DNA of 64,000 nucleotides from an uncultured archaeon (GTDB lineage: Archaea; Altiarchaeota; Altiarchaeia; JAFGQM01): NCBI GenBank assembly GCA_964592405.1, contig CAZQBY010000001.1, forward strand, positions 18,459-82,458, written 5' to 3'. The position numbers and the translations under genes are program-made. Within the stretch, counting starts at the first letter, position 1. Each line of letters starts with the position of its first letter. The notes beneath the pieces are model-generated. The model searched no databases. It had not been told where the DNA came from and worked only from the letters and a program-made list of their open reading frames with translations. Shown piece by piece: positions 1 to 64,000 of the stretch.

Positions 1-953
1 TGCTTGCCAAGAACAAGCCTGCGGTGCGCACCCACCTCCTCCGGACTTATCGGCTCGTAGGTGGATGCCTTCTTCAGCACTCCGTGAACGTGTATGCCAG
101 ACTCGTGCGCGAATGCGTTCTCGCCGACTATGGGAAAGTTCGGCATTACCCTTACCCCGCTCAGGCGCTCCACTAGCTTGGACGTGGCGTAAATCTTCTT
201 CAGGTCTATGCCGGTCTCGATACCCTCCAGGCGCTCCAGTATCAGGACCACCTGCTCCATGTCTGCGTTGCCCGCCCGCTCCCCAAGACCGTTTATGGTG
301 GTGTGTGGATATGTGGAGCCCGCCTTGACTGCCGCCACAGTGTTGGCCACAGCCAGCCCGAAGTCATTGTGGCAGTGGACAGCTAGGGGGACTTTCAATG
401 CCGCGCGCAATCTGCCTATCAGCTTGCCCATTCTCTCCGGGGTCATAACGCCAACCGTGTCGGGGATGTTGATTATCCTGGCGCCAGCTCCCTCCGCGGT
501 CTTGCAGACCTTCTCCAGAAAGTCATACTCAGTCCTGCATGCATCCTCGGGTGAAAAGTGCACTGCGACTCCCCTGTCTACACAGTATTCAACAGAATCT
601 ACTACAGCCTCCAGTATCTGCTCCTTGGACATCTCCAGCTTGTGCTCCCGGTGTAGCGGAGAGGTGCCTATAAATATGTGAACCCAATCCACACCACTGT
701 CTATGGCTGCATCTATGTCCTTGTGGTTGCATCGGGCCAGACTGCAGGTCTGGGCATCTAGACCCATATCGGCGATGGCTTTTACGGCCTTAAAGTCCCC
801 ATCAGAAACAACAGCAAAACCAGCCTCGATTATACTGACACCTATGTCGCTCAAAGCCTGCGCTATGGTGGTCTTGTCCTCCATATTCATTGCCACTCCC
901 GGCGTCTGCTCCCCGTCGCGCAGGGTGGTGTCAAAGATTTTGACTTTCGCCAT
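1..953 (-). CDS. 2-isopropylmalate/citramalate/homocitrate synthase family (DRE-TIM), 3'-truncated by window edge
   Basis: Manual translation from ATG 953: MAKVKIFDTTLRDGEQTPG...HCHNDFGLAVAN...NGLGERAGNA...FAHESGIH; absent from ORF track because no stop in window. Confidence 0.92.
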   Translation of the reverse strand, partial: MAKVKIFDTTLRDGEQTPGVAMNMEDKTTIAQALSDIGVSIIEAGFAVVSDGDFKAVKAIADMGLDAQTCSLARCNHKDIDAAIDSGVDWVHIFIGTSPLHREHKLEMSKEQILEAVVDSVEYCVDRGVAVHFSPEDACRTEYDFLEKVCKTAEGAGARIINIPDTVGVMTPERMGKLIGRLRAALKVPLAVHCHNDFGLAVANTVAAVKAGSTYPHTTINGLGERAGNADMEQVVLILERLEGIETGIDLKKIYATSKLVERLSGVRVMPNFPIVGENAFAHESGIHVHGVLKKASTYEPISPEEVGAHRRLVLGK

Positions 954-1008
954 CGCGGTTAATTAGAAGAAACCAGGGAAAAAACGAGTTGCACTATACC
1001 CTGTCAGG

Positions 1009-1019
1009 GTTACACTACA
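1009..1019 (+). promoter_or_regulatory. GTTACACTACA motif copy directly upstream of TATA-like TTTTTTAA of tRNA-Phe
   Basis: Exact 11-mer also at 26809(-), 58518(+), 58562(-), 60682(-); degenerate copy at 988. Confidence 0.5.
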
Positions 1020-1055
1020 TTTTTTAACCATAGACTCAAAAATAATCAGCCTTCT

Positions 1056-1129
1056 GCCGCTGTAGCTCAGTCTGGGAGAGCACCACGCTGAAGACGTGGG
1101 TGTCGCGGGTTCAAATCCCGCCGGCGGCA
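1056..1129 (+). tRNA. tRNA-Phe(GAA), intronless
   Basis: GCCGCTG/CGGCGGC acceptor, CCACG-CTGAAGA-CGTGG anticodon arm, TTCAAAT T-loop. Confidence 0.97.
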
Positions 1130-1218
1130 TCTCGCTCTTATTGGCTCGGCCTCAATGCCGCTGGCTTATGCCAAAGAGGTTACCTAAGCGAGGAGCTCTT
1201 TGCCATCCGCGTCGGCAT
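1130..1218 (+). repeat. tRNA-trailing ~90-bp element (Phe copy)
   Basis: 1141-1198 aligns to 48694-48752 at ~70% by hand; ends in degenerate copy of tRNA 3' end (ATCCGCGTCGGCAT). Confidence 0.65.
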
Positions 1219-1396
1219 TCTGAAGGACAAGAGCAGAGGCGGGGTGGTGGGGCCGCTGACTAAGGGCCCCGACAGGGCGGTTAAAATGGATAATAATTGA
1301 GGCATCAATTATGAAGGAAAAATCCCCACACAGGGTTGATCCAGAAAAAGCTGTGAGGGTGTTGGACATAAAGTAAGGACATCAGTCTACTCAAAA

Positions 1397-1822
1397 ATGA
1401 GCAGATCATCGACTCTTATATTGGTTCTCCTTGCAGTGATTGCGGCGGGTTTTTTCTTGGAATATATCTCAAGGCCACCTCTTCTCAGCCGGGGCCCGGG
1501 GCTTGAGTTCTCGCATTTCTCCAGAAATCTGGCCGAATGTATGAACCAGAGCAGGGCAAATGTTGCTGAAGCCCGGTGGATTGGAAACAACAAGATGCAC
1601 ATCCAGGCTCTTGGACTCTTTGTCAACTGCGCGTGCTCTGTGGGTTCTGGCGGATACCGTGTTGATGGTGATAAGATAATCCTCCAGTATGAGGAGATAT
1701 GCAACAGGCCGAAGGATGAGTCCTGCAGTATCTGTGAAGAGCTGATCTATGAGATAAAGGATTTGGAGCGGAAGGACTACACATTTGAGATGGAAAGGAT
1801 AACTTTAAGCAATTATCTCTGA
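1397..1822 (+). CDS. Hypothetical membrane-anchored Cys-containing protein
   Basis: N-terminal hydrophobic helix, six Cys (VNCAC, CxxC); abuts next gene. Confidence 0.7.
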   Translation: MSRSSTLILVLLAVIAAGFFLEYISRPPLLSRGPGLEFSHFSRNLAECMNQSRANVAEARWIGNNKMHIQALGLFVNCACSVGSGGYRVDGDKIILQYEEICNRPKDESCSICEELIYEIKDLERKDYTFEMERITLSNYL

Positions 1823-1823
1823 C

Positions 1824-3722
1824 TTACTCTTCCCCCAGCATCTCACTGGTTTTCAGTCTTTCCTGTGCCTTTAACTCGTCTATCTCCTTAATCAGGTCCT
1901 TGTCCAGCCGGTCCAGGAGCTCAGCCCGTTTCTTCCTCTCCAGAAGTTCAATCTCCTTCAGTTTTTTCCTAAGGACCCATTCTGGCCCTTCTTTCAGTGC
2001 CAGCTCAACCCGCTCACTGGCCTCTCTGCCACCTAGTAGCTTCAGGTGTATGATAAAATCTGCGCCCTCCCTGTAGAATTTTATCGCATGCTCAATAGTC
2101 TTTGCTGTAACAAAGACTAAGGCATCCGGGTTCTCCCCCTTGACTCTTTTGATAAGCAGAAGACTGTCATCCTCATCGGGTACTGTCGAAATCACAAGTT
2201 TGGCATCCTTGAGGCGCACTTTCTGCAGAACCTCAGCATCCTCCAGATCTCCATATATTGAGGGTATCTTTCTCCTGACAAGCCTTTTGATTATCTCCGG
2301 ATTGTGGTCCACAACAATGACATGTTCTCCAAGCTTCATGAGGCTTTCGATTACCTCCATCCCCATTATATGTGCACCGAAGACAACCACATGGTTTTTT
2401 GGATACTTGTCTGGAAAGTGCTCAAGCTCTGTTTTGAGCTTCATAAAACTGAACTTCTCAAATCGTGCCAAGGTTCCAGAGAAGGGAATGTAAAGGGAGT
2501 TTCCATATCTGATGAGGTAAGGTGTGATGGACATGCTTATCAGCGCCAGCAGAAGGGTCATCGGAAAGACTACCGACTGCGGGTCAGTTACTGCCAGAGC
2601 CATCGCCAGTATTAGTGAAAACTCGGATATCTGCGCCAGACCAATCCCTGAGAGGAAGGAGGTCCGTCTTTCATAACCGGTTAATATGCAGAGAAGGGTT
2701 ATCAGCAGGGGTTTTAGCACCAGAACCAGAATCGAGAATATTATCACCGGCAGGATAAGATTCTCGATGCCCATCACCGGATAGAACTGCATGCCCAGTG
2801 AGACAAAGAATACTATGGCGAAGAAGTCTCTCAGAGGCTTTATGCGGTTGGCCACTTCGAGATTGTAGGGGAACACTGCCAGACTGAGGCCGCCCAAGAA
2901 ACCTCCTATGGCCGTTGAGAATCCAAGCACATGGCTGGATATTGCGAACAAGAAGGCGAATGAGAGGGCAGTCATGAATACCAGCTCCACGGATTTTGAA
3001 ACAGCTTTCAGTATCCGTGGAGAGATATATCTGCTTAGCACAGTCGCGAAGGAGAAGAGGCCGATTACCCTTAATATGGAACCAAAGATGTCCATAACCA
3101 CTCCGTTATTGGAAGATGCAAGTACTGAGAGGATTATGACAACTATTATATCCTGCATAAGCAGAATACCAAGGGTTATTCTGCCGTGTAGGGTCTCAAG
3201 TTCGTCTCTGTCGGATAGTATTTTAATGACTACCAAAGTGCTGCTAAATGCCAGTATCAGGCCCATGTATATGGCATCGCCATGGACAAATCCTATGGCC
3301 AGCGCCACCAAAAAGCCCAGTGCGAATGTCAGCCCTACCTGACTGGTGCCTACCAGTATAGCGGCCCTGCCAACGTCCTTGAGTCTGGACAAATCAAGCT
3401 CTATGCCGACAGTGAACAGGAGGAATGTAATCCCCAGCTCAGACAGGGCTCTAACGAAAAGCGGGTCATTTATGAGGGTGGTTCCGAAGAATAATTTGGC
3501 CCCTATCGGCCCCAATACAACACCGGCCACAATATAAGCGGGTATGAGCGGCTGTTTGAGTCCGGCAGCAAGGAAGGCAAATATTGTTGCAGCCAGGATT
3601 ATCAGACCCAAGTCAGACAGTATAGCTACCTCAGCTTCTATTCCCGGCTTTATGCTCTCCACCTGTGCCGTGACCAGGGGCAAAAACACTAACAGGGCTA
3701 TTAGCACAAACTTCCACTTCAT
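1824..3722 (-). CDS. CPA2/Kef-type cation:proton antiporter with TrkA-N (RCK) domain
   Basis: Multiple TM helices, LAFSST..K, QD motif, GLAQISEFS; C-terminal HVVVFGAHIMG...YGD. Confidence 0.93.
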   Translation of the reverse strand: MKWKFVLIALLVFLPLVTAQVESIKPGIEAEVAILSDLGLIILAATIFAFLAAGLKQPLIPAYIVAGVVLGPIGAKLFFGTTLINDPLFVRALSELGITFLLFTVGIELDLSRLKDVGRAAILVGTSQVGLTFALGFLVALAIGFVHGDAIYMGLILAFSSTLVVIKILSDRDELETLHGRITLGILLMQDIIVVIILSVLASSNNGVVMDIFGSILRVIGLFSFATVLSRYISPRILKAVSKSVELVFMTALSFAFLFAISSHVLGFSTAIGGFLGGLSLAVFPYNLEVANRIKPLRDFFAIVFFVSLGMQFYPVMGIENLILPVIIFSILVLVLKPLLITLLCILTGYERRTSFLSGIGLAQISEFSLILAMALAVTDPQSVVFPMTLLLALISMSITPYLIRYGNSLYIPFSGTLARFEKFSFMKLKTELEHFPDKYPKNHVVVFGAHIMGMEVIESLMKLGEHVIVVDHNPEIIKRLVRRKIPSIYGDLEDAEVLQKVRLKDAKLVISTVPDEDDSLLLIKRVKGENPDALVFVTAKTIEHAIKFYREGADFIIHLKLLGGREASERVELALKEGPEWVLRKKLKEIELLERKKRAELLDRLDKDLIKEIDELKAQERLKTSEMLGEE

Positions 3723-3824
3723 CTTGGTTGGATATTATTAGAATGATTAAATAAATGGTAAATAAAATAACAAATGTTAAATAAAATAACGGCCATAAAA
3801 TAGGATAATCTATTTAGGGATAAT

Positions 3825-4508
3825 CTATCTGTCAGTAAGAATAAAATCTGGCAGTTTCCCTATCCGCCCAACCATTCCGCCCTTTATAATCTGGACGCCA
3901 TCTATTTCTTTACCCAAAAACCGCTTGGCAAATTCCAAACCATCCCTGATTTCTCCCACACGGTTGGCTATGGCGGTTGCAAAGGCGTCAGCTACCGGTG
4001 TGCTGCGTGCAAATACAGATACTGCATCCGCATCACCCAGACTTATTGAATGACCCACTGTCCCGGATGAAGTGCATATCCCGTAGCTTTTTTCTCCCGG
4101 ATTTATTGAGAAGCCAGACTTGCCAGAAAGTGGTGATTTGCCAGCAAAAACTAGAAGGTTAAAATCCCGGTTGCCATAGATACAAATATCCCCCCCATTT
4201 TCGACGACTATCCACTCAGCACCCATCTCAACAGCTTCTCTTACTAGGAGCTCTGAAACCGCTCCTGCTACAGCGGCCATTGGTCCCACGCCTGCCTTCT
4301 CAGCTGCATCGGCCATTATGTTGATTATCTCCGGAGCCCCCTTCTCCACCCCCACAGGTTCAAGGGATGTTTGAAAATCCGGATTGCGTCCAATATAACT
4401 CTCCAGTTCCTGTCGCTTTTTGATGATGAACCCCTTGATAAAATCACTGATATCTATGTCGCACTTCACCTTTAGTATGGTATCCTTGTATGCAAACTGG
4501 TCCTCCAT
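3825..4508 (-). CDS. UPF0280/ApbE-like protein (COG2122)
   Basis: GVGPMAAVAGA, ENGGDI, CTSSGTVGHSISLGDADA, ADAFATAIAN; start moved to MEDQF. Confidence 0.9.
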   Translation of the reverse strand: MEDQFAYKDTILKVKCDIDISDFIKGFIIKKRQELESYIGRNPDFQTSLEPVGVEKGAPEIINIMADAAEKAGVGPMAAVAGAVSELLVREAVEMGAEWIVVENGGDICIYGNRDFNLLVFAGKSPLSGKSGFSINPGEKSYGICTSSGTVGHSISLGDADAVSVFARSTPVADAFATAIANRVGEIRDGLEFAKRFLGKEIDGVQIIKGGMVGRIGKLPDFILTDR

Positions 4509-4530
4509 CTGAATCAGAATTAGAATTCTT

Positions 4531-4917
4531 TTAGAACTCAGGTTTTGACAGTGCCCTTCTGGGACAGGCATCTACACATATCCCGCAGAGGACACATTTA
4601 TCTTCATCATAAACCAGCCTGCCATTCTTATCAAATGCAAAGGCCTTCGTTGGGCAGAGGGATATACAGGCACCACAGTCTATGCACTTATCAGGATCAT
4701 GCCTGACAACGTTTTTCTGCTCACTGATCTCCACACCTCTGCTCCTCAGAAACTCCAGGACCTTATCATTGTCTTTTTTGGGGAATTTTATCAGTATCCT
4801 GCCGTTAGCATCTGCCCGGAGAATATTTATCCGCACTCCGGTTTCCAATATGCAATCTGCTATTATCGGACTGTCCAGCTGGTCTTCCTTCAGCCTTATC
4901 AAATACTTCTTGGTCAT
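4531..4917 (-). CDS. NIL-domain 2x[4Fe-4S] ferredoxin (aspartate semialdehyde sulfurtransferase Fe-S subunit)
   Basis: INILRA NIL motif plus two CxxCxxCxxxCP; adjacent to DUF39-CBS gene. Confidence 0.9.
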   Translation of the reverse strand: MTKKYLIRLKEDQLDSPIIADCILETGVRINILRADANGRILIKFPKKDNDKVLEFLRSRGVEISEQKNVVRHDPDKCIDCGACISLCPTKAFAFDKNGRLVYDEDKCVLCGICVDACPRRALSKPEF

Positions 4918-6422
4918 TTTTTGTTTACAAACGCGGCTATGTCCTCTGCCGTTATTATTCCAGTAACCCTGCCTTGGTTATCAACCACCGGCAGAGCAGA
5001 TATCCCGTTTTTTCTAAGCCTCTCGGCTACAATACCTAGAGTTTCGTTTGGCTGAGCAGTTATGACTGTCCTGACAGCGACATCTTCTAGCTTCTCCTTA
5101 CCCTCGGCAACTGCCTTGGCGATGTCCCATGATGTTACTATCCCATCTAGTCTGCCATTCTTGACTATTGGGATATGGTTGACTCCCTTACCTATCAATA
5201 GCTTTGACACCTTCTTCACAGTGGAGTCGTGCCCCACAGTTACGGCTTTTCTCATAACGTCCTTGACATACCTGACGTCATGCTTCAATGGCTTGAACCT
5301 GCTCTTCTGATATCTCTCTAGCGGCTGTACCAACTCAAACTCACCATTTTGTATCCACTTCTTTAGAACCTCGGCTATCTCACGCGCAGTATGTAAGGGT
5401 GCAAGAGAGGAGGTTCTTACCTCCCTGCCGTTCAATTCTATTTTGCCTGATCTCAGCTCTGCATAACTGACCTCCATTATGCTGCTCCTTGACCTGGATG
5501 GGATCGAGTAATCCAACACTTTTGTGAATATCTGTTCATCGCGTATAGCAGTCCGCTTGGCAATCTCCTCGTTAAGAATGGGTATAGGTATACCCAGACC
5601 AACATAAAGGCTGACGCCGTATCCCTCAAAGGCCGCCCCCTTGATGTATTTTGGGTTCGCCCCTTTTAGGTCGCATTTCACAGACAGCGCGCCTGCCGAT
5701 CCTGTCGGAATACCGTTTTTTCGCGGCACCTCGGTATTGTGCTGTGTCCCCTCCCCTATTACATATCCCCGCGTTCCGGCTAGGAATATCCTAGTCCCAA
5801 ACCCGATGGTTTCAAGATATGGGTCATTTATCAGCGGAGAGAGCTGGGAGGAGGTAGTATAGGTAACGTTACCATAGTTGGGTAACAGTTTGCCCATGTA
5901 AGTATAGATCGTCCTGTCCGAGGAGTTGGTTGCGGCGGCATAATTCTGATAAGCATTCCGCGGATTAAGAAGCCAGGCCTGATTGAGGTCCTGTAGTGTG
6001 ATTTGGGTTTTAATCTTCTTGCGTGGATAGCAGTCGGTCCCATAGGAGGTTGCGCGCAACTCTATCTCTTCACCCTTTACCAAATCCTCTATAACATGTC
6101 CGCCTCCATAGTTAAAGCCTTCTGTCTCACTGAGCTGAGTAGCACCTATATATGCATCCACGGCTGCCAGCCCGGTGTATGCCTCAACATCATTCAGCCA
6201 TACACGCTGCATCTTTATGGGTGGTTCGGCATGCCCAAAGTTCAACAGAGCTCCGGAGGAGCACATGGCCCCGAAGGTGCCGGTAGTGACCACATCTATG
6301 TCCTTGGCTGCTTTTTTTGTGCCATGTTCCTCCACATAACTTATCATCTCTTCAGCTGTAAGGACTACTGCATCTCCCTTCCGGATTTTGTCATTAATTT
6401 CGGCATAGGTCTTTGTCATCAT
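4914..6422 (-). CDS. L-aspartate semialdehyde sulfurtransferase (DUF39-CBS homocysteine synthesis protein)
   Basis: DVVTTGTFGAMCSSGA, GTDCYPR, NPRNAYQNY; C-terminal CBS pair. Confidence 0.93.
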   Translation of the reverse strand: MMTKTYAEINDKIRKGDAVVLTAEEMISYVEEHGTKKAAKDIDVVTTGTFGAMCSSGALLNFGHAEPPIKMQRVWLNDVEAYTGLAAVDAYIGATQLSETEGFNYGGGHVIEDLVKGEEIELRATSYGTDCYPRKKIKTQITLQDLNQAWLLNPRNAYQNYAAATNSSDRTIYTYMGKLLPNYGNVTYTTSSQLSPLINDPYLETIGFGTRIFLAGTRGYVIGEGTQHNTEVPRKNGIPTGSAGALSVKCDLKGANPKYIKGAAFEGYGVSLYVGLGIPIPILNEEIAKRTAIRDEQIFTKVLDYSIPSRSRSSIMEVSYAELRSGKIELNGREVRTSSLAPLHTAREIAEVLKKWIQNGEFELVQPLERYQKSRFKPLKHDVRYVKDVMRKAVTVGHDSTVKKVSKLLIGKGVNHIPIVKNGRLDGIVTSWDIAKAVAEGKEKLEDVAVRTVITAQPNETLGIVAERLRKNGISALPVVDNQGRVTGIITAEDIAAFVNKK

Positions 6423-6515
6423 CTAGCTTTGGAGCGGATAATAAAAAAATCCGATATCTGGTATATTACTTTCAGTAATATCAGCATTTTTGAGGATGGA
6501 CCCAAAAAATAGGCC

Positions 6516-7244
6516 ATGAGACTCATAGATACGCACGCCCATATGGGCTTCCCGGAGCTTCTGAAGGACATTAATGGAATCATTGCACGTGCAGATAGGG
6601 AGGGAGTAGCAATTGTCAACTGCTGCCTCAGCCCACAGGAGCTGGAGAAGACCAAGGGCTTCAAGAAGCTCTACCTGACCATCGGCTGCACTCCCTACCA
6701 CCTCCAAGACTTTGAGCGCCAATACCAGCTGATTGAGGCCAATATTGACCGCATAATTGCTGTGGGGGAGATAGGTCTTGATTACTACTGGATTAAGGAA
6801 AAGGAAGGGCGTGAAAGAGAAAGAGAGAATTTTCAGAAACTTCTGCAACTCGCCGGGGAATATGACAAGCCTGTGATTATACATTCCAGAAATGCTGAGA
6901 GGCCTGCTCTGGATATGCTTGAGAAGGCCGATGTGCATGCCATAATGCACTGTTTTTCGGGCTCACTGGAAGAAGCTAGGCGTGCAATAGACCTTGGTTA
7001 CCTCATCTCCATACCGACCAATATTGGCCGTTCAGTGCAGAAACAGGGGTTTGCCCGGAGTTTACCTTTGGAATCCTTGGTTTTGGAAACAGATGCCCCA
7101 TATCTGCCCCCCATTCCCAAGACAATCAATGAGCCGGTTAATGTTATCCACTCGGCACATGAAATAGCAAGAATCAGGGATATAGAGTTCGCTGATGTTG
7201 TCGCTCAGACAACGAGGAATGCGCGCAAATTCTTTGGTATCTAG
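6516..7244 (+). CDS. tatD: TatD family nuclease
   Basis: IDTHAH, VGEIGLDY, IIHSR, MHCFSG, LETDAPY. Confidence 0.95.
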   Translation: MRLIDTHAHMGFPELLKDINGIIARADREGVAIVNCCLSPQELEKTKGFKKLYLTIGCTPYHLQDFERQYQLIEANIDRIIAVGEIGLDYYWIKEKEGRERERENFQKLLQLAGEYDKPVIIHSRNAERPALDMLEKADVHAIMHCFSGSLEEARRAIDLGYLISIPTNIGRSVQKQGFARSLPLESLVLETDAPYLPPIPKTINEPVNVIHSAHEIARIRDIEFADVVAQTTRNARKFFGI

Positions 7245-7696
7245 TGCTCATACACCCATTCCTCATCCGCCTTTTTGTATCTGAGTATCTCTTCCGGCTT
7301 GAAGAATATACTGATTTCTCTCTCAGCCGTTTTGGCGGAATCAGATGCATGGACTACGTTCCGTCTGAGGAACAGACCATAACTGCCCCGTATGCTGCCT
7401 GCATCTGATTCAAGCGGGTTTGTGCTGCCAACCATCCTCCTAACGGCTTTTACTGCCTCATAACCCTCTATTACACAGACAACACAGGGACCTGACATCA
7501 CATACGTGATAAGTGGCTCATAGAAATCCTTTCCCTTATGCATGGAATAGAGCTCTTCTGCTGTGGCCCTGTCTATCTGCACCATCTTCATGGCCACAAT
7601 CTTTAGCCCCCTTCGCTCAAACCTGCCGAGTATTTCACCGACCAAATTTCTTTGTATAGTGTCGGGCTTCAGCATGATAAAGGTTTTTTGTATCAT
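7241..7696 (-). CDS. ndk: Nucleoside-diphosphate kinase
   Basis: TFIMLKPD, GSIRG, RNVVHASDS. Confidence 0.97.
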   Translation of the reverse strand: MIQKTFIMLKPDTIQRNLVGEILGRFERRGLKIVAMKMVQIDRATAEELYSMHKGKDFYEPLITYVMSGPCVVCVIEGYEAVKAVRRMVGSTNPLESDAGSIRGSYGLFLRRNVVHASDSAKTAEREISIFFKPEEILRYKKADEEWVYEH

Positions 7697-7728
7697 CTCA
7701 TCCCTTCTTTATTCTCCCAGCCAGTTTT

Positions 7729-7995
7729 TTACTTTTGGCCTTTCTTTTCGGGGTCGGATTCTTTCTTGGACCCTTTCTTGGACTCGGCACCTCTCAGATG
7801 TTGTACCCTGATGAGCTTTTCTTTTCTGTATTGTCCGGTCCACCTAATCTTTCTGGGACTTCTTCCCAGCTCAGCATTCTTTTGACATTTTGAGGAGCAG
7901 TAGAATGAGACAGAACCGGCTGCATCTACCACCATTTTACCCACTCCCGGTTCTATATTCTTACCGCAGAATGTGCATTTCCTTATGCTAACCAT
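7729..7995 (-). CDS. rpl24e: Ribosomal protein L24e
   Basis: CTFCGKNIEPGVG...YCSSKC...PRKIRWT; conserved operon order. Confidence 0.96.
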   Translation of the reverse strand: MVSIRKCTFCGKNIEPGVGKMVVDAAGSVSFYCSSKCQKNAELGRSPRKIRWTGQYRKEKLIRVQHLRGAESKKGSKKESDPEKKGQK

Positions 7996-8414
7996 TATAT
8001 CGCCCTCACATCTCTCTCAGTCTCTTTGAGCATCAACAGGTCATTCTCCTTTACCGGCCCGCGGACATTCCGTCTTAGGAGATTGCCGCGGTCCTTACCC
8101 TCAAGAACCCTGACCAAAACCTGGTAACACTCCCCATACAAGCCAACCCTCTTGAAAACCTTGATTACCTGGGCGGGTGTAGCATCACTGATATTTACTG
8201 TGCTCTTGTTTCGTTTGCCTGACTTTTTGCCCTCCTCGGATTTTGGCCTCTCTGCAGTATCCCCCCCGGATTTTTCAGCCTTTGAATCCTGTTTTGGGAG
8301 TTTGGATACAGTCTCCCTTCCCTTAGATTCTGCATCTTCTCCAAGCTTCTTCGGGCTAGGAGCTTTTGTCCCGGTTTCATCTGCCAGCTTTTCCTCTTTC
8401 TTCTCCTCAGTCAT
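7995..8414 (-). CDS. rps28e: Ribosomal protein S28e with long N-terminal extension
   Basis: C-terminal PAQVIKV.KRVGLYGE..QV.VRVLEG...RRNVRGPVKENDLLMLKETER; between rpl7ae and rpl24e. Confidence 0.92.
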   Translation of the reverse strand: MTEEKKEEKLADETGTKAPSPKKLGEDAESKGRETVSKLPKQDSKAEKSGGDTAERPKSEEGKKSGKRNKSTVNISDATPAQVIKVFKRVGLYGECYQVLVRVLEGKDRGNLLRRNVRGPVKENDLLMLKETERDVRAI

Positions 8415-8778
8415 TCTTCAAAAGCTTCTCGACATCCTTCTGCAGATTTTCAATATCCTTTTTTGCCTTCCCCTCATCAACAACAGCTACAGATGATGTG
8501 TTCACTTTCAGACCAGCAGATTTACCAAGTTCATCTTTGGTCTTGACATACAGGAAGGGGATATTTTTCTCCTTACAAAGGATAGGTATATGGAGCAACA
8601 GCTCAGGCGGATCCACATCCTCTGCCATGACTACGAACTTTGCTTTGCCGCGTTCGATAGCTTTCGTTACCTCGTTTACGCCAATCCTTATCTTACCAGA
8701 TGTCCTGGCTATCTCTACGGCTCCAAGAGCCTTTTCCGCAAGAGCCTGCGGGGTTTCAAATTTTATATATGTTGCCAT
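8407..8778 (-). CDS. rpl7ae: Ribosomal protein L7Ae
   Basis: GKIRIGVNEVTKAIERG, AEDVDPPE, LGKSAGL. Confidence 0.97.
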   Translation of the reverse strand: MATYIKFETPQALAEKALGAVEIARTSGKIRIGVNEVTKAIERGKAKFVVMAEDVDPPELLLHIPILCKEKNIPFLYVKTKDELGKSAGLKVNTSSVAVVDEGKAKKDIENLQKDVEKLLKND

Positions 8779-8785
8779 TGTTCTT

Positions 8786-8831
8786 AACCTCCTTGTTCAT
8801 TCCGCCGGAAGGCGGTCTAAATTCATAGGTC
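8786..8831 (-). promoter_or_regulatory. Putative double kink-turn in rpl7ae 5'UTR covering the Shine-Dalgarno
   Basis: GACC-TAT-GA-ATTTA-GA-CCGCC-TTCC-GGCGG-AAT-GA-ACAAG-GA-GGTT: two 3-nt bulges each followed by tandem G.A pairs; includes GGAGGT. Confidence 0.75.
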
Positions 8832-8940
8832 TCACTACTGAGAAAGAATTTGCGGGATTTTAGAAGCTTTTGCTATAAAAAGGGCCTCTCAGTAACATTT
8901 TTGGGCACTTCCTCCAAATTTTAGAATATGGAGCCCACAG

Positions 8941-10626
8941 CTATGTATGCGCGAAATAGCAGAGAATGCCGTTCTCATCAACTCTTGAGACCCTGCAGAA
9001 ACCAAACCGCTCGAATTGAATTATGTCGTCATGCTCCAGGTTTCTGCAATCCATTTCGCAGAATCCTGCCACCCTTTTCTCCGGTCCAATGACCTCACAT
9101 CCCAGATTGTCTTCTGGCACCCATTGAATTATGGGCACGCTCAGGTCCTTCTCCTCGATATATCTGCCCATAAGCGGTCTGACCTCTTCGATTTTTATAT
9201 TACAGAAGTTCTTCAGGCGCAGCACACTGCCCTTTTTCAGCGTCTCCGCATCCTTCTTTGGAATGAATATCTTTGTAGTATCGTCAATCCGCTTCAGGGC
9301 TATGTCTCTATAACCCCTCTTCGGATGGTCCGGATGTAATGGTATCCTTATAATGTCTGCCTCTCTGGGTATCCCTTTTACCCAAACCTCTTCCGGATTT
9401 GGTACGAAGAAGTATCGATTGGCCTTTTCATCTATTATCTTCCTGTTTTCAGCATAGAGCATTGACCAGTCGAACCGAACATCTGCATCGCCAATGCCTA
9501 TCATTTTCATTACAGTCCTGATGGCCTCCGGTTGTATGCCCCGCCGCCTAAGTGCGCGCAACGTGCCAAGCCTGACATCTGACCAGCCACAATATTCACC
9601 CTCTTCAATGCCTTTTTTTATGGTGGAGGTGGAGAGGTTAACCCCCCCGATATTCAGTAGACCATTGTGTATGAACTCTGGTGGTTTCCAGCCAAAATAG
9701 TCATAGATGAATAACTGTCTTTGCGTATTGACAATGTGGTCCTTGCCACGCAAGACGTGTGTCATTCCGGACAGATGATCGTCAATGGCAATGGAGAAAT
9801 TCATAAGGGGGTAAATGTCCCAATCCCTGCCGGTCAGGGGGTGGTGCTCATGTTCAACCCTCATTATCGGGAAATCGCGCATGGCAGGATTCCTATGAGC
9901 CATATCTGTCTTGAGATTGAGTACCAATCCCATCTTTCCATCCAACATATCATTCCAAAGCTCAATATTCTTTTCAAGGGAGTTTATTCTGCATGGACAG
10001 GCCTTGCCGCGATCTTTGTATTCCTTGAATCTCTCCTGTCCACAACTACAGACGTAGGCATTGCCCTGTTTGATAAGTCTCACGGCAAAATCACGGTAGA
10101 TCGCCAGCCGGCTGCTCTGGGTCATGACTTCATCAATATTGACACCCAGCCACTTCAGGTCCTCCTCTATCATGCGGTACGCATCCTTTTCAACGCGTTT
10201 GGGATCGGTATCCTCTATCCTGAGTATGAGCTTTCCGCCGTATTTCTTTACATACTCATCATTCAATATGGCAGTTCTCGCATGGCCAATGTGCAGTGGT
10301 CCTGAGGGGTTCGGCGCAAATCGCATGACTACAGGACCTTTCACATTTGGCAGATCCGTCAGTATACCGCGCTTTTTCTCCCTCTTTTTCTGAAAGCCGT
10401 ATGTTGCGAACTCTTCTTCCAGGGCCTTTCTGCTGAGTCTGTTAACCTCCCTTACTATCCTGTTAACCTCCGGCATTATCTCCCTGACCTTCCTCCTAAG
10501 GCATTTGTCATCTGTCAGCACCTTACCTAGGACATTCTTTGGCTGAGCCTTGCCATAGTTCAAGGCATTCTCTATGGCATATCTTCGGATAATGTCAGAA
10601 CGATTCATGATCTCGTTATTTTTCAT
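8941..10626 (-). CDS. gltX: Glutamate--tRNA ligase
   Basis: RFAPNPSGPLHIGH, RIEDTDP, THVLRGKDH, LSTS, QFERFGF. Confidence 0.97.
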   Translation of the reverse strand: MKNNEIMNRSDIIRRYAIENALNYGKAQPKNVLGKVLTDDKCLRRKVREIMPEVNRIVREVNRLSRKALEEEFATYGFQKKREKKRGILTDLPNVKGPVVMRFAPNPSGPLHIGHARTAILNDEYVKKYGGKLILRIEDTDPKRVEKDAYRMIEEDLKWLGVNIDEVMTQSSRLAIYRDFAVRLIKQGNAYVCSCGQERFKEYKDRGKACPCRINSLEKNIELWNDMLDGKMGLVLNLKTDMAHRNPAMRDFPIMRVEHEHHPLTGRDWDIYPLMNFSIAIDDHLSGMTHVLRGKDHIVNTQRQLFIYDYFGWKPPEFIHNGLLNIGGVNLSTSTIKKGIEEGEYCGWSDVRLGTLRALRRRGIQPEAIRTVMKMIGIGDADVRFDWSMLYAENRKIIDEKANRYFFVPNPEEVWVKGIPREADIIRIPLHPDHPKRGYRDIALKRIDDTTKIFIPKKDAETLKKGSVLRLKNFCNIKIEEVRPLMGRYIEEKDLSVPIIQWVPEDNLGCEVIGPEKRVAGFCEMDCRNLEHDDIIQFERFGFCRVSRVDENGILCYFAHT

Positions 10627-10644
10627 TCTTGAAATTTATAAACG

Positions 10645-13557
10645 CTATCTCTCATAGTCAAGCCAGACAGTTTTACCCTCAAATATTGCCTCCGCCTTGA
10701 ATGTCTGTGGCTTTCCCTCCCTCACAACCAGCTCACGGGCTGTGGTATTGCTCTTAATCTCCTCCCTGAACCTCTCAATAGTTCTTGCAAATTCCGGATC
10801 TGTGTGTATAATCATCCTCACCTCCTCAGACACCTTAAGCCCCTCTCTCTTACGCATGTTCTGTATCTGGCGCATCAAATCGCGGACGAGACCCTCTTCA
10901 ACAATCTCTGGCGATCTTTTCTTGTCTAGGAAGACTGTCCCTGCAGAGAACTCCTTTTTGATAAACCCTGCTGGTCCTTCTCCCTTCTCAATCAGGCAGA
11001 CCTTCTTTGAATTGGCCATCTGGCGGATGATACTCTCCAGAGAGCGGAGATTTTCCTTAGTAATTACGACCACTTCCTCAACCGGCCATCTGAGCTTTAT
11101 CCCAGCCTCATCCCTGGCAGCATTAACCTGCTCGACTATCTCTCTTGCCAGATTCATCTTCTCTTCCAGCTCCTTGTCAATGGTGGATTCTATCTTGGGC
11201 CATCCATCAAGAAAGACGGACTCACCACCAACTAGATTGCGGTAGATGTATTCACTTATGAACGGTGCAAAGGGTGCCATCATGCGGGAAACCTCAGAAA
11301 CTACAGTATGGAGTGTAGTTATTGCAGCCTCCTTGTCCCGGCCACTGGTGGTTACCCATGTCCGGTTGCGTATTATCTTGATATACCAGCGTGAGAGGTC
11401 ATTCATTATAAAGTCATCAAGTGCCCTAACACATTCATAAGGTCTGAATGCCTCCAGATAATCTGTGAGCATCTTGTTCAGGCTTGCAAGCCTTGAGAGA
11501 ATCCATAGGTCCTCAATCCTCAGCGCATCCTCATATCGCGAAATGCCGGTCTTTTTTGGGTCAAAATCCTGCATATAGGTTTTGATGAACTGATAACAGT
11601 TCCAGAGTGTATTGAACAGACGGAATGTTATCTTCATATTCTCCAAATCGAACTTTAGTTTTTCCCAGACTTCAGTCTCCTCCAACAGATAGAAGCGTGT
11701 TATATCCGCACCGTATTGTTTGATTACCTCATGTGGTGCTATGACATTGCCAAGGGATTTTGACATCTTGTTACCCTCCCTATCCAAAACCCACTCATTC
11801 ATAAGGACGTTAAGATAGGGGGCCCGGTCAAACATTATCACCCCCTCAACCATAATCGTATAGAACCAGCCCCTTGTCTGATCCAGACCCTCGGTTATAA
11901 AATCGATCGGAAAGAGCTCCTCAAATTTCTTGTCCTCGGGATAGTTGAGAGATGCCCATGTTGCTGCACCGGACTCAAACCAGATATCTGTTATATCTGG
12001 CACCCTTCTCATCTTCTTACCGCACTTAGGACATTTTATCTCAATCCTGTTGGTGTATGGTACATGCAGATCCGGCTTCCCTTCCGGGAGCCCGAGGGCC
12101 CTTTCCCTGAGCTCATTCCAGCTTCCGATGACCTCGTAGTTACCACATACACACTCCCAGATGGGCAGGGGTATGCCCCAGTAGCGTTGTCTGGAAATAC
12201 ACCAATCCCGCGCCTCCTCTATCCAGTTCTTAAATCTTTTCTCACCTGCCCATTCAGGTATCCAGTTCACCTTTCTATTCTCACGTATCAGGGAACTCCG
12301 GATTTTTCTTATGTTGATAAACCACTGTGGAGAAGCTCGGTAGATTATGGGCGTCTTGCACCTCCAGCAGTGGGCATAGCGATGTGTTATCTTTTTTTCT
12401 GCTGCCAGAAATCCACGTGATTTTAGGTAATCAATTACCATCTGGTCCGCATCCCTGACAAAGATGCCTGCCAGCGTTCCACCCTCCTCAGTATATCGCC
12501 CGTCCTCACCTACTGGAGAGAATGGAGGAATGCCATATTTCATTCCAATGGAGTAATCATCCTGACCATGACCCGGGGCAGTGTGGACACACCCTGTACC
12601 CTCTTCCAGCGTGACGAAGTCTCCAACTAGGACAGTGTGTATGTTCTTGTTCTTGGTTTCAAGTTTCGCGTTCTCGGGTACTGAATCTTTCAGCACGAAT
12701 TCATAGCGCAGGCCTTCCAGTTCTTTTCCCGAAACACCCTTGCCCTCTACCTGATAGTTCTCAATCCCACAGTCTTGCATGACCTGTGCAACCCGCTCCT
12801 TGGCCATGAGCCATCTCTCATTACCAACATCCACATAGACATACTCATACTTTGGATTTACGGTTACTGCTAGGTTGGCGGGCAGTGTCCATGGTGTAGT
12901 TGTCCAAATCAGGATGAATTCACTCTCCTTGCCCACAATGGGGAACTTGACATAAATTGAATAGTCTGAAACATCTCTATACTCATCCGTCGCCTCATAG
13001 CCGGCCAGTGCGGTCTCACACCTCGGGCACCATGCCGTAGTTGCTTTCCCTCTGTAAAGCAGTCCCTTTTCCTGGCATTTCTTGAAGAACTGCCATGACG
13101 ACGAGATGTAGCTGTTGTCCAGTGTTTTATAGGCATGTTCAAAATCCCAGTGCAGACCAAAGCGCTTGTAAAACTCGTTGAAAACTCCGACAAAATGAAG
13201 TGCCCGCTCTCTGCATTTCCCAATAAATCTCTCTGCCCCGAATTTTTCAATATCCTCGCGCTTCCTGAGGCCGAGCTCCTCTTCCACCTTGACCTCGATT
13301 GGTAAACCGTGGCAGTCATAGCCCGGCTGCAGGTGGACGTCATAGCCCTTCATGACACGATATTTAAGCAGCGGGTCCCTTATCGCGCGCGTGCGGGCAT
13401 GACCCATGTGCGGATAGCCGTTGACATAAGGGGGCCCGTCTAGGTAGAAGAACTTCTCACCATTCTTATTGGCTTCTTTTATCTTCTGGAGAAGATTAAT
13501 CCTATCCCAGTATTCAAGAATCTCCTTTTCCAGCTCAAGGGGTTTGAAGGGTTCCAT
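10645..13557 (-). CDS. ileS: Isoleucine--tRNA ligase
   Basis: DGPPYVNG.PHMGH, WTTTPWTLP, DWCISRQRYWG, EGLDQTRGWF, KMSKS. Confidence 0.97.
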   Translation of the reverse strand: MEPFKPLELEKEILEYWDRINLLQKIKEANKNGEKFFYLDGPPYVNGYPHMGHARTRAIRDPLLKYRVMKGYDVHLQPGYDCHGLPIEVKVEEELGLRKREDIEKFGAERFIGKCRERALHFVGVFNEFYKRFGLHWDFEHAYKTLDNSYISSSWQFFKKCQEKGLLYRGKATTAWCPRCETALAGYEATDEYRDVSDYSIYVKFPIVGKESEFILIWTTTPWTLPANLAVTVNPKYEYVYVDVGNERWLMAKERVAQVMQDCGIENYQVEGKGVSGKELEGLRYEFVLKDSVPENAKLETKNKNIHTVLVGDFVTLEEGTGCVHTAPGHGQDDYSIGMKYGIPPFSPVGEDGRYTEEGGTLAGIFVRDADQMVIDYLKSRGFLAAEKKITHRYAHCWRCKTPIIYRASPQWFINIRKIRSSLIRENRKVNWIPEWAGEKRFKNWIEEARDWCISRQRYWGIPLPIWECVCGNYEVIGSWNELRERALGLPEGKPDLHVPYTNRIEIKCPKCGKKMRRVPDITDIWFESGAATWASLNYPEDKKFEELFPIDFITEGLDQTRGWFYTIMVEGVIMFDRAPYLNVLMNEWVLDREGNKMSKSLGNVIAPHEVIKQYGADITRFYLLEETEVWEKLKFDLENMKITFRLFNTLWNCYQFIKTYMQDFDPKKTGISRYEDALRIEDLWILSRLASLNKMLTDYLEAFRPYECVRALDDFIMNDLSRWYIKIIRNRTWVTTSGRDKEAAITTLHTVVSEVSRMMAPFAPFISEYIYRNLVGGESVFLDGWPKIESTIDKELEEKMNLAREIVEQVNAARDEAGIKLRWPVEEVVVITKENLRSLESIIRQMANSKKVCLIEKGEGPAGFIKKEFSAGTVFLDKKRSPEIVEEGLVRDLMRQIQNMRKREGLKVSEEVRMIIHTDPEFARTIERFREEIKSNTTARELVVREGKPQTFKAEAIFEGKTVWLDYER

Positions 13558-13573
13558 GATTTAAAAGAGAAGG

Positions 13574-13712
13574 TGGGCCTGATGGGATTTGAACCCATGA
13601 CATCTGGCTTGCTCAGAGCCTTTGGATTCCCGTCGGGAGTCCTCAGCAAGGGTGCGCGCGGCACCCAAGCCCGTATAAGACCAGCGCTCTGACCAAGCTG
13701 AGCTACAGGCCC
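13574..13712 (-). tRNA. tRNA-Ile(TAT) with 64-nt intron at 37/38 (13610-13673)
   Basis: GGGCCTG/CAGGCCC-A acceptor; CTGGT-CT-TAT-A|intron|A-GCCAG; BHB central helix CTTA/TGAG with two 3-nt bulges. Confidence 0.9.
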
Positions 13713-13801
13713 AGACATGTAGAACAGGGTTATTTTTGATATTGATTAAATTAAAACCGTATGTATGGCAGATTACACTTGTCATTGGGAAAGACCTGTC
13801 A

Positions 13802-14686
13802 TCACCATGGCCCGGAATTACTTAGTGGTGACGGGCCCGGGAGCCCGGCTTCCCAGAATCTATTTCCCTCCACGATAATGGGCTTTTTGCGTCCGGGAAG
13901 ATCCAGATATGGGCATTTCTCCGGTGGCTCGGTGCTGATAAATGTGTTCCCAGAATCAGGCGGGCACCATCCGACCTTTCCCCTCTCAATCCACGGTCTG
14001 AGGTTAAAGTCCCATGGGTCTGTTTCCTCCCTCCACTCGCCCTCACCCTTCTCATTTTTATACCAGTAAGTGCCGGTAGTGTTGCGCCACTCTGCAGCCA
14101 GATCTCTGGCAGGTGGCCGCTTTTTGGCAAAATAAGCGATGGGATAGGCAATGTATCCATTGTTCATCTCCAAGCGCCCTATTACTGCGATCATTCCCGG
14201 TATCTTCAGCAGCCTTGGGATAACATAGGGGACTTCCGGACCGGGATGGACTTTTTTTATGCCGGCACTCGGGCGCCTGCCGGAATAATTGAGAGCCCCC
14301 CTCAAAACACAAAAGTGGGCGCATGGCTGTGGATCCCCGGGCATAATATGGGTCTCCCACCAAGGGCCATCGAGGCCAAAGGGATCAAAGGTCCGCATGA
14401 GGGGCTCATTGTCATATGGACAACAGCTCATGGCAATAAGCGGAAGGCGCTTGAAGTATTCTCTTTCCACCTTTTTCTGCAGATCTAGGAGTTTCTCTGC
14501 TTCTTCAAAACGTCTTTCTGCCTGTTCATAGAGTTTCCTAGACTCCATACCCCTACTGTGCTCGGCCTTTTCATACAAAGACTCAAACTCATCAAGGAGC
14601 TTCTCTCTGCGCTCAAACAACTCCCTTCTATGCCTGAGTAATTCATTTCGTCCCCTTTGGCTGAGGGGCTTTCTGCCTTTGGCCAT
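13802..14686 (-). CDS. Hypothetical protein (basic N-terminus, coiled coil, Trp/Pro/Cys-rich domain)
   Basis: 294-aa ORF preceded by GAGGTG; no family recognised. Confidence 0.75.
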   Translation of the reverse strand: MAKGRKPLSQRGRNELLRHRRELFERREKLLDEFESLYEKAEHSRGMESRKLYEQAERRFEEAEKLLDLQKKVEREYFKRLPLIAMSCCPYDNEPLMRTFDPFGLDGPWWETHIMPGDPQPCAHFCVLRGALNYSGRRPSAGIKKVHPGPEVPYVIPRLLKIPGMIAVIGRLEMNNGYIAYPIAYFAKKRPPARDLAAEWRNTTGTYWYKNEKGEGEWREETDPWDFNLRPWIERGKVGWCPPDSGNTFISTEPPEKCPYLDLPGRKKPIIVEGNRFWEAGLPGPSPLSNSGPW

Positions 14687-14708
14687 CTCCTGTTTGTTGA
14701 CACCTCAC

Positions 14709-15983
14709 TTAGACCTTCTCCCACTTCTGGAGCTCTAATATCCGGCCCAGGGTCCTTCCATCCTGTATCTCTTTCTTGACGCGGTCTTCCTTTTCCTTAA
14801 CGTAGAGCGCGCGTTTGGCTATCTCCAGAGCACGTTTTTCGGGTATGACAACAACACCATCCTGATCAGCCAGTATGTAGTCTCCCGGATTGACCTCAAT
14901 ACCCCCACATTTGATTGGTATGCACATTTCCCCCATACCTTTTGGCTCTCCTGCAGCCGGGCTTATATACCGGGCAAAAACCGGAAACCGCAGCTTTCTG
15001 ATTTCCTCAACGTCCCTTACTGCACCATCTATCACAAGTCCTGCAATACCCTTCAGAAGCGCGCTTCTGGTGGCCAGCTCCCCCCAGAGTGCGGCTCTGG
15101 AGGCATGCGCATCTATTACAATAACATCCCCCTTCTCTGCGGAATCTATGGATTGCACTGTTTTGGACCAGTCGCCCGGATATGCCCTGACAGTGAAGGC
15201 CTTGCCATAGAATTTGTCCTCAATGAAGATGGGCTTTAGACCATGCATCTCGCCCTTGCGGTGCATGGCATCACTCACATTGGATGTAGAGACCTGAGCT
15301 AGAATCTCCTCAATCGTCTGGCTTTTTTTTTCACCCGCCTTTGCCAGAATCTTTGGATTTTGGATGAGCTTTTTGAACCTTTTCGCAACCCCAGCTGCAT
15401 CAGGTGCCTTGGTTATTGCACCCCCCACTATCAATATCTCACCGCCATCCTCTATGGCCCGAGCTGCATTGTCCAGTGTCAGCCCGCCACCAACTGCAAC
15501 AGGGATGCTGACGCTTCCCACCACCCTTCTCAGATCGGTGAAGACATCCATGCCAACCATCTGCTGGTCTATGCCAGTGTGGACCATCACATAATCAGCG
15601 CCAAGTTCCTCAGCCCGCCTGGCCTGTGATTCCACATCCTTCACATTCAGGAGATCCACCATAATACGACAACCAAAGTTCTTGGCAGTTTCTACAGCAT
15701 GTATAATCGTCTGGTCATCGGAGGTCCCCAGAACAGTGACTATATCGGCCCCGGCCTTTGCAGCTATCTCGGTTTCGATGTCCCCCGTATCAGCGATTTT
15801 CAAATCTGCGACGATTTTCTTAGCTGGAAACTGCTTCTTAAGCGCGCGCACTGCATCCATGCCACATGCCTTGATAAGTGGCGTGCCGGCTTCTATCCAA
15901 TCCACACTCTCAACCACTTCCTGCCCGATCCTGAGTGCCCTTTCCAGATCCACGAAGTCCAAGGCTACCTGAAGAATCATCAC
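14709..15983 (-). CDS. 3-hexulose-6-phosphate synthase / RraA-family fusion
   Basis: LQVALD, IEAGTPLIK, ADLKIADTG, HTGIDQQ; C-terminal DGAVRDV, GDYILADQDGVVVIP. Confidence 0.92.
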   Translation of the reverse strand: MMILQVALDFVDLERALRIGQEVVESVDWIEAGTPLIKACGMDAVRALKKQFPAKKIVADLKIADTGDIETEIAAKAGADIVTVLGTSDDQTIIHAVETAKNFGCRIMVDLLNVKDVESQARRAEELGADYVMVHTGIDQQMVGMDVFTDLRRVVGSVSIPVAVGGGLTLDNAARAIEDGGEILIVGGAITKAPDAAGVAKRFKKLIQNPKILAKAGEKKSQTIEEILAQVSTSNVSDAMHRKGEMHGLKPIFIEDKFYGKAFTVRAYPGDWSKTVQSIDSAEKGDVIVIDAHASRAALWGELATRSALLKGIAGLVIDGAVRDVEEIRKLRFPVFARYISPAAGEPKGMGEMCIPIKCGGIEVNPGDYILADQDGVVVIPEKRALEIAKRALYVKEKEDRVKKEIQDGRTLGRILELQKWEKV

Positions 15984-16183
15984 TACGAATTGAGGTTAAG
16001 GACTTAAAAAACCCGGATTCGGGACAGAAACAGGAACTTTTTCCATCAGAGAATAAGACAACTGTGCTCCCAACGGTTCACAGGCTGGAGATTATCCAGA
16101 TTATTCATGCCTCGGTGAAAAACCCTTTTTGTGGAAAAATCGTCAAAGTAAAGAGTCAAGCTAAACTATGAGATACTTAAACT

Positions 16184-16756
16184 ATGAAATACTTCAACAG
16201 AATCATGAGGGAGAGCCTCCCGATACTATTCCTCCTGCTTCTGGGCGAGCTTATAGCAGGCAGCATACTGGCAAGTGGTGAACTCCGGCTCTCCTTGGTA
16301 CCCGGCCTTCTCATACTCCTGCCGGCCATATTATCACTACGCGGTAATATCTCCAGTGCCTTGGGCAGCAGGTTTGGCTCCTACATGCACATGGGTCTTG
16401 TTGAACCGGAACTCAAACTTGCAATATTCAGGAAACCAATAGTAAAGGAAAATATATATGCTTCAATGTGCCTTAATATTATCATGTCATTCTTCTTGGG
16501 CATATTTGCATACCTCATTGCCATCATGACCGGGGTGACCACTGCCAGCATCCTCATCCTGACCTTCATAGCAGTTGTTGCAGGCGTTCTGTCCGGGCTC
16601 TTTCTGGTTTTCCTGACAGTCTTTTTGGCCGTATTTACATCATCCCGGGGCATGGACCCAGACAATGTTCTCACACCAACCGTGGCAACCATAGGAGACA
16701 TATTCACAGTCCTGTTCCTGTTCTTGGTAGCTGATCTGGCCTTATTAATCTTCTAA
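16184..16756 (+). CDS. MgtE/SLC41-type cation transporter membrane domain
   Basis: LRGNISSALGSR, GMDPDNVLTPTVATIGD. Confidence 0.9.
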   Translation: MKYFNRIMRESLPILFLLLLGELIAGSILASGELRLSLVPGLLILLPAILSLRGNISSALGSRFGSYMHMGLVEPELKLAIFRKPIVKENIYASMCLNIIMSFFLGIFAYLIAIMTGVTTASILILTFIAVVAGVLSGLFLVFLTVFLAVFTSSRGMDPDNVLTPTVATIGDIFTVLFLFLVADLALLIF

Positions 16757-16810
16757 TAAACCAAAACTATCAACCAAAACCAATAAAAAAATCAAATCAA
16801 AAATCCAAAG

Positions 16811-17437
16811 ATGGAAGAAGTCGAAACGATCGAGGAAATATCCGACGAGGTTATGGAGGAGAAGAAGACCTTAAAGGATATATTAATCGAGATGAAGGAC
16901 CTGTCGGAAGTGATGACCGATTTGGCATATTCTTCTGTCCTGCTGAATAGCAGGGAAATTGCCGAAGAGGTAGTTGAGATGGAGGAGGAGATGGACAAGC
17001 TTCGGATAGAAGCGGAGATAAAGGCCATGCTCTCCTCAAGAGACCAGGATGATGCAGAAGACCTTGTTGGCATCCTGCACATAGCACATGCGGCTGAGAA
17101 CATGTCAGATGCTGCCAAGAGTATTGTAGAGGTGGTTCTCAGAGGTGAAGGCGAGCACCCGATTCTCCAAGGAATGCTGTCCGAGGCCGAAGAAAGCATA
17201 GTGAAGGTAGTAATCAAACCGGAGTCAGTGATGGTTAACAAGACCCTTGGTGAACTTAAACTCAGCACGCATACCGGCATGTTTGTGATAGCAATAAAGA
17301 GGGGCAAGAAATGGTCATACCGGCCCAAAAAGGGCACTAAACTCAGGAGTGATGATATGATAATAGCCGTTGGCTCCAGAGAGGGCGTCAAAACCCTTCA
17401 GGATCTTGCATGCGGAAAACTAAAAGAGCTTTGCTGA
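16811..17437 (+). CDS. PhoU + TrkA-C domain protein
   Basis: EMKDLSEVMTDLAYSS, AAENMSDAA, C-terminal VIAIKRG. Confidence 0.9.
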   Translation: MEEVETIEEISDEVMEEKKTLKDILIEMKDLSEVMTDLAYSSVLLNSREIAEEVVEMEEEMDKLRIEAEIKAMLSSRDQDDAEDLVGILHIAHAAENMSDAAKSIVEVVLRGEGEHPILQGMLSEAEESIVKVVIKPESVMVNKTLGELKLSTHTGMFVIAIKRGKKWSYRPKKGTKLRSDDMIIAVGSREGVKTLQDLACGKLKELC

Positions 17438-17490
17438 CACATGCTTGTCCCTTTTTAATTCCTTTTTAATTTCCTAGTAATAATTTAATT

Positions 17491-18420
17491 ATGTATGTAT
17501 CATCACCTGCCGATGAGAGCAGGCGTCAGGCTAGGTTGATAGTCAACATGGTGCTAGTGGTGTTCCTCCTGATAGGCCTGCTTCTGATGTTACAGTACTT
17601 TCATTTTCTATATCTTAGGGATATCCCGCTGATAGGCAACTGGCTCATGGATGTCTATGAGAGGGTCTTTGGCGTTCCCAAGGTCCTGATACTCCACGGT
17701 GACGACTCCATAGGCAACTGGGAGGAGCTCCGCTCCCAGCTCTCAAAGAGGCTGATATTCTATTCGGAGGACGTCGATGTCAGGAAGTTCAGCGCCGGCA
17801 TGGGCCAGAAATTAAAGGAATACGGCCTTGTGATAGTTGAGGATGCCAAGCGTTTGGACAAGGACAAACTGATAAATCTCGACGACTATGTAAGAAGTGG
17901 CGGAAATCTCATCTGGGTTGGTGATGCCGGAACCATAGGATATGTGGAGTATGAGGACAGAGTATTGGCTAACCAGACCGGCTGGACCAGGAATATAGTT
18001 TGTATAGATGAGAAGACACTTGCTGCCTGCTCCTGCAAGACTGTCCGGGCAAACTCTACATGTAAGTTTCTGCCGGATGAAGCCGAACAGGTGAGAGTGG
18101 ATTTCTCGGCAACCTTGGGCGTGGACTTCTCAAGGAATGTCATTGGTGACAATCCTATCCTGGAGATAGTTGACAGGTCCAACTGGGCTGTTATGGGAAT
18201 CCGTTTGACATTTCCCCTCTCCGGAACCAACAAGATAACCAAAGTTGCCAACTCTTATGATTCCTCACTGGTGGCTAATGTGAAGCTGGGGGAGGATACA
18301 TACCCCGGCATTGTTATAAATGACCAGCCCGGGGTCTGGGGATCAGTAATATACTTTGCCTATCCACCAGAGAAAACCATGGAAATCCTCCTGCCTATTG
18401 TAGAAAGACTCAGATATTGA
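17491..18420 (+). CDS. Hypothetical membrane-anchored protein
   Basis: N-terminal TM; DYVRSGGNLIWVGDAG suggests GATase1-like alpha/beta domain. Confidence 0.7.
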   Translation: MYVSSPADESRRQARLIVNMVLVVFLLIGLLLMLQYFHFLYLRDIPLIGNWLMDVYERVFGVPKVLILHGDDSIGNWEELRSQLSKRLIFYSEDVDVRKFSAGMGQKLKEYGLVIVEDAKRLDKDKLINLDDYVRSGGNLIWVGDAGTIGYVEYEDRVLANQTGWTRNIVCIDEKTLAACSCKTVRANSTCKFLPDEAEQVRVDFSATLGVDFSRNVIGDNPILEIVDRSNWAVMGIRLTFPLSGTNKITKVANSYDSSLVANVKLGEDTYPGIVINDQPGVWGSVIYFAYPPEKTMEILLPIVERLRY

Positions 18421-18485
18421 GAAAGCTCGCCAAGGCAGAAACCAATCCGGATTTATATTCAAATCATCATAAATAATCACTAGAA

Positions 18486-18833
18486 ATGAAAGACCTTAAT
18501 TATGTAATTGGAAGACTACAGGGTCTAAACGATCTTGTCAAGATATTAAAAGATCTGATAAACAAGAAGGGCGCTGCAGATTCCGAGATAGTAGCTGTCA
18601 TAACAAACCATATATCTGACCAGCTTGCCTCAATACTCGCTGAGTTTGATAATCTCAGGGTGGAGGAACATCATAAGGAGGCCCTCACTGAGATAAAGGA
18701 TAAGCATATCCGGGCGCAGGCATCAGAACCTGCTTCTTCTGGCGATGTGGCGAAACCCCAGCAACAGCTCGATAAGCACGAGAAAACCGTTGATGAGCTC
18801 CTGAGGGATCTGGAATCGCTTAAATCGAAATAA
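18486..18833 (+). CDS. Hypothetical helical protein
   Basis: 115-aa ORF with TATA-like TTTATAT upstream. Confidence 0.7.
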   Translation: MKDLNYVIGRLQGLNDLVKILKDLINKKGAADSEIVAVITNHISDQLASILAEFDNLRVEEHHKEALTEIKDKHIRAQASEPASSGDVAKPQQQLDKHEKTVDELLRDLESLKSK

Positions 18834-18853
18834 TCTCAAATGCGTGAGAACAC

Positions 18854-19513
18854 ATGGCAAGTGGTTCCTGGACGTCAATACCGGACACTGGAAGTATAGC
18901 TGCTCCGGCACCGGACATCAGCACAATACTGCTGGCTGTAGCTCCATTCATAATATTCCTGCTGGTTCTCTGGTGGGGCTCAAGGAAGAAGGCCAGAAAG
19001 AAAATAACTATAGAGATGGCCTATAATCTGATAGCCCTTCAGCTTCTGGTTTTTCTGTTTTTGCCACTATGTGAGCTACCATTCGAGTGCGGTGTGTGGG
19101 CACTGATACCCATTGCAATGTTCGCTGGATTGGTAGCTTTTGTCTATTATCGCATGTCAAAGGAGGCCCAGCATCATATGCGCGTCATAAAGGCTATCCA
19201 GGAGGGGCACATAGGGTATGCTGAGGTTCTCCAGGGCCAAATTGAAGAAGAGATCGCCGAAGCCGAGAGGAAGGCTGGGAGCACTGGGAGTGGAGAGGGC
19301 ACAGAAAAGACAATGGCCAAAGAGCCGGAGGGAACTGCAGGGGAGAGAAAAAAACCTGCAACGGAGGAAATACCAGATGATGGCCCCGAGATTTCCCGGG
19401 AGCACCCGGAGCACAAAAAGATAGAGCGCATAATACTCAAAGTCCTAAAGAAGAAGGGCGCTATAAGGAAGAGTACCACGTCAAAGAAATCCAGAAAGAA
19501 ATCTGGGAAATAA
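18854..19513 (+). CDS. Hypothetical membrane protein (3 TM, charged tail)
   Basis: Three hydrophobic segments, Lys-rich C-terminus. Confidence 0.7.
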   Translation: MASGSWTSIPDTGSIAAPAPDISTILLAVAPFIIFLLVLWWGSRKKARKKITIEMAYNLIALQLLVFLFLPLCELPFECGVWALIPIAMFAGLVAFVYYRMSKEAQHHMRVIKAIQEGHIGYAEVLQGQIEEEIAEAERKAGSTGSGEGTEKTMAKEPEGTAGERKKPATEEIPDDGPEISREHPEHKKIERIILKVLKKKGAIRKSTTSKKSRKKSGK

Positions 19514-19529
19514 CCCGCAAGTCTTATCA

Positions 19530-20585
19530 TCAGTCCACAATATAGGTTTTTATCTTGCCCCCACTGCTGAAATTCGATGAGATGTTATATGCCCCTGCCT
19601 TGTCAAATACTATTATATCACCCTCGGAGACTTCTGGCAGTTTGACACTTGGATTGAAGACATCCAGATTGCATAGTGACGAGCCAAGGATACGATAGAT
19701 TTTTTTCCTCTCTCCCAAACTCCTGCCGGGAACTCTGCAGGGCAGAATAAGCCCGGCTATTATTGTATCTATATGCACATCATAAACCGAGCAGTTCACA
19801 ACAACGTCCTGTCCGTCAACCAGTTCCACCCTTGCAACAAGGCTGCAGGCCGGGCCCACTATAAATCTGCCCGGTTCGGCAATCAACCTCTTTTTCCCAA
19901 ATCTTTTTATGCCTCTTTTTATTTCATCAATTACCTTTTTGCATCCATGACCGGTATAGTCCACGGGCAAGCCGCCACCTATGTCAATTGTATCCACATC
20001 TATTTTTGCATCAATCGCCAAGAGCTCTTCGAACTTGGATCGCCACATCATTGGATCGTCCATCTGTGATGAAGAATGATGCAGAATACCGCTCTCTATG
20101 CCACGCGCTTTACATCTCTCCACAAGTTCATTTACCTCCCCGATATCAAAGCCCGGAACATAATCCCCGGCGTATCTGTTATCGGCAGGTTTGGCCATAA
20201 TGCGCAACAGAAGACTAAAACCTCGGCCAATCTCCTCTATTATATTATCAAAGGCCTTCCTGCTCTCTACAACAAAGTTTTTACATCCCAGCCCGATCAG
20301 CCTCTTGACGCGCTCCTTTGTCAATGCCCGCTCATAATGATAAATCCTTTCTGGTCTGATCCCCATGGACATCAGCAGGAGAAATTCCTCCTGACCTGCG
20401 GTCGAGAACCCTGTTCCAAAATCACGAAGCTCATGTAGTATTACCTGCTCAGGGTTTGTTTTGACAGAATAAAACACCTCCAGCCCCATATCTCTCAGAA
20501 CTCCAAGTTGCTTTTGAAGGACCGATCTGGAACATATTATGAAAGGCTCTTTGGACCCTAAGAGATACTCAGGAATCTCAATCAT
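19530..20585 (-). CDS. PLP-dependent Orn/DAP/Arg decarboxylase family protein
   Basis: YSVKTNP (PLP Lys), DIGGG, EPGRF, GSSLCNLD, GAY. Confidence 0.9.
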   Translation of the reverse strand: MIEIPEYLLGSKEPFIICSRSVLQKQLGVLRDMGLEVFYSVKTNPEQVILHELRDFGTGFSTAGQEEFLLLMSMGIRPERIYHYERALTKERVKRLIGLGCKNFVVESRKAFDNIIEEIGRGFSLLLRIMAKPADNRYAGDYVPGFDIGEVNELVERCKARGIESGILHHSSSQMDDPMMWRSKFEELLAIDAKIDVDTIDIGGGLPVDYTGHGCKKVIDEIKRGIKRFGKKRLIAEPGRFIVGPACSLVARVELVDGQDVVVNCSVYDVHIDTIIAGLILPCRVPGRSLGERKKIYRILGSSLCNLDVFNPSVKLPEVSEGDIIVFDKAGAYNISSNFSSGGKIKTYIVD

Positions 20586-20596
20586 ACTACCTCCTC

Positions 20597-21520
20597 TCAA
20601 AGTTGGTCAAGCACATAGCTCATGACAAGCGGGAAGAGGATGCTGGCATCGCCATGGACAGTTACAACATCGCCGGAGGATTTTATCTTTCCCCAAGATT
20701 TTGCTTCCTTAGCAGGCGCTCCTGAAAGTGAACCCGAGTATGGGGAGGCAGTGGTTATATATACAGCATAATCAACCCCACCATTGGTGAGGTTGGCCAG
20801 TATGGCATGGTGCTTTGAGACCCCGCCACCCAGCACAATCAGGCCTATCTGCTCTTTGGGTGAAGCCTCCAAGGCGATGTTCTTTAGGTCCTTGACCACA
20901 TCTATCTGGAAATCAATGCTGTTCCGCATGTCCTGAAGCTGAAAACCGAAGCTGCCGTCTGTTATGGCGGGGCAGTAGATAGGAACCTTATTTCTGTGGG
21001 CCTGATACAGGATAGAATCATTGTCTTCACAATATCTGCCCAGCCCGCGGATTAGCTCCGATGGCGTTATTGCACAGCCCGGTTTTATTATTTCCTTCAG
21101 GGCTGCCTTGAGTGTTTTCTCGAACAGGAGGTAATCGTCTGACCGAATCAGTATATTGCCTATGCGGTTTATTCCCTTATGGCACAGAGTTGCGTCATCC
21201 TCTTCAAAGCTTCCAACAAAAAACTTGCCCTTGTGGGCCTTGATAAAATCTTCCTCGATGCTGCCCACAGTTGTAACGACAACATGCACGAGACCTTTCC
21301 TGATAATCTGAGCAAAGAATCCTCTCAGACCGGAGGATACCATGTTTGAAGTGAAGCTCAGGAATATTCTGGCCCCCTCTCTTTTCATCTTCAGGATTAT
21401 ATCCCCTGCCTTCTTTAGCTCTGAGGCCTGGTAACCTACAGAACCCAGCTCCTCAAGTAGCTGTGAGGCGGAGATGCCTCTCTTCCATTTAAAATCTTCT
21501 ACAGGAACAGAGAAATCCAT
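20597..21520 (-). CDS. dys: Deoxyhypusine synthase family protein
   Basis: FTSNMVSSGLR, INRIGN, PAITDGS, GGGVSKHH, GSLSGA...EAKSWGKI. Confidence 0.93.
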   Translation of the reverse strand: MDFSVPVEDFKWKRGISASQLLEELGSVGYQASELKKAGDIILKMKREGARIFLSFTSNMVSSGLRGFFAQIIRKGLVHVVVTTVGSIEEDFIKAHKGKFFVGSFEEDDATLCHKGINRIGNILIRSDDYLLFEKTLKAALKEIIKPGCAITPSELIRGLGRYCEDNDSILYQAHRNKVPIYCPAITDGSFGFQLQDMRNSIDFQIDVVKDLKNIALEASPKEQIGLIVLGGGVSKHHAILANLTNGGVDYAVYITTASPYSGSLSGAPAKEAKSWGKIKSSGDVVTVHGDASILFPLVMSYVLDQL

Positions 21521-21553
21521 CGTTATTTTTCTAATTCCAGGCTTTAAAACCGT

Positions 21554-21916
21554 GTGAAATTAGTCAACAAGACGCGGAAAACCACAATCTCCGAGGATGC
21601 CAAGGAGGCACGGAGCTTTCTTGCGCGCATAAGGGGACTTATGCTCACCAAGAAGCCGCAGACCCTAGTCCTCGTCTGTCCGCACCAGTCTGTGGAGACC
21701 TCATCTGTCCATATGTGGCTCATGAGGCAGCCCATAGATATCATCTGGCTGGATGACAGACTGGAGGTGGTAGACATCTATGAAGATGCCAGGCCGTGGG
21801 CTCTCAGGATTTTCAGGCCGAAATCTCCTGCCAGATACGTCGTGGAGTGTCCAGTAGGGACTATAAGGCGCACAAAGACAAAGGAGGGTGATGCTTTTTC
21901 TTTTTCAAAGGCCTAA
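21554..21916 (+). CDS. DUF192 (UPF0127) family protein
   Basis: SFLARIRGLM, VHMWLMRQPIDIIWLD, YVVECPVG. Confidence 0.85.
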   Translation: MKLVNKTRKTTISEDAKEARSFLARIRGLMLTKKPQTLVLVCPHQSVETSSVHMWLMRQPIDIIWLDDRLEVVDIYEDARPWALRIFRPKSPARYVVECPVGTIRRTKTKEGDAFSFSKA

Positions 21917-21920
21917 ACTT

Positions 21921-22769
21921 ATGATGCTCATTTTCCACAACCAAAAATCGGCACCCCTCACCAAAGAAGTTGCTGGTGGCATGGGGGCGGATCTTGGTCA
22001 AATCGAGAAAAAGGTCTTTCCCGACGGTGAGATTTACATCCGCCTGCTGACACCAGTCAGGGGCAGGAGAGTTGTCCTCGTCCACACGACCAAGGACAAC
22101 GATGATCTGGTGGAGCTCATTCTAGTTCTCTCGGCGCTTAGAGACAATGGCGCCTCTCACATAACATGTATAGTCCCCCACCTAGTCTACCAGAGACAGG
22201 ATGAAGCCTTTAAGGATGGGGAGGCGGTCAGTGCGCGGGTCTTCCTCAGGATTATAGATGAGTTTGCTGATGAGATAATTACAGTCAATGCCCACTTCTT
22301 AAAAACTGCGGGCAGGGCGAAGTTTGGTGGAGTGGAGGTCACAAATCTGGACGCATTTCCTCTCCTAGGCAGGCGCTTCAGGGGGAGGGTTCAGAGAATA
22401 TTTTCTCCAGACGAAGGATCCCTAGATTATGCTGCAGCTGCTGCTAGAGAGATTGGCTGCCCATATGATCATCTGGTCAAAAAGCGCATCGATGGAACGA
22501 CTGTAGAAATACAGCCAAAGGAGTTGGATGTCAGGGGTTTGGAGGTCTTAATCCTAGACGATATCATAGCCACTGGCGGAACCATGAAAGAGGCGGCTGA
22601 GATGCTCAGATCGCAGGGAGCCAGAAAGGTGTATCTTGCTTGTGTTCATGGGATTTTTGCAAAGGGTCTGGGTATGTTCAAGGATATGGAGGTTGTTTGC
22701 ACGGATTCCCTCCCAACAGGTGTCAGCAGGGTATCACTTGCACCCATTATTCTAAAGGCACTCAAATGA
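21921..22769 (+). CDS. prs: Ribose-phosphate pyrophosphokinase
   Basis: FPDGEIY, YQRQD, SPDEG, ILDDIIATGGTM, CVHG. Confidence 0.95.
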   Translation: MMLIFHNQKSAPLTKEVAGGMGADLGQIEKKVFPDGEIYIRLLTPVRGRRVVLVHTTKDNDDLVELILVLSALRDNGASHITCIVPHLVYQRQDEAFKDGEAVSARVFLRIIDEFADEIITVNAHFLKTAGRAKFGGVEVTNLDAFPLLGRRFRGRVQRIFSPDEGSLDYAAAAAREIGCPYDHLVKKRIDGTTVEIQPKELDVRGLEVLILDDIIATGGTMKEAAEMLRSQGARKVYLACVHGIFAKGLGMFKDMEVVCTDSLPTGVSRVSLAPIILKALK

Positions 22770-25133
22770 GAATCTCAGCTCCTTACCCCTCCTGATCTCA
22801 AGGCTTTTAATCCTGCCAGTCCCTCTTATATCCTCTTCTATTCTCTCCACAGCCCTGGTATCCGGAGCCTCTATTACAACTCTCTTGAGCTCTGCGCCTA
22901 GGGACAAGTTGTTGTCGCTCTTATATTTGCGAATCTCATCTATTATCCTGACCAGCAACTCCCCGTCCCTCTCAGCATCCTTGTCAATAAGGTGTTTGTC
23001 GACATTTGGGAACTCCGTCAGGTGGACAGATCTCTGTTTGAATATCTGTGTATATATCTCCTCTGATATGTGCGGGGTTATGGGTGCCAGGAGGCGGAGG
23101 ATGTTCTCAAGGACATAACTCAGCGTATACTGTGCCATATACCTGGATTCATCACCATATATCTCAGGCTTGTATAGACGGTGCTTGACGATCTCCAGAT
23201 AATAATCTGCAAAGTCATGCCAGACAAAACTCCGTATCTCCTGCAGGGGTATGTTGAAGATATAATTCTCAAAGCACTCTGTTGTTGTTTTTATTACAGA
23301 CTGAAGTCTTGAGAGTATCCATCTGTCCGGAGGCCTTAAACCCTCAAGCGAACTGTCCTGTGAGTAGCCCTTCAGATGGTTTTCTATGAAGCGCGATATG
23401 TTCCACAGCTTTGTCAGAAACCTATTGGAGTGCTCACATTCATCCCAGGAGAATGGATAGTCTTCACCAAGTGAGCCAGCTGCGGCCCACTGCCTTATCG
23501 CATCTGCCGGATACCGCCCCAGAACATCCTCCGGCTCGATGACATTTCCTAAAGACTTGCTCATTTTCTTACCATCCGGCCCGGCCACCATACCATTTAT
23601 CATCAAATCCCTGAAGCAGGGCTGTCCGGTCAGCATAAGGTTTCTGAATATTGTATAGAAAGCCCATGTCCTGATTATCTCATATCCTTGGGGACGCAGG
23701 CTTACTGGGTAGGTTTTCTTGAAGAACCCATCATCTTCCCCCCATTTTGTGATGATCAGCGGAGTAATAGATGAATCTATCCAGCAGTCACACACGTCTT
23801 GGTCCCCCATTGCCTTACCACCACATCCACACTTTTTAACTGTCCCCCGTGGATCTACCGGCAGTTCCTCCTCTTCGGCAGGAATTACCTTGCCACAGCT
23901 TTCGCAGATCCAGAACGGAATTGGAGTCCCAAAGACTCTCTGTCTGGAGATTATCCAGTCCCAGTCCATGGAATCAGACCAGTCTTCCAGTCTGCCGAGC
24001 ATGTAACTAGGATACCATTTCATACTACGGGCTGCCTTCTTTATATCAGGTAGAAATTCCTTGACTTTGATGAACCACTGTTCCATTGGAAGCAGTTCTA
24101 TGGGCGTATTACATGATGATCTCTCTGTATGGCACAGGACGTTATGGGAAAATTCCTCAACCTTTCTTATTCTACCGGCTTTCTCCAGCTCAGAGACTAT
24201 GGATTCCCTCGCCTCATCTATATGCATGCCTCTGAAATCTCCAGCTACCTCGGCCATTTTTCCATCCGGCTCCACAGCTACCACTACCGGTAGCTTGTAT
24301 TTTTTCTGCCATCTGATGTCCTGTTCATCACCAAAGGTACAGAGATAAACTACACCTGTTCCAAATTCCATATCCACACTCTCATCAGCTATTATCGGAA
24401 CCTTCTGGCCGAAGATAGGCATTACTGCTCTCCTGCCGATGAAGCTCTTATAGCGTTTATCATCCGGATGAACAAACACTGCAACGCATGCAGGCATCAT
24501 CTCCGGCCGTGTGGTGGCGATTGTTATTCTGTGTTTATCCTCGACATCCACGTCTATGTAGTATAGCTTACCGGACCTGTTTATGTAGCCAACCTCGGCC
24601 TTGGCAAGGGCCGTGCCACACTTCCAGCACCACAGGATTGGATGTTTGGCTCTGTACAACAACCCTTTCCTGTAGAACTCCAGGAGAGTCTTCTGGACGC
24701 GTGCCTTGTAGGAGTCCTCCATGGTCCTGTAGCTGTATGACCAGTCGGTACTATATCCCAACGAGTCAAACTGGCTCTTCATGCGCGCTATAGCCTTTTC
24801 AGTCCACTTTCTACATGCCTGGAGGAATTTATCACGCTCCTGTTTTTCGACCCCGGCTTTCTTCTCGACTGCCAGCTCTGTTGGCAATCCATGACAGTCA
24901 AACCCCTGTGGCAGGAGGACACTGTGCCCGGTCATGCGCTTGTAGCGCGCGATTATGTCTATCCAGACGTGGTTATAAACATGGCCAAGATGCAGGCTGC
25001 CTGATGTAAAAGGAGGCGGAGTATCCATGGAGTAGACCGGCCGGTCGTCCAGCCGAAACTTGTACAGGCCCTCCTTGGCCCACTGCTGTTGCCATTTTCT
25101 TTCTATTTCGGGGCTGAATCTCTTAGGAAGCAT
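22752..25133 (-). CDS. valS: Valine--tRNA ligase
   Basis: DTPPPFTSGSLHLGH, ATTRPE, CTFGD, DWIISRQRVFG, QGYEIIRTW, KMSKS. Confidence 0.97.
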   Translation of the reverse strand: MLPKRFSPEIERKWQQQWAKEGLYKFRLDDRPVYSMDTPPPFTSGSLHLGHVYNHVWIDIIARYKRMTGHSVLLPQGFDCHGLPTELAVEKKAGVEKQERDKFLQACRKWTEKAIARMKSQFDSLGYSTDWSYSYRTMEDSYKARVQKTLLEFYRKGLLYRAKHPILWCWKCGTALAKAEVGYINRSGKLYYIDVDVEDKHRITIATTRPEMMPACVAVFVHPDDKRYKSFIGRRAVMPIFGQKVPIIADESVDMEFGTGVVYLCTFGDEQDIRWQKKYKLPVVVAVEPDGKMAEVAGDFRGMHIDEARESIVSELEKAGRIRKVEEFSHNVLCHTERSSCNTPIELLPMEQWFIKVKEFLPDIKKAARSMKWYPSYMLGRLEDWSDSMDWDWIISRQRVFGTPIPFWICESCGKVIPAEEEELPVDPRGTVKKCGCGGKAMGDQDVCDCWIDSSITPLIITKWGEDDGFFKKTYPVSLRPQGYEIIRTWAFYTIFRNLMLTGQPCFRDLMINGMVAGPDGKKMSKSLGNVIEPEDVLGRYPADAIRQWAAAGSLGEDYPFSWDECEHSNRFLTKLWNISRFIENHLKGYSQDSSLEGLRPPDRWILSRLQSVIKTTTECFENYIFNIPLQEIRSFVWHDFADYYLEIVKHRLYKPEIYGDESRYMAQYTLSYVLENILRLLAPITPHISEEIYTQIFKQRSVHLTEFPNVDKHLIDKDAERDGELLVRIIDEIRKYKSDNNLSLGAELKRVVIEAPDTRAVERIEEDIRGTGRIKSLEIRRGKELRFSFECL

Positions 25134-25818
25134 TGTTTTGAGAAGCACCGTTTACTTTGCTGCATTGATTTAAAATATCCTCTCCAAACTCCTCCAGTGT
25201 GTTGAGCAGATAATCGGGCTTTGCCGCTTTTAGCTCCTCTTTATTACATGCTCCGGTTGCAACAGCGACGACCTTCATTCCTGCTGCATGCGCAGCCTCC
25301 ACCCCATACACAGCATCCTCAACGACTAGGCATTCTTCCGGCCTGACGCCAAGTTTTTTCGCTACCAGCAGAAACATTTCTGGATTTGGCTTTGCCATTT
25401 TGACATCATTGCCCGTAACTACTGTATCAAAATACTGCTCCAACCCGAACTGCTTTAAGATGTTGCAGGCCGCATATGGCCGGGATGATGTAGCCAGCCC
25501 AAGCCTGTATCTACCCTTCAGCGATTCCAGAAGTTTCAGGACACCTGGCAGGATTGTCACATCCTTGACCCTTCTTATAAATTCATCTCTGATCCTGTTT
25601 ACCAGAGCGTCTATATCTATCTTGCTTCTGTCTATACCCATCTCCTCCAAAACTGAGATCATTATTTCTGTTGCACGCATGCCAAACTTTCTTCTGACCA
25701 TGTCTTCATCAGGCTGCAGGCCGAGATCCTTCCTCAGAATAGCCAAATAAGTTGCGAGATAGTGCGATGTGGTATCCACTAATGTTCCGTCAAGATCAAA
25801 GATTATAGCCCTTATCAT
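25123..25818 (-). CDS. HAD-superfamily phosphatase
   Basis: FDLDGTLVD, KPNPE, VEDA..GVEAA. Confidence 0.92.
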   Translation of the reverse strand: MIRAIIFDLDGTLVDTTSHYLATYLAILRKDLGLQPDEDMVRRKFGMRATEIMISVLEEMGIDRSKIDIDALVNRIRDEFIRRVKDVTILPGVLKLLESLKGRYRLGLATSSRPYAACNILKQFGLEQYFDTVVTGNDVKMAKPNPEMFLLVAKKLGVRPEECLVVEDAVYGVEAAHAAGMKVVAVATGACNKEELKAAKPDYLLNTLEEFGEDILNQCSKVNGASQNNAS

Positions 25819-26336
25819 TTGAGCTCTTTTAGTATCCTCTCAGGGCTCTCTAGGATTTTTATTCCCTCCTGTTCCAGATATTTTATATTTCTCAGATCCG
25901 CCTTCCTTGGCTTCATATGCACAATGCTTCCCCCCGGTGTCAGGACATCAGGTATTCTGACCTTTCCACCAGTCCAGTCTGTGGGGACCATATAGACCTT
26001 TATACCTGTCTTAAGGGCAAGTGAGACTGCTGTCGTCACCAGATTGTCAGCTATGCCATTGGCCACCTTTGCTACCGTATTGGCAGTGGCCGGCGACACC
26101 ACGACCATGTCATATTGCCTCATGCTCACCTTGCCTGCCTTTGGCGCTGAGTAATTGTTGTCCACCTCAACCTTCCAAGCCTTCCTTATCGCGCGTAACA
26201 GACCATAGCTCTTCAGAACTTCCTCACCCGCCTGCGAGAGGAATACCATTATGTTGTCGTCCATCAGCTGACCCATCACCTCTATTGATTCCTTGAGGAA
26301 TTCACCGGCTCCTGTTATACACCATAGGATGTTCAT
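25815..26336 (-). CDS. Archaeal flavoprotein (AfpA/dihydromethanopterin reductase-like, no ferredoxin insert)
   Basis: WCITGAG, SPATANTVAKVANGIADNLVT, VPTD. Confidence 0.82.
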   Translation of the reverse strand: MNILWCITGAGEFLKESIEVMGQLMDDNIMVFLSQAGEEVLKSYGLLRAIRKAWKVEVDNNYSAPKAGKVSMRQYDMVVVSPATANTVAKVANGIADNLVTTAVSLALKTGIKVYMVPTDWTGGKVRIPDVLTPGGSIVHMKPRKADLRNIKYLEQEGIKILESPERILKELK

Positions 26337-27277
26337 TTTAGGTCTGTGTAATCCAGATTGCTCCCTTTTGCCTTTTTGATTCCAATCAGGTCTACAAGCT
26401 CTTCAAAGCCTCCGCCTGCCAGCCCGTCAGCGATGATCGCTGCCCCATAGGCGGCATTGCTGCATTTGCAGGTCTTTAGCCTCTGCACATTTTTGAAACG
26501 CGCTCTTAGAAAATTGAAGACAATATCCGATCTGCTGCCGGAGACAAGGACCTCCCGCGGTTTGTACTGTGCGCGCAGGCTCTCTATGTCTTTGAGCGCC
26601 CCCTGCTGCACCTTTTCAGCTGATAGATTACTCTTCATCAGCTCCTCCTTGCTGACTATGCCCTTCAGATAGAGTAGCTCACCATCCTCACCACGCCAAG
26701 TTGAGGACGCCATTGTCCCTCCAATGCCGTCGACTATCTGGCCACCTTCAACAGCCAGAAAGGCGTCGAAACCCGAGCCGATCTCTGCTAGGATAAAACC
26801 CGTCTGAGTGTAGTGTAACTTCAGACGGTGCGCCTGCTCAACAATCCCGGCAACTGCCGCACAGAGCTTGTCCGGTGTACCCATGTCTATCTTACCATAT
26901 TTCCTTTCCTCCGGAACCGTGGGCAGCAGCTTGACGCCCGGAATTACATAAGCGTTGACTTGTTGTTCCCTCAATAGGTGCAGCACTTTCTCCAGACCCA
27001 TTACCGATCTACCCTCCCTATCACCATCCCGCTTGAGAAGCATCTCAAAGAAGTCGTTGGGTGTCAGATCCGAGACCTTCTTCAGCGGTACCCCATATCC
27101 GGACGGCGCTGTTATAAGGCGCGCGCACATCACTAGTTTTAGGATCTCTCCTGGATTATCCCGCACATCTTCAGTGCGCATAGTAGTTTCTCTAACCACT
27201 CTCCCATCATCCAGAAAGACAAATCCCCATCTGCTGCTCCCCGGGTCAATACCGAGAACCCACTCTTTGTCTTGCAT
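26333..27277 (-). CDS. DUF1464 family protein (ASKHA fold)
   Basis: GIDPGS, APSGYG, IDMGTPDK, IVDGIGGT, AAYGAAIIADGLAGG. Confidence 0.85.
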   Translation of the reverse strand: MQDKEWVLGIDPGSSRWGFVFLDDGRVVRETTMRTEDVRDNPGEILKLVMCARLITAPSGYGVPLKKVSDLTPNDFFEMLLKRDGDREGRSVMGLEKVLHLLREQQVNAYVIPGVKLLPTVPEERKYGKIDMGTPDKLCAAVAGIVEQAHRLKLHYTQTGFILAEIGSGFDAFLAVEGGQIVDGIGGTMASSTWRGEDGELLYLKGIVSKEELMKSNLSAEKVQQGALKDIESLRAQYKPREVLVSGSRSDIVFNFLRARFKNVQRLKTCKCSNAAYGAAIIADGLAGGGFEELVDLIGIKKAKGSNLDYTDLK

Positions 27278-27318
27278 TTTTAATATTTTTTCGTTATATT
27301 TAGCACCCCACACCTAAA

Positions 27319-28245
27319 ATGACAGCAAAGCCTCTCAAGCCCAAAGAACAGCGAAAACAGCGGCCACAGTCTCTGCGCTCAATCCTTGCCGAGAGGAGGG
27401 CCAGAAAGATGGCCAAGAGACTGAAGGAGGGTGGTTCTCCTGCTGCCGTTGCAAGGCATCTGCTCCACAGGACTGTTCTGGCACCAGTACCACTTAGGTG
27501 GGGTTCCAGGCTGGCCCATCTGGCCGGCGGCTGGATGCTCTTGGGCATGCCGGGACTGGTTAGGGATCCCAAGATGCAGCAGCATATCTCCTATTATGCA
27601 CCCTGGATGTTTGCGGTAGGGTCCACTATAGGCAGAATGGCTGCCAGCTCCGAACACAGGAGCTCTGCCATAGGAGGTACAGTCAATCTCAGGGAGTTTG
27701 TTCTGAATGCAGATGCTGCCAGGAGGGCAGAATACCATCTTGTAAGAAAGTTTGCAGAATATCCCAAGGCAGTTCTGCGACATTTTGGCAATGACCCCAT
27801 CCGTCTTGCACAATTCTACGCCTTTATCCACAGCATGCGGAGGGTTCCTCCAACGAGCATGTCGGGCAGGGAGATGTATCGCATAGGGAACAATGAGCCC
27901 CCCGGAATATTCAAGGAGATGGTTGTCCATGCCCTCATGTATCGTCTTAAGCAACTGCCACAAGCTCCAAAAAGAAATAAAAAGATAATGAGCAGTGTTT
28001 TGAATCAGCACAAAATTAAACTAAAACCTATGACAAGGCAGCAGGTTGAAGAGAGGAAACTTCCTGACAAATATCCGCAGCATCTGGCTGCCCTAGTCCC
28101 AACCGTTGTTGAGAGGGCCAGACCGGATACAGTCGACGAGGCAATTTCCCTTGCACTTTTCGAAGCAGCTGTAGCCCGTGCAAAGATTGATGAACACAGG
28201 CTAGTGGGCCGGATAAAAATCCCAAAAGTGGTTGAGGATCACTAA
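27319..28245 (+). CDS. Hypothetical Arg/Lys-rich protein
   Basis: 308-aa ORF filling the gap between two minus-strand genes; no family recognised. Confidence 0.7.
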   Translation: MTAKPLKPKEQRKQRPQSLRSILAERRARKMAKRLKEGGSPAAVARHLLHRTVLAPVPLRWGSRLAHLAGGWMLLGMPGLVRDPKMQQHISYYAPWMFAVGSTIGRMAASSEHRSSAIGGTVNLREFVLNADAARRAEYHLVRKFAEYPKAVLRHFGNDPIRLAQFYAFIHSMRRVPPTSMSGREMYRIGNNEPPGIFKEMVVHALMYRLKQLPQAPKRNKKIMSSVLNQHKIKLKPMTRQQVEERKLPDKYPQHLAALVPTVVERARPDTVDEAISLALFEAAVARAKIDEHRLVGRIKIPKVVEDH

Positions 28246-28724
28246 TCAATACCTGTAAACACCTCTTCAATTCTCATTAGCACCTCTCCCCTTCTGATTA
28301 TGTTATAGACGCGTTTTACCCTACCATCCTCTATCCGGGCGTCCTCCAGCTCCCTGCGGGCCTCTATTTTATGCTTGATTAACAGCTTTCCGATAGGAAC
28401 GTCCGCCCTCATCAGATCATCCTCAAATTCGGGTTCAAGGCGCTTCAATGGTATCCATGACTTTGCCTTCATCAGGACATTCCCCCCTCGGTCCAATATC
28501 TCAACTTCACGAAAGCTAACTTTGTCCGATCTGTTCACTTCCAGAGCCTGTGCCATATCGCCGGCCTTTTTGACCTCCTGTCTGAGTGTCCTGATGTCCA
28601 CAGGCCCATCAGTGATTATTTCAAGAATCTGTGTAACAGAGCCGTTGGTTACTGCCAGTATTTTTTCTATCAGACTGAGCTTTCTTCTCTCCCCGAGCTT
28701 CCTGATTATCTCAAGAGATTTCAT
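28242..28724 (-). CDS. Chorismate lyase-like (DUF98) protein
   Basis: TNGSVTQILE, DLMRADVPIGKLL.KHKIEARRE, RIEEVF. Confidence 0.87.
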   Translation of the reverse strand: MKSLEIIRKLGERRKLSLIEKILAVTNGSVTQILEIITDGPVDIRTLRQEVKKAGDMAQALEVNRSDKVSFREVEILDRGGNVLMKAKSWIPLKRLEPEFEDDLMRADVPIGKLLIKHKIEARRELEDARIEDGRVKRVYNIIRRGEVLMRIEEVFTGID

Positions 28725-29677
28725 AACAATGCGATGGTCAGGAGCATCAACAAGTCATAAAGTACATGGGTTATTATACATGCTGTAGTGTTAAGTTTGA
28801 CCCTTTCATAGCCAAATACCACACTCATAGTGAAAAGGGTTGCCATCTGCACAGGATTTGGATATTGTGTATGGGCAGCTGTGAATACCAGTGAAGTGAT
28901 GATTATTCCCAACCTCGGCTGCATAGCTCCCCTGAACAATATCTCCTCACTTATGCCGGCACCAAAGGCGAAGAGCAAGGCACTGAGGATTGTGACGCCG
29001 CCGATTATCTTCAATGTTGGGTCATCCTTGGTTTCCAATACCCCGGATTCGTATTGCAATATCATGGATATCAAACCCACAGTTATTATTATGGCAAACA
29101 GAATCCCCAGGAAACCTAGGCTCATGCCGATATCTCTGGGGCTTGGTTTCACAATACCGAGCCTTTTGAGCACGTCCTTCCATTTACGTCTGACCATCCA
29201 GCCTACACCAAAGAATGCTGATATCACAAAGAGACAATCCTGCAGGAGGACTGTTGCCATAACACTTCCGGAACCCTGCCCCAGTGCCGAAATGTCAAGA
29301 TTTGCGGCCGTTGCCAGTGAGACGCCGGTCAGCAGTATGGCAAAGACCATTGCTGTTATGTGCAACCAGTTATCTCCACTTATATCCAAAATTGCAGCCA
29401 GTCCATATCTAACCGGTTTTAGGAACAGCATTGAGGCGAACAAACCTGTCAGAAAGACAGCAACTCCGTAGCCATGAGTGGCCCCAGCATCCATGAGACC
29501 TTCCATAGCACTGGTTCCACTCATCGCAATTATCAACAGTCCATTTGCTATCACTGTCAGAATCAGCATTCCCAGAAGGACCTGTGTGATGATCCTAAAC
29601 TCCTTTTTCTTCTCGGTATAGTTTGCCAGTATCAGCAGAAACAGACCCGGCAGGAGGAGCAGTATCTCTATAGCCAT
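28721..29677 (-). CDS. CPBP (Abi/CAAX) intramembrane protease
   Basis: EEILFRG, FTAAH, THVLYD; multi-TM. Confidence 0.9.
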   Translation of the reverse strand: MAIEILLLLPGLFLLILANYTEKKKEFRIITQVLLGMLILTVIANGLLIIAMSGTSAMEGLMDAGATHGYGVAVFLTGLFASMLFLKPVRYGLAAILDISGDNWLHITAMVFAILLTGVSLATAANLDISALGQGSGSVMATVLLQDCLFVISAFFGVGWMVRRKWKDVLKRLGIVKPSPRDIGMSLGFLGILFAIIITVGLISMILQYESGVLETKDDPTLKIIGGVTILSALLFAFGAGISEEILFRGAMQPRLGIIITSLVFTAAHTQYPNPVQMATLFTMSVVFGYERVKLNTTACIITHVLYDLLMLLTIALL

Positions 29678-30588
29678 TTCGCACCTTGGTTATTGGCTTT
29701 TGTTGCAATTGTGTTAAAATCAAACTCTCCTTTTACATCCTCACCCAGCGATCGGGCCTCCGACTTGCTCCCACACAACCCAAAGCACACAGGTCCAAAA
29801 GAGGACATCCCTCCACCGGCAGAGTTTTTCTGGAAGAATTGCAGGAGCTTCCGGACATTACCATCATGCAACCCCACCTCAACCTTCTTGAAACCTGTCT
29901 TCTGCAACAGGTTTATCCCCTGCCCAAAGCTCTTGAGATTTCTTTCAACAAGGGCGGGCAGTATCTTCATAAGCACTATCCTGGAAACCTCTGCGACTTC
30001 AGTGCCCTGAATCGGGCAGTGATTTCTGAATATATCCCTCTCTCTTTTTCCGTGTGCACCCTTCCTCTCCGGCCATGCGCATACAATCCACCAAGGAAAG
30101 TCATATCTTGCCAGGACGGGTGGTGGGGGAGCACTTGAAAATCTTGAGGGTTTAAAACCCTTTTCTGCTGCATGGCCCCCATCTAGAATGAAGCCACCGC
30201 TCTCAAATGCTGCCACACCTATGCCAGATGTGCCTCCACGCCCGACCATATATGCCATCTTTCGCACGGGTTTCTTGATGCCATAAACCCTGCATACTCC
30301 TGCAACTATCGCAAGATAGAACTGTGTCTTGGAACCGAATCCCACATGGTTTGGTATGCTCCTCCTGACTCGCACTTTGATTCCATCAACATTCAACTCT
30401 GTGCAGATTTTTTCAGCAATCCTCTTTGCATCCCCTACCAAGCCTTCTATGTGTGTGCTCTTCTCGAAATCAATTTCAAAACAGGGCTCCTCCAAAGCTA
30501 TGCCTATGCCCCCATCTACCCTGCCTAGGCTGCCCTCCAGATCAATCAGCGACAGATGGAGTCTTGAAGGGGTTTTCAGCGTTTCCAT
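29668..30588 (-). CDS. mptG: Beta-ribofuranosylaminobenzene 5'-phosphate synthase
   Basis: TPSRLHLSLIDL, HVGFGSKTQ, GRGGTSGIG, GGFILDGGH, GMSSFGP. Confidence 0.93.
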   Translation of the reverse strand: METLKTPSRLHLSLIDLEGSLGRVDGGIGIALEEPCFEIDFEKSTHIEGLVGDAKRIAEKICTELNVDGIKVRVRRSIPNHVGFGSKTQFYLAIVAGVCRVYGIKKPVRKMAYMVGRGGTSGIGVAAFESGGFILDGGHAAEKGFKPSRFSSAPPPPVLARYDFPWWIVCAWPERKGAHGKRERDIFRNHCPIQGTEVAEVSRIVLMKILPALVERNLKSFGQGINLLQKTGFKKVEVGLHDGNVRKLLQFFQKNSAGGGMSSFGPVCFGLCGSKSEARSLGEDVKGEFDFNTIATKANNQGAKWL

Positions 30589-31070
30589 CTCACATCAGTG
30601 AGCCGGTCATAAATGGAACCCGGTGCCACTTTCTTGATTGTCCTTTTGAAATGCAGATATCTCTTTCTCGCCTCATCGCTCTTCTTCCGCCTGGATCTGT
30701 CCACCAGATATTCAAGAAACAAACCGGGAGCCCGGTTTAGTGGATTACCCTTCCTCACTACATCCAGAGATAGCACCTTGCATACGAACCTCGACGGGTT
30801 TCCAGAGATACTGGCTATCACCTTGAAATCTGCCTTGGCAAAGTAGTCTATTTCCTTTGTCTCTACAAAGTATCTTGGATCATCTACAAAATAGACGGTA
30901 CCAACTCCATTATTTCCGAGGTTGTTATAGGTACTGCTATCCTTGTAAACGTCAACCATGAAGCTCTTGAAATCTTTTGTCCAGATGCCCATAGGTGCGC
31001 GGTGAATTCCACCGGTTTCCATCAGCACCTCATATATCCATTTCTCCCTGAGCCCGATTTTTCTTAACAT
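30576..31070 (-). CDS. DUF447 family protein
   Basis: APMGI, YKDSSTYNNL, PLNRA...LEYLVD.SR. Confidence 0.72.
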   Translation of the reverse strand: MLRKIGLREKWIYEVLMETGGIHRAPMGIWTKDFKSFMVDVYKDSSTYNNLGNNGVGTVYFVDDPRYFVETKEIDYFAKADFKVIASISGNPSRFVCKVLSLDVVRKGNPLNRAPGLFLEYLVDRSRRKKSDEARKRYLHFKRTIKKVAPGSIYDRLTDVRWKR

Positions 31071-32370
31071 AGTTAATCACCATTTTAGCCTTATTGCGCG
31101 CCATCTGGGCAGCCAGTTCTGCTCCCCTGCGCAGGTTTGCATCATGACTAGGTGTGGATTCTCCAATCACCTTTTTGATTGGCGTATATGCGGATTCCCT
31201 GAATCTTGGACTGAATTTTCTCCCGTCCAGCAGTACCTCGCTACCCTTTGTGACGCGTCCGATCTCAGCTGCCTTTATATTTCCATTCTTGAATGCCCTG
31301 AGTATCTGATCCTTGTTCTCTTGGGGGCAGAAGACCACCAGCGAGTCAAGTGAAACCCCCAGATAATCTATCTCCAGCCTGTCCAGAAGTTCCAGCACAT
31401 GCTCATTAATCACACTCCGGATGCCCTTCTCTTCAAGCAATATGCCGACACCAGCAGTTCTGCAGACTTCATTTGTGTCACCCCTGAGTCCGCCGTTGGT
31501 AACATCAAGCATAGCATGCACACAGCTTAATAAATCATTTTTGTGAAGTATATTAACTGCAGTAATGAAATCTATGTTCAGCGTTTCTCTGACATAGTCG
31601 TGGTTACCTGAGTATATTGCTGTGGTCGCTATGGTCCCTCCTCCGGAACCCTGCGTCATCAGGATGGCGTCCCCCTCTCTGACGTCTATGCGTTTTAACA
31701 ACCTGTCGGCAATACCTATACAGGCAACACCGGAGACCATCCTGTCACCTATGACCATATCCCCGCCTATGCGCAGGGTGGAACCTGCTATCAACGGCAC
31801 ATTACTCAATTCCGAAACTGCAGAAATACCTGCAACAAAGTCAAACAGCTTTCCAACATCACCATCATCTGCCAGATGCAGATCATCTATGAGCGCCACT
31901 GGTTTGGCCCCCTTGACCACCACATCCCTTATTGCTGCCCGCGCAACATGGAATCCTGCAATGAAGGGAAAATCTGAGAGACGTGAATGTGTCCCATCAA
32001 TAGATGCGACGATAATCTTGTCTCCCCCATTTACCGCCCCAGCATCATCCTGCTGGTTTGGCGGTATTAATGAGTCTCCACATGCCAGCTCAGCAATCAG
32101 CCTGTGGACAAAAAAATCGCCCTCTCCCCTGCAGCCGACACCCAAATCATGCATGGTGGCGCCTGCAGTGGATGGCTTTAGAATAACTCTCAGCAACGGG
32201 TCTTTGGCATGCCTGCGCGATAACATGACTTCGTCGAGGATAGCCCTGCCCATAGCCCCGGCATCCACTCCCTTCTTCCACGTAAGTATCTCCTCCTTCA
32301 ACCTTTGTAATATCTCCTCCTGCCGAAGATTCCTCTCGAGAAGACGATTTACAAGCCCTTCCAGATCCAC
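31030..32370 (-). CDS. AIR synthase-related protein (methanogen-type PurM-like)
   Basis: GVGCRGEGDFFVH, DGTHSRLSDFPF, GSTLRIGGDMV, DVTNGGLRGD, FRESAYT. Confidence 0.88.
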   Translation of the reverse strand: MDLEGLVNRLLERNLRQEEILQRLKEEILTWKKGVDAGAMGRAILDEVMLSRRHAKDPLLRVILKPSTAGATMHDLGVGCRGEGDFFVHRLIAELACGDSLIPPNQQDDAGAVNGGDKIIVASIDGTHSRLSDFPFIAGFHVARAAIRDVVVKGAKPVALIDDLHLADDGDVGKLFDFVAGISAVSELSNVPLIAGSTLRIGGDMVIGDRMVSGVACIGIADRLLKRIDVREGDAILMTQGSGGGTIATTAIYSGNHDYVRETLNIDFITAVNILHKNDLLSCVHAMLDVTNGGLRGDTNEVCRTAGVGILLEEKGIRSVINEHVLELLDRLEIDYLGVSLDSLVVFCPQENKDQILRAFKNGNIKAAEIGRVTKGSEVLLDGRKFSPRFRESAYTPIKKVIGESTPSHDANLRRGAELAAQMARNKAKMVINYVKKNRAQGEMDI

Positions 32371-32400
32371 GGTTTATTTACCGTTATCATAAAATAAAAG

Positions 32401-33069
32401 GTGGATCTGGACAACTGGATGAAGGAATACAGGCTAATCTGTAGGGATCTTGATATCCTGCCGAAAGACGACTATAGGGCCAGGGATTTTGCTGCCCGCA
32501 TTATTGGCTCCAAAGAGCAGCCTCTGGGCAGACTGGAGGGACTTATTAAGGGCAGGAGCGTCATAATCTTCGGGGCCGGCCCATCCTTGGAAAGTAGTTT
32601 TGGGGAGATAGAGAAAGAGACCAGAACCCTCATAGCTGCAGATGGGGCAGTATCATGTCTGTTGGAGAACGGAACTTATCCGGACATTGTGGTTACAGAT
32701 TTGGATGGTCCGGCTGTTGACCTCCTCCTTGCCGACAGGCTTGGGGCTATCATGGTGGTTCATGCCCATGGCGACAATATACCGCAACTGGGAAGTCTTT
32801 TGCCCGCATTCAGAAATCTGGTAGTTACGACGCAGGTCGAGCCACTGCCAAATGTCCACAACTTCTTTGGATTTACGGACGGAGACAGGGCCGTTTTCCT
32901 AGCCAAGCGCTTCGGTGCATGTAACATAGAGCTCGTGGGTTTCGACTTCGGTGACACTGTGGGTCAATACTCCGACCCCCGGGATCCAACAGTCCACAAG
33001 GCATCTGAGAGGAAGAGAAAGAAACTGCGGATTGCTGAAAGATTGGTGAAGAAGATAATGGCGGATTAA
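32401..33069 (+). CDS. mptE: 6-hydroxymethyl-7,8-dihydropterin pyrophosphokinase (DUF115)
   Basis: GAGPSL, IAADGA, VTDLDG, HAHGDN, GFTDGDRA, GFDF. Confidence 0.92.
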   Translation: MDLDNWMKEYRLICRDLDILPKDDYRARDFAARIIGSKEQPLGRLEGLIKGRSVIIFGAGPSLESSFGEIEKETRTLIAADGAVSCLLENGTYPDIVVTDLDGPAVDLLLADRLGAIMVVHAHGDNIPQLGSLLPAFRNLVVTTQVEPLPNVHNFFGFTDGDRAVFLAKRFGACNIELVGFDFGDTVGQYSDPRDPTVHKASERKRKKLRIAERLVKKIMAD

Positions 33070-33074
33070 GACTT

Positions 33075-33512
33075 CTATTCGAGGAAATGAATCCGCTCTG
33101 GGGCTATTCCCCATTCCCTCTCTATCCTCGCTCTCAGCCCTTCTCTTTTCTCTTGGGGTACGCGAGAAACCTTTGCAACAGCGTCTCTTCCAACCTTCCC
33201 CCTCCTAGTAATCCTACCAGTCCCGGGCTCAAGTAGCCGCCCCACTACAAATATGTGTCCGCCCCCCTTGACCAATAAATGATTCTTCCTCTCGTGCCTG
33301 ATTGTTTCTGGAAGAAGCAAAGCCTTCTCTTCGATGGGTATCCTTCTGGTAACTATTCTATCACCTATCCTATACCTGACAACGTGGTAACCTCTCCGCT
33401 TCACCATCACAGTACTCCCTACGATCCTTCGCTCATGTTGGGATGGTGCCCTATGCTCTATCATCAGATATGCGGCGGGCACACTTGTGGGTCTTGCTCT
33501 TCTTCGTGCCAT
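33075..33512 (-). CDS. Hypothetical Arg-rich protein
   Basis: 145-aa ORF downstream of paralog triplet; MARRRARP start. Confidence 0.65.
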   Translation of the reverse strand: MARRRARPTSVPAAYLMIEHRAPSQHERRIVGSTVMVKRRGYHVVRYRIGDRIVTRRIPIEEKALLLPETIRHERKNHLLVKGGGHIFVVGRLLEPGTGRITRRGKVGRDAVAKVSRVPQEKREGLRARIEREWGIAPERIHFLE

Positions 33513-33521
33513 TTTTGATAC

Positions 33522-34055
33522 CTACTCATACATGTATGATTTTAGGTCCCCCATGACATCTGGCATTCTCTTGGGGATGACTCCTGCCGGCAGAGTGAAC
33601 TCACTGTCCGGTATGTCAGCGGTTTCTCGGCATTCTATATTGAGTCCGGCCTGCGGATTGGCCAGATTCTCCACAAGGTTTTTGGGTGTGGGTATGCCGA
33701 TACCCATGACATCTTCTGAATATACATACCACTCGTCGAACATGGGGAGATATACATATCCTACCCTGCTGTTGGTTATATAGGTAAAGTCCAAGCTCTT
33801 CAGTCTGCCATCCATTCTGGCATTTGGAGACTTGACCTTCACCTTGGCTGTTATAGCGCCGCCTGGCGGCTCAACATCATTGAAGAGGTTAATGGCAGCC
33901 AGATTTATGGTGAGATCGCACTCCACAGACTCTCCAGAGGAGATCGCTTTGATTATCTCTGACTGCCCACTACCTAACAGGACATTTCCGCCCATTAGGA
34001 GCAAAGCAATAACAATAACTATCAGCAGCACCACGATTGCTGCCCTGCCAGACAT
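33522..34055 (-). CDS. Membrane-anchored extracellular protein, paralog 3 of tandem triplet
   Basis: N-terminal TM, two Cys, DIPDSEFTLPAGV motif. Confidence 0.82.
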   Translation of the reverse strand: MSGRAAIVVLLIVIVIALLLMGGNVLLGSGQSEIIKAISSGESVECDLTINLAAINLFNDVEPPGGAITAKVKVKSPNARMDGRLKSLDFTYITNSRVGYVYLPMFDEWYVYSEDVMGIGIPTPKNLVENLANPQAGLNIECRETADIPDSEFTLPAGVIPKRMPDVMGDLKSYMYE

Positions 34056-34200
34056 TTTGCACCTGTTCTATAAAGGAAGCGATAATAAAAAGCAATCCCA
34101 CATCTACTCAAGTATGCTTGGGTCAACCAGTCCGGCGATTTCATCAAAGCTCTTTATCACGACCCCTGCCGGCAGAGTGAACTCACTGTCCGGTATGTCA
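33583..34200. repeat. Identical 36-bp tract at 33583-33618 and 34165-34200
   Basis: CCTGCCGGCAGAGTGAACTCACTGTCCGGTATGTCA in two paralogs. Confidence 0.9.
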
Positions 34201-34661
34201 TCGGTGATCTGGCAGTCCAGTACAATTCCCTCACGGAGGCTGTTCATCCTTTTCCTGATCTCGTCAGGCCTTGCAAGCGCTTTCTCGCTCAGGTTGGCTG
34301 GCACTTTATACCAACTCTCTCCCAATACAGGGCTGTTTATATAAACAGCTGAGCCGTCCGATATCATTGTGAAAGGGAAGCCTCCCGAGCGGCCCTCTAC
34401 CCTGAACCTTGTCCCCTCTATGCTCACATTGGAGCTTGCTTTTATGCCCTGCACATCCGGATTATCAGAAAGCATACCAAGGTCAACTGTCAACACACAT
34501 GACACCGGCCTGCCTTCTGAGATCGCAGTCGCGATATCCCCCTCCGGGACAGTTATCTGGGTTGGTTCATTATTCCTTAACACAAAATCACTTAACAGAA
34601 AAAACAAAACAAGGGCTATTATAACTACCAGGATTATTGCAGTTATCGCCTTCCTGCCCAT
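34104..34661 (-). CDS. Membrane-anchored extracellular protein, paralog 2
   Basis: N-terminal TM, two Cys, DIPDSEFTLPAGV. Confidence 0.82.
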   Translation of the reverse strand: MGRKAITAIILVVIIALVLFFLLSDFVLRNNEPTQITVPEGDIATAISEGRPVSCVLTVDLGMLSDNPDVQGIKASSNVSIEGTRFRVEGRSGGFPFTMISDGSAVYINSPVLGESWYKVPANLSEKALARPDEIRKRMNSLREGIVLDCQITDDIPDSEFTLPAGVVIKSFDEIAGLVDPSILE

Positions 34662-34740
34662 CTTTTGTAAGAAGATAAAAAAGACAAAAAAGAAAAAAGA
34701 AAAATAAAGGCCCTTTGAGGGCCCCCATCACATCATCTCA

Positions 34741-35388
34741 TCATTGATACATCTCTGGATTATAGCCACCCATAAGCTCAGAGAAATCCTTTGGAACCAC
34801 TCCCGGCGGTAGCTGGAACTCACTGTCTGGTATATCGCCTGTAACCTGGCAGTCCAGGGTTGTCCCTTCTGGCAGATTCTGGAGCCCCTCTCTTATCTCA
34901 TCCGGCATCGGGATATCAATAGTTGCGGTCTCAGGAGTCATTATATACCAATCAGATCCCATCGCGGGCATCTGCATATAGACATTTGTTCCATCTGTTA
35001 TTACTGTAAACTCCATCCCCATCGTGGAACTCTCCGCTCTCATCTTCGGAGCCTCTATCTTCATATCTATGGTCGTTGTTGTGCCTGCTAGGTTTGGATC
35101 TCCGGACGCCACACCCATATCAATAGTCATCGTGCATAGGACTGGCATCCCTGCAGAGAGCGCTGCAGCCACGTCATTGCCTATTGGGGTACTGGGCTGT
35201 TCGGCACTAGACGGCCCGGTGCTAGGTGATTCTGTAGTCGGTTTTGGGCTTGCGCCCTCCGGGGCTGCTCCCGGGTAGGCTGGAAGGGTCTGCCGTCCAC
35301 CACCACCCATGAGCAGGGCAGCAGCCACGATTACGATAACAACAACTGCCAAAACAACCACCAATATAATTGTCTGATTTTTCTCCAT
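34741..35388 (-). CDS. Membrane-anchored extracellular protein, paralog 1 (P/S/T linker)
   Basis: N-terminal TM, PST-rich linker, DIPDSEFQLPPGV. Confidence 0.82.
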   Translation of the reverse strand: MEKNQTIILVVVLAVVVIVIVAAALLMGGGGRQTLPAYPGAAPEGASPKPTTESPSTGPSSAEQPSTPIGNDVAAALSAGMPVLCTMTIDMGVASGDPNLAGTTTTIDMKIEAPKMRAESSTMGMEFTVITDGTNVYMQMPAMGSDWYIMTPETATIDIPMPDEIREGLQNLPEGTTLDCQVTGDIPDSEFQLPPGVVPKDFSELMGGYNPEMYQ

Positions 35389-35452
35389 TTTAAATCCCGT
35401 TTTGTGGTCTCTCTAACTGAAGGTTTAATAAAAATACCTCTCTAACATAGTC

Positions 35453-36643
35453 ATGCAGATCGGCATTGTGGGGGCGCCAAACCAGGGCAAGAGTACTCTT
35501 TTCAACGCACTTACGCAGGCCGGAGCGGAGACTGCCCCCTATCCTTTCACAACCATAAAGGCCAATCAGGGGGTTGGTTTCCTGAGGGTCAGGTGTCCTT
35601 GTGTGGACTTTGGAGTAAAATGTAATCCCAAGCATGGATACTGCAGGGCAGGAGAGCGTTTTGTCCCGGTGACACTGCTTGATGTTGCAGGCCTTGTTCC
35701 TGGCGCCCACAAGGGCAGGGGTCTTGGCAACCAGTTCTTGGACAATCTACGCCAAGCTTCAGCCCTTATCCACGTGGTGGATGTTAGCGGGTCTACGAAC
35801 TCACATGGCGAGAAGGTTGCCAGAGGCAGTTATGATCCTGCAGAGACCATCAGGTTCTTGGAGGAGGAGATAGATCTCTGGTTTTTCGGCATCCTTGAGA
35901 AGAACTGGGATAAATTTTCCCGTAAGGTGAAACAAGAGAACAAAAAACTGACTGAACAAATTGCCATCCAGTTTACAGGCTTGGGAGTCAAAGAAGCACA
36001 AGTGGAAAGGGCTCTTCACGAGACCAGGCTTCCGGATGACCCAACAATATGGGGCAAGAGCGATCTTATCGGATTTGCGACACGATTGCGGGAGATAAGC
36101 AAGCCCATGCTCATAGCAGCCAACAAGATAGATATAGAGGGTGCGCAGGAAAATTATGAGCGGCTTACTATGGAATTTCCCAACTATCAGATAATTCCGG
36201 TCTCGGCTGAAAGCGAGCTGGCCCTGCGGAATGCAGCCAAGGCGGGAATAATAGATTATATTCCAGGAGACCTCCGATTCAGAATAAATGACAAGTCCGG
36301 GCTTGACGAGAAGCAAAGGCATGGTCTAGACTTTCTTAAGCACTTTCTTGAGATTCACAAAAAAACAGGTGTTCAGGAGGTCCTAAATATGGCAGTCTTT
36401 GATCTGCTGAAATATATAGTAGTCTACCCGGTAGGGCAAAAACTGGCTGACAAGGATGGCAACATACTCCCGGATGCCTATCTCATGCCTCCGGATACCA
36501 CTGCCTTGGATTTCGCCTACACTCTTCATACAGAATTCGGAGACAATTTTGTCGCTGCAATCGACATGCGAACCAAGAACAAGGTAGGCAAGGATCATGT
36601 TTTGAAGGATGGCGATGTCATAGAGCTCATCTGTGGCAGATGA
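35453..36643 (+). CDS. ychF: YchF/Obg-like translation-associated NTPase
   Basis: GAPNQGKST, YPFTTI, DVAGLV, GLGNQFL, NKID, C-terminal TGS domain. Confidence 0.93.
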   Translation: MQIGIVGAPNQGKSTLFNALTQAGAETAPYPFTTIKANQGVGFLRVRCPCVDFGVKCNPKHGYCRAGERFVPVTLLDVAGLVPGAHKGRGLGNQFLDNLRQASALIHVVDVSGSTNSHGEKVARGSYDPAETIRFLEEEIDLWFFGILEKNWDKFSRKVKQENKKLTEQIAIQFTGLGVKEAQVERALHETRLPDDPTIWGKSDLIGFATRLREISKPMLIAANKIDIEGAQENYERLTMEFPNYQIIPVSAESELALRNAAKAGIIDYIPGDLRFRINDKSGLDEKQRHGLDFLKHFLEIHKKTGVQEVLNMAVFDLLKYIVVYPVGQKLADKDGNILPDAYLMPPDTTALDFAYTLHTEFGDNFVAAIDMRTKNKVGKDHVLKDGDVIELICGR

Positions 36644-36670
36644 CTGCCGTAATATGGGTACTAACCCCGG

Positions 36671-36743
36671 TTGATTTGGGTTGATTTGAATTGATTTATA
36701 CGATCTATGTACGATTTAAATAGTTATACCACTAAAGTATAAC
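36671..36743 (+). promoter_or_regulatory. VapBC promoter/operator region
   Basis: TTGATTT x3 at 10-bp period, TTTAAATA at 36715, inverted repeat GTTATAC-N7-GTATAAC abutting ATG. Confidence 0.65.
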
Positions 36744-37022
36744 ATGGGGTTTGTAACCGTGAATTCCAAGAGCTTGGTAGTTATACCCAAGTCTGTCCGG
36801 GAGCAGTGTGGCATCACTCCCGGTGAAAAGCTCAAGGTATCCTACGATGCGGAGCAGAATGCCATAATCATGCGCAAGATAGATGACATTAGGGATCTCA
36901 GCGAGGCAATTTGCGGAATATGGGCCGACAACAAATTCAAACTTGAGGAGGTAAGGGAAACTGCAGATGAACGACTTGAGAAACTACTTAAAAACAAGCT
37001 TCAACAAAAGCGTTTTGTTTGA
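36744..37022 (+). CDS. AbrB/MazE-type antitoxin
   Basis: VTVNSK..VVIPKSVREQCGITPGEKL; upstream of PIN gene. Confidence 0.88.
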   Translation: MGFVTVNSKSLVVIPKSVREQCGITPGEKLKVSYDAEQNAIIMRKIDDIRDLSEAICGIWADNKFKLEEVRETADERLEKLLKNKLQQKRFV

Positions 37023-37386
37023 CACGGGCCTGATTGTCGATTTCCTGGTCGGGGATCCGAAGACCCGGCTCTTCTTCGAGGACTTTGTTTTTTCTGGTCA
37101 TCTGACACCAGTCATATCGGCCCAGACTGTCTGTGAGCTGTTCGCGGCCGCGCGCAATACCAAGGAGGAAAGCCACCTAAATTACTGGCTCACCAATGTT
37201 TTTGATGTGGTTGAAATCACATATGAGATAGGCAAGCGGGCAGGCCTGATGAAGAGGAACAGCGGGATCTATCTGGGAGATGCCATAATAGCTTCGACTT
37301 CCATACTGCTTGGCATTCCACTGGTCACCACAAGACCGGAGCTCTATCGCAAGACAGACATCAGAATATTCAGGCCTTACTCTTAG
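36967..37386 (+). CDS. PIN-domain (VapC-type) toxin
   Basis: LFDTG, TVCEL, GDAIIAST, PLVT. Confidence 0.88.
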   Translation: MNDLRNYLKTSFNKSVLFDTGLIVDFLVGDPKTRLFFEDFVFSGHLTPVISAQTVCELFAAARNTKEESHLNYWLTNVFDVVEITYEIGKRAGLMKRNSGIYLGDAIIASTSILLGIPLVTTRPELYRKTDIRIFRPYS

Positions 37387-37439
37387 TTTTTTCCCAAGAG
37401 TTGCTTTTTAAGCCTTGCGCATTAATTAATCAACCCAAA

Positions 37440-37766
37440 ATGGCACTCGAGCAGATATGGGAAATTATAGTCTGGATAGTCCAGTTTGCTATAATACTCT
37501 TCCCGCTTGTTTATCTCCTTGACCTCATACGAAGCAGGATAGAAACAAAAACCATGCTACATAAGGTCATGCTCATATTCTTCATGAGCCTCCTGCTCTC
37601 ACTGGCCGTTTATCCGTTCATTGCTATGTTGGGAGAGTACATCCTTCTCTTGGAATACAACCTTGACATCAGCCTGACGCTCTTTGACTCAGACATCGGG
37701 ACATATCTTGTGGTCCTGCTGTTTGTCTTTATAATTTATCTCATCGTTTTCAACAAGACAAAGTGA
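37440..37766 (+). CDS. Hypothetical 3-TM membrane protein
   Basis: Three hydrophobic helices; stop overlaps start of giant gene. Confidence 0.72.
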   Translation: MALEQIWEIIVWIVQFAIILFPLVYLLDLIRSRIETKTMLHKVMLIFFMSLLLSLAVYPFIAMLGEYILLLEYNLDISLTLFDSDIGTYLVVLLFVFIIYLIVFNKTK

Positions 37767-40700
37767 TGAGAAGGTTATGGACCTCGCTGGTCCTAGCGGT
37801 TTTACTTATAAGTAGCTTCCCTGTCAGTCTAGCTCAGGAGCCGCCTGCCCCTGCCGACGTCCACTCATTCGAATGTGGTATAGGCAAGCTGACGCATGAG
37901 GAAATCAAGACCCTCTACAAGGAGCTGTATGGTGAGAGTTTCCAGAGCCGGGTTGAGGTGGGGCCAAGTCCGACGCACTCCCTAGAGCAGAATGTAAAGG
38001 AGGTTCTGAAGCGCACGCCACAGCAGATAATAGAGGAATTCAGGAACAGGACCAATCCAAATGCTAAAAACAGTGTCATAGGCGAGAACGAGATAGGCAC
38101 ACCTGATGGAAAGCTCAAGTTCGATTATGCCGGAGGGTGTGTAAGCTGTCAGTACTTTCCATTCACTTCCGGGACCGACACCCCGTATTTTGCCTGCACT
38201 AAGGACCTAACAACACGAGTAAGCTACTGTGAGAAGGGCATCGACCGGTGTGCGGAAAATGTCACCAACCAGAGTACCCCCCTTGCGGGCCTCTTCGGTG
38301 TTCTCAGCGGACCGGATCATGACAACCTGATGGCCATTGACGATTTCAAATTCTATGAGAGAAACGGTGCATTTGCACCTACCGATTACCACACCCTTGT
38401 CTATTCCAACCTCCAGAAGATTTATGACAACTATCTGCCAATTGCGACTGTGGTCTCAATATTCGTTCCAAATCCTGTGGGAATAGCCAGCCGAATCAAG
38501 AAGGGTGTAGGAGCTCTCGTAACTTGGGTCAAAACTATAGGACGTAGCCAAGTAGTCAAAACAGCTGCCAAAGTCGGCAGGACTCTTCCCTATTTTGGCT
38601 CCCGGGGCTCTCAGATACTGGCCACAAACCGTTATCTGGTTAAGGCTTTTGGACAGGCTGACGAGTTAATAAGTGCAACTGGCGGAGCATCGGGAGTAGC
38701 AGATGATGTGGTGAGGGAAGCAGCCGAAGCAGTTGTCAGGTTGCAGGACGATTTTGCCCGACCGGCTGCCGAAGTCTTCAGCAGATTTACAGAGAAACCG
38801 GTCAGCCATGTGGATGAAACCCTCTTCAATAATATATTCCAGCAGCAGGCCGCAGAGGCTCTACAGACAAAGCAGGGCAGCCAGCTCCTGAAGGAGCTCT
38901 ACGAACATTATGCAGCGCAGAACCTTGCCGAGGTTGAGGCCGCCTCCCTGAGGTCTATCGTAGTCAGAGGTTTTCAGGAAGGGCGTGTATCAGAAGATGT
39001 AGCCCGCGAGGTGCTTGAAGCGATAGGGGCGAGTACCAGCAAAACACTCGACAGGAGTCTGTCAATATTAGATGATCTTGCTAGGGGCTCAGTTGGGACT
39101 GCTGATGCAGAAGGGGCTATTGCCAGCATAATACGCTCTGCTGGTATGTGGCAGCCCGCCGGAGGTGAAACTGCTGAAATGGCAGCCAGGAACCTGATCA
39201 GCGGCTATACAAGTATATATCGGAGTGGAGGGAAAGATGCAGCTGAATCATTTGCCAAAAATGTGCTTAGAGGCTATGGAATAACCCCTGGTCAGATAGA
39301 CGATATATTGAAAAGTTCGGCAGATAGTTTTGCAAAAGAGGCAGAACTCGCCCTAAGGAGAAATCTAAAGGCTACAGAGAAAATAGGTGATATAGAAAGT
39401 ATTGGGGCTGCAAAGCAGGGGAAGCTAAAGAAACTGCAAAACCTGTTGTTGGGGACTACAAAAACAAAGACATCAACATTCCTCAGAGGGATAGTGTATA
39501 AAGCCGGATTTATCTACTACCTTGGTCACTCCCCTGGCGAGAATATCGGCTCCCAGCAGATGGTATTCTCAGTCAGTCCCACAGCAAAAGGCAAGGCAGC
39601 AATAAGAGAATACCTTGATGAAGAGCCGCCATATGTTGACATACTCTCTCATCAGTCCTCCTATCTGGAGGGGTGGCATAAGCTACTCAGCTATATCCAT
39701 ATACCTGATTTTTTTGAAAACTGGCTGAGTTTTCTCCAAGCCAGGTTCTCCGGACTAACAGGAAAGCGGTTCGGGGAGAGTCCGGAAGTGGAGAAAATTG
39801 AGCTGGAGTCCAAGTGTAGGGATGATATGTACAAGGTCAAGGATACGGCTTGGACATTCCGGAGCGGTAAGGGTGATGAAAGGTTTGTATTATCTCCGGG
39901 AACCCTGAGGATGTCCCTGTCGGGCGATGTCATGGTTCTAGAGTCGGATGGGAGTGCCCACAGCTATACAACTGAAATCGAAAGGGCAGGGTGTCTTCCG
40001 ACCATAATCCTAAAGACGCATGGGGTCGATATAACATCAGAGATATGGAAGAGCAGGGATGTATCGATAGACGGTCTCAAGAACCTAATGAGCTCCCTGG
40101 GCGGTAGGAGAGGTCCTGCGAGCATTGAGCGAACGGGTGAGGGTGTTCATTTCGGAGATTACCTCAGTCCGCCAGACGATGAAGTCAGATGTGCCATGTT
40201 TGATATGAGTTCATGGAAGAATGCAATGAGCTCGGCAGGATTTGGCCTGCTCGCCCAGACCCTGCCCTTGGTGGATCTGGCTACGGCACCATTCCTGTCA
40301 AAACATATGGGTGAGTGTATAGACAAGGACTACTGGGTCCATATGACAGTCATGGATGAGCAGGGCACATTGGATCTGATAGAGGATCTGTTTTCGGGGG
40401 CAGAATCTCAGGAGGTTGAGAAACTGAACTCCACGGAAAGTTCAACAGCGCCTTCTCCGGCCGGGGCCACAGTTGCTGTTACGGGCGAGGTGGCACAAAA
40501 GACTATGGAGGGTGGACAGGACTCTCGGGGCGGATATCCGACAGGAGCCGTTTCTGGTTCGCTGGTCATTGGCGGAGAAGAAAAAGAAAAGAAAACCGTA
40601 GCATATGCTGGCTCAGTACAGGGCTTCCTGAGCAAATTTGCGAATATGGGTGTTGCAGCCAAAGACTACGTTGAGAGGACTCTGAGGGAACAGGAGCTCA

Positions 40701-42397
40701 AACGGCTGAACAAGAACACCTTTTGGTTTAGGGGAGAGTACCCAAATGGTTTCTATGGGGCGCTGAAGATAAAGAACTGCTGCTATATATTCTTTGCCGG
40801 GAAATCCATTCAGCTGCCCATGGATACTGAAGTCAGGGAGAGGGCGATGGTTGACAACCTTGCTCCCGGTGAGAAGAAAAAGACAGTAGTCAAGATAACC
40901 AAGGAGGATGATGGGACGCCCACCTTGGAGATTGAGAAGGTGGACAAAGATGGAAAGAAGCGCACTGTCCTAAAGAAGACGGATGATATGCTGCGCCCAC
41001 AGGTTGACCAGCCAAAGACCGGAACTGTAATTCCAAGAAAGGTCAGTGAGATAGTATATGACCCGGAGAGCAGGGATATATTGTTCAGAAGCACCCTAGG
41101 GGGAGCATCCCCAACAGGGCAACTGCGTGCGGGTGATTATGGCAGCAGTTCGAAGGTAACAGAGGTGATAGACTGCATAACCAACTACCTAAATGGCATC
41201 CTCATGAAACATTATTCTCCGTTGGAACATGACCGTGCCCTTGCTGAGCTGGGGGGAATAACTCGGATAGTTCTAGATAACGGCATCCAGATAGAGAAGA
41301 AGGGTGAGAGATTTATACTTGCAAGCCCATCAGGCATAGGTTCGGGTTCAAATCTTGAGATACGCATGGACAGGATGGTAATTCTGGACGGTCTGGAGCT
41401 AGACAAAATCAAGATAATGCACACAGAGCGGGGACAACTCATGTGGCTTGCAGACAAGAACAAACTTGTAGTATGGCTCTATAAACTCGGCGAGGAGAAA
41501 GCGACCAAATTTGAGATAGATGAGAGGGAGACCGAAAAACTGCAGGAGGAAATAGACTCAGATGATGACGGCCTCACTGACTCAGAGGAATACGCCCTTG
41601 GAACAGATCCAAATGATCCTGACAGCGATGATGATGGCATACCAGATGGGGAGGAGGATGAAGACGGCGATGGCACACCCAATGCTGAGGAGATAGTCTG
41701 TAACTTCCATGGCTTTATGCTGGATCTCGGCCCAGACCTGAGGGAATACATGAACATGATAGGCCCTGTGCTGTCATTCGAAACAACAGACCACACAGTA
41801 ACATTCATAGCTGATGACAGCACTGGAACCTGCAGAAAGTATATAAGGATGTGTAACCGTGCTACAGGAGTTTGTGAGGATCCTGAGGAGATATCCAATG
41901 TTCAGGTGGCAGCCAATACAATAAGCATAACAACAACCGAGAATCACCTAAAGCTCTTGGAGGTAGGTCTGGACTCCAAAGGTAAACCTACTCTCAAATC
42001 AGTCCATAAGGACGAGAAAGGCAATATAGTCCAGGATGGGGAGACATTTGGCCCGGATGTTATAGAGAAGCTCCGGGGCACAAAGGGCGTTGGCGTTTAT
42101 GATCCGGATACTGGGAGGTGGACATTCTACAATGGTTTTGACATACCACGGGATCCGCGCTACAAGGATGGCATGACGCTGGCACCAACATACAACAACT
42201 CGCCCACCATCATGCCGGGTAATGTAATGGGTGAACCCCCAAAGACAGAAACGGCTAGCACCCAGACACTTCTGGCCGAACTTCCTTGGTCTCCTACCGG
42301 AAACTGCATGTTCCTGTTCATCGCATTTTTATTGATGGCTGTGTTATTCATACGCAGGAAAAGCATGGGTAAGCCTGTTGGATTATCCAGTAAATAG
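37763..42397 (+). CDS. Giant (1544 aa) cell-surface protein with Ca-binding Asp repeats and C-terminal anchor
   Basis: Signal peptide, Cys-rich blocks, DSDDDGLTDSEE..GTDPNDPDSDDDGIPDG repeats, C-terminal TM + RRK. Confidence 0.85.
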   Translation: MMRRLWTSLVLAVLLISSFPVSLAQEPPAPADVHSFECGIGKLTHEEIKTLYKELYGESFQSRVEVGPSPTHSLEQNVKEVLKRTPQQIIEEFRNRTNPNAKNSVIGENEIGTPDGKLKFDYAGGCVSCQYFPFTSGTDTPYFACTKDLTTRVSYCEKGIDRCAENVTNQSTPLAGLFGVLSGPDHDNLMAIDDFKFYERNGAFAPTDYHTLVYSNLQKIYDNYLPIATVVSIFVPNPVGIASRIKKGVGALVTWVKTIGRSQVVKTAAKVGRTLPYFGSRGSQILATNRYLVKAFGQADELISATGGASGVADDVVREAAEAVVRLQDDFARPAAEVFSRFTEKPVSHVDETLFNNIFQQQAAEALQTKQGSQLLKELYEHYAAQNLAEVEAASLRSIVVRGFQEGRVSEDVAREVLEAIGASTSKTLDRSLSILDDLARGSVGTADAEGAIASIIRSAGMWQPAGGETAEMAARNLISGYTSIYRSGGKDAAESFAKNVLRGYGITPGQIDDILKSSADSFAKEAELALRRNLKATEKIGDIESIGAAKQGKLKKLQNLLLGTTKTKTSTFLRGIVYKAGFIYYLGHSPGENIGSQQMVFSVSPTAKGKAAIREYLDEEPPYVDILSHQSSYLEGWHKLLSYIHIPDFFENWLSFLQARFSGLTGKRFGESPEVEKIELESKCRDDMYKVKDTAWTFRSGKGDERFVLSPGTLRMSLSGDVMVLESDGSAHSYTTEIERAGCLPTIILKTHGVDITSEIWKSRDVSIDGLKNLMSSLGGRRGPASIERTGEGVHFGDYLSPPDDEVRCAMFDMSSWKNAMSSAGFGLLAQTLPLVDLATAPFLSKHMGECIDKDYWVHMTVMDEQGTLDLIEDLFSGAESQEVEKLNSTESSTAPSPAGATVAVTGEVAQKTMEGGQDSRGGYPTGAVSGSLVIGGEEKEKKTVAYAGSVQGFLSKFANMGVAAKDYVERTLREQELKRLNKNTFWFRGEYPNGFYGALKIKNCCYIFFAGKSIQLPMDTEVRERAMVDNLAPGEKKKTVVKITKEDDGTPTLEIEKVDKDGKKRTVLKKTDDMLRPQVDQPKTGTVIPRKVSEIVYDPESRDILFRSTLGGASPTGQLRAGDYGSSSKVTEVIDCITNYLNGILMKHYSPLEHDRALAELGGITRIVLDNGIQIEKKGERFILASPSGIGSGSNLEIRMDRMVILDGLELDKIKIMHTERGQLMWLADKNKLVVWLYKLGEEKATKFEIDERETEKLQEEIDSDDDGLTDSEEYALGTDPNDPDSDDDGIPDGEEDEDGDGTPNAEEIVCNFHGFMLDLGPDLREYMNMIGPVLSFETTDHTVTFIADDSTGTCRKYIRMCNRATGVCEDPEEISNVQVAANTISITTTENHLKLLEVGLDSKGKPTLKSVHKDEKGNIVQDGETFGPDVIEKLRGTKGVGVYDPDTGRWTFYNGFDIPRDPRYKDGMTLAPTYNNSPTIMPGNVMGEPPKTETASTQTLLAELPWSPTGNCMFLFIAFLLMAVLFIRRKSMGKPVGLSSK

Positions 42398-42423
42398 TGG
42401 GATATTCCCACCACAGAGGAAAA

Positions 42424-42765
42424 ATGGTTCATAGAATGCTCTTGGTCAGGGTTGGAGACAAGTATGTGCATCTTCTCAAGATGTTTGGCGCACTATTTAC
42501 ATTTGCATGCGCGTTCAATGTTCTGAGTGCCGCATATGAGCTAAACCAGGCCCTGAGAACCGGTGATCTGGCATACCCAGCGGCTTCTGTTGGAGATATA
42601 TTCGGCTCATTGACCGGACCCATAGCATCCCTCTTCTTCTGGCTGGGATTCATGATAATAGGGCTGATCCTCTATCGTTCTGACAGGACCTTCCTCCCTC
42701 TGGAAGAGGACATAATTGATTATCCCCCAGAGTCTCCTAGGTCTAGGGCCAAGGCCAAGAAGTGA
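42424..42765 (+). CDS. Hypothetical 2-TM membrane protein
   Basis: Two hydrophobic segments; co-oriented with neighbours. Confidence 0.7.
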   Translation: MVHRMLLVRVGDKYVHLLKMFGALFTFACAFNVLSAAYELNQALRTGDLAYPAASVGDIFGSLTGPIASLFFWLGFMIIGLILYRSDRTFLPLEEDIIDYPPESPRSRAKAKK

Positions 42766-42768
42766 AAA

Positions 42769-43683
42769 ATGTCCAAGATTCTCATAACTGATAAGATTAC
42801 GCCTGATGCTATCTCTGTGTTGAGGGAAAAACATGAGGTGGAAGAGTTTCTGGATTGGAAGCTGGAGGAACTTTTGGAGAAGATAAAAGACTTCGATGCC
42901 TTGGTTGTCAGGAGCCGGACCAAGGTAACAAAAGAGCTCATAGATGCCGGCAAGAAACTCAGGATAATAGCTAGGGCCGGTGCAGGCATTGACAATATTG
43001 ATAAAGATTATGCCGAATCCAAAGGTATTCAGGTATTAAACACCCCCACGGCAAACCTGCTCAGTGTAGCTGAATTGACATTGGGCCTTGCAATAGCGCT
43101 CCTCAGACACATCCCACGCGCTGACAGGGGCATGAGGCAGGGTCTTTGGGAGAAGAAGAAGCTTCGTGGTAGTGAAATATCCGGTAAAAAGTGGGGGATA
43201 ATTGGGTTGGGGAACGTTGGCAGGCTTGTTGTCGGTCTTTTGAAAGGCTTCAATTGTGATATCCTAACCTATGATCCATACGTCTCCAAAGAAACAGCGG
43301 TTGGTCTGGGGGCGAGATCTGTATCCCTTGATGAACTGCTAAGAGAATGCGATATAATCTCCATCCATGTCCCGCTTTTGGATTCCACCCGCGGTCTGAT
43401 AGGAGCTAGGGAACTATCCATGATGAAGGATTCTGCAGTTCTTATAAATACCTCCCGTGGCGGCATAGTGGATGAAAGCGCGCTGTATGAAGCCCTCAGG
43501 AAGAACAAGATAAGAGGAGCTGCACTTGACGTCTTTGAGAATGAACCCCCGGGCGACTCACTACTATTGACTCTGGAAAATACTGTTTATACCTGTCATC
43601 TTGGTGCCAATACCTCAGATGCCCTTGACCGCGTGAGTAAAGAGGTTGCAGAAAAACTTTTAAAGGCTCTGGAACCTGTTTAA
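42769..43683 (+). CDS. D-3-phosphoglycerate / D-2-hydroxyacid dehydrogenase
   Basis: RAGAGIDNID, GLGNVG, INTSRGG, ALDVFENEP, CHLGANT. Confidence 0.92.
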   Translation: MSKILITDKITPDAISVLREKHEVEEFLDWKLEELLEKIKDFDALVVRSRTKVTKELIDAGKKLRIIARAGAGIDNIDKDYAESKGIQVLNTPTANLLSVAELTLGLAIALLRHIPRADRGMRQGLWEKKKLRGSEISGKKWGIIGLGNVGRLVVGLLKGFNCDILTYDPYVSKETAVGLGARSVSLDELLRECDIISIHVPLLDSTRGLIGARELSMMKDSAVLINTSRGGIVDESALYEALRKNKIRGAALDVFENEPPGDSLLLTLENTVYTCHLGANTSDALDRVSKEVAEKLLKALEPV

Positions 43684-43765
43684 TACCCTTGATGATAGAG
43701 AATCCTGATGATAGTGAGTGTCCAAAGCCCGGTTTTTGTTCCCCAATTCCAAGATTGAGGATAAT

Positions 43766-44089
43766 CTAACGATTATTTTTTAGAGAAATAAATTTTCTCG
43801 TAGCGTCTTCCATTACTCGATGCCAGTTGCTATCCAAACCGAGAGAGCCCCAACCGAGTCCGCATTTTCGAAGTAGATTCCTTACCCACATGCCCAAATC
43901 ATAATGTCTCTTGCTTGACCAGTCATTTTCCTTTTGCATCAACTCCCAAACTTCTAGAAAGGTCTCTTCGGGAATATTTTTTATCAAACAGTTTATAGCC
44001 TTCAACCATTCTTCTTTTGTTATTTTTCCTCTAGGAACCGGCTGGAACCCCTTGGGCAGCCCCTTTATTTTAAGATTTTCCTTTTTCAT
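43766..44089 (-). CDS. Hypothetical protein (DUF6794-like motif) in AT-rich segment
   Basis: HYDLGMWVRN motif; opposite strand to neighbours. Confidence 0.6.
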   Translation of the reverse strand: MKKENLKIKGLPKGFQPVPRGKITKEEWLKAINCLIKNIPEETFLEVWELMQKENDWSSKRHYDLGMWVRNLLRKCGLGWGSLGLDSNWHRVMEDATRKFISLKNNR

Positions 44090-44251
44090 ATCTATTTAAA
44101 TTTCAAAACTCTTTTTTAATTCTTTTTGAGATCATCAGGTAAAGTTCAACAAATTACTATTAAAAAGGAAAAGAAAAATGTGGGGAACTGCCCAGTGGGA
44201 ACTGCCCATGACCCGTTTTTATCCCCAATTCCATAATGAATACAACCCAAA

Positions 44252-45862
44252 ATGCCAGAGCTTGATTTGCAGAAGTTACTAGCCAAGAATAATATTGACA
44301 GAAGTACAGGGCCTAAGGCAAAAGAACATCCTTCTGGCATAGGGAAATCTCCAGAAAAGACTCAAAAGCCTGAAGAAAGCAGGAAACCGACCCCTGCAGG
44401 AGACGGCCTTATGAAACTTCTCAGACAGGAGAAGGCCGTCAAAGAAAAACTCATTGACAGTTATGACAACGTTGAGATAGTGGATACTGGGGGAGAGTTA
44501 TACCTGTACCGGGTGAAATTACCCAACCTGACACCTGCCGACCATCAGATTATTGAGTCCATACAGAAGGTAGCCGTAAAGATAATCGATACCCGCCGGG
44601 AGAGTAGCAATTCCAAGATAAGAAAGCAGAGCCTTAGAGAGAAAATATACAGCATGATCGCAAAAACCTCCTCAATCAAGGTTTCTGAGACCAAGATGCA
44701 TGCGTATGCTGATATAATATCCAGAGAAATGGGGGGTTATGGCCTTCTGGACTATCTCATGGATGATGACCAACTTGAGGAGATCATGGTAGTTCCGCCG
44801 AAGCGCAAGGTCTATGTATTTCACCGGACTCACGGCATGCTTCTGACCAACATAGATATAGATTCTGACGAATATACCATAAACATTATAGAGAGGATAG
44901 CGCGGGATGTCTCGCGCAGGGTGGATACAAATAACCCTCTCCTCGATGCGCGCCTGCCATCCGGTGACAGGGTTAATGCCACTCTCCAGCCCGCATCTGT
45001 TGATGGACCGAGCCTTACAATAAGGAAATTCAGGGAGAATCCCTATACGATAGCAGACATGATAAAGTTCAAGACTCTTAACCCTGAGGTTGCAGCCTTT
45101 TTATGGCTCGCAGTAGAAGGCATACAGTCTTTTCCATCCAATGTGCTTATTTCCGGGGGAACGTCTTCTGGCAAGACCACACTCCTTAACTGCATCTCTA
45201 TGTTTATAAGACCAACCGAAAGGGTTTTGACAATTGAGGATACTGCTGAGCTGAAGCTACCGCTCAAGCACTGGATACGTCTGGAAACTCGCCCACCAGG
45301 CATAGAGGGAACCGGTGAAATAAGCATGGATGTCCTGCTGAAGAATGCACTGAGAATGAGACCAGACCGCATAATCGTTGGTGAGGTGAGGCACAGCGAG
45401 GCGTTCACCCTGTTCACAGCCATGAACACAGGTCATCAGGGTTCGATGGGAACTATACACGCCAATACCAGTGAGGAAACTCTAGTCAGGCTCATGTCGC
45501 CTCCAATGAATATCCCTGAGCAGATGGCGACTGCATTAAATCTGATAGTTGTCCTTAACCGTATAAATGTTCCAAAAGTCGGACTTGTAAGGAGGGTCAC
45601 GGAGATAGCTGAGGTAACCGGCACAAAGAAGCCGGAACTTCATATGATTTATGAGTGGAATTCTGAAAGTGATGATATAGTACCTGTCGACAGGGTATCC
45701 TCAGTGAAGAAAAAGATACAGAAGTATTCAGGGCTGTCCTCCAGCAGTATTGATAAGGAGCTCAGTATTCGTGAAGAGCTCCTGTCAGCGGCAGCCAAGA
45801 AAGATATAACGGCCTTGGACTCTTTTGCAACCTTTATACAAAAATATTATGAGAAACAGTAA
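44252..45862 (+). CDS. Type II/IV secretion ATPase (TadA/CpaF/VirB11 family)
   Basis: LDARLPSGDRVNA, SLTIRKF, GGTSSGKTT, IEDTAEL, LRMRPDRIIVGEVR, AMNTGH. Confidence 0.95.
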   Translation: MPELDLQKLLAKNNIDRSTGPKAKEHPSGIGKSPEKTQKPEESRKPTPAGDGLMKLLRQEKAVKEKLIDSYDNVEIVDTGGELYLYRVKLPNLTPADHQIIESIQKVAVKIIDTRRESSNSKIRKQSLREKIYSMIAKTSSIKVSETKMHAYADIISREMGGYGLLDYLMDDDQLEEIMVVPPKRKVYVFHRTHGMLLTNIDIDSDEYTINIIERIARDVSRRVDTNNPLLDARLPSGDRVNATLQPASVDGPSLTIRKFRENPYTIADMIKFKTLNPEVAAFLWLAVEGIQSFPSNVLISGGTSSGKTTLLNCISMFIRPTERVLTIEDTAELKLPLKHWIRLETRPPGIEGTGEISMDVLLKNALRMRPDRIIVGEVRHSEAFTLFTAMNTGHQGSMGTIHANTSEETLVRLMSPPMNIPEQMATALNLIVVLNRINVPKVGLVRRVTEIAEVTGTKKPELHMIYEWNSESDDIVPVDRVSSVKKKIQKYSGLSSSSIDKELSIREELLSAAAKKDITALDSFATFIQKYYEKQ

Positions 45863-45892
45863 TCTATTTTTAAAAAACATCTATTAATTTAA

Positions 45893-47170
45893 ATGACAAT
45901 GCCTGATAGCAACAAGCCCAAGGATTTGAAGAAACTTGAGGAATGGGATGAAATGCTCAGCAAGATAAAACCAAAGACCCAATCAGCTGAGACAAAGACC
46001 CCTGTAACCAAAGAGCAACTTCCGTCATCAAGGGAATTTGAGCTAGAGTGGGAAAAAAGGATAAAATCAGGTGATAAGGCCATCCCCGCTTCCACCAAGA
46101 CAAAAAAGAGGGTCGATTCACTGGAGGAGGTTTTCCAGCACTTGGAGGAGCAGCCTGCTCCAAAATCTGCCAAAATATCCAAGACTCCGGGCAGGAAGGA
46201 AAAGAGGAGGCTGGAGAGAATTGGAGGCGCTATACGTGGTGAGGCCCCAACTTTAAGGGAGCGGGATATTACAGGCGAGGTTGTCGGAGGACTATACAGA
46301 CTCTACCCGATGGGAAATCTCCCTCCTCTCAATCTCCTCTCAAAATTCCTTCTGAAACTAAGCAAAGAATCCTTGGAGAAGGATCTCGTGAGGTCAAAGA
46401 TACCATTGTATCCCGATGAATATACATCTTTCTCAGTTGGCATTGGATTTATATTCTCCATACTGATTTTTGTCTTGATATTCCTGCTGGTTTTCCCCTC
46501 ATCCCCTACCCTATCCAGTTTGCTCATGCCATTGGTTGGGTTCATAGTCTCGCTGTTGCTGATTTCCATTTTTGTTACGAAACTGCCATCAATACAGATA
46601 AAATCCAGTTCTAGGGATGTTGATCGCCAGTTGCCCTATGCTCTCAGGCATATGTCGGCCCTGCTCAGCGCAGGCATAAGTATATTTGATTCAATAGTAT
46701 CAGTCTCTAAAGCGGATTACGGATTGCTGTCGGATGAGCTTGATAAGGTGGTCTGGGATGTTAAGTCGGGTGAGAACTTCTCAGAGGCTTTGGAAGATGC
46801 TTCCAATCGTGTAGGGTCCACATCCTTTACACGTGTAACAATACATATACGACGGGCTCTGCAGATGGGTGGGGATGTTGCAAGCATAATAGGTCAGATA
46901 GCCGAGGATCTGACCTTCGAAATGAGAATGAAGATATCGGACTTTGTCGAGAAGCTCAATGCATTTGCCATAGTCTATTTGATAGGGGGAATAGTTGGGC
47001 CGGTGGTCATAGCTGTTTTCACGGTTGTCGGAAGTGCCAAACCGCTTCAGGACGTGGGAAGTGGTGGCATGATAGATACAACCATGCTGATGTTCATGAT
47101 ACTTGTGATGTTCCCTCTGATAATGCTCTTCATAACATATATAGTCAGGCTTATGGAACCAAAAGTATAA
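45893..47170 (+). CDS. T2SS-F (TadB/TadC) platform protein
   Basis: QLPYALRHMSALLSAG, YGLLSDE, multiple TMs; follows ATPase. Confidence 0.9.
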   Translation: MTMPDSNKPKDLKKLEEWDEMLSKIKPKTQSAETKTPVTKEQLPSSREFELEWEKRIKSGDKAIPASTKTKKRVDSLEEVFQHLEEQPAPKSAKISKTPGRKEKRRLERIGGAIRGEAPTLRERDITGEVVGGLYRLYPMGNLPPLNLLSKFLLKLSKESLEKDLVRSKIPLYPDEYTSFSVGIGFIFSILIFVLIFLLVFPSSPTLSSLLMPLVGFIVSLLLISIFVTKLPSIQIKSSSRDVDRQLPYALRHMSALLSAGISIFDSIVSVSKADYGLLSDELDKVVWDVKSGENFSEALEDASNRVGSTSFTRVTIHIRRALQMGGDVASIIGQIAEDLTFEMRMKISDFVEKLNAFAIVYLIGGIVGPVVIAVFTVVGSAKPLQDVGSGGMIDTTMLMFMILVMFPLIMLFITYIVRLMEPKV

Positions 47171-47219
47171 GGTATAAAACAGATCAAATCACAGACAACA
47201 TTTTAATTAAAACTTAACG

Positions 47220-48122
47220 ATGCCAAAGGATACAAACAGATCATCACAGAACCTTGGATATGGCCGGTATCTGGAGACAAGCAATATAAGGCTGTCCCCA
47301 ATACTTTGGTTCATTGTAGCCATAGTCATGGCTGCAGTCCTAAGTTTTATACTCTTTTTGGCCTTCCCAAATAGCCCGGCAATTTCCCTGATTGCCATAG
47401 TGGTAATCCCTATACTCATTATAGGCCTCCCCATAATCATGAAAGAAAGGCGTGATGGACATATTGAGGAGGCAATACCTGACGTGTTCGAGGAACTGGC
47501 CACCTCACTGAGGGCAGGTGCTACAATAGAGCAGGCCCTTCTAGACCTGACGAAGATACAGAAAGGTCCGCTCATAGATGAACTCAAGACCGCCCTGCAG
47601 GATATGGAGGGCGGGTTCAGCTTTGAGGAGGCATTAGAGAACCTCATTTCCCGGGTGGACATAGTCATGCTGAAGCGGATATTCAAGATAGTCATAGACG
47701 GCAAGAAGGCTGGTGGAGAGCTGGCTAACATACTGGATGCGGTAGCCTCCGATGCAAGGGAAATGGCGCGCCTGAGCAGAGAGCGGATGAGTAAGACCCT
47801 TATGTATGTAATATTCATCTTTGCAGCCGGCTCGGTGGTGGCACCTCTGATATTTGGATTCGTGACTGAGATAGGGTTTATGGTAGCAAATGTGGGAGCC
47901 ACAGTAGAGGTGGAAAACCCCCTTAATATACCCGGAACAGGCATAAACCTATTCTGGCTCTACCTCCTATTGGAGTGTTTTATCTCTGGCATAATGCTGG
48001 CCGTTGTCCGGGGTATCAAGATCTGGAGGGGGATAGTTTTCTATTCCCTATCCATGGCGCTTTTGGGCACCATAGTATTTGAAGTGGCCAAGACAATAGC
48101 AGCATATATGCTCGCTGTATGA
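47220..48122 (+). CDS. T2SS-F (TadC/TadB) platform protein
   Basis: PDVFEELATSLRAG, GGELANIL, multiple TMs. Confidence 0.9.
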   Translation: MPKDTNRSSQNLGYGRYLETSNIRLSPILWFIVAIVMAAVLSFILFLAFPNSPAISLIAIVVIPILIIGLPIIMKERRDGHIEEAIPDVFEELATSLRAGATIEQALLDLTKIQKGPLIDELKTALQDMEGGFSFEEALENLISRVDIVMLKRIFKIVIDGKKAGGELANILDAVASDAREMARLSRERMSKTLMYVIFIFAAGSVVAPLIFGFVTEIGFMVANVGATVEVENPLNIPGTGINLFWLYLLLECFISGIMLAVVRGIKIWRGIVFYSLSMALLGTIVFEVAKTIAAYMLAV

Positions 48123-48215
48123 GTCCTATTCCTGTTCCAATATAAGTTTTTGTTTCTCTTTAAGCAACACTTTTTATCACACAACACACAAAATAAAGCC
48201 GCTATATCTCATCTT

Positions 48216-48289
48216 GGGCCCATGGTCTAGCCTGGTATGACGTCGCCTTGACATGGCGGAGGTCGCCGGTTCAAATCCGGCTGGGCCCA
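48216..48289 (+). tRNA. tRNA-Val(GAC), intronless
   Basis: GGGCCCA/TGGGCCC acceptor; TCGCC-TTGACAT-GGCGG. Confidence 0.97.
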
Positions 48290-48324
48290 TTCCAGTCTTC
48301 TCTTGGTTTACGGTTTTCTGAAAA

Positions 48325-48507
48325 ATGCCTGTTGTTAGAGTGAGTATGTGGGAAGGGAGAACGCGCGAGCAGAAGGCGGAGCTGGCCGAGGCTATAACCA
48401 AGGCGATCTCCGAAATCGCCAAGACGCCCAGGGAGCATGTATGGGTCATCTACGAGGACGTCAATAAGAGCGACTGGGCGATAGGCGGGAAACTCTGCGA
48501 CGAATAG
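48325..48507 (+). CDS. 4-oxalocrotonate tautomerase family protein
   Basis: Pro-1, GRTREQK, WAIGG. Confidence 0.92.
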   Translation: MPVVRVSMWEGRTREQKAELAEAITKAISEIAKTPREHVWVIYEDVNKSDWAIGGKLCDE

Positions 48508-48556
48508 GAGCCCCTGGCTGCGTAAGCCCTTTTATATCAAAAAACGCAAACTATAC

Positions 48557-48681
48557 GGGCCCGTAGCCTAGTCAGGATAGGGCGACAGCCTTCTACGGCC
48601 TTTTCTTCATTTGGGGAAGAACGGTTCGCTAAGAGATCCGGAGAAAGCTGTAGATCGCGGGTTCGAATCCCGCCGGGTCCG
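48557..48681 (+). tRNA. tRNA-Arg(TCT) with 50-nt intron (48596-48645)
   Basis: GGGCCCG/CGGGTCC acceptor; ACAGC-CT-TCT-A|intron|A-GCTGT; BHB helix CTTC/GGAG. Confidence 0.93.
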
Positions 48682-48772
48682 TCCTCATTCTTCTTGGCTT
48701 AGCCTCGGCCGAACCCGGCTTATGTCAGGGAGGGTGGCTAAGCGAGGAACTCCTCGAAATCCTGCCGGATCC
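48682..48772 (+). repeat. tRNA-trailing ~90-bp element (Arg copy)
   Basis: Related to Phe and Thr trailers; ends in AATCCTGCCGGATCC (13/15 match to tRNA 3' end). Confidence 0.7.
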
Positions 48773-48855
48773 ACTTTAAATTCTTAAGCTCTTGTTGTAT
48801 TTTTTTAACTTTGTTGATTTAGCTCAATTCGCTACGTCTTCTAAATTTATAACCG

Positions 48856-49500
48856 TTATAGCTTCTTTGCCACAATAAACCAATAGACGTGAGTATGCGG
48901 ACTTCCGTGTGTATGTTCTTCACTCAATTTTTTTAATTCTATTGTCTCAAAATCTGAAAAATCAGACCTCACTTCATCCTCTTCAAAGAATCTGCCTATT
49001 CTGGCTTTTCGCTTTACGTAGAAGGTGCGTAGAGCTACTTCCTCGCCTTCTCCAAAGGTGGAATCATCTGTTGAGAAAAAGGATTGTATAATCAACCCCC
49101 CCGGTCTAAGGACTCTCTCACATTCCTTTAGGAACTTCCTTCTCACGTCATCCCGGTACAACAAATGCATAAAGAGGTGGCTAAACACAACATCAAATGC
49201 CTGGTCTTGAAAAGGCATATTAGTTGCATCCGCCTTTATGAATGTCCCATCTGGTACAAACTCTTCTGCAAGTTTTATCGCTTCGCCACTTGAATCCAAA
49301 CCTACAACATCAAATCCCTGCTCTATGAAGAATTTGCAATCTCTTCCGTAGCCACAACCAACATCAAGAATTTTGCTCTTCGGTTTTAGATACTTTATAG
49401 ATTCTAAGGCGGTTGGACTTTCTGTTTCGCCCCAAACATAGCCATTCTTCTTAAATCTCCTATCCCACTCTTCAGAACTTTCCATTGTTCTATTAAACAT
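48856..49500 (-). CDS. Class I SAM-dependent methyltransferase
   Basis: ILDVGCGYGR, GLDSS, ADATNMPF, RVLRPGG. Confidence 0.92.
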   Translation of the reverse strand: MFNRTMESSEEWDRRFKKNGYVWGETESPTALESIKYLKPKSKILDVGCGYGRDCKFFIEQGFDVVGLDSSGEAIKLAEEFVPDGTFIKADATNMPFQDQAFDVVFSHLFMHLLYRDDVRRKFLKECERVLRPGGLIIQSFFSTDDSTFGEGEEVALRTFYVKRKARIGRFFEEDEVRSDFSDFETIELKKLSEEHTHGSPHTHVYWFIVAKKL

Positions 49501-49648
49501 TATTTGTCATATCTGGAATAAGAATATCCAAAACACCTCGCAGCACCCTCAACTTTTCGGGGGCGCAACCTTAAACCAAAATTCCGTTTTTAGGCCTACG
49601 CCGGGTCCACACATTTTTTATTCAAGAATCTGCAGTTTACATAACAAG

Positions 49649-50146
49649 ATGTCTCCCAGAAGGCGCCCCCGAAGTCCAGAGGAATTGAAAGCCCTTAGGG
49701 CTAGGTTGGCCGACCGTCTTAGTGAGGGCGATCCTATGTGCAGGATTTGTGAGTTTAAAAGGGTACATCCGATGCCATCCAAATGCAAGATAAGGGGAAA
49801 TCCTGAAATAGCTCCATTTGGCCACGTCCTGGATCCCCTTTCTTGTGTGGGTGTAAGATGCAACCATGGTTTGGAGGCTGCCAGCAGGGCTCTTTCAAAA
49901 GCAAAGAGGGGGGAGATCAAATGGCAGAGAATAAAAACAGATATAGGTGAAGTTGAGGCCGTTCCCTGCCCCACCCATCTTGCCGGCCCGCCGGCCAGTA
50001 ATAAGTCTCATGTAGTCTCTCCAGTTCCAAAAACCGGCTATGTCGATCGGAATGGCCGCCTTTTTGTGGAAACTGAAGCCAAGGGTTTGATATTCAACCA
50101 CCAGACCCTGCCAGATGACAGAAACCCCTTCAAGAAAAAGGACTGA
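49649..50146 (+). CDS. Hypothetical basic Cys/His-rich protein
   Basis: MSPRRRPRS start, CxxC plus further Cys/His. Confidence 0.6.
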   Translation: MSPRRRPRSPEELKALRARLADRLSEGDPMCRICEFKRVHPMPSKCKIRGNPEIAPFGHVLDPLSCVGVRCNHGLEAASRALSKAKRGEIKWQRIKTDIGEVEAVPCPTHLAGPPASNKSHVVSPVPKTGYVDRNGRLFVETEAKGLIFNHQTLPDDRNPFKKKD

Positions 50147-50265
50147 GTGGCCAACCAAAAATCTTTTCTCAGGAGGCGTTTATCTCTCCAGAAATGCACT
50201 GTAGCCCCTGCCAGATGGTTACTGTCTCCGGGAGAACTGCCTGCTGTTCATTCCTAAATCATTAT

Positions 50266-50844
50266 TCATCCTGAAGCCAGAATCAGGAACAGCAGACTCC
50301 CCAGGACTGCATGGCTGAATATGGGCCCCACAAGATTCCGCTCCTTCTCATAGGCCCATCCCCACGCGAAGCCGGCTATGAGGGTCGTCAGCATCACGAT
50401 TCCGACCTGCGGGATTCCTATGAAAAAATGGGAAAGCGAGAAGATGAGTGATACCGTGAAGACGTTCGCCAGGGTCGGCAGGGCCCCTCTGAGGACTCTC
50501 TGCCCATAGCCCCTGAATATGAACTCCTGCGCGGGCACGGAGATGCCCCAGTAGGTCAGATACTCAGGATTCGGCATCTTAAGCCCGTATCCGTTGGCCA
50601 GTGCGAATATCGCCAGCCCCGCGACGCCCGCTATAGTGAAAGGTAGTTGGATCTTGATTGCCGGCCATACCCTCTTGCTGGTTAGACCGAGATTCTCAGG
50701 CCTTTCCCGCCTCCAGTAGTTGAAGAGCGCGATGAAGCCTATCACAGTGCTCATGCTCATGTAATAGTCCGCGCCCCTCAGCAGCATGAAGGCAGAGATT
50801 GCCAGAATCACTGCGATTTCGAAAATCCTGCGGGCAGTATCCAT
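50266..50844 (-). CDS. CPBP (Abi/CAAX) intramembrane protease
   Basis: QEFIFRG, FSLSH, SHAVL. Confidence 0.88.
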   Translation of the reverse strand: MDTARRIFEIAVILAISAFMLLRGADYYMSMSTVIGFIALFNYWRRERPENLGLTSKRVWPAIKIQLPFTIAGVAGLAIFALANGYGLKMPNPEYLTYWGISVPAQEFIFRGYGQRVLRGALPTLANVFTVSLIFSLSHFFIGIPQVGIVMLTTLIAGFAWGWAYEKERNLVGPIFSHAVLGSLLFLILASG

Positions 50845-50988
50845 CTATTATCTTACGTCTGCCGACTGAAAAACCGTTTTTACCGTTAAATAAATTATGC
50901 AGCAGGCAGAGTTATTTAACGGGTCAGGTCAAGTTGAAAGACGCTAGATGAAGACTTGACCTTTTTATGTTCTCTTGCTATAATATCC

Positions 50989-51035
50989 CAGTCAGGCCGG
51001 CGAGTCGCTTATGCAAGCATCGCTCGCCCAGACTG
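50989..51035 (+). other. Structured leader hairpin of tRNA-Trp (core shared with tRNA-Thr leader)
   Basis: CAGTC/GACTG, GGCGAG/CTCGCC, GCTT/AAGC nested stems; 50999-51029 is 27/31 identical to 58595-58625. Confidence 0.75.
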
Positions 51036-51079
51036 TAACGGGGTCGTAGGGTAGTCTGGCATCCTCGCAGGCTCCAGAG

Positions 51080-51188
51080 AACCCCTTTTCTTCAGAAGAA
51101 AAGGTGCGCGAGGTTCGCGAAAGCGAACCCGCGCCCAAGTTCACAAAAGTGAACTTCGGGCTTCACCCCCCTAAAAGAACGGGGTGTT
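51080..51188 (+). repeat. Four-hairpin intron-nested element, copy 1
   Basis: Near-identical to 58705-58808. Confidence 0.92.
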
Positions 51189-51208
51189 TAGCATTTTTAA
51201 TTTTCAGG

Positions 51209-51268
51209 AAGAGGACTTTGGAGCACCGAGCCGCAAATCGCGGTGATGACGAAACGCGGGTATACGCT
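51209..51268 (+). ncRNA. Intron-encoded box C/D guide for tRNA-Trp positions 34 and 39
   Basis: Guide CTTTGGAGC + D' CCGA (5th nt pairs C34); C' GTGATGA; guide GCGGGTAT (5th nt pairs C39); terminal boxes degenerate. Confidence 0.8.
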
Positions 51269-51392
51269 TCGGCATGGAGATACCTGCTGACCCGGGTTCA
51301 AATCCCGGCGACCCCATCCTTACTTATGCTAGAGATAGCTCGGATGTGGTCGCCTTACGTTGGAGCCGTCTGCCTGGCATGTCCATCCCAAC

Positions 51393-51408
51393 ATCCCGGC
51401 GACCCCAT
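51393..51408 (+). repeat. Exact 16-bp duplication of tRNA-Trp 3' end
   Basis: ATCCCGGCGACCCCAT at 51302-51317 and 51393-51408. Confidence 0.9.
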
Positions 51409-52515
51409 TCATCCCAATCTAGGCTCGCACACTATATCGTATAGCTGACCCAGCCTTTTGACCATGACATCTAAGGAGTACTCTTTCTCCACCAGCTTCC
51501 TCCCATGTCTGGCAAGCTTCTTCCTCCTCTTCTTGTCCTCGATGAGCGCATCCACCTTCTCCGCCAGACCATTGGCGTCTCTTGGCTCTATCAGGAATTC
51601 GGGATCTATTACATCTTTAGCGATTCCTGTGTTGGTCGCTATACATGGTGTTCCAGAGGCGAGCGCCTCCAGCAGAACGATACCTTGGGTTTCCATCTCC
51701 GATGGCATAACAAACAAGTCAGCAGCTGCAAAAGCCTGCGGAATCAACTCATCTGGCAGATAGCCTGTGAAGATTATATTTGGCATGTCCCTGCACATTT
51801 TCCTAAGCTTCTCCTCGAGCTCTCCTCTGCCGGAAACAACAAAAACGGCATCAGATTTTGATTCTATAGCCGCGCGAAGGAAAGTTTGTGGGTCTTTCTT
51901 GTGCTCCAAACGCCCAGCAAAGAAGACCATCGGCCTGTCTGGTATTCCATAGCGGTCCCTGAATTGCTGGGAATCAATATCCGGGCTGAATTTTTTTATG
52001 TTAACCCCATTGGGTATTATCTCAATATGTCTTCCAAGCTTTCTTGCCTCCAGCTGGGTCTTCACCCATTCTGAGGTTGCAATAACAACATCACATTTTC
52101 TGTACAAATATATCAGATACTGCCATGTCGGCCATGTTAGCAACCTGCCACCTGCAGAGTCCAGGGGTACCAGTGCTCCGAAGATTGCAGCCGGATCAGT
52201 ATGGAAACTGCCTACCAATGGCTTTCCAAGCCTCTTTGAAATTTTTATTCCATAGTAAAACATCCCATAAGGAGTATGATTATGAATCAGGTCAAAGTCC
52301 CTTGCCTCTTTTTCCAGCCAGCCGGTGTTTAAGGCGATTTTATATTCGGGAAACAGAGGGAATGGAATACCTGATACCCCTGTCACGTCTGGATGCTTTA
52401 TTGGACCAAATATCTGGTCATCCCAACCTTTTTTTGTGTGGTGCAACCCATAGAGGATGGTGGCTATGCCGTTATTATGTGGAATATATGTATCCGTGAA
52501 GTTTGCAATTCTCAT
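51409..52515 (-). CDS. GT4 glycosyltransferase
   Basis: FTDTYIP..NG, IPNGV, PSEMETQGIVLLEALASG. Confidence 0.93.
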   Translation of the reverse strand: MRIANFTDTYIPHNNGIATILYGLHHTKKGWDDQIFGPIKHPDVTGVSGIPFPLFPEYKIALNTGWLEKEARDFDLIHNHTPYGMFYYGIKISKRLGKPLVGSFHTDPAAIFGALVPLDSAGGRLLTWPTWQYLIYLYRKCDVVIATSEWVKTQLEARKLGRHIEIIPNGVNIKKFSPDIDSQQFRDRYGIPDRPMVFFAGRLEHKKDPQTFLRAAIESKSDAVFVVSGRGELEEKLRKMCRDMPNIIFTGYLPDELIPQAFAAADLFVMPSEMETQGIVLLEALASGTPCIATNTGIAKDVIDPEFLIEPRDANGLAEKVDALIEDKKRRKKLARHGRKLVEKEYSLDVMVKRLGQLYDIVCEPRLG

Positions 52516-52520
52516 CTTTC

Positions 52521-53900
52521 TTACGCCACCTCATAGATTTGCGAATCCCCAGAGGAGAAGACAACCGTTCCAATCTCAGAAAATTTGTCTGTATCAAAGC
52601 CGTAATTCCAGACATCCCGCGCATCTACAACGACATAATCCACACCATATCTCCCCAATATGTTGCGCGCCTCTTCCGGATCGCTGGTTTTCAGCACATG
52701 ATACATTCTCTCCCATCTGGTGCTATCAGGTATGCATTCCAGAAACAAATCAAACTCCGTTCTTATTGAGGGAGACATTAGCAGTGTATTTATCGCTCCA
52801 GAGATCTCAGGATTTGCAAGCACTGTGCTGTCTCTAATATGATCCCTTATCCAGTAGATAACAGCCAAGTCATCATTCGAGAGGGCAGGCCTGACCATTG
52901 CCACGGCCAAGAAAGACATAACCAGCATCACCACCAACACAATTATAACATACCTCCTCTCAAGCCTTGCTTCAGGCAGTACAAAGCAGAGGCTAAAGCC
53001 AAAGAGCAGCAGTTGGTCATATGGATGCAGTTGTGGGAATATCAGAGAGAGCAGAAACCCCACAACAGCTAATCCCAATACCACCCTCCAAAACAACATA
53101 TAATCATCATTTCTTTTTCTGAGCCAATAAAGCAGGCCAAAGCCTATCAGAGTAACAAATGGGGCCATGATGAGGAGATAGCCCATGCCTGCGCTGGTCA
53201 CAGATGAGACTGCAGTTGACGGATCAAAACACTTACCTGCCCGACTGAATGATACCAACAACCAAGGGGATACCAGTCCGACACCAATGGTTATGATGAG
53301 TGCCGCATAGAGGAGGGAAAGCCTCCTGCCTCTTCCCAGCTTTATAAGGCTGAAGACTGTAATCACAGCCACTATTGTGAGGCTTATGAAATAGTTGAAG
53401 AGTATGCAAGTAGCCAGTATGCCGCCTCCCAGAATGTATCTGCCTCTGAGGAGACAATAGGCTATCAGTGGGAAGAGCAACAGGCCAAATATCTGCGGGC
53501 TGTCATAGGACTGCGCTGTTATTATCGGATTTAGGGCTGTGAAAGCAGCGCCCAGAACTGCAGCCTCTACGCTGCGGTATTTCCTTATCAGAAAGAAGAT
53601 AGGCAGGATAAGAAGTGCACTCGCCAGAGGCAGTATGTATTTTACCAGTTCAATAGCCGGGATTCCTGATATTATACTCGTATAACCCAACAACAGATGA
53701 TATAACGGCGGATACAGATGAGGTCTCCCTCCTGCTGCATAATCCCAAGATGGGACCCAGCCGGTTTCCGCCACAATCTGTCCTATGCGCGCGTGATATA
53801 TCGAATCAAAATTGACCAGAAAATCGTTGGTCAGTGGGGGGTATATCCGGATGCTCAGACTCAATAAAAACAGGCCTATGATAACATATCTAACCTTCAT
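52521..53900 (-). CDS. Multi-pass GT-C-like membrane protein
   Basis: FDSIYH, YPPLYH, ~10 TM, C-terminal YGVDYVV. Confidence 0.75.
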   Translation of the reverse strand: MKVRYVIIGLFLLSLSIRIYPPLTNDFLVNFDSIYHARIGQIVAETGWVPSWDYAAGGRPHLYPPLYHLLLGYTSIISGIPAIELVKYILPLASALLILPIFFLIRKYRSVEAAVLGAAFTALNPIITAQSYDSPQIFGLLLFPLIAYCLLRGRYILGGGILATCILFNYFISLTIVAVITVFSLIKLGRGRRLSLLYAALIITIGVGLVSPWLLVSFSRAGKCFDPSTAVSSVTSAGMGYLLIMAPFVTLIGFGLLYWLRKRNDDYMLFWRVVLGLAVVGFLLSLIFPQLHPYDQLLLFGFSLCFVLPEARLERRYVIIVLVVMLVMSFLAVAMVRPALSNDDLAVIYWIRDHIRDSTVLANPEISGAINTLLMSPSIRTEFDLFLECIPDSTRWERMYHVLKTSDPEEARNILGRYGVDYVVVDARDVWNYGFDTDKFSEIGTVVFSSGDSQIYEVA

Positions 53901-54891
53901 TGAGAACCACCTCATAGACTTCTTTTAACTGCATGCCCACCTTCTCTAGGGAATGCTCCTTCACACTCTCCAGCCCATTCCTGATCAGGCGTTTCCTCAT
54001 GTTGCCATCCTCAATCAGTTGTCTTAGATAATCCTCAAATTCCTCATCAGTTTTCGCTCGTAGGCAGTCTTTTCCATCACGAGTCCAGTCGCGAAAGACA
54101 GGCAGATCGCGTATCAAAACAGGTCGCCCCATAGCCCAAGCCTCCAGTATGACTATGCCCTGCGTCTCTGCAAGCGATGGAAAAAAGAATATGTCTCCTG
54201 CTGAATAGGCTGCTACTATATTATTGACATAACCAGTAAACCTGACGTTATCCGGCTTGCTTTCTAGGGCTTCATCCAGCTCCTTGTTTCTGGCCAGACC
54301 TCCCCTGAAAACATTGCCAAACCATATGAACTGGTTCTCAAAACTCCGTGCCACTTCTATGAACGTTCTGACACCCTTTCGCATGAAGACATGACCCACG
54401 GAGAAGGGAACCATGCCTTCCATCCCGTATCTCTCCCTGTATTCCTGCCTTTCTCTTTTGCTAAACCTGAATCTGTCCAGGTCAACACCATTGCTCACAG
54501 TTGTTATTGACTGTTTCAGCCCGTATTTCTTAAGCTGGTTTTTTGTGTATTCGCTGGGACAAATTATATGATCAGCCTGACCATAAAAGAATTTGAGATA
54601 TCTCTTGAAAACCGGAGCCAGTGTGTTACTCATAACAAAGCTGTTACGGGTATCCTCCTCCAGTGTGTGGGCATGTATGATAACCTTTCTGCCCTTCTCT
54701 TTGGCTAGTTTGGTGTAGAACAGGGATTTTGGAAATATGGTATTTATATGGAGGATATCATAATCATCCAGCGGGTTTGTAGTGTATTCCACCCCGGCCT
54801 TTTCCAATGCCTTTTTTTGTCTCTCCAGTGCTACCCCTATGCCGCTTCTTCTCAGCAGCAGATTGCCCTCAAGATACAGGCACACCCTCAT
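53890..54891 (-). CDS. GT4 glycosyltransferase
   Basis: SGIG, VSNGVD, FFPSLAETQGIVILEAWA. Confidence 0.93.
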   Translation of the reverse strand: MRVCLYLEGNLLLRRSGIGVALERQKKALEKAGVEYTTNPLDDYDILHINTIFPKSLFYTKLAKEKGRKVIIHAHTLEEDTRNSFVMSNTLAPVFKRYLKFFYGQADHIICPSEYTKNQLKKYGLKQSITTVSNGVDLDRFRFSKRERQEYRERYGMEGMVPFSVGHVFMRKGVRTFIEVARSFENQFIWFGNVFRGGLARNKELDEALESKPDNVRFTGYVNNIVAAYSAGDIFFFPSLAETQGIVILEAWAMGRPVLIRDLPVFRDWTRDGKDCLRAKTDEEFEDYLRQLIEDGNMRKRLIRNGLESVKEHSLEKVGMQLKEVYEVVLNEG

Positions 54892-55987
54892 TTTCTAAAT
54901 CCTCATAAATCCTCACAAGCTTTTTGATAGTATTCTCAATACTGTGCTTCCTTGCATGTTTTTTTGAGGACGATTTTAATCTTCTGAGATTCCTGTAGGA
55001 CATCTCTACTTTTGTCTTTAAGTCGCTCAGATCTCCGGGTTTGTAGTGGTAACCATTAACTCCAGCCTCTATGGTTGTCTTTAGAGCCATTGCATCAGCA
55101 CCCACTGCCGGCGTTCCACAGGCGTTTGCCTCTAAAACTACGAGTCCTTCTGTTTCAGCTGTGGAAGGCAATATCAGAAGATCCAGACAGGAATAAAACT
55201 CCGGTAGCCGGTTCCTCGGAAGAAAACCAAGAAAGCGGACGTTTTTCTTTCCCTCCGCAAGTTTCTTGTACTCTTCATGCTGTTTGCCCCCGCCGACTAT
55301 CAGAATTGTTCCGTCAAATTCGTCAGCAAAATTTATTAAATCCTCCAGACGCTTCTCCCAGGAGTGCCTGCCGGCGAATCCGATAATCCTACCGTCTGGA
55401 ATATCATAGTCACTTTTGAACTGGTCCGTTCTCGTCTCTTTGAAGAAGTCAGTGTCTATTCCATTTGAAAATGCTATTGTTTTGGAGATGTATCTGCCAA
55501 GACGCTCCCTGAGCAGATTTATCAGAACAGGGGATGGAGCAGTTATCAGCTGGCATCTCTCAAGAAGCTCCTTCTCATATCGGTAATAAAATACCTTGAG
55601 TGATGCTTCTACCAAGGGGTTGGAGCTTATCTGCCTGATATAGAGGTCGGGGGGAGTATGGTAGGTCAGCACCCGCGGCACCCTCTGCTTCCTAGCCACG
55701 GCCAGCCCGAGAGTTGCCATGGTGACGAAGCCGTGGAGGTGAACCATCTCCAAATTTTTTTCTATCTTCTTGAAGGAGGGCAGGCCTATCCTGTATCCCT
55801 CATAGAAGAAGAACGGAATGGAGGGGAGCGGAATCTCGTTATGCTGGGGTTTGTAACCCTCATCCTTTGGATAATAAAGGAAGACCTCATGACCCAGCTT
55901 CTCCAGCTCCCGCTTCCAGAGGCTGACCGTGTAGGTAACGCCGTTTATCTGCGGAAAATATGTGTCTGTGAAGAAGCCTATTTTCAT
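54869..55987 (-). CDS. GT4 glycosyltransferase
   Basis: FFTDTYFPQINGV, SNGID, PSTAETEGLVVLEANACG. Confidence 0.93.
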   Translation of the reverse strand: MKIGFFTDTYFPQINGVTYTVSLWKRELEKLGHEVFLYYPKDEGYKPQHNEIPLPSIPFFFYEGYRIGLPSFKKIEKNLEMVHLHGFVTMATLGLAVARKQRVPRVLTYHTPPDLYIRQISSNPLVEASLKVFYYRYEKELLERCQLITAPSPVLINLLRERLGRYISKTIAFSNGIDTDFFKETRTDQFKSDYDIPDGRIIGFAGRHSWEKRLEDLINFADEFDGTILIVGGGKQHEEYKKLAEGKKNVRFLGFLPRNRLPEFYSCLDLLILPSTAETEGLVVLEANACGTPAVGADAMALKTTIEAGVNGYHYKPGDLSDLKTKVEMSYRNLRRLKSSSKKHARKHSIENTIKKLVRIYEDLENEGVPVS

Positions 55988-56000
55988 CTTAAAACATCCC

Positions 56001-56990
56001 CTAAATTATCTTTAAGAGAATGTAAAGCAAGGTCCAGAAGAGAGTGTTGTTGATTACTATCACGAGTATCTTTCGCGAGAGCGCCTTCTCGGTCATCGGC
56101 CCCAGCTTGCTTATGATGAGCTTGGCGAAATCCAGTTTGCCCGATTTGGGGACGTGCAACCTGCCGTCTTTCAAAACGTAGGGTCTCTCCTTCTTCTGGC
56201 TCATGTCCTCCGGATTGGTCTTCAGCTTGAGCAGTATGTCATATATGTGGGGCGCGAACAGCCCTAGGGCCAGATACCACTGATCTATGAAGAGGACCAT
56301 GCAGCCGGCGAAGGCACCGAAGAGGAGTGTGCCGCTGTCGCCGGGGAAGATGCGTGCAGGATAGCGGTTGAAATAAAATAATCCTCCTGCGGCCCCAACC
56401 ATTATCAGACCGAGGATTATAAGCGTGTCAGTATAAATGCGGGAGAAGGTAACCATGATTGTCAGACCTGCCAGCACTATCGTGGAGGATCCTGTCTCCC
56501 AGCCGTTGAGTCCGGCAAAGGAGTTGAACAGCGATGCTGTTGCAAGGATAAGGAAGCTCCCCAAGACCATATAAAGATACAACCCTATACCGCATTCGTT
56601 GATAACCGACGGGAGCACCAGATATGTGAAGGGCAGGGTAAAAATGAAGAGAACAATCGCGCGATTGACAACATATTTTGTCCACCTCTCCTCTCTCTTG
56701 AACAGCCGAAAGCCGTCATCAAAAAAGCCTATTGCGGCAAAGCATGTAGTGGTAAACAGAAATACGTATGCCAGCGGATTTATAACCTCAAAATGTACCA
56801 ACAGCAGGACGGGTATCCATATTCCGGGCAGGATGAGTATGCCACCGGATTCGGGAATGCGGGGTTTATCCCCTTTGTTTATATCCACGCCACTGATACC
56901 AAAAGACAGCATCCTGTCCTTCAGCAGCCGGATCAGGATCAGTACCAGCACAAAAGGGACAGCGAATACTAGGGGGTATGTCCACTCCAT
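56001..56990 (-). CDS. MraY/GPT-family polyprenyl-phosphate HexNAc-1-phosphate transferase (AglH-like)
   Basis: IPESGG, GFFDD, NSFAGLNGWE, NRYPARIFPGDSGT. Confidence 0.87.
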   Translation of the reverse strand: MEWTYPLVFAVPFVLVLILIRLLKDRMLSFGISGVDINKGDKPRIPESGGILILPGIWIPVLLLVHFEVINPLAYVFLFTTTCFAAIGFFDDGFRLFKREERWTKYVVNRAIVLFIFTLPFTYLVLPSVINECGIGLYLYMVLGSFLILATASLFNSFAGLNGWETGSSTIVLAGLTIMVTFSRIYTDTLIILGLIMVGAAGGLFYFNRYPARIFPGDSGTLLFGAFAGCMVLFIDQWYLALGLFAPHIYDILLKLKTNPEDMSQKKERPYVLKDGRLHVPKSGKLDFAKLIISKLGPMTEKALSRKILVIVINNTLFWTLLYILLKII

Positions 56991-57024
56991 GGTTTTGCCT
57001 TATGTCATTATACTCTTCCAAAAA

Positions 57025-58167
57025 TCATTTCATAAGCTCCCTCAGGAGTATTGTCGCATAGGTGCCAGGAGGGAGAACAAATCTTACCTTTATGTTAGAA
57101 TCTTCTTTATTAAAACCAAGAATCATGAAGTCGCTGAACTTGGCAAGACTGCTCCGCATTTCCCCCTCCATGGCCATCTCAGGCATGGAGGGAACCCGAA
57201 ACTGTCCTTTGTGGATTTCTTCTCTTTTGAGTATCTCTTCTGTAACGTTATCTAGTGGTGTAGTATAACCAACAAGCGGTAGCTCTTTTGGCATTTCTCC
57301 AGACCTAAGGTATTCGCTTAATGCAAGATTGAATATATACCCCTGATATGCATGGATAAACATTAGTCTCAGCTTCTTCGGAAGAACCCGCAATGCGCCG
57401 ATGTAGTCTGTAGGCGTTTTTGCCAGATGATTCAATACACTTTTCTCAAAGCCCAGATAGTTGGGGAACTCTTCAAAGGCTTTCTTAAAGTCTCCTGTTT
57501 CCCTCAGCCTTTCCCTGACTGTGGTGGCTTCCTCCGGCTCGTTGCCAGTATCACAGAGAAATGACATGACAGCCTCCTTGAACTCGCCCCCGAGTATATG
57601 CCGGCCTACAAGATGGTTGTTGAGCCGCAGACCAAAGCGTTGCGTGCCGAAGAAGTTGGGCATCTTTCCATCCAGTTGCCTGATGGTTTTCTTTACAAGC
57701 TTGTCAGCATTTTTTGCAACATCGTGGATGATGACCGTAAACCGGTTTCCCTTAAGCATCCCAAGATTGACCGGTCCATCCGAAACGGAAAAGTCGCGCA
57801 GGATTATGTCCCTAATGTGCACTCCTTCTAACCTCTCTTTCGGCACTTTCCATATGGAAACCCTCTGTGCACTGACTGACCGGCGGTCTTTCGTCCCGGC
57901 AAATTTCAGTCGTTTGTGGGAGACTCCGCATGCGCGTGCAATGGCCTTAACTGCACGCATGGTGTCCCAGTTGGTCTTCTCCAGCGTGAAGTGGGTGTAA
58001 TCTCCCTGAGTGTCCTTAAAGCACTGGTTTTTACCCACCTCCAGAATAACTCCCCCAGGGGTTATCTCCTCAACAATAAAATCTCTGGGCTCCCTCTTTA
58101 AGGTCCCGCCTATGCCCTTGGTTTTTGATAAATATGCGAGCAGTCCTACCCTCTCATCAGTGGACAT
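57025..58167 (-). CDS. truD: tRNA pseudouridine(13) synthase
   Basis: DFIVEE, AGTKDR, GNRF, NFFGTQRFG, HAYQ, GTYAT. Confidence 0.95.
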   Translation of the reverse strand: MSTDERVGLLAYLSKTKGIGGTLKREPRDFIVEEITPGGVILEVGKNQCFKDTQGDYTHFTLEKTNWDTMRAVKAIARACGVSHKRLKFAGTKDRRSVSAQRVSIWKVPKERLEGVHIRDIILRDFSVSDGPVNLGMLKGNRFTVIIHDVAKNADKLVKKTIRQLDGKMPNFFGTQRFGLRLNNHLVGRHILGGEFKEAVMSFLCDTGNEPEEATTVRERLRETGDFKKAFEEFPNYLGFEKSVLNHLAKTPTDYIGALRVLPKKLRLMFIHAYQGYIFNLALSEYLRSGEMPKELPLVGYTTPLDNVTEEILKREEIHKGQFRVPSMPEMAMEGEMRSSLAKFSDFMILGFNKEDSNIKVRFVLPPGTYATILLRELMK

Positions 58168-58405
58168 CTCTGGTATCTGGGTTTCTGAGATTGATATAGA
58201 TGCCCTTCTTCAGACACTCCTTACAGAAGTATTGATTATCGCAATCAATAAGGATTGCTTCATCCCCTGATGTAACCTGCTCTATGATTGCCCTCACATA
58301 GCTGCTCCCCTTGCCGAGAACCCTTCCACAATTGGAGCAGTATTCCTTTATCTCTGTCAGGCTTTCGGGCAGCTGGGCCATTTCCGATTTATTTAGAGAG
58401 GGCAT
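58157..58405 (-). CDS. Small zinc-binding hypothetical protein
   Basis: CSNC...CKEC; overlaps truD start. Confidence 0.65.
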   Translation of the reverse strand: MPSLNKSEMAQLPESLTEIKEYCSNCGRVLGKGSSYVRAIIEQVTSGDEAILIDCDNQYFCKECLKKGIYINLRNPDTRDVH

Positions 58406-58517
58406 ATTAAAAAACCTTTCTTTATAAACAAGGATGTTAAAGAGGAAAAGAATAAAAACCTCTTTAATGCGCCTTAAAAAGCTTTGCTATTCCGTTACTT
58501 TTCACCGGTGACAAGGA

Positions 58518-58572
58518 GTTACACTACACTTAAATGCTTTTTCGTTTTCGCACTCTTTTTATGTAGTGTAAC
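58518..58572. promoter_or_regulatory. Inverted pair of GTTACACTACA motifs bracketing TATA-like CTTTTTAT of tRNA-Thr
   Basis: 58518-58528 and reverse complement 58562-58572. Confidence 0.6.
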
Positions 58573-58665
58573 ACAAAATATCCCGCTTCAGATAGGCAAG
58601 TTGCTTATCCAAGCACCGCTCGCCCGAGTTAAGCGCGAGCATAATCCAAGCGAAATGAGCCGCTT

Positions 58666-58860
58666 GCCTCCGTAGCTCAGTCTGGTAGAGCGCGTCCTTG
58701 GTAGAGCCCCTTTCTTCAAAAGAAAGGTGCGCGAGGTTCGCGAAAGCGAACCTGCGCCCAAGTTCACAAAAGTGAACTTCGGGCTTCACCCCCAAAGAAC
58801 GGGGTGCTGTGGAAACAGCCAATGAGGACGAGGTCGCGGGTTCGGATCCCGCCGGGGGCT
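58666..58860 (+). tRNA. tRNA-Thr(GGT) with 121-nt intron (58704-58824)
   Basis: GCCTCCG/CGGGGGC-T acceptor; CGTCC-TT-GGT-A|intron|A-GGACG; helix TTGG/CCAA; T-loop TTCGGAT. Confidence 0.88.
58705..58808 (+). repeat. Four-hairpin intron-nested element, copy 2
   Basis: Near-identical to 51080-51188. Confidence 0.92.
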
Positions 58861-58903
58861 TTCCGTTATTCTTGGCTTAGCTTGAGCCCCCGGCTTATGT
58901 CAG
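58861..58903 (+). repeat. tRNA-trailing element (truncated Thr copy)
   Basis: TTCTTGGCTTAGC and CCCGGCTTATGTCAG identical to Arg trailer. Confidence 0.75.
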
Positions 58904-60636
58904 TATCCTCTTTCAGACCTTCTGCGAAACTTCTCAATAATATCCAATTCAGAACGATCCCCGGGCAACTCATCTGTCTCGTAGATTCCCTCTCTTTCTT
59001 CCAGCAACCTCCTGTGGCGCCTCCTGATGAGCTTCAGCCGCTCTTCTTTGCTGAGAGGTGCCCTTTTCCGTCTCACTGGGCCTTCTAATGGCCCTCTGCC
59101 CCTCAGTTTGGCGATCTTTTCGTCTATCTCCACCATCTGCTCATCAAGTTCCTTCAGCTTTCTGAGTACGCCGGCCCGTTCCTTTCTGACTGCCGCACTT
59201 TCAGGTTGCTCCATAGTTGCCCTTAATCGTCCGGCAAATCTGCCCCTCTCAGCGGCCAGTTCTTCCCTTCTCTCTCGTAAAGAAGTCTCGGCCCGCTCTC
59301 TCATCGCCACTCTCCTGACAGCTTTCTTCCTTTCTCTTTCTGCTGCCCTGCGCAGCCTCTCTACAGCAGACTCCTTCAAATTGCCCTCATTCTCCAGCAA
59401 AAACCTTTCAAACAGTATAGCACCCTGAGGATCTATCTCGCGCATCGCCGGCAGAACCTCAGCCCACATGCGGTGCACTGTCATGTTTCCTGTCGGCAGA
59501 TGGTCAACCATCTGCCATACCTGATTTTTTGTGAGTCCATATTTTCTGGCCAGTTTTTTGACCTGACCCCTTTTGACCAGTCCTTTCTCATTCCTCGCAA
59601 GCTCTTTATACTCGGCTCTTATGCGCATGCAGAGTGCCGTCTTTCTGTATCTCTCTATACGTCTTCTGGTAAGACCTGCTAGAACTGACTTACTGCCCGT
59701 CCTTCTGTTGCCTTTCTCACCCGATCCCATCATGATTACACGCCTCAATTCCGGCAGGAAATACCGACTTTTCCTCTGATTGGTGCTGAGCCTCCGACCG
59801 CTCTTTGTAAGCGAATATGTCACAGCCCTGCCCCGTTTTCTGGCTTCCACGAGCCCGGCTGTGACGAACCTGTCAAGATATCTGTCAACGTGCTCTGTTT
59901 GTATTCCGGCAGCTTTTGCCAGTTCGCTGATGTTTTTGGGTTCAGTGCCAAGGACACTCCAGAGCTTGTATCCCATACTCTGTGTCGGAATGGGTGCCCG
60001 GTGGCTCCTCTCAGCAGCCATCCATCTGTAGGCCTGTTTGCTTCTGCGACTGCCCTCTATTGAGACCCGTTCAGCCATTCCAGCTGCTTCCAGCAGGTTC
60101 AGGGCATTTATAACCAACCGATGATTGTTTCCCGTTTTTTCGGCCAGCTCCAGAGAGGTGTGAGGACCATCCTTACGTGTCAGCTCTCTCCTGATATCAT
60201 GCAGGATATTCTTCCTCACTAGCTGATTCAGGGCTTCCAGCTTTCCGTTAATTATATCAATACCCTTAAGGCTCAGGCGTCTCTGGAGGGAAAGAGCGGC
60301 ATTCATCCATGGCAGTAGCTTATCCCTGTGCGTTCCCCTGCTCCGCACAAGCGCCTGTGCAACCTGCATGGCAGTCGGTTTATAGGGATGCCCTTTTAAT
60401 TCCCTGAGCAGGGCGCGTGCCATCTTCTTTGTGGGAAGCCTTTTGTGTCGCGGATTGCGGGCTTCAATCAACCTTATCTCCTCTGTAAGCTCTTTCTCGA
60501 TATCCTCGGGGAGTGGCTCTTTCTTGACAGGTTTGGACATATCCCTAGCAAAGCTTCCGAGCCTTTTCCTGCTCATTCCAAGGGCTTCTCTGAAAGATGG
60601 GTGTCTCGGTGGCTTTGCATTCTTCTTGGAAGCCAT
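58900..60636 (-). CDS. Hypothetical Arg-rich protein with tandem winged-HTH-like domains and coiled-coil tail
   Basis: TSLELAEKTG..LNLLEAAGM; ISELAKAAG..LDRFVTAGLV..YSLT; E/R-rich C-terminus. Confidence 0.75.
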   Translation of the reverse strand: MASKKNAKPPRHPSFREALGMSRKRLGSFARDMSKPVKKEPLPEDIEKELTEEIRLIEARNPRHKRLPTKKMARALLRELKGHPYKPTAMQVAQALVRSRGTHRDKLLPWMNAALSLQRRLSLKGIDIINGKLEALNQLVRKNILHDIRRELTRKDGPHTSLELAEKTGNNHRLVINALNLLEAAGMAERVSIEGSRRSKQAYRWMAAERSHRAPIPTQSMGYKLWSVLGTEPKNISELAKAAGIQTEHVDRYLDRFVTAGLVEARKRGRAVTYSLTKSGRRLSTNQRKSRYFLPELRRVIMMGSGEKGNRRTGSKSVLAGLTRRRIERYRKTALCMRIRAEYKELARNEKGLVKRGQVKKLARKYGLTKNQVWQMVDHLPTGNMTVHRMWAEVLPAMREIDPQGAILFERFLLENEGNLKESAVERLRRAAERERKKAVRRVAMRERAETSLRERREELAAERGRFAGRLRATMEQPESAAVRKERAGVLRKLKELDEQMVEIDEKIAKLRGRGPLEGPVRRKRAPLSKEERLKLIRRRHRRLLEEREGIYETDELPGDRSELDIIEKFRRRSERGY

Positions 60637-60692
60637 ACCTAAAGTTAAGCCTTAAAAGAATAAAATAGCCTTTCTCGCGTCTGTAGTGTAAC

Positions 60693-60797
60693 TTACCCCA
60701 CGAACCTTGTCCAGAGCGCCCACGCGAACAGGACTATAGCTACCGCGAACAGCAGTATCAGCATCGCCCCGGCTGTGGCACTGACCTTTTTGCCCAT
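60693..60797 (-). CDS. 34-aa single-TM microprotein
   Basis: Manual translation MGKKVSATAGAMLILLFAVAIVLFAWALWTRFVG; below ORF-track cutoff, co-oriented after aldolase. Confidence 0.6.
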   Translation of the reverse strand: MGKKVSATAGAMLILLFAVAIVLFAWALWTRFVG

Positions 60798-60820
60798 TTT
60801 GTCAAAGAGTGCATAACCTC

Positions 60821-61771
60821 CTATTTGGCACCCTTTTCATAGATAGCCATGGCTTCATCTACGCTCTTTCCGTGCAGGGTGATGGCCGAGATGGCATTGC
60901 ACATGGCGACTGCTTCATTCAGCGGCTTCTGGTGGATGTTGCGTCCGGTCGCGTTGCCCCAGGCCCCGCTGATGTATATCTGGTCGTGCAATCGCTGCAG
61001 GAATTTTCTGACATCAGTTGAGGAGCCTCCGGCACAGACAACCTTGGTCCTGCCTGCCGCAGCTACCGCCTCCTTCATTATCTCTGCGCTGTTGGCACCT
61101 TCTTTCTTGGGGTAATTGACCTTGACAAAGTCTGCTCCCAGACAAGCACCCACACCGGTCGCTCCTGCAATCAGATGCGGGTCCTTTTCATCCGGCACTG
61201 CCTTGCCGCGGGGATATATCCAAAGAACCACCACCAGCCCGTTCTTGTGGGCATCATAGACTATGTTGGCAGCCTGCTGGAGCATATCCTTCTCAAACTC
61301 ACTGCCCAGATAAATCGTGTAGCCCACACCCACAATCTTCAGCCCGCTGTTCCTCTTGAACTCCACTATCTTATCCACGCTGAGCCACTGGTTACTGAAG
61401 GGATCCATTTGTTCAGTCTTCACTAAATTGGTCTTTGAGTTCAGCTTTACCAGATATGTTACGTCCCTATAATCCAAGCCATATCTGGCAATAAGCCCCA
61501 GCTGTGTGGCAAACACACCGATTTCACCTTGGGAAGCTATCCTAAAGAGATGCTCTGGATCCGCATCGTCTTCGGCAATGCCCTCGCCGTAGAAATCGTT
61601 ATTCAGATGTTCGACCTTCTGGTCTCCTGCAAACAGCATGAGCCTCCCGGTTCCCTTTGTTATCTCAAGATAGTTCTTGATATACTCTTCTCTGGCATCC
61701 TCCGGCACCCCTGCAGGCACCTTGACATCCTTGGCAGAAATACTAAGGTCCATTTTTAATTTAGGAAACAT
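60821..61771 (-). CDS. Class I fructose-bisphosphate aldolase (DhnA type)
   Basis: FAGDQKVEH, GYTIYLGS, WIYPRG, GADFVKVNYP, AGG, GRNIHQ. Confidence 0.92.
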   Translation of the reverse strand: MFPKLKMDLSISAKDVKVPAGVPEDAREEYIKNYLEITKGTGRLMLFAGDQKVEHLNNDFYGEGIAEDDADPEHLFRIASQGEIGVFATQLGLIARYGLDYRDVTYLVKLNSKTNLVKTEQMDPFSNQWLSVDKIVEFKRNSGLKIVGVGYTIYLGSEFEKDMLQQAANIVYDAHKNGLVVVLWIYPRGKAVPDEKDPHLIAGATGVGACLGADFVKVNYPKKEGANSAEIMKEAVAAAGRTKVVCAGGSSTDVRKFLQRLHDQIYISGAWGNATGRNIHQKPLNEAVAMCNAISAITLHGKSVDEAMAIYEKGAK

Positions 61772-61820
61772 TAACTAGTCTGATTATAAAAATTCTTTGA
61801 AAAAATATGAAAAACTAAAA

Positions 61821-62711
61821 ATGGAAAGAAAAAGCCTTGAGCAATCCATAGCCTGGATGAATCCCAATCTCCAGGAGATCATCCTAAGGATAGCTACAGT
61901 ATCCGCGGAGATGCGTCTTGACTTTCCTGGCAAGAGGGGTGCGGCGGAGACCAAGAACGTCTATGGCGAAACGCAGCAGAAACTGGATGTCTGGGCGGAT
62001 AAGGTGCTGACCAAGGAGCTACTTGCCACAGGTAAAGTGCGTGCAATAGTGTCTGAGGAGAGAGAAAAGCCGACAATGGGAAGTGGGAACTATGTGATTA
62101 CCATGGACCCGCTGGACGGCTCCTCTAATATAAAGAGCAACAATATCTTTGGGACAATAATAGGCATACACAATCAGCCGGAAATACTGACAGAGGGAAA
62201 AAACCAGATAGTCGCCTTCTACGTCATGTACGGCCCGCTGACCAGCATTGTTATGGCAACAGAAAAGGGTGTCAATGAGTATGACTATGACGAGAGGGCC
62301 GGGAGGTATTATCTGGTGAAGGAGAACATAACATTGCCCGAGGAGGGCAAGCTCTATAGTGCAGGTGGTGGCAATGATGGCTGGGATCCAAAATTCTCCA
62401 ACTTCATAGGTAGCTTGGTTGCGCGCAAGGTGAAACTGCGCTATGGGGGCTCCTTTGTGGGTGACGTCAATCAGGTGTTGAACTATGGGGGGATATTCTG
62501 CTATCCTGCGACCAGTAAAAAGCCAAAGGGCAAGCTCAGACTGGTCATCGAGTGCAATCCGATGGCGTTCATCATGACTAGGGCAGGTGGGGCGGCAAGT
62601 GACGGAAAAAAACCAATATTGGATATTCAGCCAGAGGATATAACCCAGCGGACACCCATATATATAGGCAACAGGGATTTTGTTGAGGAGCTAGAGAAAG
62701 CACTGAAGTGA
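61821..62711 (+). CDS. fbp: Class 1 fructose-1,6-bisphosphatase
   Basis: GETQQKLDV, SEE, DPLDGSSN, RYGGSFVGD, GKLRLVIECNP. Confidence 0.94.
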   Translation: MERKSLEQSIAWMNPNLQEIILRIATVSAEMRLDFPGKRGAAETKNVYGETQQKLDVWADKVLTKELLATGKVRAIVSEEREKPTMGSGNYVITMDPLDGSSNIKSNNIFGTIIGIHNQPEILTEGKNQIVAFYVMYGPLTSIVMATEKGVNEYDYDERAGRYYLVKENITLPEEGKLYSAGGGNDGWDPKFSNFIGSLVARKVKLRYGGSFVGDVNQVLNYGGIFCYPATSKKPKGKLRLVIECNPMAFIMTRAGGAASDGKKPILDIQPEDITQRTPIYIGNRDFVEELEKALK

Positions 62712-62721
62712 GCAATCAAAG

Positions 62722-63561
62722 ATGGCAAAACTTGAGATTCCGGAGATTCTCATGAAGTACGGGGAGATGCCTCCGGCCATGCAGAGGGCTGTGGAATTCG
62801 CCCTGAGCGGTCGCGGGCACCCATCCGAATCCGCATTCCTTTACCCGCTTGAAAAGGGTCTGGAGTCCGGAGAGTTTGGAGTCGATTCAATGTGGTTGGG
62901 GGAGGACTTTGCCTTTGGCGTTGTAAACTATCGCACTGGGGATTTGGAAGGTGTCAATACCCTCCCGCGATGGCATAAGGCCCATTCAGAACCCTGGTTT
63001 GAACGAAGCCGGATACTCCTCAACAGATACAAGGCGGAGGAGCTTGGCCTGTATGAGTCATATCTGGATCTCTTTGTCAGAGGCAGAAAACATCTTTGGA
63101 GGGAAGACAAGAGGGTGCTTACAAGAAAGGAGGCCTATGAGGGCCTTGGAGCTGAATTACTGGAAAGGGCCGTTCTGACGCCAGCTGAACAGACCGCTAG
63201 GATAAGAGAGATTACTGGATATCTGAGAACCGTCCGCCCGGAAAAGCACACTGGAGGCAGTAAGGCCTATGCTCTCCAGAGACGCCTGCTGAACCTGCTG
63301 GAACAGGATCCCAGATTTCAGAAGAGATTTGCGGGAGTCCCGATAATCACGGTTCGCAGGCAGACCGGAGCGGTTATAATGCAGCCAAAATCAGAGTCCT
63401 TGGATCCAAAGATCAATGAGTATACAATCCTTACCGGCGATGCAATAGTCAATGACCAGACACAGCTAACCGCACCCCAGCTGGAGGTGCACACTGCAGC
63501 CCTAAAACAGTTCCTTTTAATACAGCAGAGAAAGATAAAGAGAAACAAACCAAAGAAATGA
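62722..63561 (+). CDS. Hypothetical protein
   Basis: 279-aa ORF 10 bp after fbp; basic C-terminus. Confidence 0.7.
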   Translation: MAKLEIPEILMKYGEMPPAMQRAVEFALSGRGHPSESAFLYPLEKGLESGEFGVDSMWLGEDFAFGVVNYRTGDLEGVNTLPRWHKAHSEPWFERSRILLNRYKAEELGLYESYLDLFVRGRKHLWREDKRVLTRKEAYEGLGAELLERAVLTPAEQTARIREITGYLRTVRPEKHTGGSKAYALQRRLLNLLEQDPRFQKRFAGVPIITVRRQTGAVIMQPKSESLDPKINEYTILTGDAIVNDQTQLTAPQLEVHTAALKQFLLIQQRKIKRNKPKK

Positions 63562-63649
63562 GGTACTGTTTATTGCAAATGCAAATGTCAATATTGCAAA
63601 TGCCAATAAGCGTGAGTGCGGTCCCGCAAAGGGACCGCCTCAACCTCCC

Positions 63650-63892
63650 TTACAGTCCGCCTCCTACTTTTACCCCGTAGCCGGGCCGGAACCCAGCCTG
63701 GGATAAAGATGAATCTGCACAGGACTTGCACAATCCGTGCTGGCTCCCACAGTTACAACAGAAATCAGAGTGGCAGTTCTTGCATCTGTCCGCATACGGC
63801 TCGTTGATTTCCATGACTCTTCCGCAGACCTCACAGACTCTTGTCTTGCACCGGATCCAGACGAGAGAGACCATTTCAGAACACACTGTCAT
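63650..63892 (-). CDS. Small Cys-rich putative zinc-finger protein
   Basis: Four CxxC pairs. Confidence 0.55.
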   Translation of the reverse strand: MTVCSEMVSLVWIRCKTRVCEVCGRVMEINEPYADRCKNCHSDFCCNCGSQHGLCKSCADSSLSQAGFRPGYGVKVGGGL

Positions 63893-64000
63893 ATATACGG
63901 GTTTAAACGTGTTATAGTTTCTGCCGGAAAAATTTTGGAGACCTGAATAATATTACTTTTTGGAAATAATCAACACCGGACGCAGGACGGTCTAGCCTTC

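Follow-up and report, generated by a model that had tools for sequence, protein, structure and literature searches.

Mobile DNA classically lands at tRNA genes, and where the tail of such a gene is found repeated, this is normally taken as the footprint of a large element. Williams (2002) is reported to have described the attL/attR duplications that arise when tyrosine integrases insert elements into tRNA genes. Casposons insert at tRNA 3' ends with a target duplication of 14-15 bp. The attC sites of integrons are imperfect palindromes with conserved unpaired positions, stacked at one platform into cassette arrays. The t-elements and tRNA-like minihelix processing signals have a stem that imitates a stacked acceptor stem and T-stem. 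Tyrosine-integrase elements at tRNA genes, with attL/attR duplications and tandem arrays, are treated in parts of PMC6563490, where tandem casposons are mentioned as well. Escherichia coli carries tRNA-linked repeats (TLRs) at ten loci, with one to five copies each; they immediately follow a tRNA or rRNA gene, and the 3' end of each is a repeat of that gene's last 18-19 bp (PMC8144298). By the account given there, for which Egan & Landy 1978 and Rudd 1999 are cited as sources, those linked to tRNAs have no known function.

Here we analysed a stretch of 64,000 nucleotides (the window) from the intron-rich, 1.13-Mb genome of an uncultured vent archaeon (G000), in which ARAGORN finds 33 tRNAs. 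A preliminary description of the window had noted tRNA genes followed by units of about 90 bp that end in a second copy of the tRNA's own 3' end. This observation is real and much wider than first noted; it did not yet include the inverted copy of the tRNA end that every unit contains, or the spread of the units over the genome and its family.

Results

tRNA genes and units of the window

Default ARAGORN reported two of the six tRNAs of the window. The remaining ones carry introns and were recovered with the Rfam tRNA model or with ARAGORN in intron mode; intron-bearing tRNAs escape default tRNA finders.

The clearest unit stands behind tRNA-Trp (51040..51316, plus strand; 204-nt intron, from ARAGORN intron mode and the sequence). 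As first described, the 16-mer starting at 51302 recurs exactly 91 nt later, at 51393-51408. Its spacer had been credited with only weak similarity to the others; 51319..51411 (plus strand) is, however, a full member of the family (66.2 bits with model R1; hairpin in the minimum free energy (MFE) fold, z -2.15). Behind the intron-bearing tRNA-Arg(TCT) (48556..48682, plus strand; Rfam 55.1 bits; the G005 orthologue, which has no intron, is called Arg(tct)), a unit with core type B occupies 48683..48777 on the same strand (R1 69.3 bits). The reported 92-nt spacing of its end copy is correct (48667 to 48759), although the copy agrees at 12 of 15 positions and not at 13. A perfect copy exists in strain variants, seen in contigs of two other sequencing runs, with changes at 48758, 48763, 48769 and 48773.

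tRNA-Phe(GAA) (1055..1131, plus strand; ARAGORN, Rfam 68.2 bits) is followed by a type-B unit at 1130..1223 (plus strand). Its end copy is indeed degenerate (best ungapped match 8-9 of 15, gapped), yet the sequence scores as a full unit (R1 60.1 bits) and shows the family hairpin in its MFE fold. The Phe and Arg units are related as proposed, with identity at 58 of 94 aligned columns (62%). The exact 13-nt and 15-nt blocks that tRNA-Thr(GGT) (58666..58860, plus strand; 121-nt intron, ARAGORN intron mode) was said to share with the Arg unit were found again. They belong to the 5' part of a unit, comprising linker, inverted copy and core start (58861..58903, plus strand; also matched by nhmmer), and this partial unit of ~43 nt ends at the stop of a convergent open reading frame (58900-60636 in the ORF list). 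Behind tRNA-Val(GAC) (48215..48290, plus strand; ARAGORN, Rfam), likewise listed among the bearers of the motif, a linker-like remnant of ~24 nt is present (48291..48314, plus strand; recognised from the sequence and the orthologous tRNA), whereas the full unit is found at the orthologue in G003, G005 and G007. An intron-bearing tRNA-Ile(UAU) on the minus strand (13572..13712; Rfam 59.1 bits; label from ARAGORN calls for the G006 and G007 orthologues) has no unit and represents an empty site; ileS starts 15 nt past it.

Anatomy of the unit

The units have no open reading frame. They stand in tandem, 1 to 4 or more per tRNA, and measure 67-141 nt, mostly 85-97 nt. Each starts right behind the discriminator base with a pyrimidine-rich (T/C) linker of about 25 nt. 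Next come the last ~12 nt of the tRNA in inverted form, together with the 2-3 bases behind it and with a recurrent mismatch at acceptor pair 3:70, then a conserved core hairpin of one of several types (labelled A, B, short type and E). The unit closes with a direct copy of the tRNA end that begins with the final two bases of the T-loop, reaches the discriminator and is 12-16 nt long, without CCA. The loop motifs are near-invariant among 48 type-A units.

Both copies belong to the tRNA that they follow. Among 77 units, the direct copy agreed with its own tRNA at 13 or more of 14 positions in 41; when units were compared with tRNAs for different amino acids, such agreement appeared in 8 of 680 comparisons. 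The inverted copy was complementary at 9 or more of 11 positions to its own tRNA in 26 of the 77 units and to the other tRNAs in 11 of 691 comparisons; these cross-isotype counts are approximate, ARAGORN labels being partly wrong for intron-bearing tRNAs.

GGCTTA-like words, whose recurrence had been noted earlier, stand at 48696, 48717, 48736 (as GGCTAA) and 1163, and belong to the family's conserved layout. An iteron-like spacing of GGCTTA/TATG words was dropped, as no iteron-like statistics emerged. We also dropped the conserved core motif as a promoter: typical tRNA promoters of this genome have T-rich boxes ~40 nt upstream, which look different.

Spread within the genome and the family

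The period of ~90 bp is not confined to the window. In G000, 15 of the 33 tRNA genes carry units. This number unites two sets: 11 tRNAs with together 13 model hits, each of which adjoins a tRNA or an array, and 11 tRNAs for which a 12-mer copy with no more than 2 mismatches was found. The covariance model matched in all eight genomes of one GTDB family and in none of 53 other genomes of the phylum, all genomes compared being incomplete metagenome-assembled genomes. Nearly all matches lie immediately 3' of a tRNA or of a further unit; of the 86 in the family, most begin no more than 3 nt from a tRNA end or at a distance from it that is a multiple of ~90 nt. About 20 different tRNAs, for nearly all amino acids and in four genera, have units, and about half of the tRNA genes in G000 and its relatives carry them. 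Several 100-N gaps fall inside unit arrays, where the assembly breaks.

The end copies exceed chance. A copy with at most 1 mismatch was found 60-120 nt downstream for 6 of 20000 random 14-mers of the window, and the terminal 14-mer recurred with at most 2 mismatches within 600 nt downstream of 9 of the 33 tRNAs, versus upstream of 1 of 33. As the preliminary description had considered, the family consists of gene-less elements bounded by tRNA 3'-end copies and common to many isotypes.

Outside these genomes, two scans of viral contigs with the core motifs gave chance matches only (the model matched 0 of 80 loci, out of 118 with motif matches, and 0 of 8), as did a scan of a metagenome (0 of 80 loci, out of 117). 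Full-text literature searches listed no paper on such archaeal units.

Pairing and the possibility of a functional RNA

The hairpin, ~70 nt long with a conserved mismatch and a variable tip, is supported by covariation: 80.7% of its cells were paired, against 29-45% when the partner was slid, and double changes occurred at 12 of 20 pairs. In the units of tRNA-Ile, which have one core type and stand at the same tRNA in three genera, the differences are compensatory. This suggests that the hairpin is selected in its place; such selection would not be felt by a purely selfish, immobile copy.

These features could belong to a structured RNA appended to the pre-tRNA and selected by the host, which might serve in processing or folding, imitate the acceptor/T-arm minihelix or act as a decoy, with DNA turnover as a secondary matter. 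The covarying stems, the near-constant loops of type A and the compensatory changes in the Ile units would fit. So would the position of the units between the tRNA and the first T4/T5 run, which at tRNAs without unit follows within ~2-26 nt, and the rarity of runs of at least five T (7 of 86 units in the linker, 0 of 86 further along). However, an excess of wobble pairs typical of RNA was absent (42 G:U against 75 A:C, the two outermost pairs left out), and fold energies were barely better than those of shuffled sequences (z from +0.8 to -2.2). According to folds and pair analysis, the predicted pairing spans the discriminator and 2-3 bases past it, whereas substrates of RNase P and tRNase Z are not known to be paired there. 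RNase P RNA is present in the family as in neighbouring genomes, which gives no sign of peculiar processing. Unit types are moreover swapped between members of one genus, and a unit is missing at many orthologous tRNAs. We regard a host-selected RNA as the main alternative explanation, possible but rather unlikely. Inspection of the MFE folds by eye showed no bulge-helix-bulge splice motif at the unit borders.

Turnover of units

Arrays change within a genus by gain, loss, duplication and replacement of units, between flanks that remain conserved. The array behind tRNA-Arg(TCG) consists of a type-A unit and a fragment in G000 and of types B and E in G001 and G002, and the downstream flank is conserved between G000 and G002. 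Filled and empty sites were found among related genomes for tRNA-Ile, tRNA-Lys and tRNA-Val(GAC): at tRNA-Lys and tRNA-Ile, G002 has a unit where G000 has none, and the orthologues of the empty tRNA-Ile of the window are filled in G002, G003, G006 and G007. For 58 of 77 units, a count with the same approximate isotype labels, the closest relative of the interior stands at a tRNA for another amino acid. In one pair of G001, the interiors are 95% identical including the inverted copy, and the direct copies differ.

The preliminary description had considered uniform excision scars. In a broader form, the units would be decaying scars of larger integrated elements, with fused attL and attR arms, or products of slippage without any insertion step. 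Identical tandem copies, for instance at Val(TAC) and Ser(GCT), show that slippage or unequal crossing-over does occur, and a mini-remnant consisting of arms exists behind the Arg(TCT) units of G001, where ~100 bp with only the short repeats of cargo ends precede a tRNA-end copy. Yet the units form one conserved hairpin family of uniform length, with covarying stems and compensatory changes, at about 20 tRNAs in four genera, and are not decayed remains; they lack the arm repeats of the cargo elements, and different core types stand adjacent within arrays. We therefore consider this origin very improbable. Copies of tRNA ends at a distance, which would mark large islands, were not found in G000 at up to 1 mismatch in 16 nt.

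Circles of ~90 bp or empty sites in sequencing data, which had been envisaged as well, did not turn up, nor did a unit-sized joint, in the contigs of four DNA runs over 48000-59100 (low coverage, contigs only); these contigs yielded strain variants.

Integrase, cargo and candidate enzymes

The arrays of relatives place the units in a landing zone of integrative elements, as had been suspected: they hold an integrase island and cassettes with ORFs or toxin-antitoxin genes, all flanked by the same repeats of tRNA ends. In G003, the order behind tRNA-Thr is a 370-aa integrase (PF00589, 7e-20), an element of 11 kb, a repeat of ~30 nt, and then an ORF with a unit after it, these last two bounded by a repeated 60-nt flank. 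Further inserts are, in G002, a VapBC pair behind the tRNA-Ile unit and, after the Arg(TCT) unit, an ORF of 150 aa, and two small ORFs without Pfam match within the Ser array of G001.

One might think of an integron-like platform for gene capture on tRNA 3' ends, on which the unit would be a folded attC-like site mimicking the acceptor/T-arm and served by a recombinase in trans; tandem units would be empty cassettes, and ORF or toxin-antitoxin inserts loaded ones. The size of the hairpin, its conserved mismatch and its variable tip would suit such a site, as would the G003 ORF and unit within their repeated flank and the three other cargo inserts within arrays; the excess of A:C over G:U would, weakly, fit folding of the bottom strand. 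On the other hand, no integrase adjoins the arrays, and no PF00589 tyrosine recombinase was matched in four of the eight genomes (G000, G002, G005 and G007, 80-87% complete). Strict repeat matching around 81 tRNAs (flanks of 0.6-3 kb) gave inserts >500 nt bounded by repeats in 2 of 56 arrays; with looser repeats and one locus outside this set there are four cargo inserts in all. In three of these four cases the unit stands on the tRNA side of the cargo and not at its 3' end. This reading appears doubtful to us.

As to other enzymes, Cas1 was found in none of the five family genomes searched. A Y1 transposase domain occurs in G002, in G007 and as a fragment in G000, and in neither G003 nor G005; TnpB is patchy among the genomes. 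The unit repeat begins at the border of T-loop and T-stem, whereas integrase-type repeats of the lineage include the T-loop. Judged from these boundaries, the known integrases of the lineage may not act on the units.

Discussion

We favour, with about even confidence, the reading that the units are small insertion modules without genes, a family specific to this lineage that occupies the attachment-site zone of tRNA genes, is moved in trans and is co-transcribed passively. In its favour are the spread of the units, the tRNA-specific end copies, the covarying hairpin, the turnover of the arrays, the larger elements that these hold and the missing wobble excess. Against it are the negative or patchy results for candidate enzymes, the different boundary of the integrase-type repeats, the compensatory changes of the Ile units and the failure to see a unit in motion in the contigs or a match in the viral and metagenome loci. 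Insertion of a unit into a copy of the tRNA 3' end would leave that sequence of ~15 bp on both sides. The enzyme would be supplied in trans, candidates being the tyrosine integrases that this lineage has beside tRNA genes, or else an enzyme not yet recognised, and the arrays would then be reworked by unequal crossing-over and gene conversion among copies. As they are placed between the tRNA and its oligo-T stretch, the units are probably transcribed together with the tRNA. The inverted copy might then pair with the duplicated tail, keeping it from competing with the true acceptor strand.

Tail repeats here bound a uniform, structured, gene-less module of 90 nt that is exchanged between the tRNA genes of an archaeal family. 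With the covariance model, and with sites that are filled in one genome and empty in another, the mechanism becomes open to testing. Should the units be recombination sites, they would point to an unrecognised way to stack genes behind tRNAs; should they be RNAs, they would constitute a new appendage of archaeal pre-tRNAs.

The units share features with several known systems, but also differ from each. As in tyrosine-integrase elements, direct repeats of the tRNA 3' part bound them, re-use of the site leads to arrays, and a true integrase island sits at the same sites in G003. They have, however, neither gene nor integrase, the latter accompanying only the 11-kb element of G003; their length is uniform (85-97 nt), their repeat starts at the end of the T-loop instead of spanning it, and they contain an internal inverted copy. 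Like attC sites, they are imperfect palindromes of similar size, with conserved unpaired positions and stacked at one platform, and there is toxin-antitoxin cargo; a unit stands after an ORF in the G003 locus, an arrangement that the three other cargo inserts do not have. Unlike in integrons, no IntI-type gene was found, a tRNA end serves as the platform, the outer arms are copies of the tRNA and most units have no cargo. A duplication of ~15 bp of the tRNA gene end flanks units and casposons alike, whereas Cas1 was not found in the five genomes mentioned and no terminal inverted repeats were seen in the units. Miniature elements of the IS200/IS605 type have subterminal hairpins at both ends, and a unit has one hairpin. 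The predicted unit stem resembles t-elements and minihelices in mimicking an acceptor stem stacked on a T-stem, but its pairing runs through the discriminator and beyond, and pair 3:70 is mismatched.

The closest precedent is provided by the TLRs of E. coli. Like these, the archaeal units lie directly behind a tRNA gene, and they follow the same principle of ending in a copy of its tail, a likeness of layout. Unlike these, they are archaeal, ~90 nt long, with a shorter repeat of 12-16 nt without CCA, they add an inverted copy that closes a conserved hairpin, and one family of units serves about 20 tRNA species across a GTDB family. The unexplained TLRs of E. coli thereby gain an archaeal counterpart with far more copies.

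Results

The genome behind the window (G000) is an archaeal MAG of 1.13 Mb in 22 contigs, 87% complete, whose DNA was found in hydrothermal-vent metagenome runs. ARAGORN at default settings recognized two tRNA genes in the window. Rfam and the ARAGORN intron mode gave six, namely Phe, Ile(UAU) on the minus strand, Val(GAC), Arg(TCT), Trp and Thr(GGT), with introns of 50-204 nt in four of them. The preliminary description had reported second copies of tRNA 3' ends downstream of such genes. For Trp we indeed found an exact 16-mer 91 nt downstream, for Phe a degenerate copy, and for Thr exact blocks of 13 nt and 15 nt in common with Arg, all as described. The Arg copy at 92 nt was present as well, with 12/15 matching positions and not the 13/15 claimed; in contigs from two other runs, four changes in this copy resulted in a perfect match to the tRNA end. 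The sequence beside Thr corresponded to the first ~43 nt of a unit, as we call the gene-less hairpin module of ~90 nt that ends in a copy of the 3' end of its tRNA, and at Val only a linker-like remnant was seen. Comparable copies occurred for 6 of 20000 random 14-mers, and the terminal 14-mer was copied downstream at 9/33 tRNAs of the genome vs upstream at 1/33. This random rate, together with the downstream/upstream contrast, ruled out chance.

The same downstream pattern was observed genome-wide in the sequence 3' of all 33 G000 tRNAs. Ten clear units aligned as a single family, and an alignment (A1) was built from twelve. Each unit starts with a T/C-rich linker (77% pyrimidine over the first 12 nt), followed by an inverted copy of the ~12 last nt of the tRNA plus 2-3 bases past the discriminator, a conserved core and finally a direct copy, from the last two T-loop bases through the discriminator. 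At minimum free energy, 6/10 units gave the same long hairpin, in which inverted and direct copies form an outer stem that leads over a small internal loop and a 3-bp step to an inner stem of 5-7 bp. On A1, 80.7% of cells were paired, vs 29-45% with the 3' partner slid; double changes were found at 12 of the 20 pairs, and the observed pairing score was reached by 0/500 shuffles. A mismatch recurred in the unit at the equivalent of acceptor pair 3:70.

A covariance model of the family (R1) matched 13 units in G000, every one abutting a tRNA or an array of tandem units. Combined with the 12-mer test, this made 15 of the 33 tRNAs unit-bearing; several of the 22 scaffold gaps of 100 N in this genome fall within arrays. 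All seven other genomes of the GTDB family contained matches (4-19 each), and none was detected in the phylum's remaining 53 genomes. Most of the 86 non-redundant matches began at most 3 nt from a tRNA end and the remainder mostly at multiples of ~90 nt; eight were without an ARAGORN tRNA upstream. Type A cores, with near-invariant loop motifs, were present in 48/86 units and type B cores in 38/86, further forms being a short one of 67 nt at tRNA-His, a Ser-type one and type E of 100-141 nt. Nesting of small hairpins was also seen: a type-E unit of the relative G002 contains one that is present three times in G000, always within a tRNA intron. Units follow tRNAs of nearly all amino acids, and both direct and inverted copies correspond preferentially to the unit's own tRNA. 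The units are a real, structured, family-wide set of tRNA-linked repeats.

Within a genus, core type and copy number varied and the flanks were kept. Arg(TCG) is followed by a type A unit and a fragment in G000 and by types B and E in both G001 and G002; G000 and G002 have kept the same downstream gene. Behind Arg(TCT), a single unit is present in G000, compared with two each in G001 and G005. At tRNA-Lys and tRNA-Ile(UAU), G002 has a unit and G000 none, and the sequence past the G002 Lys unit resembles that immediately 3' of the G000 tRNA-Lys. The closest relative of a unit interior was found at a tRNA of a different amino acid in 58/77 cases, with amino-acid labels that are approximate. In one G001 unit pair the interiors were 95% identical, inverted copy included, and each direct copy fitted its own tRNA.

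In relatives, the same arrays also held an integrase element and cargo. In G003, tRNA-Thr(GGT) is followed by an 11-kb element with a 370-aa tyrosine integrase, closed by a ~30-nt tRNA-end repeat (L359 8209-19320, contig C38); beyond it come an ORF, a tRNA-end copy, a unit and then the same 60-nt flank repeated. The integrase of this element adjoins the tRNA, and a winged-helix regulator, ATPase-like ORFs and a 1005-aa ORF were also seen. Two more integrases lie in G001, beside tRNA-Ser and tRNA-Tyr. Two G002 inserts, a VapBC pair and a 150-aa ORF, lie distal to units between tRNA-end copies, and in G001 cargo bounded by such copies lies within the Ser array. The G002 pair (L095 640-1382, contig C16), a VapC (PIN, 7.7e-19) with a MazE-type antitoxin, separates ileS from the tRNA-Ile unit. 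The window lacks this pair, and its ileS begins 15 nt past tRNA-Ile. With strict repeat matching and the available flanks, repeat-bounded inserts above 500 nt were found in only 2/56 arrays (81 tRNAs). The unit repeat is without the T-loop part, which integrase-type repeats include. No tyrosine recombinase domain, Xer-type included, was detected in G000, G002, G005 and G007 (80-87% complete); elsewhere in the class, most genomes encode one. No enzyme that would move the units was identified among the enzyme families searched. A GTCTTC-like word and its complement recur as short repeats on the flanks of the cargo elements, in one case forming an arm-only element of ~100 bp (L017 ~1600-1700 and L062 in G001; L024 in G002; L359 ~8290-8380 and ~19200-19290). 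These repeats probably serve the integrases of the lineage as arm-type binding sites.

Other parts of the tRNA genes also drew attention. An intron module of ~105 nt is shared by tRNA-Trp, tRNA-Thr(GGT) and tRNA-Ala(TGC) (window 51079-51195 and 58707-58815; G000 C13 ~900-1010), Trp and Thr being roughly 95% identical, and the tRNA-Ala(TGC) intron measures 125 nt in G000 vs 50 nt in G002. Movement from one tRNA gene to another thus extends to intron modules. The tRNA-Trp intron has C-box-like and D-box-like words at ~51246-51290, which we take to resemble a C/D-box guide RNA; the Rfam gathering-threshold scan reported none there. Some tRNAs are without the usual T-rich promoter box and have conserved upstream blocks in its place (window ~51005-51035 and ~58600-58630; G000 C2 ~8575-8629 and C3 ~32150-32206; C5, C6 and C14 upstream of Ser-type tRNAs). 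Such blocks are common to Trp and Thr, to Pro(GGG) and Arg(TCG), and to Ser-type tRNAs among themselves, the Ser-type block containing a copy of the tRNA 3' end.

Discussion

Since the units precede the first T-run after the tRNA, they are likely to be co-transcribed with it. Insertion of an element exactly at the tRNA end would produce the same T-run placement. The main alternative is a functional RNA appended to the tRNA. Against it, G:U pairs were not in excess (42, vs 75 A:C) and fold energies were ordinary. In its favor, type-A units at tRNA-Ile differ between three genera through compensatory changes, and these suggest that the hairpin matters in place. We consider the unit most likely to be a module without genes that inserts in the tRNA attachment zone, and give this reading an even chance of being correct. 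Such a module would move as DNA, and its inverted copy may be retained because, in the transcript, it would sequester the duplicated tail.

That att sites at tRNAs can be re-used in tandem is known (PMC6563490). Our full-text literature search found no description of such archaeal units. Among described phenomena, the E. coli tRNA-linked repeats come closest to the archaeal units: they comprise 22 units at ten loci, each ending in 18-19 bp of the upstream gene, and those linked to tRNAs have no known function (PMC8144298).

What the first reader, a model, noticed from the sequence alone, without database searches (positions are those of the whole stretch)
51080..58808. Same ~105-nt four-hairpin RNA element nested in the introns of two different tRNAs (Trp and Thr)
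Seen: 51080-51188 (tRNA-Trp intron) and 58705-58808 (tRNA-Thr intron) are near-identical, although exons and the rest of the introns are unrelated. Both fold into four adjacent hairpins: CCTTT(T)CTT/AAG(A)AAAGG; GCGCGAGGTTCGC-GAAA-GCGAACC; CCCAAGTTCAC-AAAA-GTGAACTTCGGG; ACCCC/GGGGT. Every difference preserves structure: closing stem AAC/GTT versus AGC/GCT, one whole T-A pair lost from hairpin 1, one C/T change that only shifts a bulge, and loop changes. Both copies follow an AG. In Trp the element lies upstream of the C/D guide, whose target still includes that AG, so it looks inserted into a pre-existing intron. Known: archaeal introns are excised and circularised, and whole-intron transposition between tRNAs has been proposed for Thermoproteales. 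Inference: a non-coding element that spreads between tRNA introns as a safe site, or a functional structured RNA released by splicing.
Basis: partly seen in the sequence, partly recalled or inferred. Interest (0 to 1): 0.9.

Follow-up and report, generated by a model that had tools for sequence, protein, structure and literature searches.

The report
Nested repeat elements inside archaeal tRNA introns
The stretch shared by the two tRNA introns is real, but it is two lineage-specific repeat elements nested one inside the other: a hairpin pair, and a scaffold whose sequence looks like a three-stranded fold; both are scattered through related genomes.

Summary
Window 51080-51188 (tRNA-Trp intron) and 58705-58808 (tRNA-Thr-GGU intron) are 93% identical, each predicted to fold into four hairpins. 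A third copy lies in the tRNA-Ala(UGC) intron of the same genome.

It is not one element. Hairpins 2+3 (54 nt) belong to a dispersed palindromic double-hairpin family resembling bacterial REP/BIME repeats, with dozens of matches per genome in close relatives (Altiarchaeota MAGs). All 20 model base pairs show compensatory changes.

The module is present or absent at orthologous introns. It sits at three different positions in the scaffold. It also occurs in tRNA trailers, in intergenic DNA, and in frame in an S6e gene tail.

Hairpins 1+4 form a ~50-nt scaffold ('EA') matched in 49 of 61 genomes of the phylum. EA begins many tRNA introns, follows tRNA 3' ends and stop codons, and occurs antisense.

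EA shows three-strand covariation. The purine tract of hairpin 4 mirrors the purine arm of hairpin 1 in 52 of 58 distinct copies. This is the signature of an intrastrand triplex repeat, a kind known from bacteria.

Best reading: nested DNA-level repeats tolerated because splicing removes them. A dedicated four-hairpin RNA is unlikely. No RNA data were available.

The parts
51040..51316 (+). tRNA-Trp(CCA) gene: exon 1 51040-51077, canonical 37/38 intron 51078-51281 (204 nt), exon 2 51282-51316
   Evidence: ARAGORN -i (genome C1:69498-69774 minus offset 18458). Splice sites by my reading: central helix CTCC (32-35) pairs with GGAG at 51276-51279.
51080..51106 (+). Scaffold EA, first half, in Trp: hairpin 1 (pyrimidine arm S1 TTTTCTTC, purine arm S2) plus linker TG
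   Evidence: fold; model R2 match C1:69538-69575; tract parse
51107..51160 (+). 54-nt double-hairpin module (hairpins 2+3) in Trp, a member of a dispersed palindromic repeat family
   Evidence: model R1, 82.7 bits, E 1.2e-17; fold z -6.9. Exactly this stretch is absent from the G007 and G002 Trp introns.
51161..51186 (+). Scaffold EA, second half, in Trp: CTTCACCCCCC, purine tract S3 (AAAAGAA) as the loop of hairpin 4, then GGGGTG
   Evidence: S3 matches the mirror of S2 for 7 of 8 positions
51216..51290 (+). Box C/D-like part of the Trp intron: guide 51216-51224, D'-like CCGA 51226-51229, C box GTGATGA 51243-51249, D box CTGA 51287-51290 (in exon 2)
   Evidence: My reading. Rfam C/D families score only below threshold (sR23 16.1 bits against 45). 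The known archaeal tRNA-Trp intron guide is described in passages of PMC4090602.
58666..58860 (+). tRNA-Thr(GGU) gene: exon 1 58666-58703, canonical intron 58704-58824 (121 nt), exon 2 58825-58860
   Evidence: ARAGORN -i. By my reading the central helix TTGG (32-35) pairs with CCAA at 58819-58822.
58705..58729 (+). Scaffold EA, first half, in Thr: hairpin 1 (S1 TTTCTTC) plus linker TG
58730..58783 (+). 54-nt double-hairpin module in Thr
   Evidence: model R1, 83.5 bits, E 7.5e-18. The Thr intron on relative contig L039 lacks it. G001 has a different module copy at another position of the same intron.
58784..58806 (+). Scaffold EA, second half, in Thr: CTTCACCCCC, S3 (AAAGAA), GGGGTG
   Evidence: S3 equals the mirror of S2, 6 of 6
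48556..48684 (+). Another intron-bearing tRNA in the window. By my reading it is tRNA-Arg(UCU), which ARAGORN calls Ser. Its intron starts with a degenerate hairpin-1-like sequence.

Best explanation
The shared ~105 nt are a nested composite of two lineage-specific dispersed DNA repeats that sit inside ordinary splicing-endonuclease (bulge-helix-bulge) tRNA introns.

(1) The outer part is hairpin 1, a short linker, and the purine tract with hairpin 4. I call it EA. It is a ~50-nt element found across the phylum. It forms the first 70-80% of many short canonical tRNA introns. It also follows tRNA 3' ends, truncated tRNA 5' fragments and stop codons, and it occurs antisense.

Its three tracts are a pyrimidine tract, its Watson-Crick purine partner, and a second purine tract that mirrors the first. 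They co-vary as expected for an intrastrand triplex-type repeat (Y-R-R on this strand, Y-Y-R on the other).

(2) The inner part, hairpins 2+3, is a 54-nt inverted pair of one hairpin type. It resembles bacterial REP/BIME repeats and is kept as structure rather than as sequence. It has landed in loop or linker positions of EA.

Shown: the anatomy, the dispersal, the covariation, presence/absence at orthologous introns, and three different insertion points.

Inferred: one master copy of the module was recently copied at DNA level into the same TG|CTTCAC linker of EA copies in the Trp, Thr and Ala introns, and into the His intron of a sister species. The route would be ectopic gene conversion between EA copies or site-preferring insertion. 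The copies persist because splicing removes them, so the mature tRNAs are unaffected. The four-hairpin RNA as such then has no dedicated function.

Also inferred: EA acts as non-B (triplex-prone) DNA that provokes local duplication and rearrangement. This would explain the tRNA and gene fragments beside it.
For: Module dispersal. Model R1 gave matches at E <= 0.01 in 12 of 61 genomes. Match counts, with both strands counted, were G000 9, G002 34, G001 12, G007 40, G003 41 and G006 21. The own genome has 6 loci: 3 introns, 2 tRNA-downstream and 1 intergenic.

Module structure. On 76 distinct rows 98.4% of cells pair and 20 of 20 pairs have changes on both sides. The covariation score is 0.602 against a shuffled 0.166 (0 of 500 shuffles reach it) and at most 0.132 when slid.

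Patchy presence in orthologous introns.
- Trp: G000, L039 and L040 have the module; G002 and G007 lack it.
- His: G002 has it; G000 lacks it.
- Thr: G000 has it; L039 lacks it. G001 has another copy with different stems inside hairpin 4.

Other insertion points and contexts. The module lies in the hairpin-1 loop in L033/L034, L035/L036 and L053. It lies in a tRNA-Val trailer in L037 and upstream of a Shine-Dalgarno-like AAGGAG and an ATG in L038. It lies in frame in an S6e C-terminal tail.

Recency. The three G000 intronic modules differ at 1 of 54 positions, while the flanking hairpins 1 and 4 differ more. Hairpin 1 of the G000 Trp intron equals that of the G007 Trp intron, so the flanks follow orthology and the module does not.

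EA dispersal. Model R2 matched 49 of 61 genomes and 13 of 13 high-quality ones. Of 37 inspected copies, 16 were sense at intron 5' ends, 4 antisense, 5 directly after tRNA 3' ends, 5 after tRNA 5' fragments, and 7 without a tRNA nearby. Five of 6 sampled copies in the complete genome G029 follow ORF ends and precede TATA-like boxes.

Three-strand covariation. S3 equals the mirror of S2 over the whole stem in 52 of 58 distinct sequences, and within 1 nt in 54. Nineteen stem variants are represented. By type, 37 of 43 match fully, against a shuffled mean of 7.9 and a maximum of 19 in 10,000 shuffles. Among 35 asymmetric stem types, 29 are mirror and 1 is direct (first pass).

Precedent. Conserved, dispersed intrastrand triplex repeats with unstable surroundings are described in bacteria (PMC4666352, passages read).
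Against: No RNA data exist for this organism, so an RNA-level role of the whole block cannot be excluded.

In G000 itself the module is almost wholly tRNA-linked (5 of 6 loci). The near-identical copies sit at one and the same position in four different introns. This also fits a selected RNA domain or a site-specific mechanism.

No mobilising enzyme was found. None of six Y1-transposase loci is flanked by the module. No target-site duplication was seen by my reading.

The covariation alignment was fitted to the model. It includes both strands and some overlapping loci, so it overstates independence.

Triplex formation is inferred from sequence only. From recall, purine-motif triplexes are poor in RNA. 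In family f1, S3 is enclosed as a hairpin loop, which is sterically awkward for a full triplex. Two of 58 EA copies break the mirror rule and one of them is a direct repeat.

Context counts come from the best-scoring copies in incomplete MAGs.
Confidence: 0.68

Rival explanations
1. A dedicated structured RNA. The four-hairpin block, or EA with an optional two-hairpin domain, is a functional RNA released and perhaps circularised by splicing. It might be a protein-binding or stabilising domain. The module would be an integral variable domain at a permissive junction.
For: Very stable fold (z -7.3 and -7.9). Strong covariation in the module. The same insertion point, TG|CTTCAC, recurs in G000 (three times), G002 His and L039 Trp, and in a weak module-like double hairpin in a tRNA-Lys trailer of another family (L016, 16.5 bits, E 0.011). 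All G000 scaffold matches are tRNA-linked.
Against: Orthologous introns function with or without the module within one genus. The module also occurs alone in intergenic DNA, in coding sequence and in hairpin arrays, and it matches on both strands. EA occurs antisense in introns. Stems vary freely, so only hairpin shape is kept, as in REP-type DNA repeats.
Confidence: 0.14
2. The long form is ancestral. All EA-type introns once carried the module, and the short forms arose by repeated precise deletion of the hairpins.
For: Hairpin pairs are deletion-prone. Short and long forms differ by exactly 54 nt.
Against: The modules in three paralogous G000 introns differ at 1 of 54 positions while their flanks have diverged. 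The module is rare outside family f1 (12 of 61 genomes) whereas EA is in 49 of 61. Different module copies sit at three different positions of EA.
Confidence: 0.08
3. Whole-intron transposition between tRNA genes, as proposed for Thermoproteales. One intron would have moved as a unit from one tRNA to another.
For: Different tRNAs share more than 70% identical intron sequence. The intron content of tRNA-Glu differs between G000 (linker type B) and G001 (type A), which shows turnover.
Against: Only the 105-nt block is shared. The 3' parts of the Trp, Thr and Ala introns are unrelated, and the Trp intron keeps its C/D part. Flanks follow orthology.
Confidence: 0.05
4. Assembly artefact: a repeat collapsed or chimerically joined into two tRNA genes.
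For: Short-read contigs break at the repeat.
Against: An independent metagenome contig (L040) has the identical Trp gene. Contigs of another study's run cover exon 1 through the module in Thr. Related long forms occur in G002 and L039.
Confidence: 0.01

Closest known systems
tRNA intron families shared between different tRNA genes in Thermoproteales (Fujishima et al. 2010, as described in passages of the review PMC4090602)
   Same: Highly similar intron sequence in tRNA genes of different identity. A DNA-level process is inferred and the mechanism is unknown.
   Different: Here only an internal block is shared, not the whole intron. All copies are at the canonical 37/38 site. The block is built from two repeats that also live outside introns. 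The lineage is Altiarchaeota.
REP / BIME elements of bacteria (repetitive extragenic palindromes and their inverted pairs). REP-like palindromes were reported across bacteria and archaea by the RepRanger survey (PMC12306157, passages read).
   Same: Short imperfect palindromes, dispersed, mostly extragenic, arranged as inverted pairs and arrays. Stems are kept by compensatory change. Copy number varies widely between close relatives.
   Different: There is no GTAG-type head; the conserved base is CNC-G-ARG...CYT-GNG. No flanking Y1/RAYT gene was found. The element occurs inside tRNA introns and once in frame in a gene.
Intrastrand triplex repeats of bacteria (BoxC / PIT / TMECO motifs; Holder et al. 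2015, PMC4666352, passages read)
   Same: Three tracts on one strand (stemA, loop, stemB, loop, stemC) with the third tract able to bind as a third strand. They are conserved, dispersed and intergenic. Their surroundings show elevated rearrangement.
   Different: The element is archaeal, has its own sequence and a conserved linker (TG-YTTCAY-CCCC, or two other linker types). It is strongly tied to tRNA genes and forms the 5' part of spliced introns. No biochemical test has been done. That paper found no terminator or promoter activity for the E. coli motifs.
Box C/D guide RNA nested in the archaeal tRNA-Trp intron (Clouet d'Orval 2001 and Singh 2004, as cited in PMC4090602)
   Same: The Trp intron here keeps a C box, a D box and a guide that places C34 at the fifth position upstream of a D'-like box (my reading).
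   Different: The intron is much longer because EA plus the module sit 5' of the guide. The second target is not obvious, since position 39 is C here.

Membership tests
Archaeal bulge-helix-bulge tRNA intron (canonical) | Intron between tRNA positions 37 and 38 | tested here: met
   ARAGORN -i places both introns after the anticodon. My reading gives 51077|51078 and 58703|58704.
Archaeal bulge-helix-bulge tRNA intron (canonical) | Two 3-nt bulges separated by a 4-bp helix at the splice sites | tested here: met
   By reading only. Trp: CTCC/GGAG with bulges AG|A and AT|A. Thr: TTGG/CCAA with bulges TA|G and TG|A. No dedicated BHB tool was run.
Archaeal bulge-helix-bulge tRNA intron (canonical) | Excision (and circularisation) seen in RNA | not testable with these tools
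   No RNA run was listed for this DNA.
Transposed whole-intron groups (Thermoproteales type) | More than 70% similarity of the introns of distinct tRNA genes over their length | tested here: not met
   Similarity is limited to about 105 nt. The remaining 95 nt (Trp) and 17 nt (Thr) do not align.
REP/BIME | Short imperfect palindrome, many dispersed copies, inverted pairs | tested here: met
   The module matches on both strands because hairpin 3 is the reverse-complement type of hairpin 2.
REP/BIME | Cognate Y1 transposase (RAYT) flanked by the repeats | tested here: not met
   No significant R1 match in the 6 relatives' Y1_Tnp loci or in the G000 fragment locus L041; the best were E 0.084 and 0.85. 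Y1_Tnp is present in 8 of 12 genomes with the module against 13 of 49 without it. These genomes are related and incomplete.
REP/BIME | Conserved GT[AG]G head (recalled feature) | tested here: not met
   The conserved base is CNC-G-ARG.
MITE | Terminal inverted repeats plus target-site duplication | tested here: not met
   No direct repeat of 2 nt or more flanks the filled sites when compared with empty sites (by reading).
Intrastrand triplex repeat (BoxC/PIT/TMECO kind) | Three tracts on one strand, the third a mirror of the second (parallel complement of the first) | tested here: met
   52 of 58 distinct copies match fully. 29 of 35 asymmetric types are mirror against 1 direct. No shuffle of 10,000 reached the observed count.
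Intrastrand triplex repeat (BoxC/PIT/TMECO kind) | Triplex formation of the isolated strand shown in vitro | not testable with these tools
   Needs melting, CD or chemical probing.
Any Rfam family | Match at the gathering score | tested here: not met
   Only tRNA reached the threshold. Nothing relevant appeared at E <= 10 on the Trp gene or at E <= 1 on three uninterrupted EA loci.
Box C/D sRNA (tRNA-Trp intron type) | C and D boxes, with a guide placing the target at the fifth position from D/D' | tested here: inconclusive
   The boxes and the C34 guide were found by reading. Rfam C/D models score below threshold (sR23 16.1 bits against 45).

The most novel reading that the evidence does not exclude
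EA may be a naturally selected intrastrand triplex element. It would fold as Y-R-R on the sense strand and as the canonical Y-Y-R (T.A-T / C+.G-C) on the other. Across Altiarchaeota it would mark the ends of RNA units: stop codons, tRNA 3' ends and tRNA 5' exons. By stalling polymerases and provoking local copying it would seed new tRNA introns and tRNA or gene fragments.

If so, most short canonical introns of this phylum are EA insertions plus a short tRNA-specific tail. That would be a concrete DNA-level route for the arrival of archaeal tRNA introns, which a 2026 preprint on Asgard archaea still calls open (abstract read).
Probability: 0.3. Interest if true: 0.9.

Novelty: new variant of a known kind. 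Interest (0 to 1): 0.7.

Why it matters
How archaeal tRNA introns arise and spread is unresolved. Here the bulk of many introns is a recognisable dispersed repeat that also exists outside introns, in both orientations, and next to duplicated gene fragments. A second repeat jumps in and out of it within one genus. This gives filled and empty alleles, defined insertion points and a candidate DNA structure (an intrastrand triplex) that can be tested directly.

It also warns that a 'conserved structured RNA in an intron' can be a stack of DNA-level repeats. Covariation alone does not show RNA function. To my knowledge from the searches made, neither element has been described for Altiarchaeota.

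Tried and rejected
RAYT/IS200-IS605 link. A Y1_Tnp fragment lies at G000:C1:66-212, but the hairpin beside it is unrelated. None of 6 Y1_Tnp loci of relatives is flanked by the module. Co-occurrence is weak (8 of 12 against 13 of 49).

Viral origin. The module pattern and an EA core pattern both gave 0 matches in viral contigs.

Known RNA family: none found.

Expression. No RNA holder was listed, so splicing, circles and stability could not be examined.

Empty alleles in the population. The 'skips 54' joint 58728->58783 in runs X1 and X2 is cross-mapping of the short-form tRNA-Arg(UCG) intron of the same genome. Its loose ends read Arg exons, so it is not an empty Thr allele. Stretches without contig cover are not interpreted.

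Split-gene idea. I considered that EA terminates a 5' half and an intronic promoter drives the 3' half. I rejected it for Thr because only 18 nt follow EA. It remains untested for Trp, where a TATA-like stretch (51187-51205) follows EA.

Other readings. No tandem G.A pairs suggest a K-turn in the module. No target-site duplication was found.

Redundant search. The phylum-level search returned the same 61 genomes as the class search, so nothing outside the phylum was tested with the models. The genome-wide pattern scan found only two archaeal records and one chance match in Fimbriiglobus.

Parsing. My first parse of the three tracts truncated S1 to 5 nt. It was replaced. In one search one of the 58 rows (L016) is a mis-parse of a long form; its true S3 matched.

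Supplements of the cited papers were not seen. Those of PMC4666352 list motif classes that might include archaeal examples.

Full report
What is there. ARAGORN with introns allowed finds tRNA-Trp(CCA) at window 51040-51316 with a 204-nt intron, and tRNA-Thr(GGU) at 58666-58860 with a 121-nt intron. The default scan and Rfam's tRNA model at gathering score missed both because of the long introns. By my reading both introns lie at 37/38 and can form the bulge-helix-bulge motif. In Trp, CTCC pairs with GGAG. In Thr, TTGG pairs with CCAA.

A pairwise alignment shows near-identity only over the ~105-nt block. BLAST inside the window's own genome (1.13 Mb, 22 contigs, 87% complete) gives 93% identity for the Thr copy. 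It gives a third copy at 88% in the tRNA-Ala(UGC) intron on contig C13. Both window copies are predicted to fold into four adjacent hairpins with z-scores of -7.3 and -7.9.

The Trp intron keeps a box C/D-like part 3' of the block. By my reading its guide (51216-51224) pairs with positions 31-37 plus the first two intron nucleotides. This places C34 at the fifth position upstream of a CCGA box, as in the known archaeal tRNA-Trp intron (passages of PMC4090602).

The block is modular. The same BLAST found a short form in the tRNA-Arg(UCG) intron, with hairpin 1 joined directly to hairpin 4 and without hairpins 2+3. Of 33 tRNA genes called in the genome, 16 carry introns. ARAGORN misnames several of them, and I re-read their anticodons. 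Ten of the 16 introns begin with a hairpin-1-type polypyrimidine/polypurine hairpin. Nine of these ten are matched by model R2 at E <= 1.

Hairpins 2+3: a dispersed double hairpin. A pattern for the junction of hairpins 2 and 3 matched 3 of 61 genomes of the class. One relative's record is titled Candidatus Altiarchaeota archaeon. The pattern also matched 8 metagenome contigs.

These copies lie in several contexts:
- the tRNA-His intron of the same-genus genome G002;
- a tRNA-Trp intron (L039);
- a tRNA-Ser(GGA) intron, where the module sits inside the loop of hairpin 1 (L033/L034);
- a tRNA-Val 3' trailer (L037);
- just upstream of a Shine-Dalgarno-like AAGGAG and an ATG (L038).

A covariance model of the 54-nt module (R1, from 10 copies) then matched 12 of 61 genomes. 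Close relatives gave 12 to 41 matches each, with both strands counted because the module is a pseudo-palindrome. Hairpin 3 is the reverse-complement type of hairpin 2, so the module is an inverted pair of one hairpin type. Arrays of 4 to 6 such hairpins exist.

Stems differ between copies with compensatory changes throughout. On 76 distinct rows 98.4% of cells pair and 20 of 20 pairs change on both sides. The covariation score is 0.602 against 0.166 in shuffles (0 of 500 reach it) and at most 0.132 when partners are slid. The caveat is that the alignment is fitted to the model and holds both strands and some overlapping loci.

One copy lies in frame, as 18 codons, in the C-terminal tail of a ribosomal protein S6e gene. 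In the window's own genome there are 6 loci: the three introns, two downstream of tRNA-Pro and tRNA-Glu, and one intergenic.

Presence and absence. Orthologous introns differ by exactly this module.
- tRNA-Trp has it in G000, L039 and L040 and lacks it in G002 and G007.
- tRNA-His has it in G002 and lacks it in G000.
- tRNA-Thr(GGU) has it in G000 and lacks it on contig L039. In G001 it carries a different module copy with other stem sequences, inserted inside hairpin 4.

Hairpin 1 of the G000 Trp intron is identical to that of G007. The flanks therefore follow orthology while the module does not. The three G000 modules differ at one position in 54, whereas their flanks have diverged. This points to recent DNA-level copying of one master module into the same linker (TG|CTTCAC) of several scaffold copies. 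Whether this happened by gene conversion between scaffold copies or by site-preferring insertion I cannot tell. No target-site duplication and no associated transposase were found.

Hairpins 1+4: a phylum-wide scaffold (EA). BLAST hits to hairpin 1 in other families led to copies of hairpin 1, linker and hairpin-4 region outside introns. A model of the short form (R2) matched 49 of 61 genomes and 13 of 13 high-quality ones, on one strand only, with up to 39 copies per genome.

Of 37 copies inspected (best-scoring ones, about one per genome):
- 16 lie in sense at the very start of canonical introns of many different tRNAs;
- 4 are antisense in or beside introns;
- 5 follow a tRNA 3' end directly;
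- 5 follow a truncated tRNA 5' fragment that sits about 100 nt upstream of an intact copy;
- 7 have no tRNA nearby.

In a second sample of 20 regions from three genomes, 5 of 6 copies in the complete genome G029 start at or just after a stop codon and precede a TATA-like box of the next gene. In G036 several copies are flanked by duplicated 5' fragments of protein genes. In G008 most copies are again in tRNA introns. In short introns such as Arg(UCG) with 69 nt, EA makes up about three quarters of the intron.

Three-strand covariation. EA holds three tracts:
- S1, the pyrimidine arm of hairpin 1;
- S2, its purine partner;
- S3, a purine tract after the conserved linker.

S3 is the mirror image of S2, which makes it the parallel complement of S1. 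The three tracts change together. Examples are T3CT3CT3 with A3GA3GA3, T5CT3 with A5GA3, and TTTCTCC with AAAGAGG.

In 58 distinct sequences S3 matches over the whole stem in 52 and within one nucleotide in 54. There are 19 stem variants. By type, 37 of 43 match fully, against a shuffled mean of 7.9 and a maximum of 19 in 10,000 shuffles. Among 35 asymmetric types 29 are mirror and 1 is a direct repeat (first pass). One of the 58 rows is a mis-parse. Two other linker types in this genome (Glu and Leu-UAA; Gly-UCC) keep the same relation by my reading.

This is the geometry of an intrastrand triplex: Y-R-R on this strand, and the classical Y-Y-R pyrimidine motif on the complementary strand. Conserved dispersed intrastrand triplex repeats (BoxC/PIT/TMECO) are known from bacteria. 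They block DNA polymerase in vitro, and their surroundings are more rearranged than control intergenic regions (PMC4666352, passages read).

The tRNA and gene fragments and the tandem units beside EA fit such instability, but this is inference. Whether a triplex forms, and whether in DNA or RNA, is untested. From recall, purine-motif triplexes are unfavourable in RNA. In this family S3 is enclosed as the loop of hairpin 4.

What it most likely is. The '105-nt four-hairpin element' is a REP/BIME-like double hairpin nested in the linker of a triplex-type repeat, which is in turn the 5' body of ordinary spliced introns. The copies in Trp, Thr and Ala are alike for two reasons. The scaffolds are homologous, and one module copy was recently spread among them. 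Splicing makes the site safe.

I put 0.68 on this reading. I put 0.14 on a dedicated functional RNA, 0.08 on ancestral presence with repeated loss, 0.05 on whole-intron transposition, and 0.01 on an artefact.

Negatives and limits. No Rfam family matches. There were no matches in viral contigs. No RNA runs were listed. Contigs of other runs confirm the junctions but give no empty allele.

Relatives are incomplete MAGs. Only their best-scoring copies were inspected, and nothing outside the phylum was searched with the models.

Literature searches found no description of these elements. I searched Altiarchaeota with tRNA intron, intron transposition (39), REP with archaea (40), triple helix or mirror repeat with archaea and tRNA (67), and intrastrand triplex (79). 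Of the papers, I saw abstracts or passages only.

Noticed in passing
window 51302-51316 and 51393-51407; also G000 contigs C3, C4, C5, C6, C10, C13, C14, C17, C18: The last ~15 nt of a tRNA (end of the T loop, T-stem 3' strand, acceptor 3' strand) recur one to three times downstream of 12 of 33 tRNA genes, mostly at 70-90 nt spacing. Each unit holds a stretch complementary to that 3' end, a CCTTATGYC motif like the TATA-like box upstream of tRNA-Trp, and a hairpin. Some arrays contain runs of 100 N. Module copies are inserted in such units downstream of tRNA-Pro in G000, and in L039, L059 and L022.
   Followed up: partly
G000:C3:108140-108460 and G000:C5:41680-41930; L023 (G003): There are tandem units upstream of intact tRNA genes. 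For tRNA-Arg(GCG) each unit is a short spacer, a 19-nt tRNA 5' fragment and an EA-like element; for tRNA-Ser(GGA) the units repeat the tRNA 5' end next to other hairpins. It is unclear whether these are non-canonical D-loop introns, decoys or duplication scars.
   Followed up: partly
window 50985-51030 and 58585-58630: Both tRNA genes are preceded by a similar motif (GCTTAT-N-CAAGCA-Y-CGCTCGCCC) inside an inverted repeat. It lies at different distances from the mature 5' end: about 27 nt for Trp and about 65 nt for Thr.
   Followed up: no
L045:925-978 (G006): The 54-nt module lies in frame (18 codons) in the low-complexity C-terminal tail of a ribosomal protein S6e gene (Pfam PF01092, E 5.4e-34).
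   Followed up: yes
L107-L112 (G029), L115-L119 (G036): In G029, EA starts at or just after stop codons and is followed within about 10 nt by a TATA-like TTTATAAGACAA and a start codon about 20 nt later. In G036 several copies are flanked by a duplicated 5' fragment of the downstream protein gene.
   Followed up: partly
window 13572-13712 (- strand): An intron-bearing tRNA that ARAGORN calls Ala(agc) reads, by my parsing, as tRNA-Ile with anticodon UAU and a 64-nt intron without EA.
   Followed up: no
window 51187-51205: A TATA-like AT-rich stretch (TTTAGCATTTTTAATTTTCAGG) lies between EA and the C/D-like part of the Trp intron. It is conserved in G007. It might be an internal promoter for the guide RNA.
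   Followed up: no
G000:C1:66-212 (outside the window): A fragment of a Y1 (IS200/IS605-type) transposase lies at a contig start, with one in-frame TAG.
   Followed up: partly
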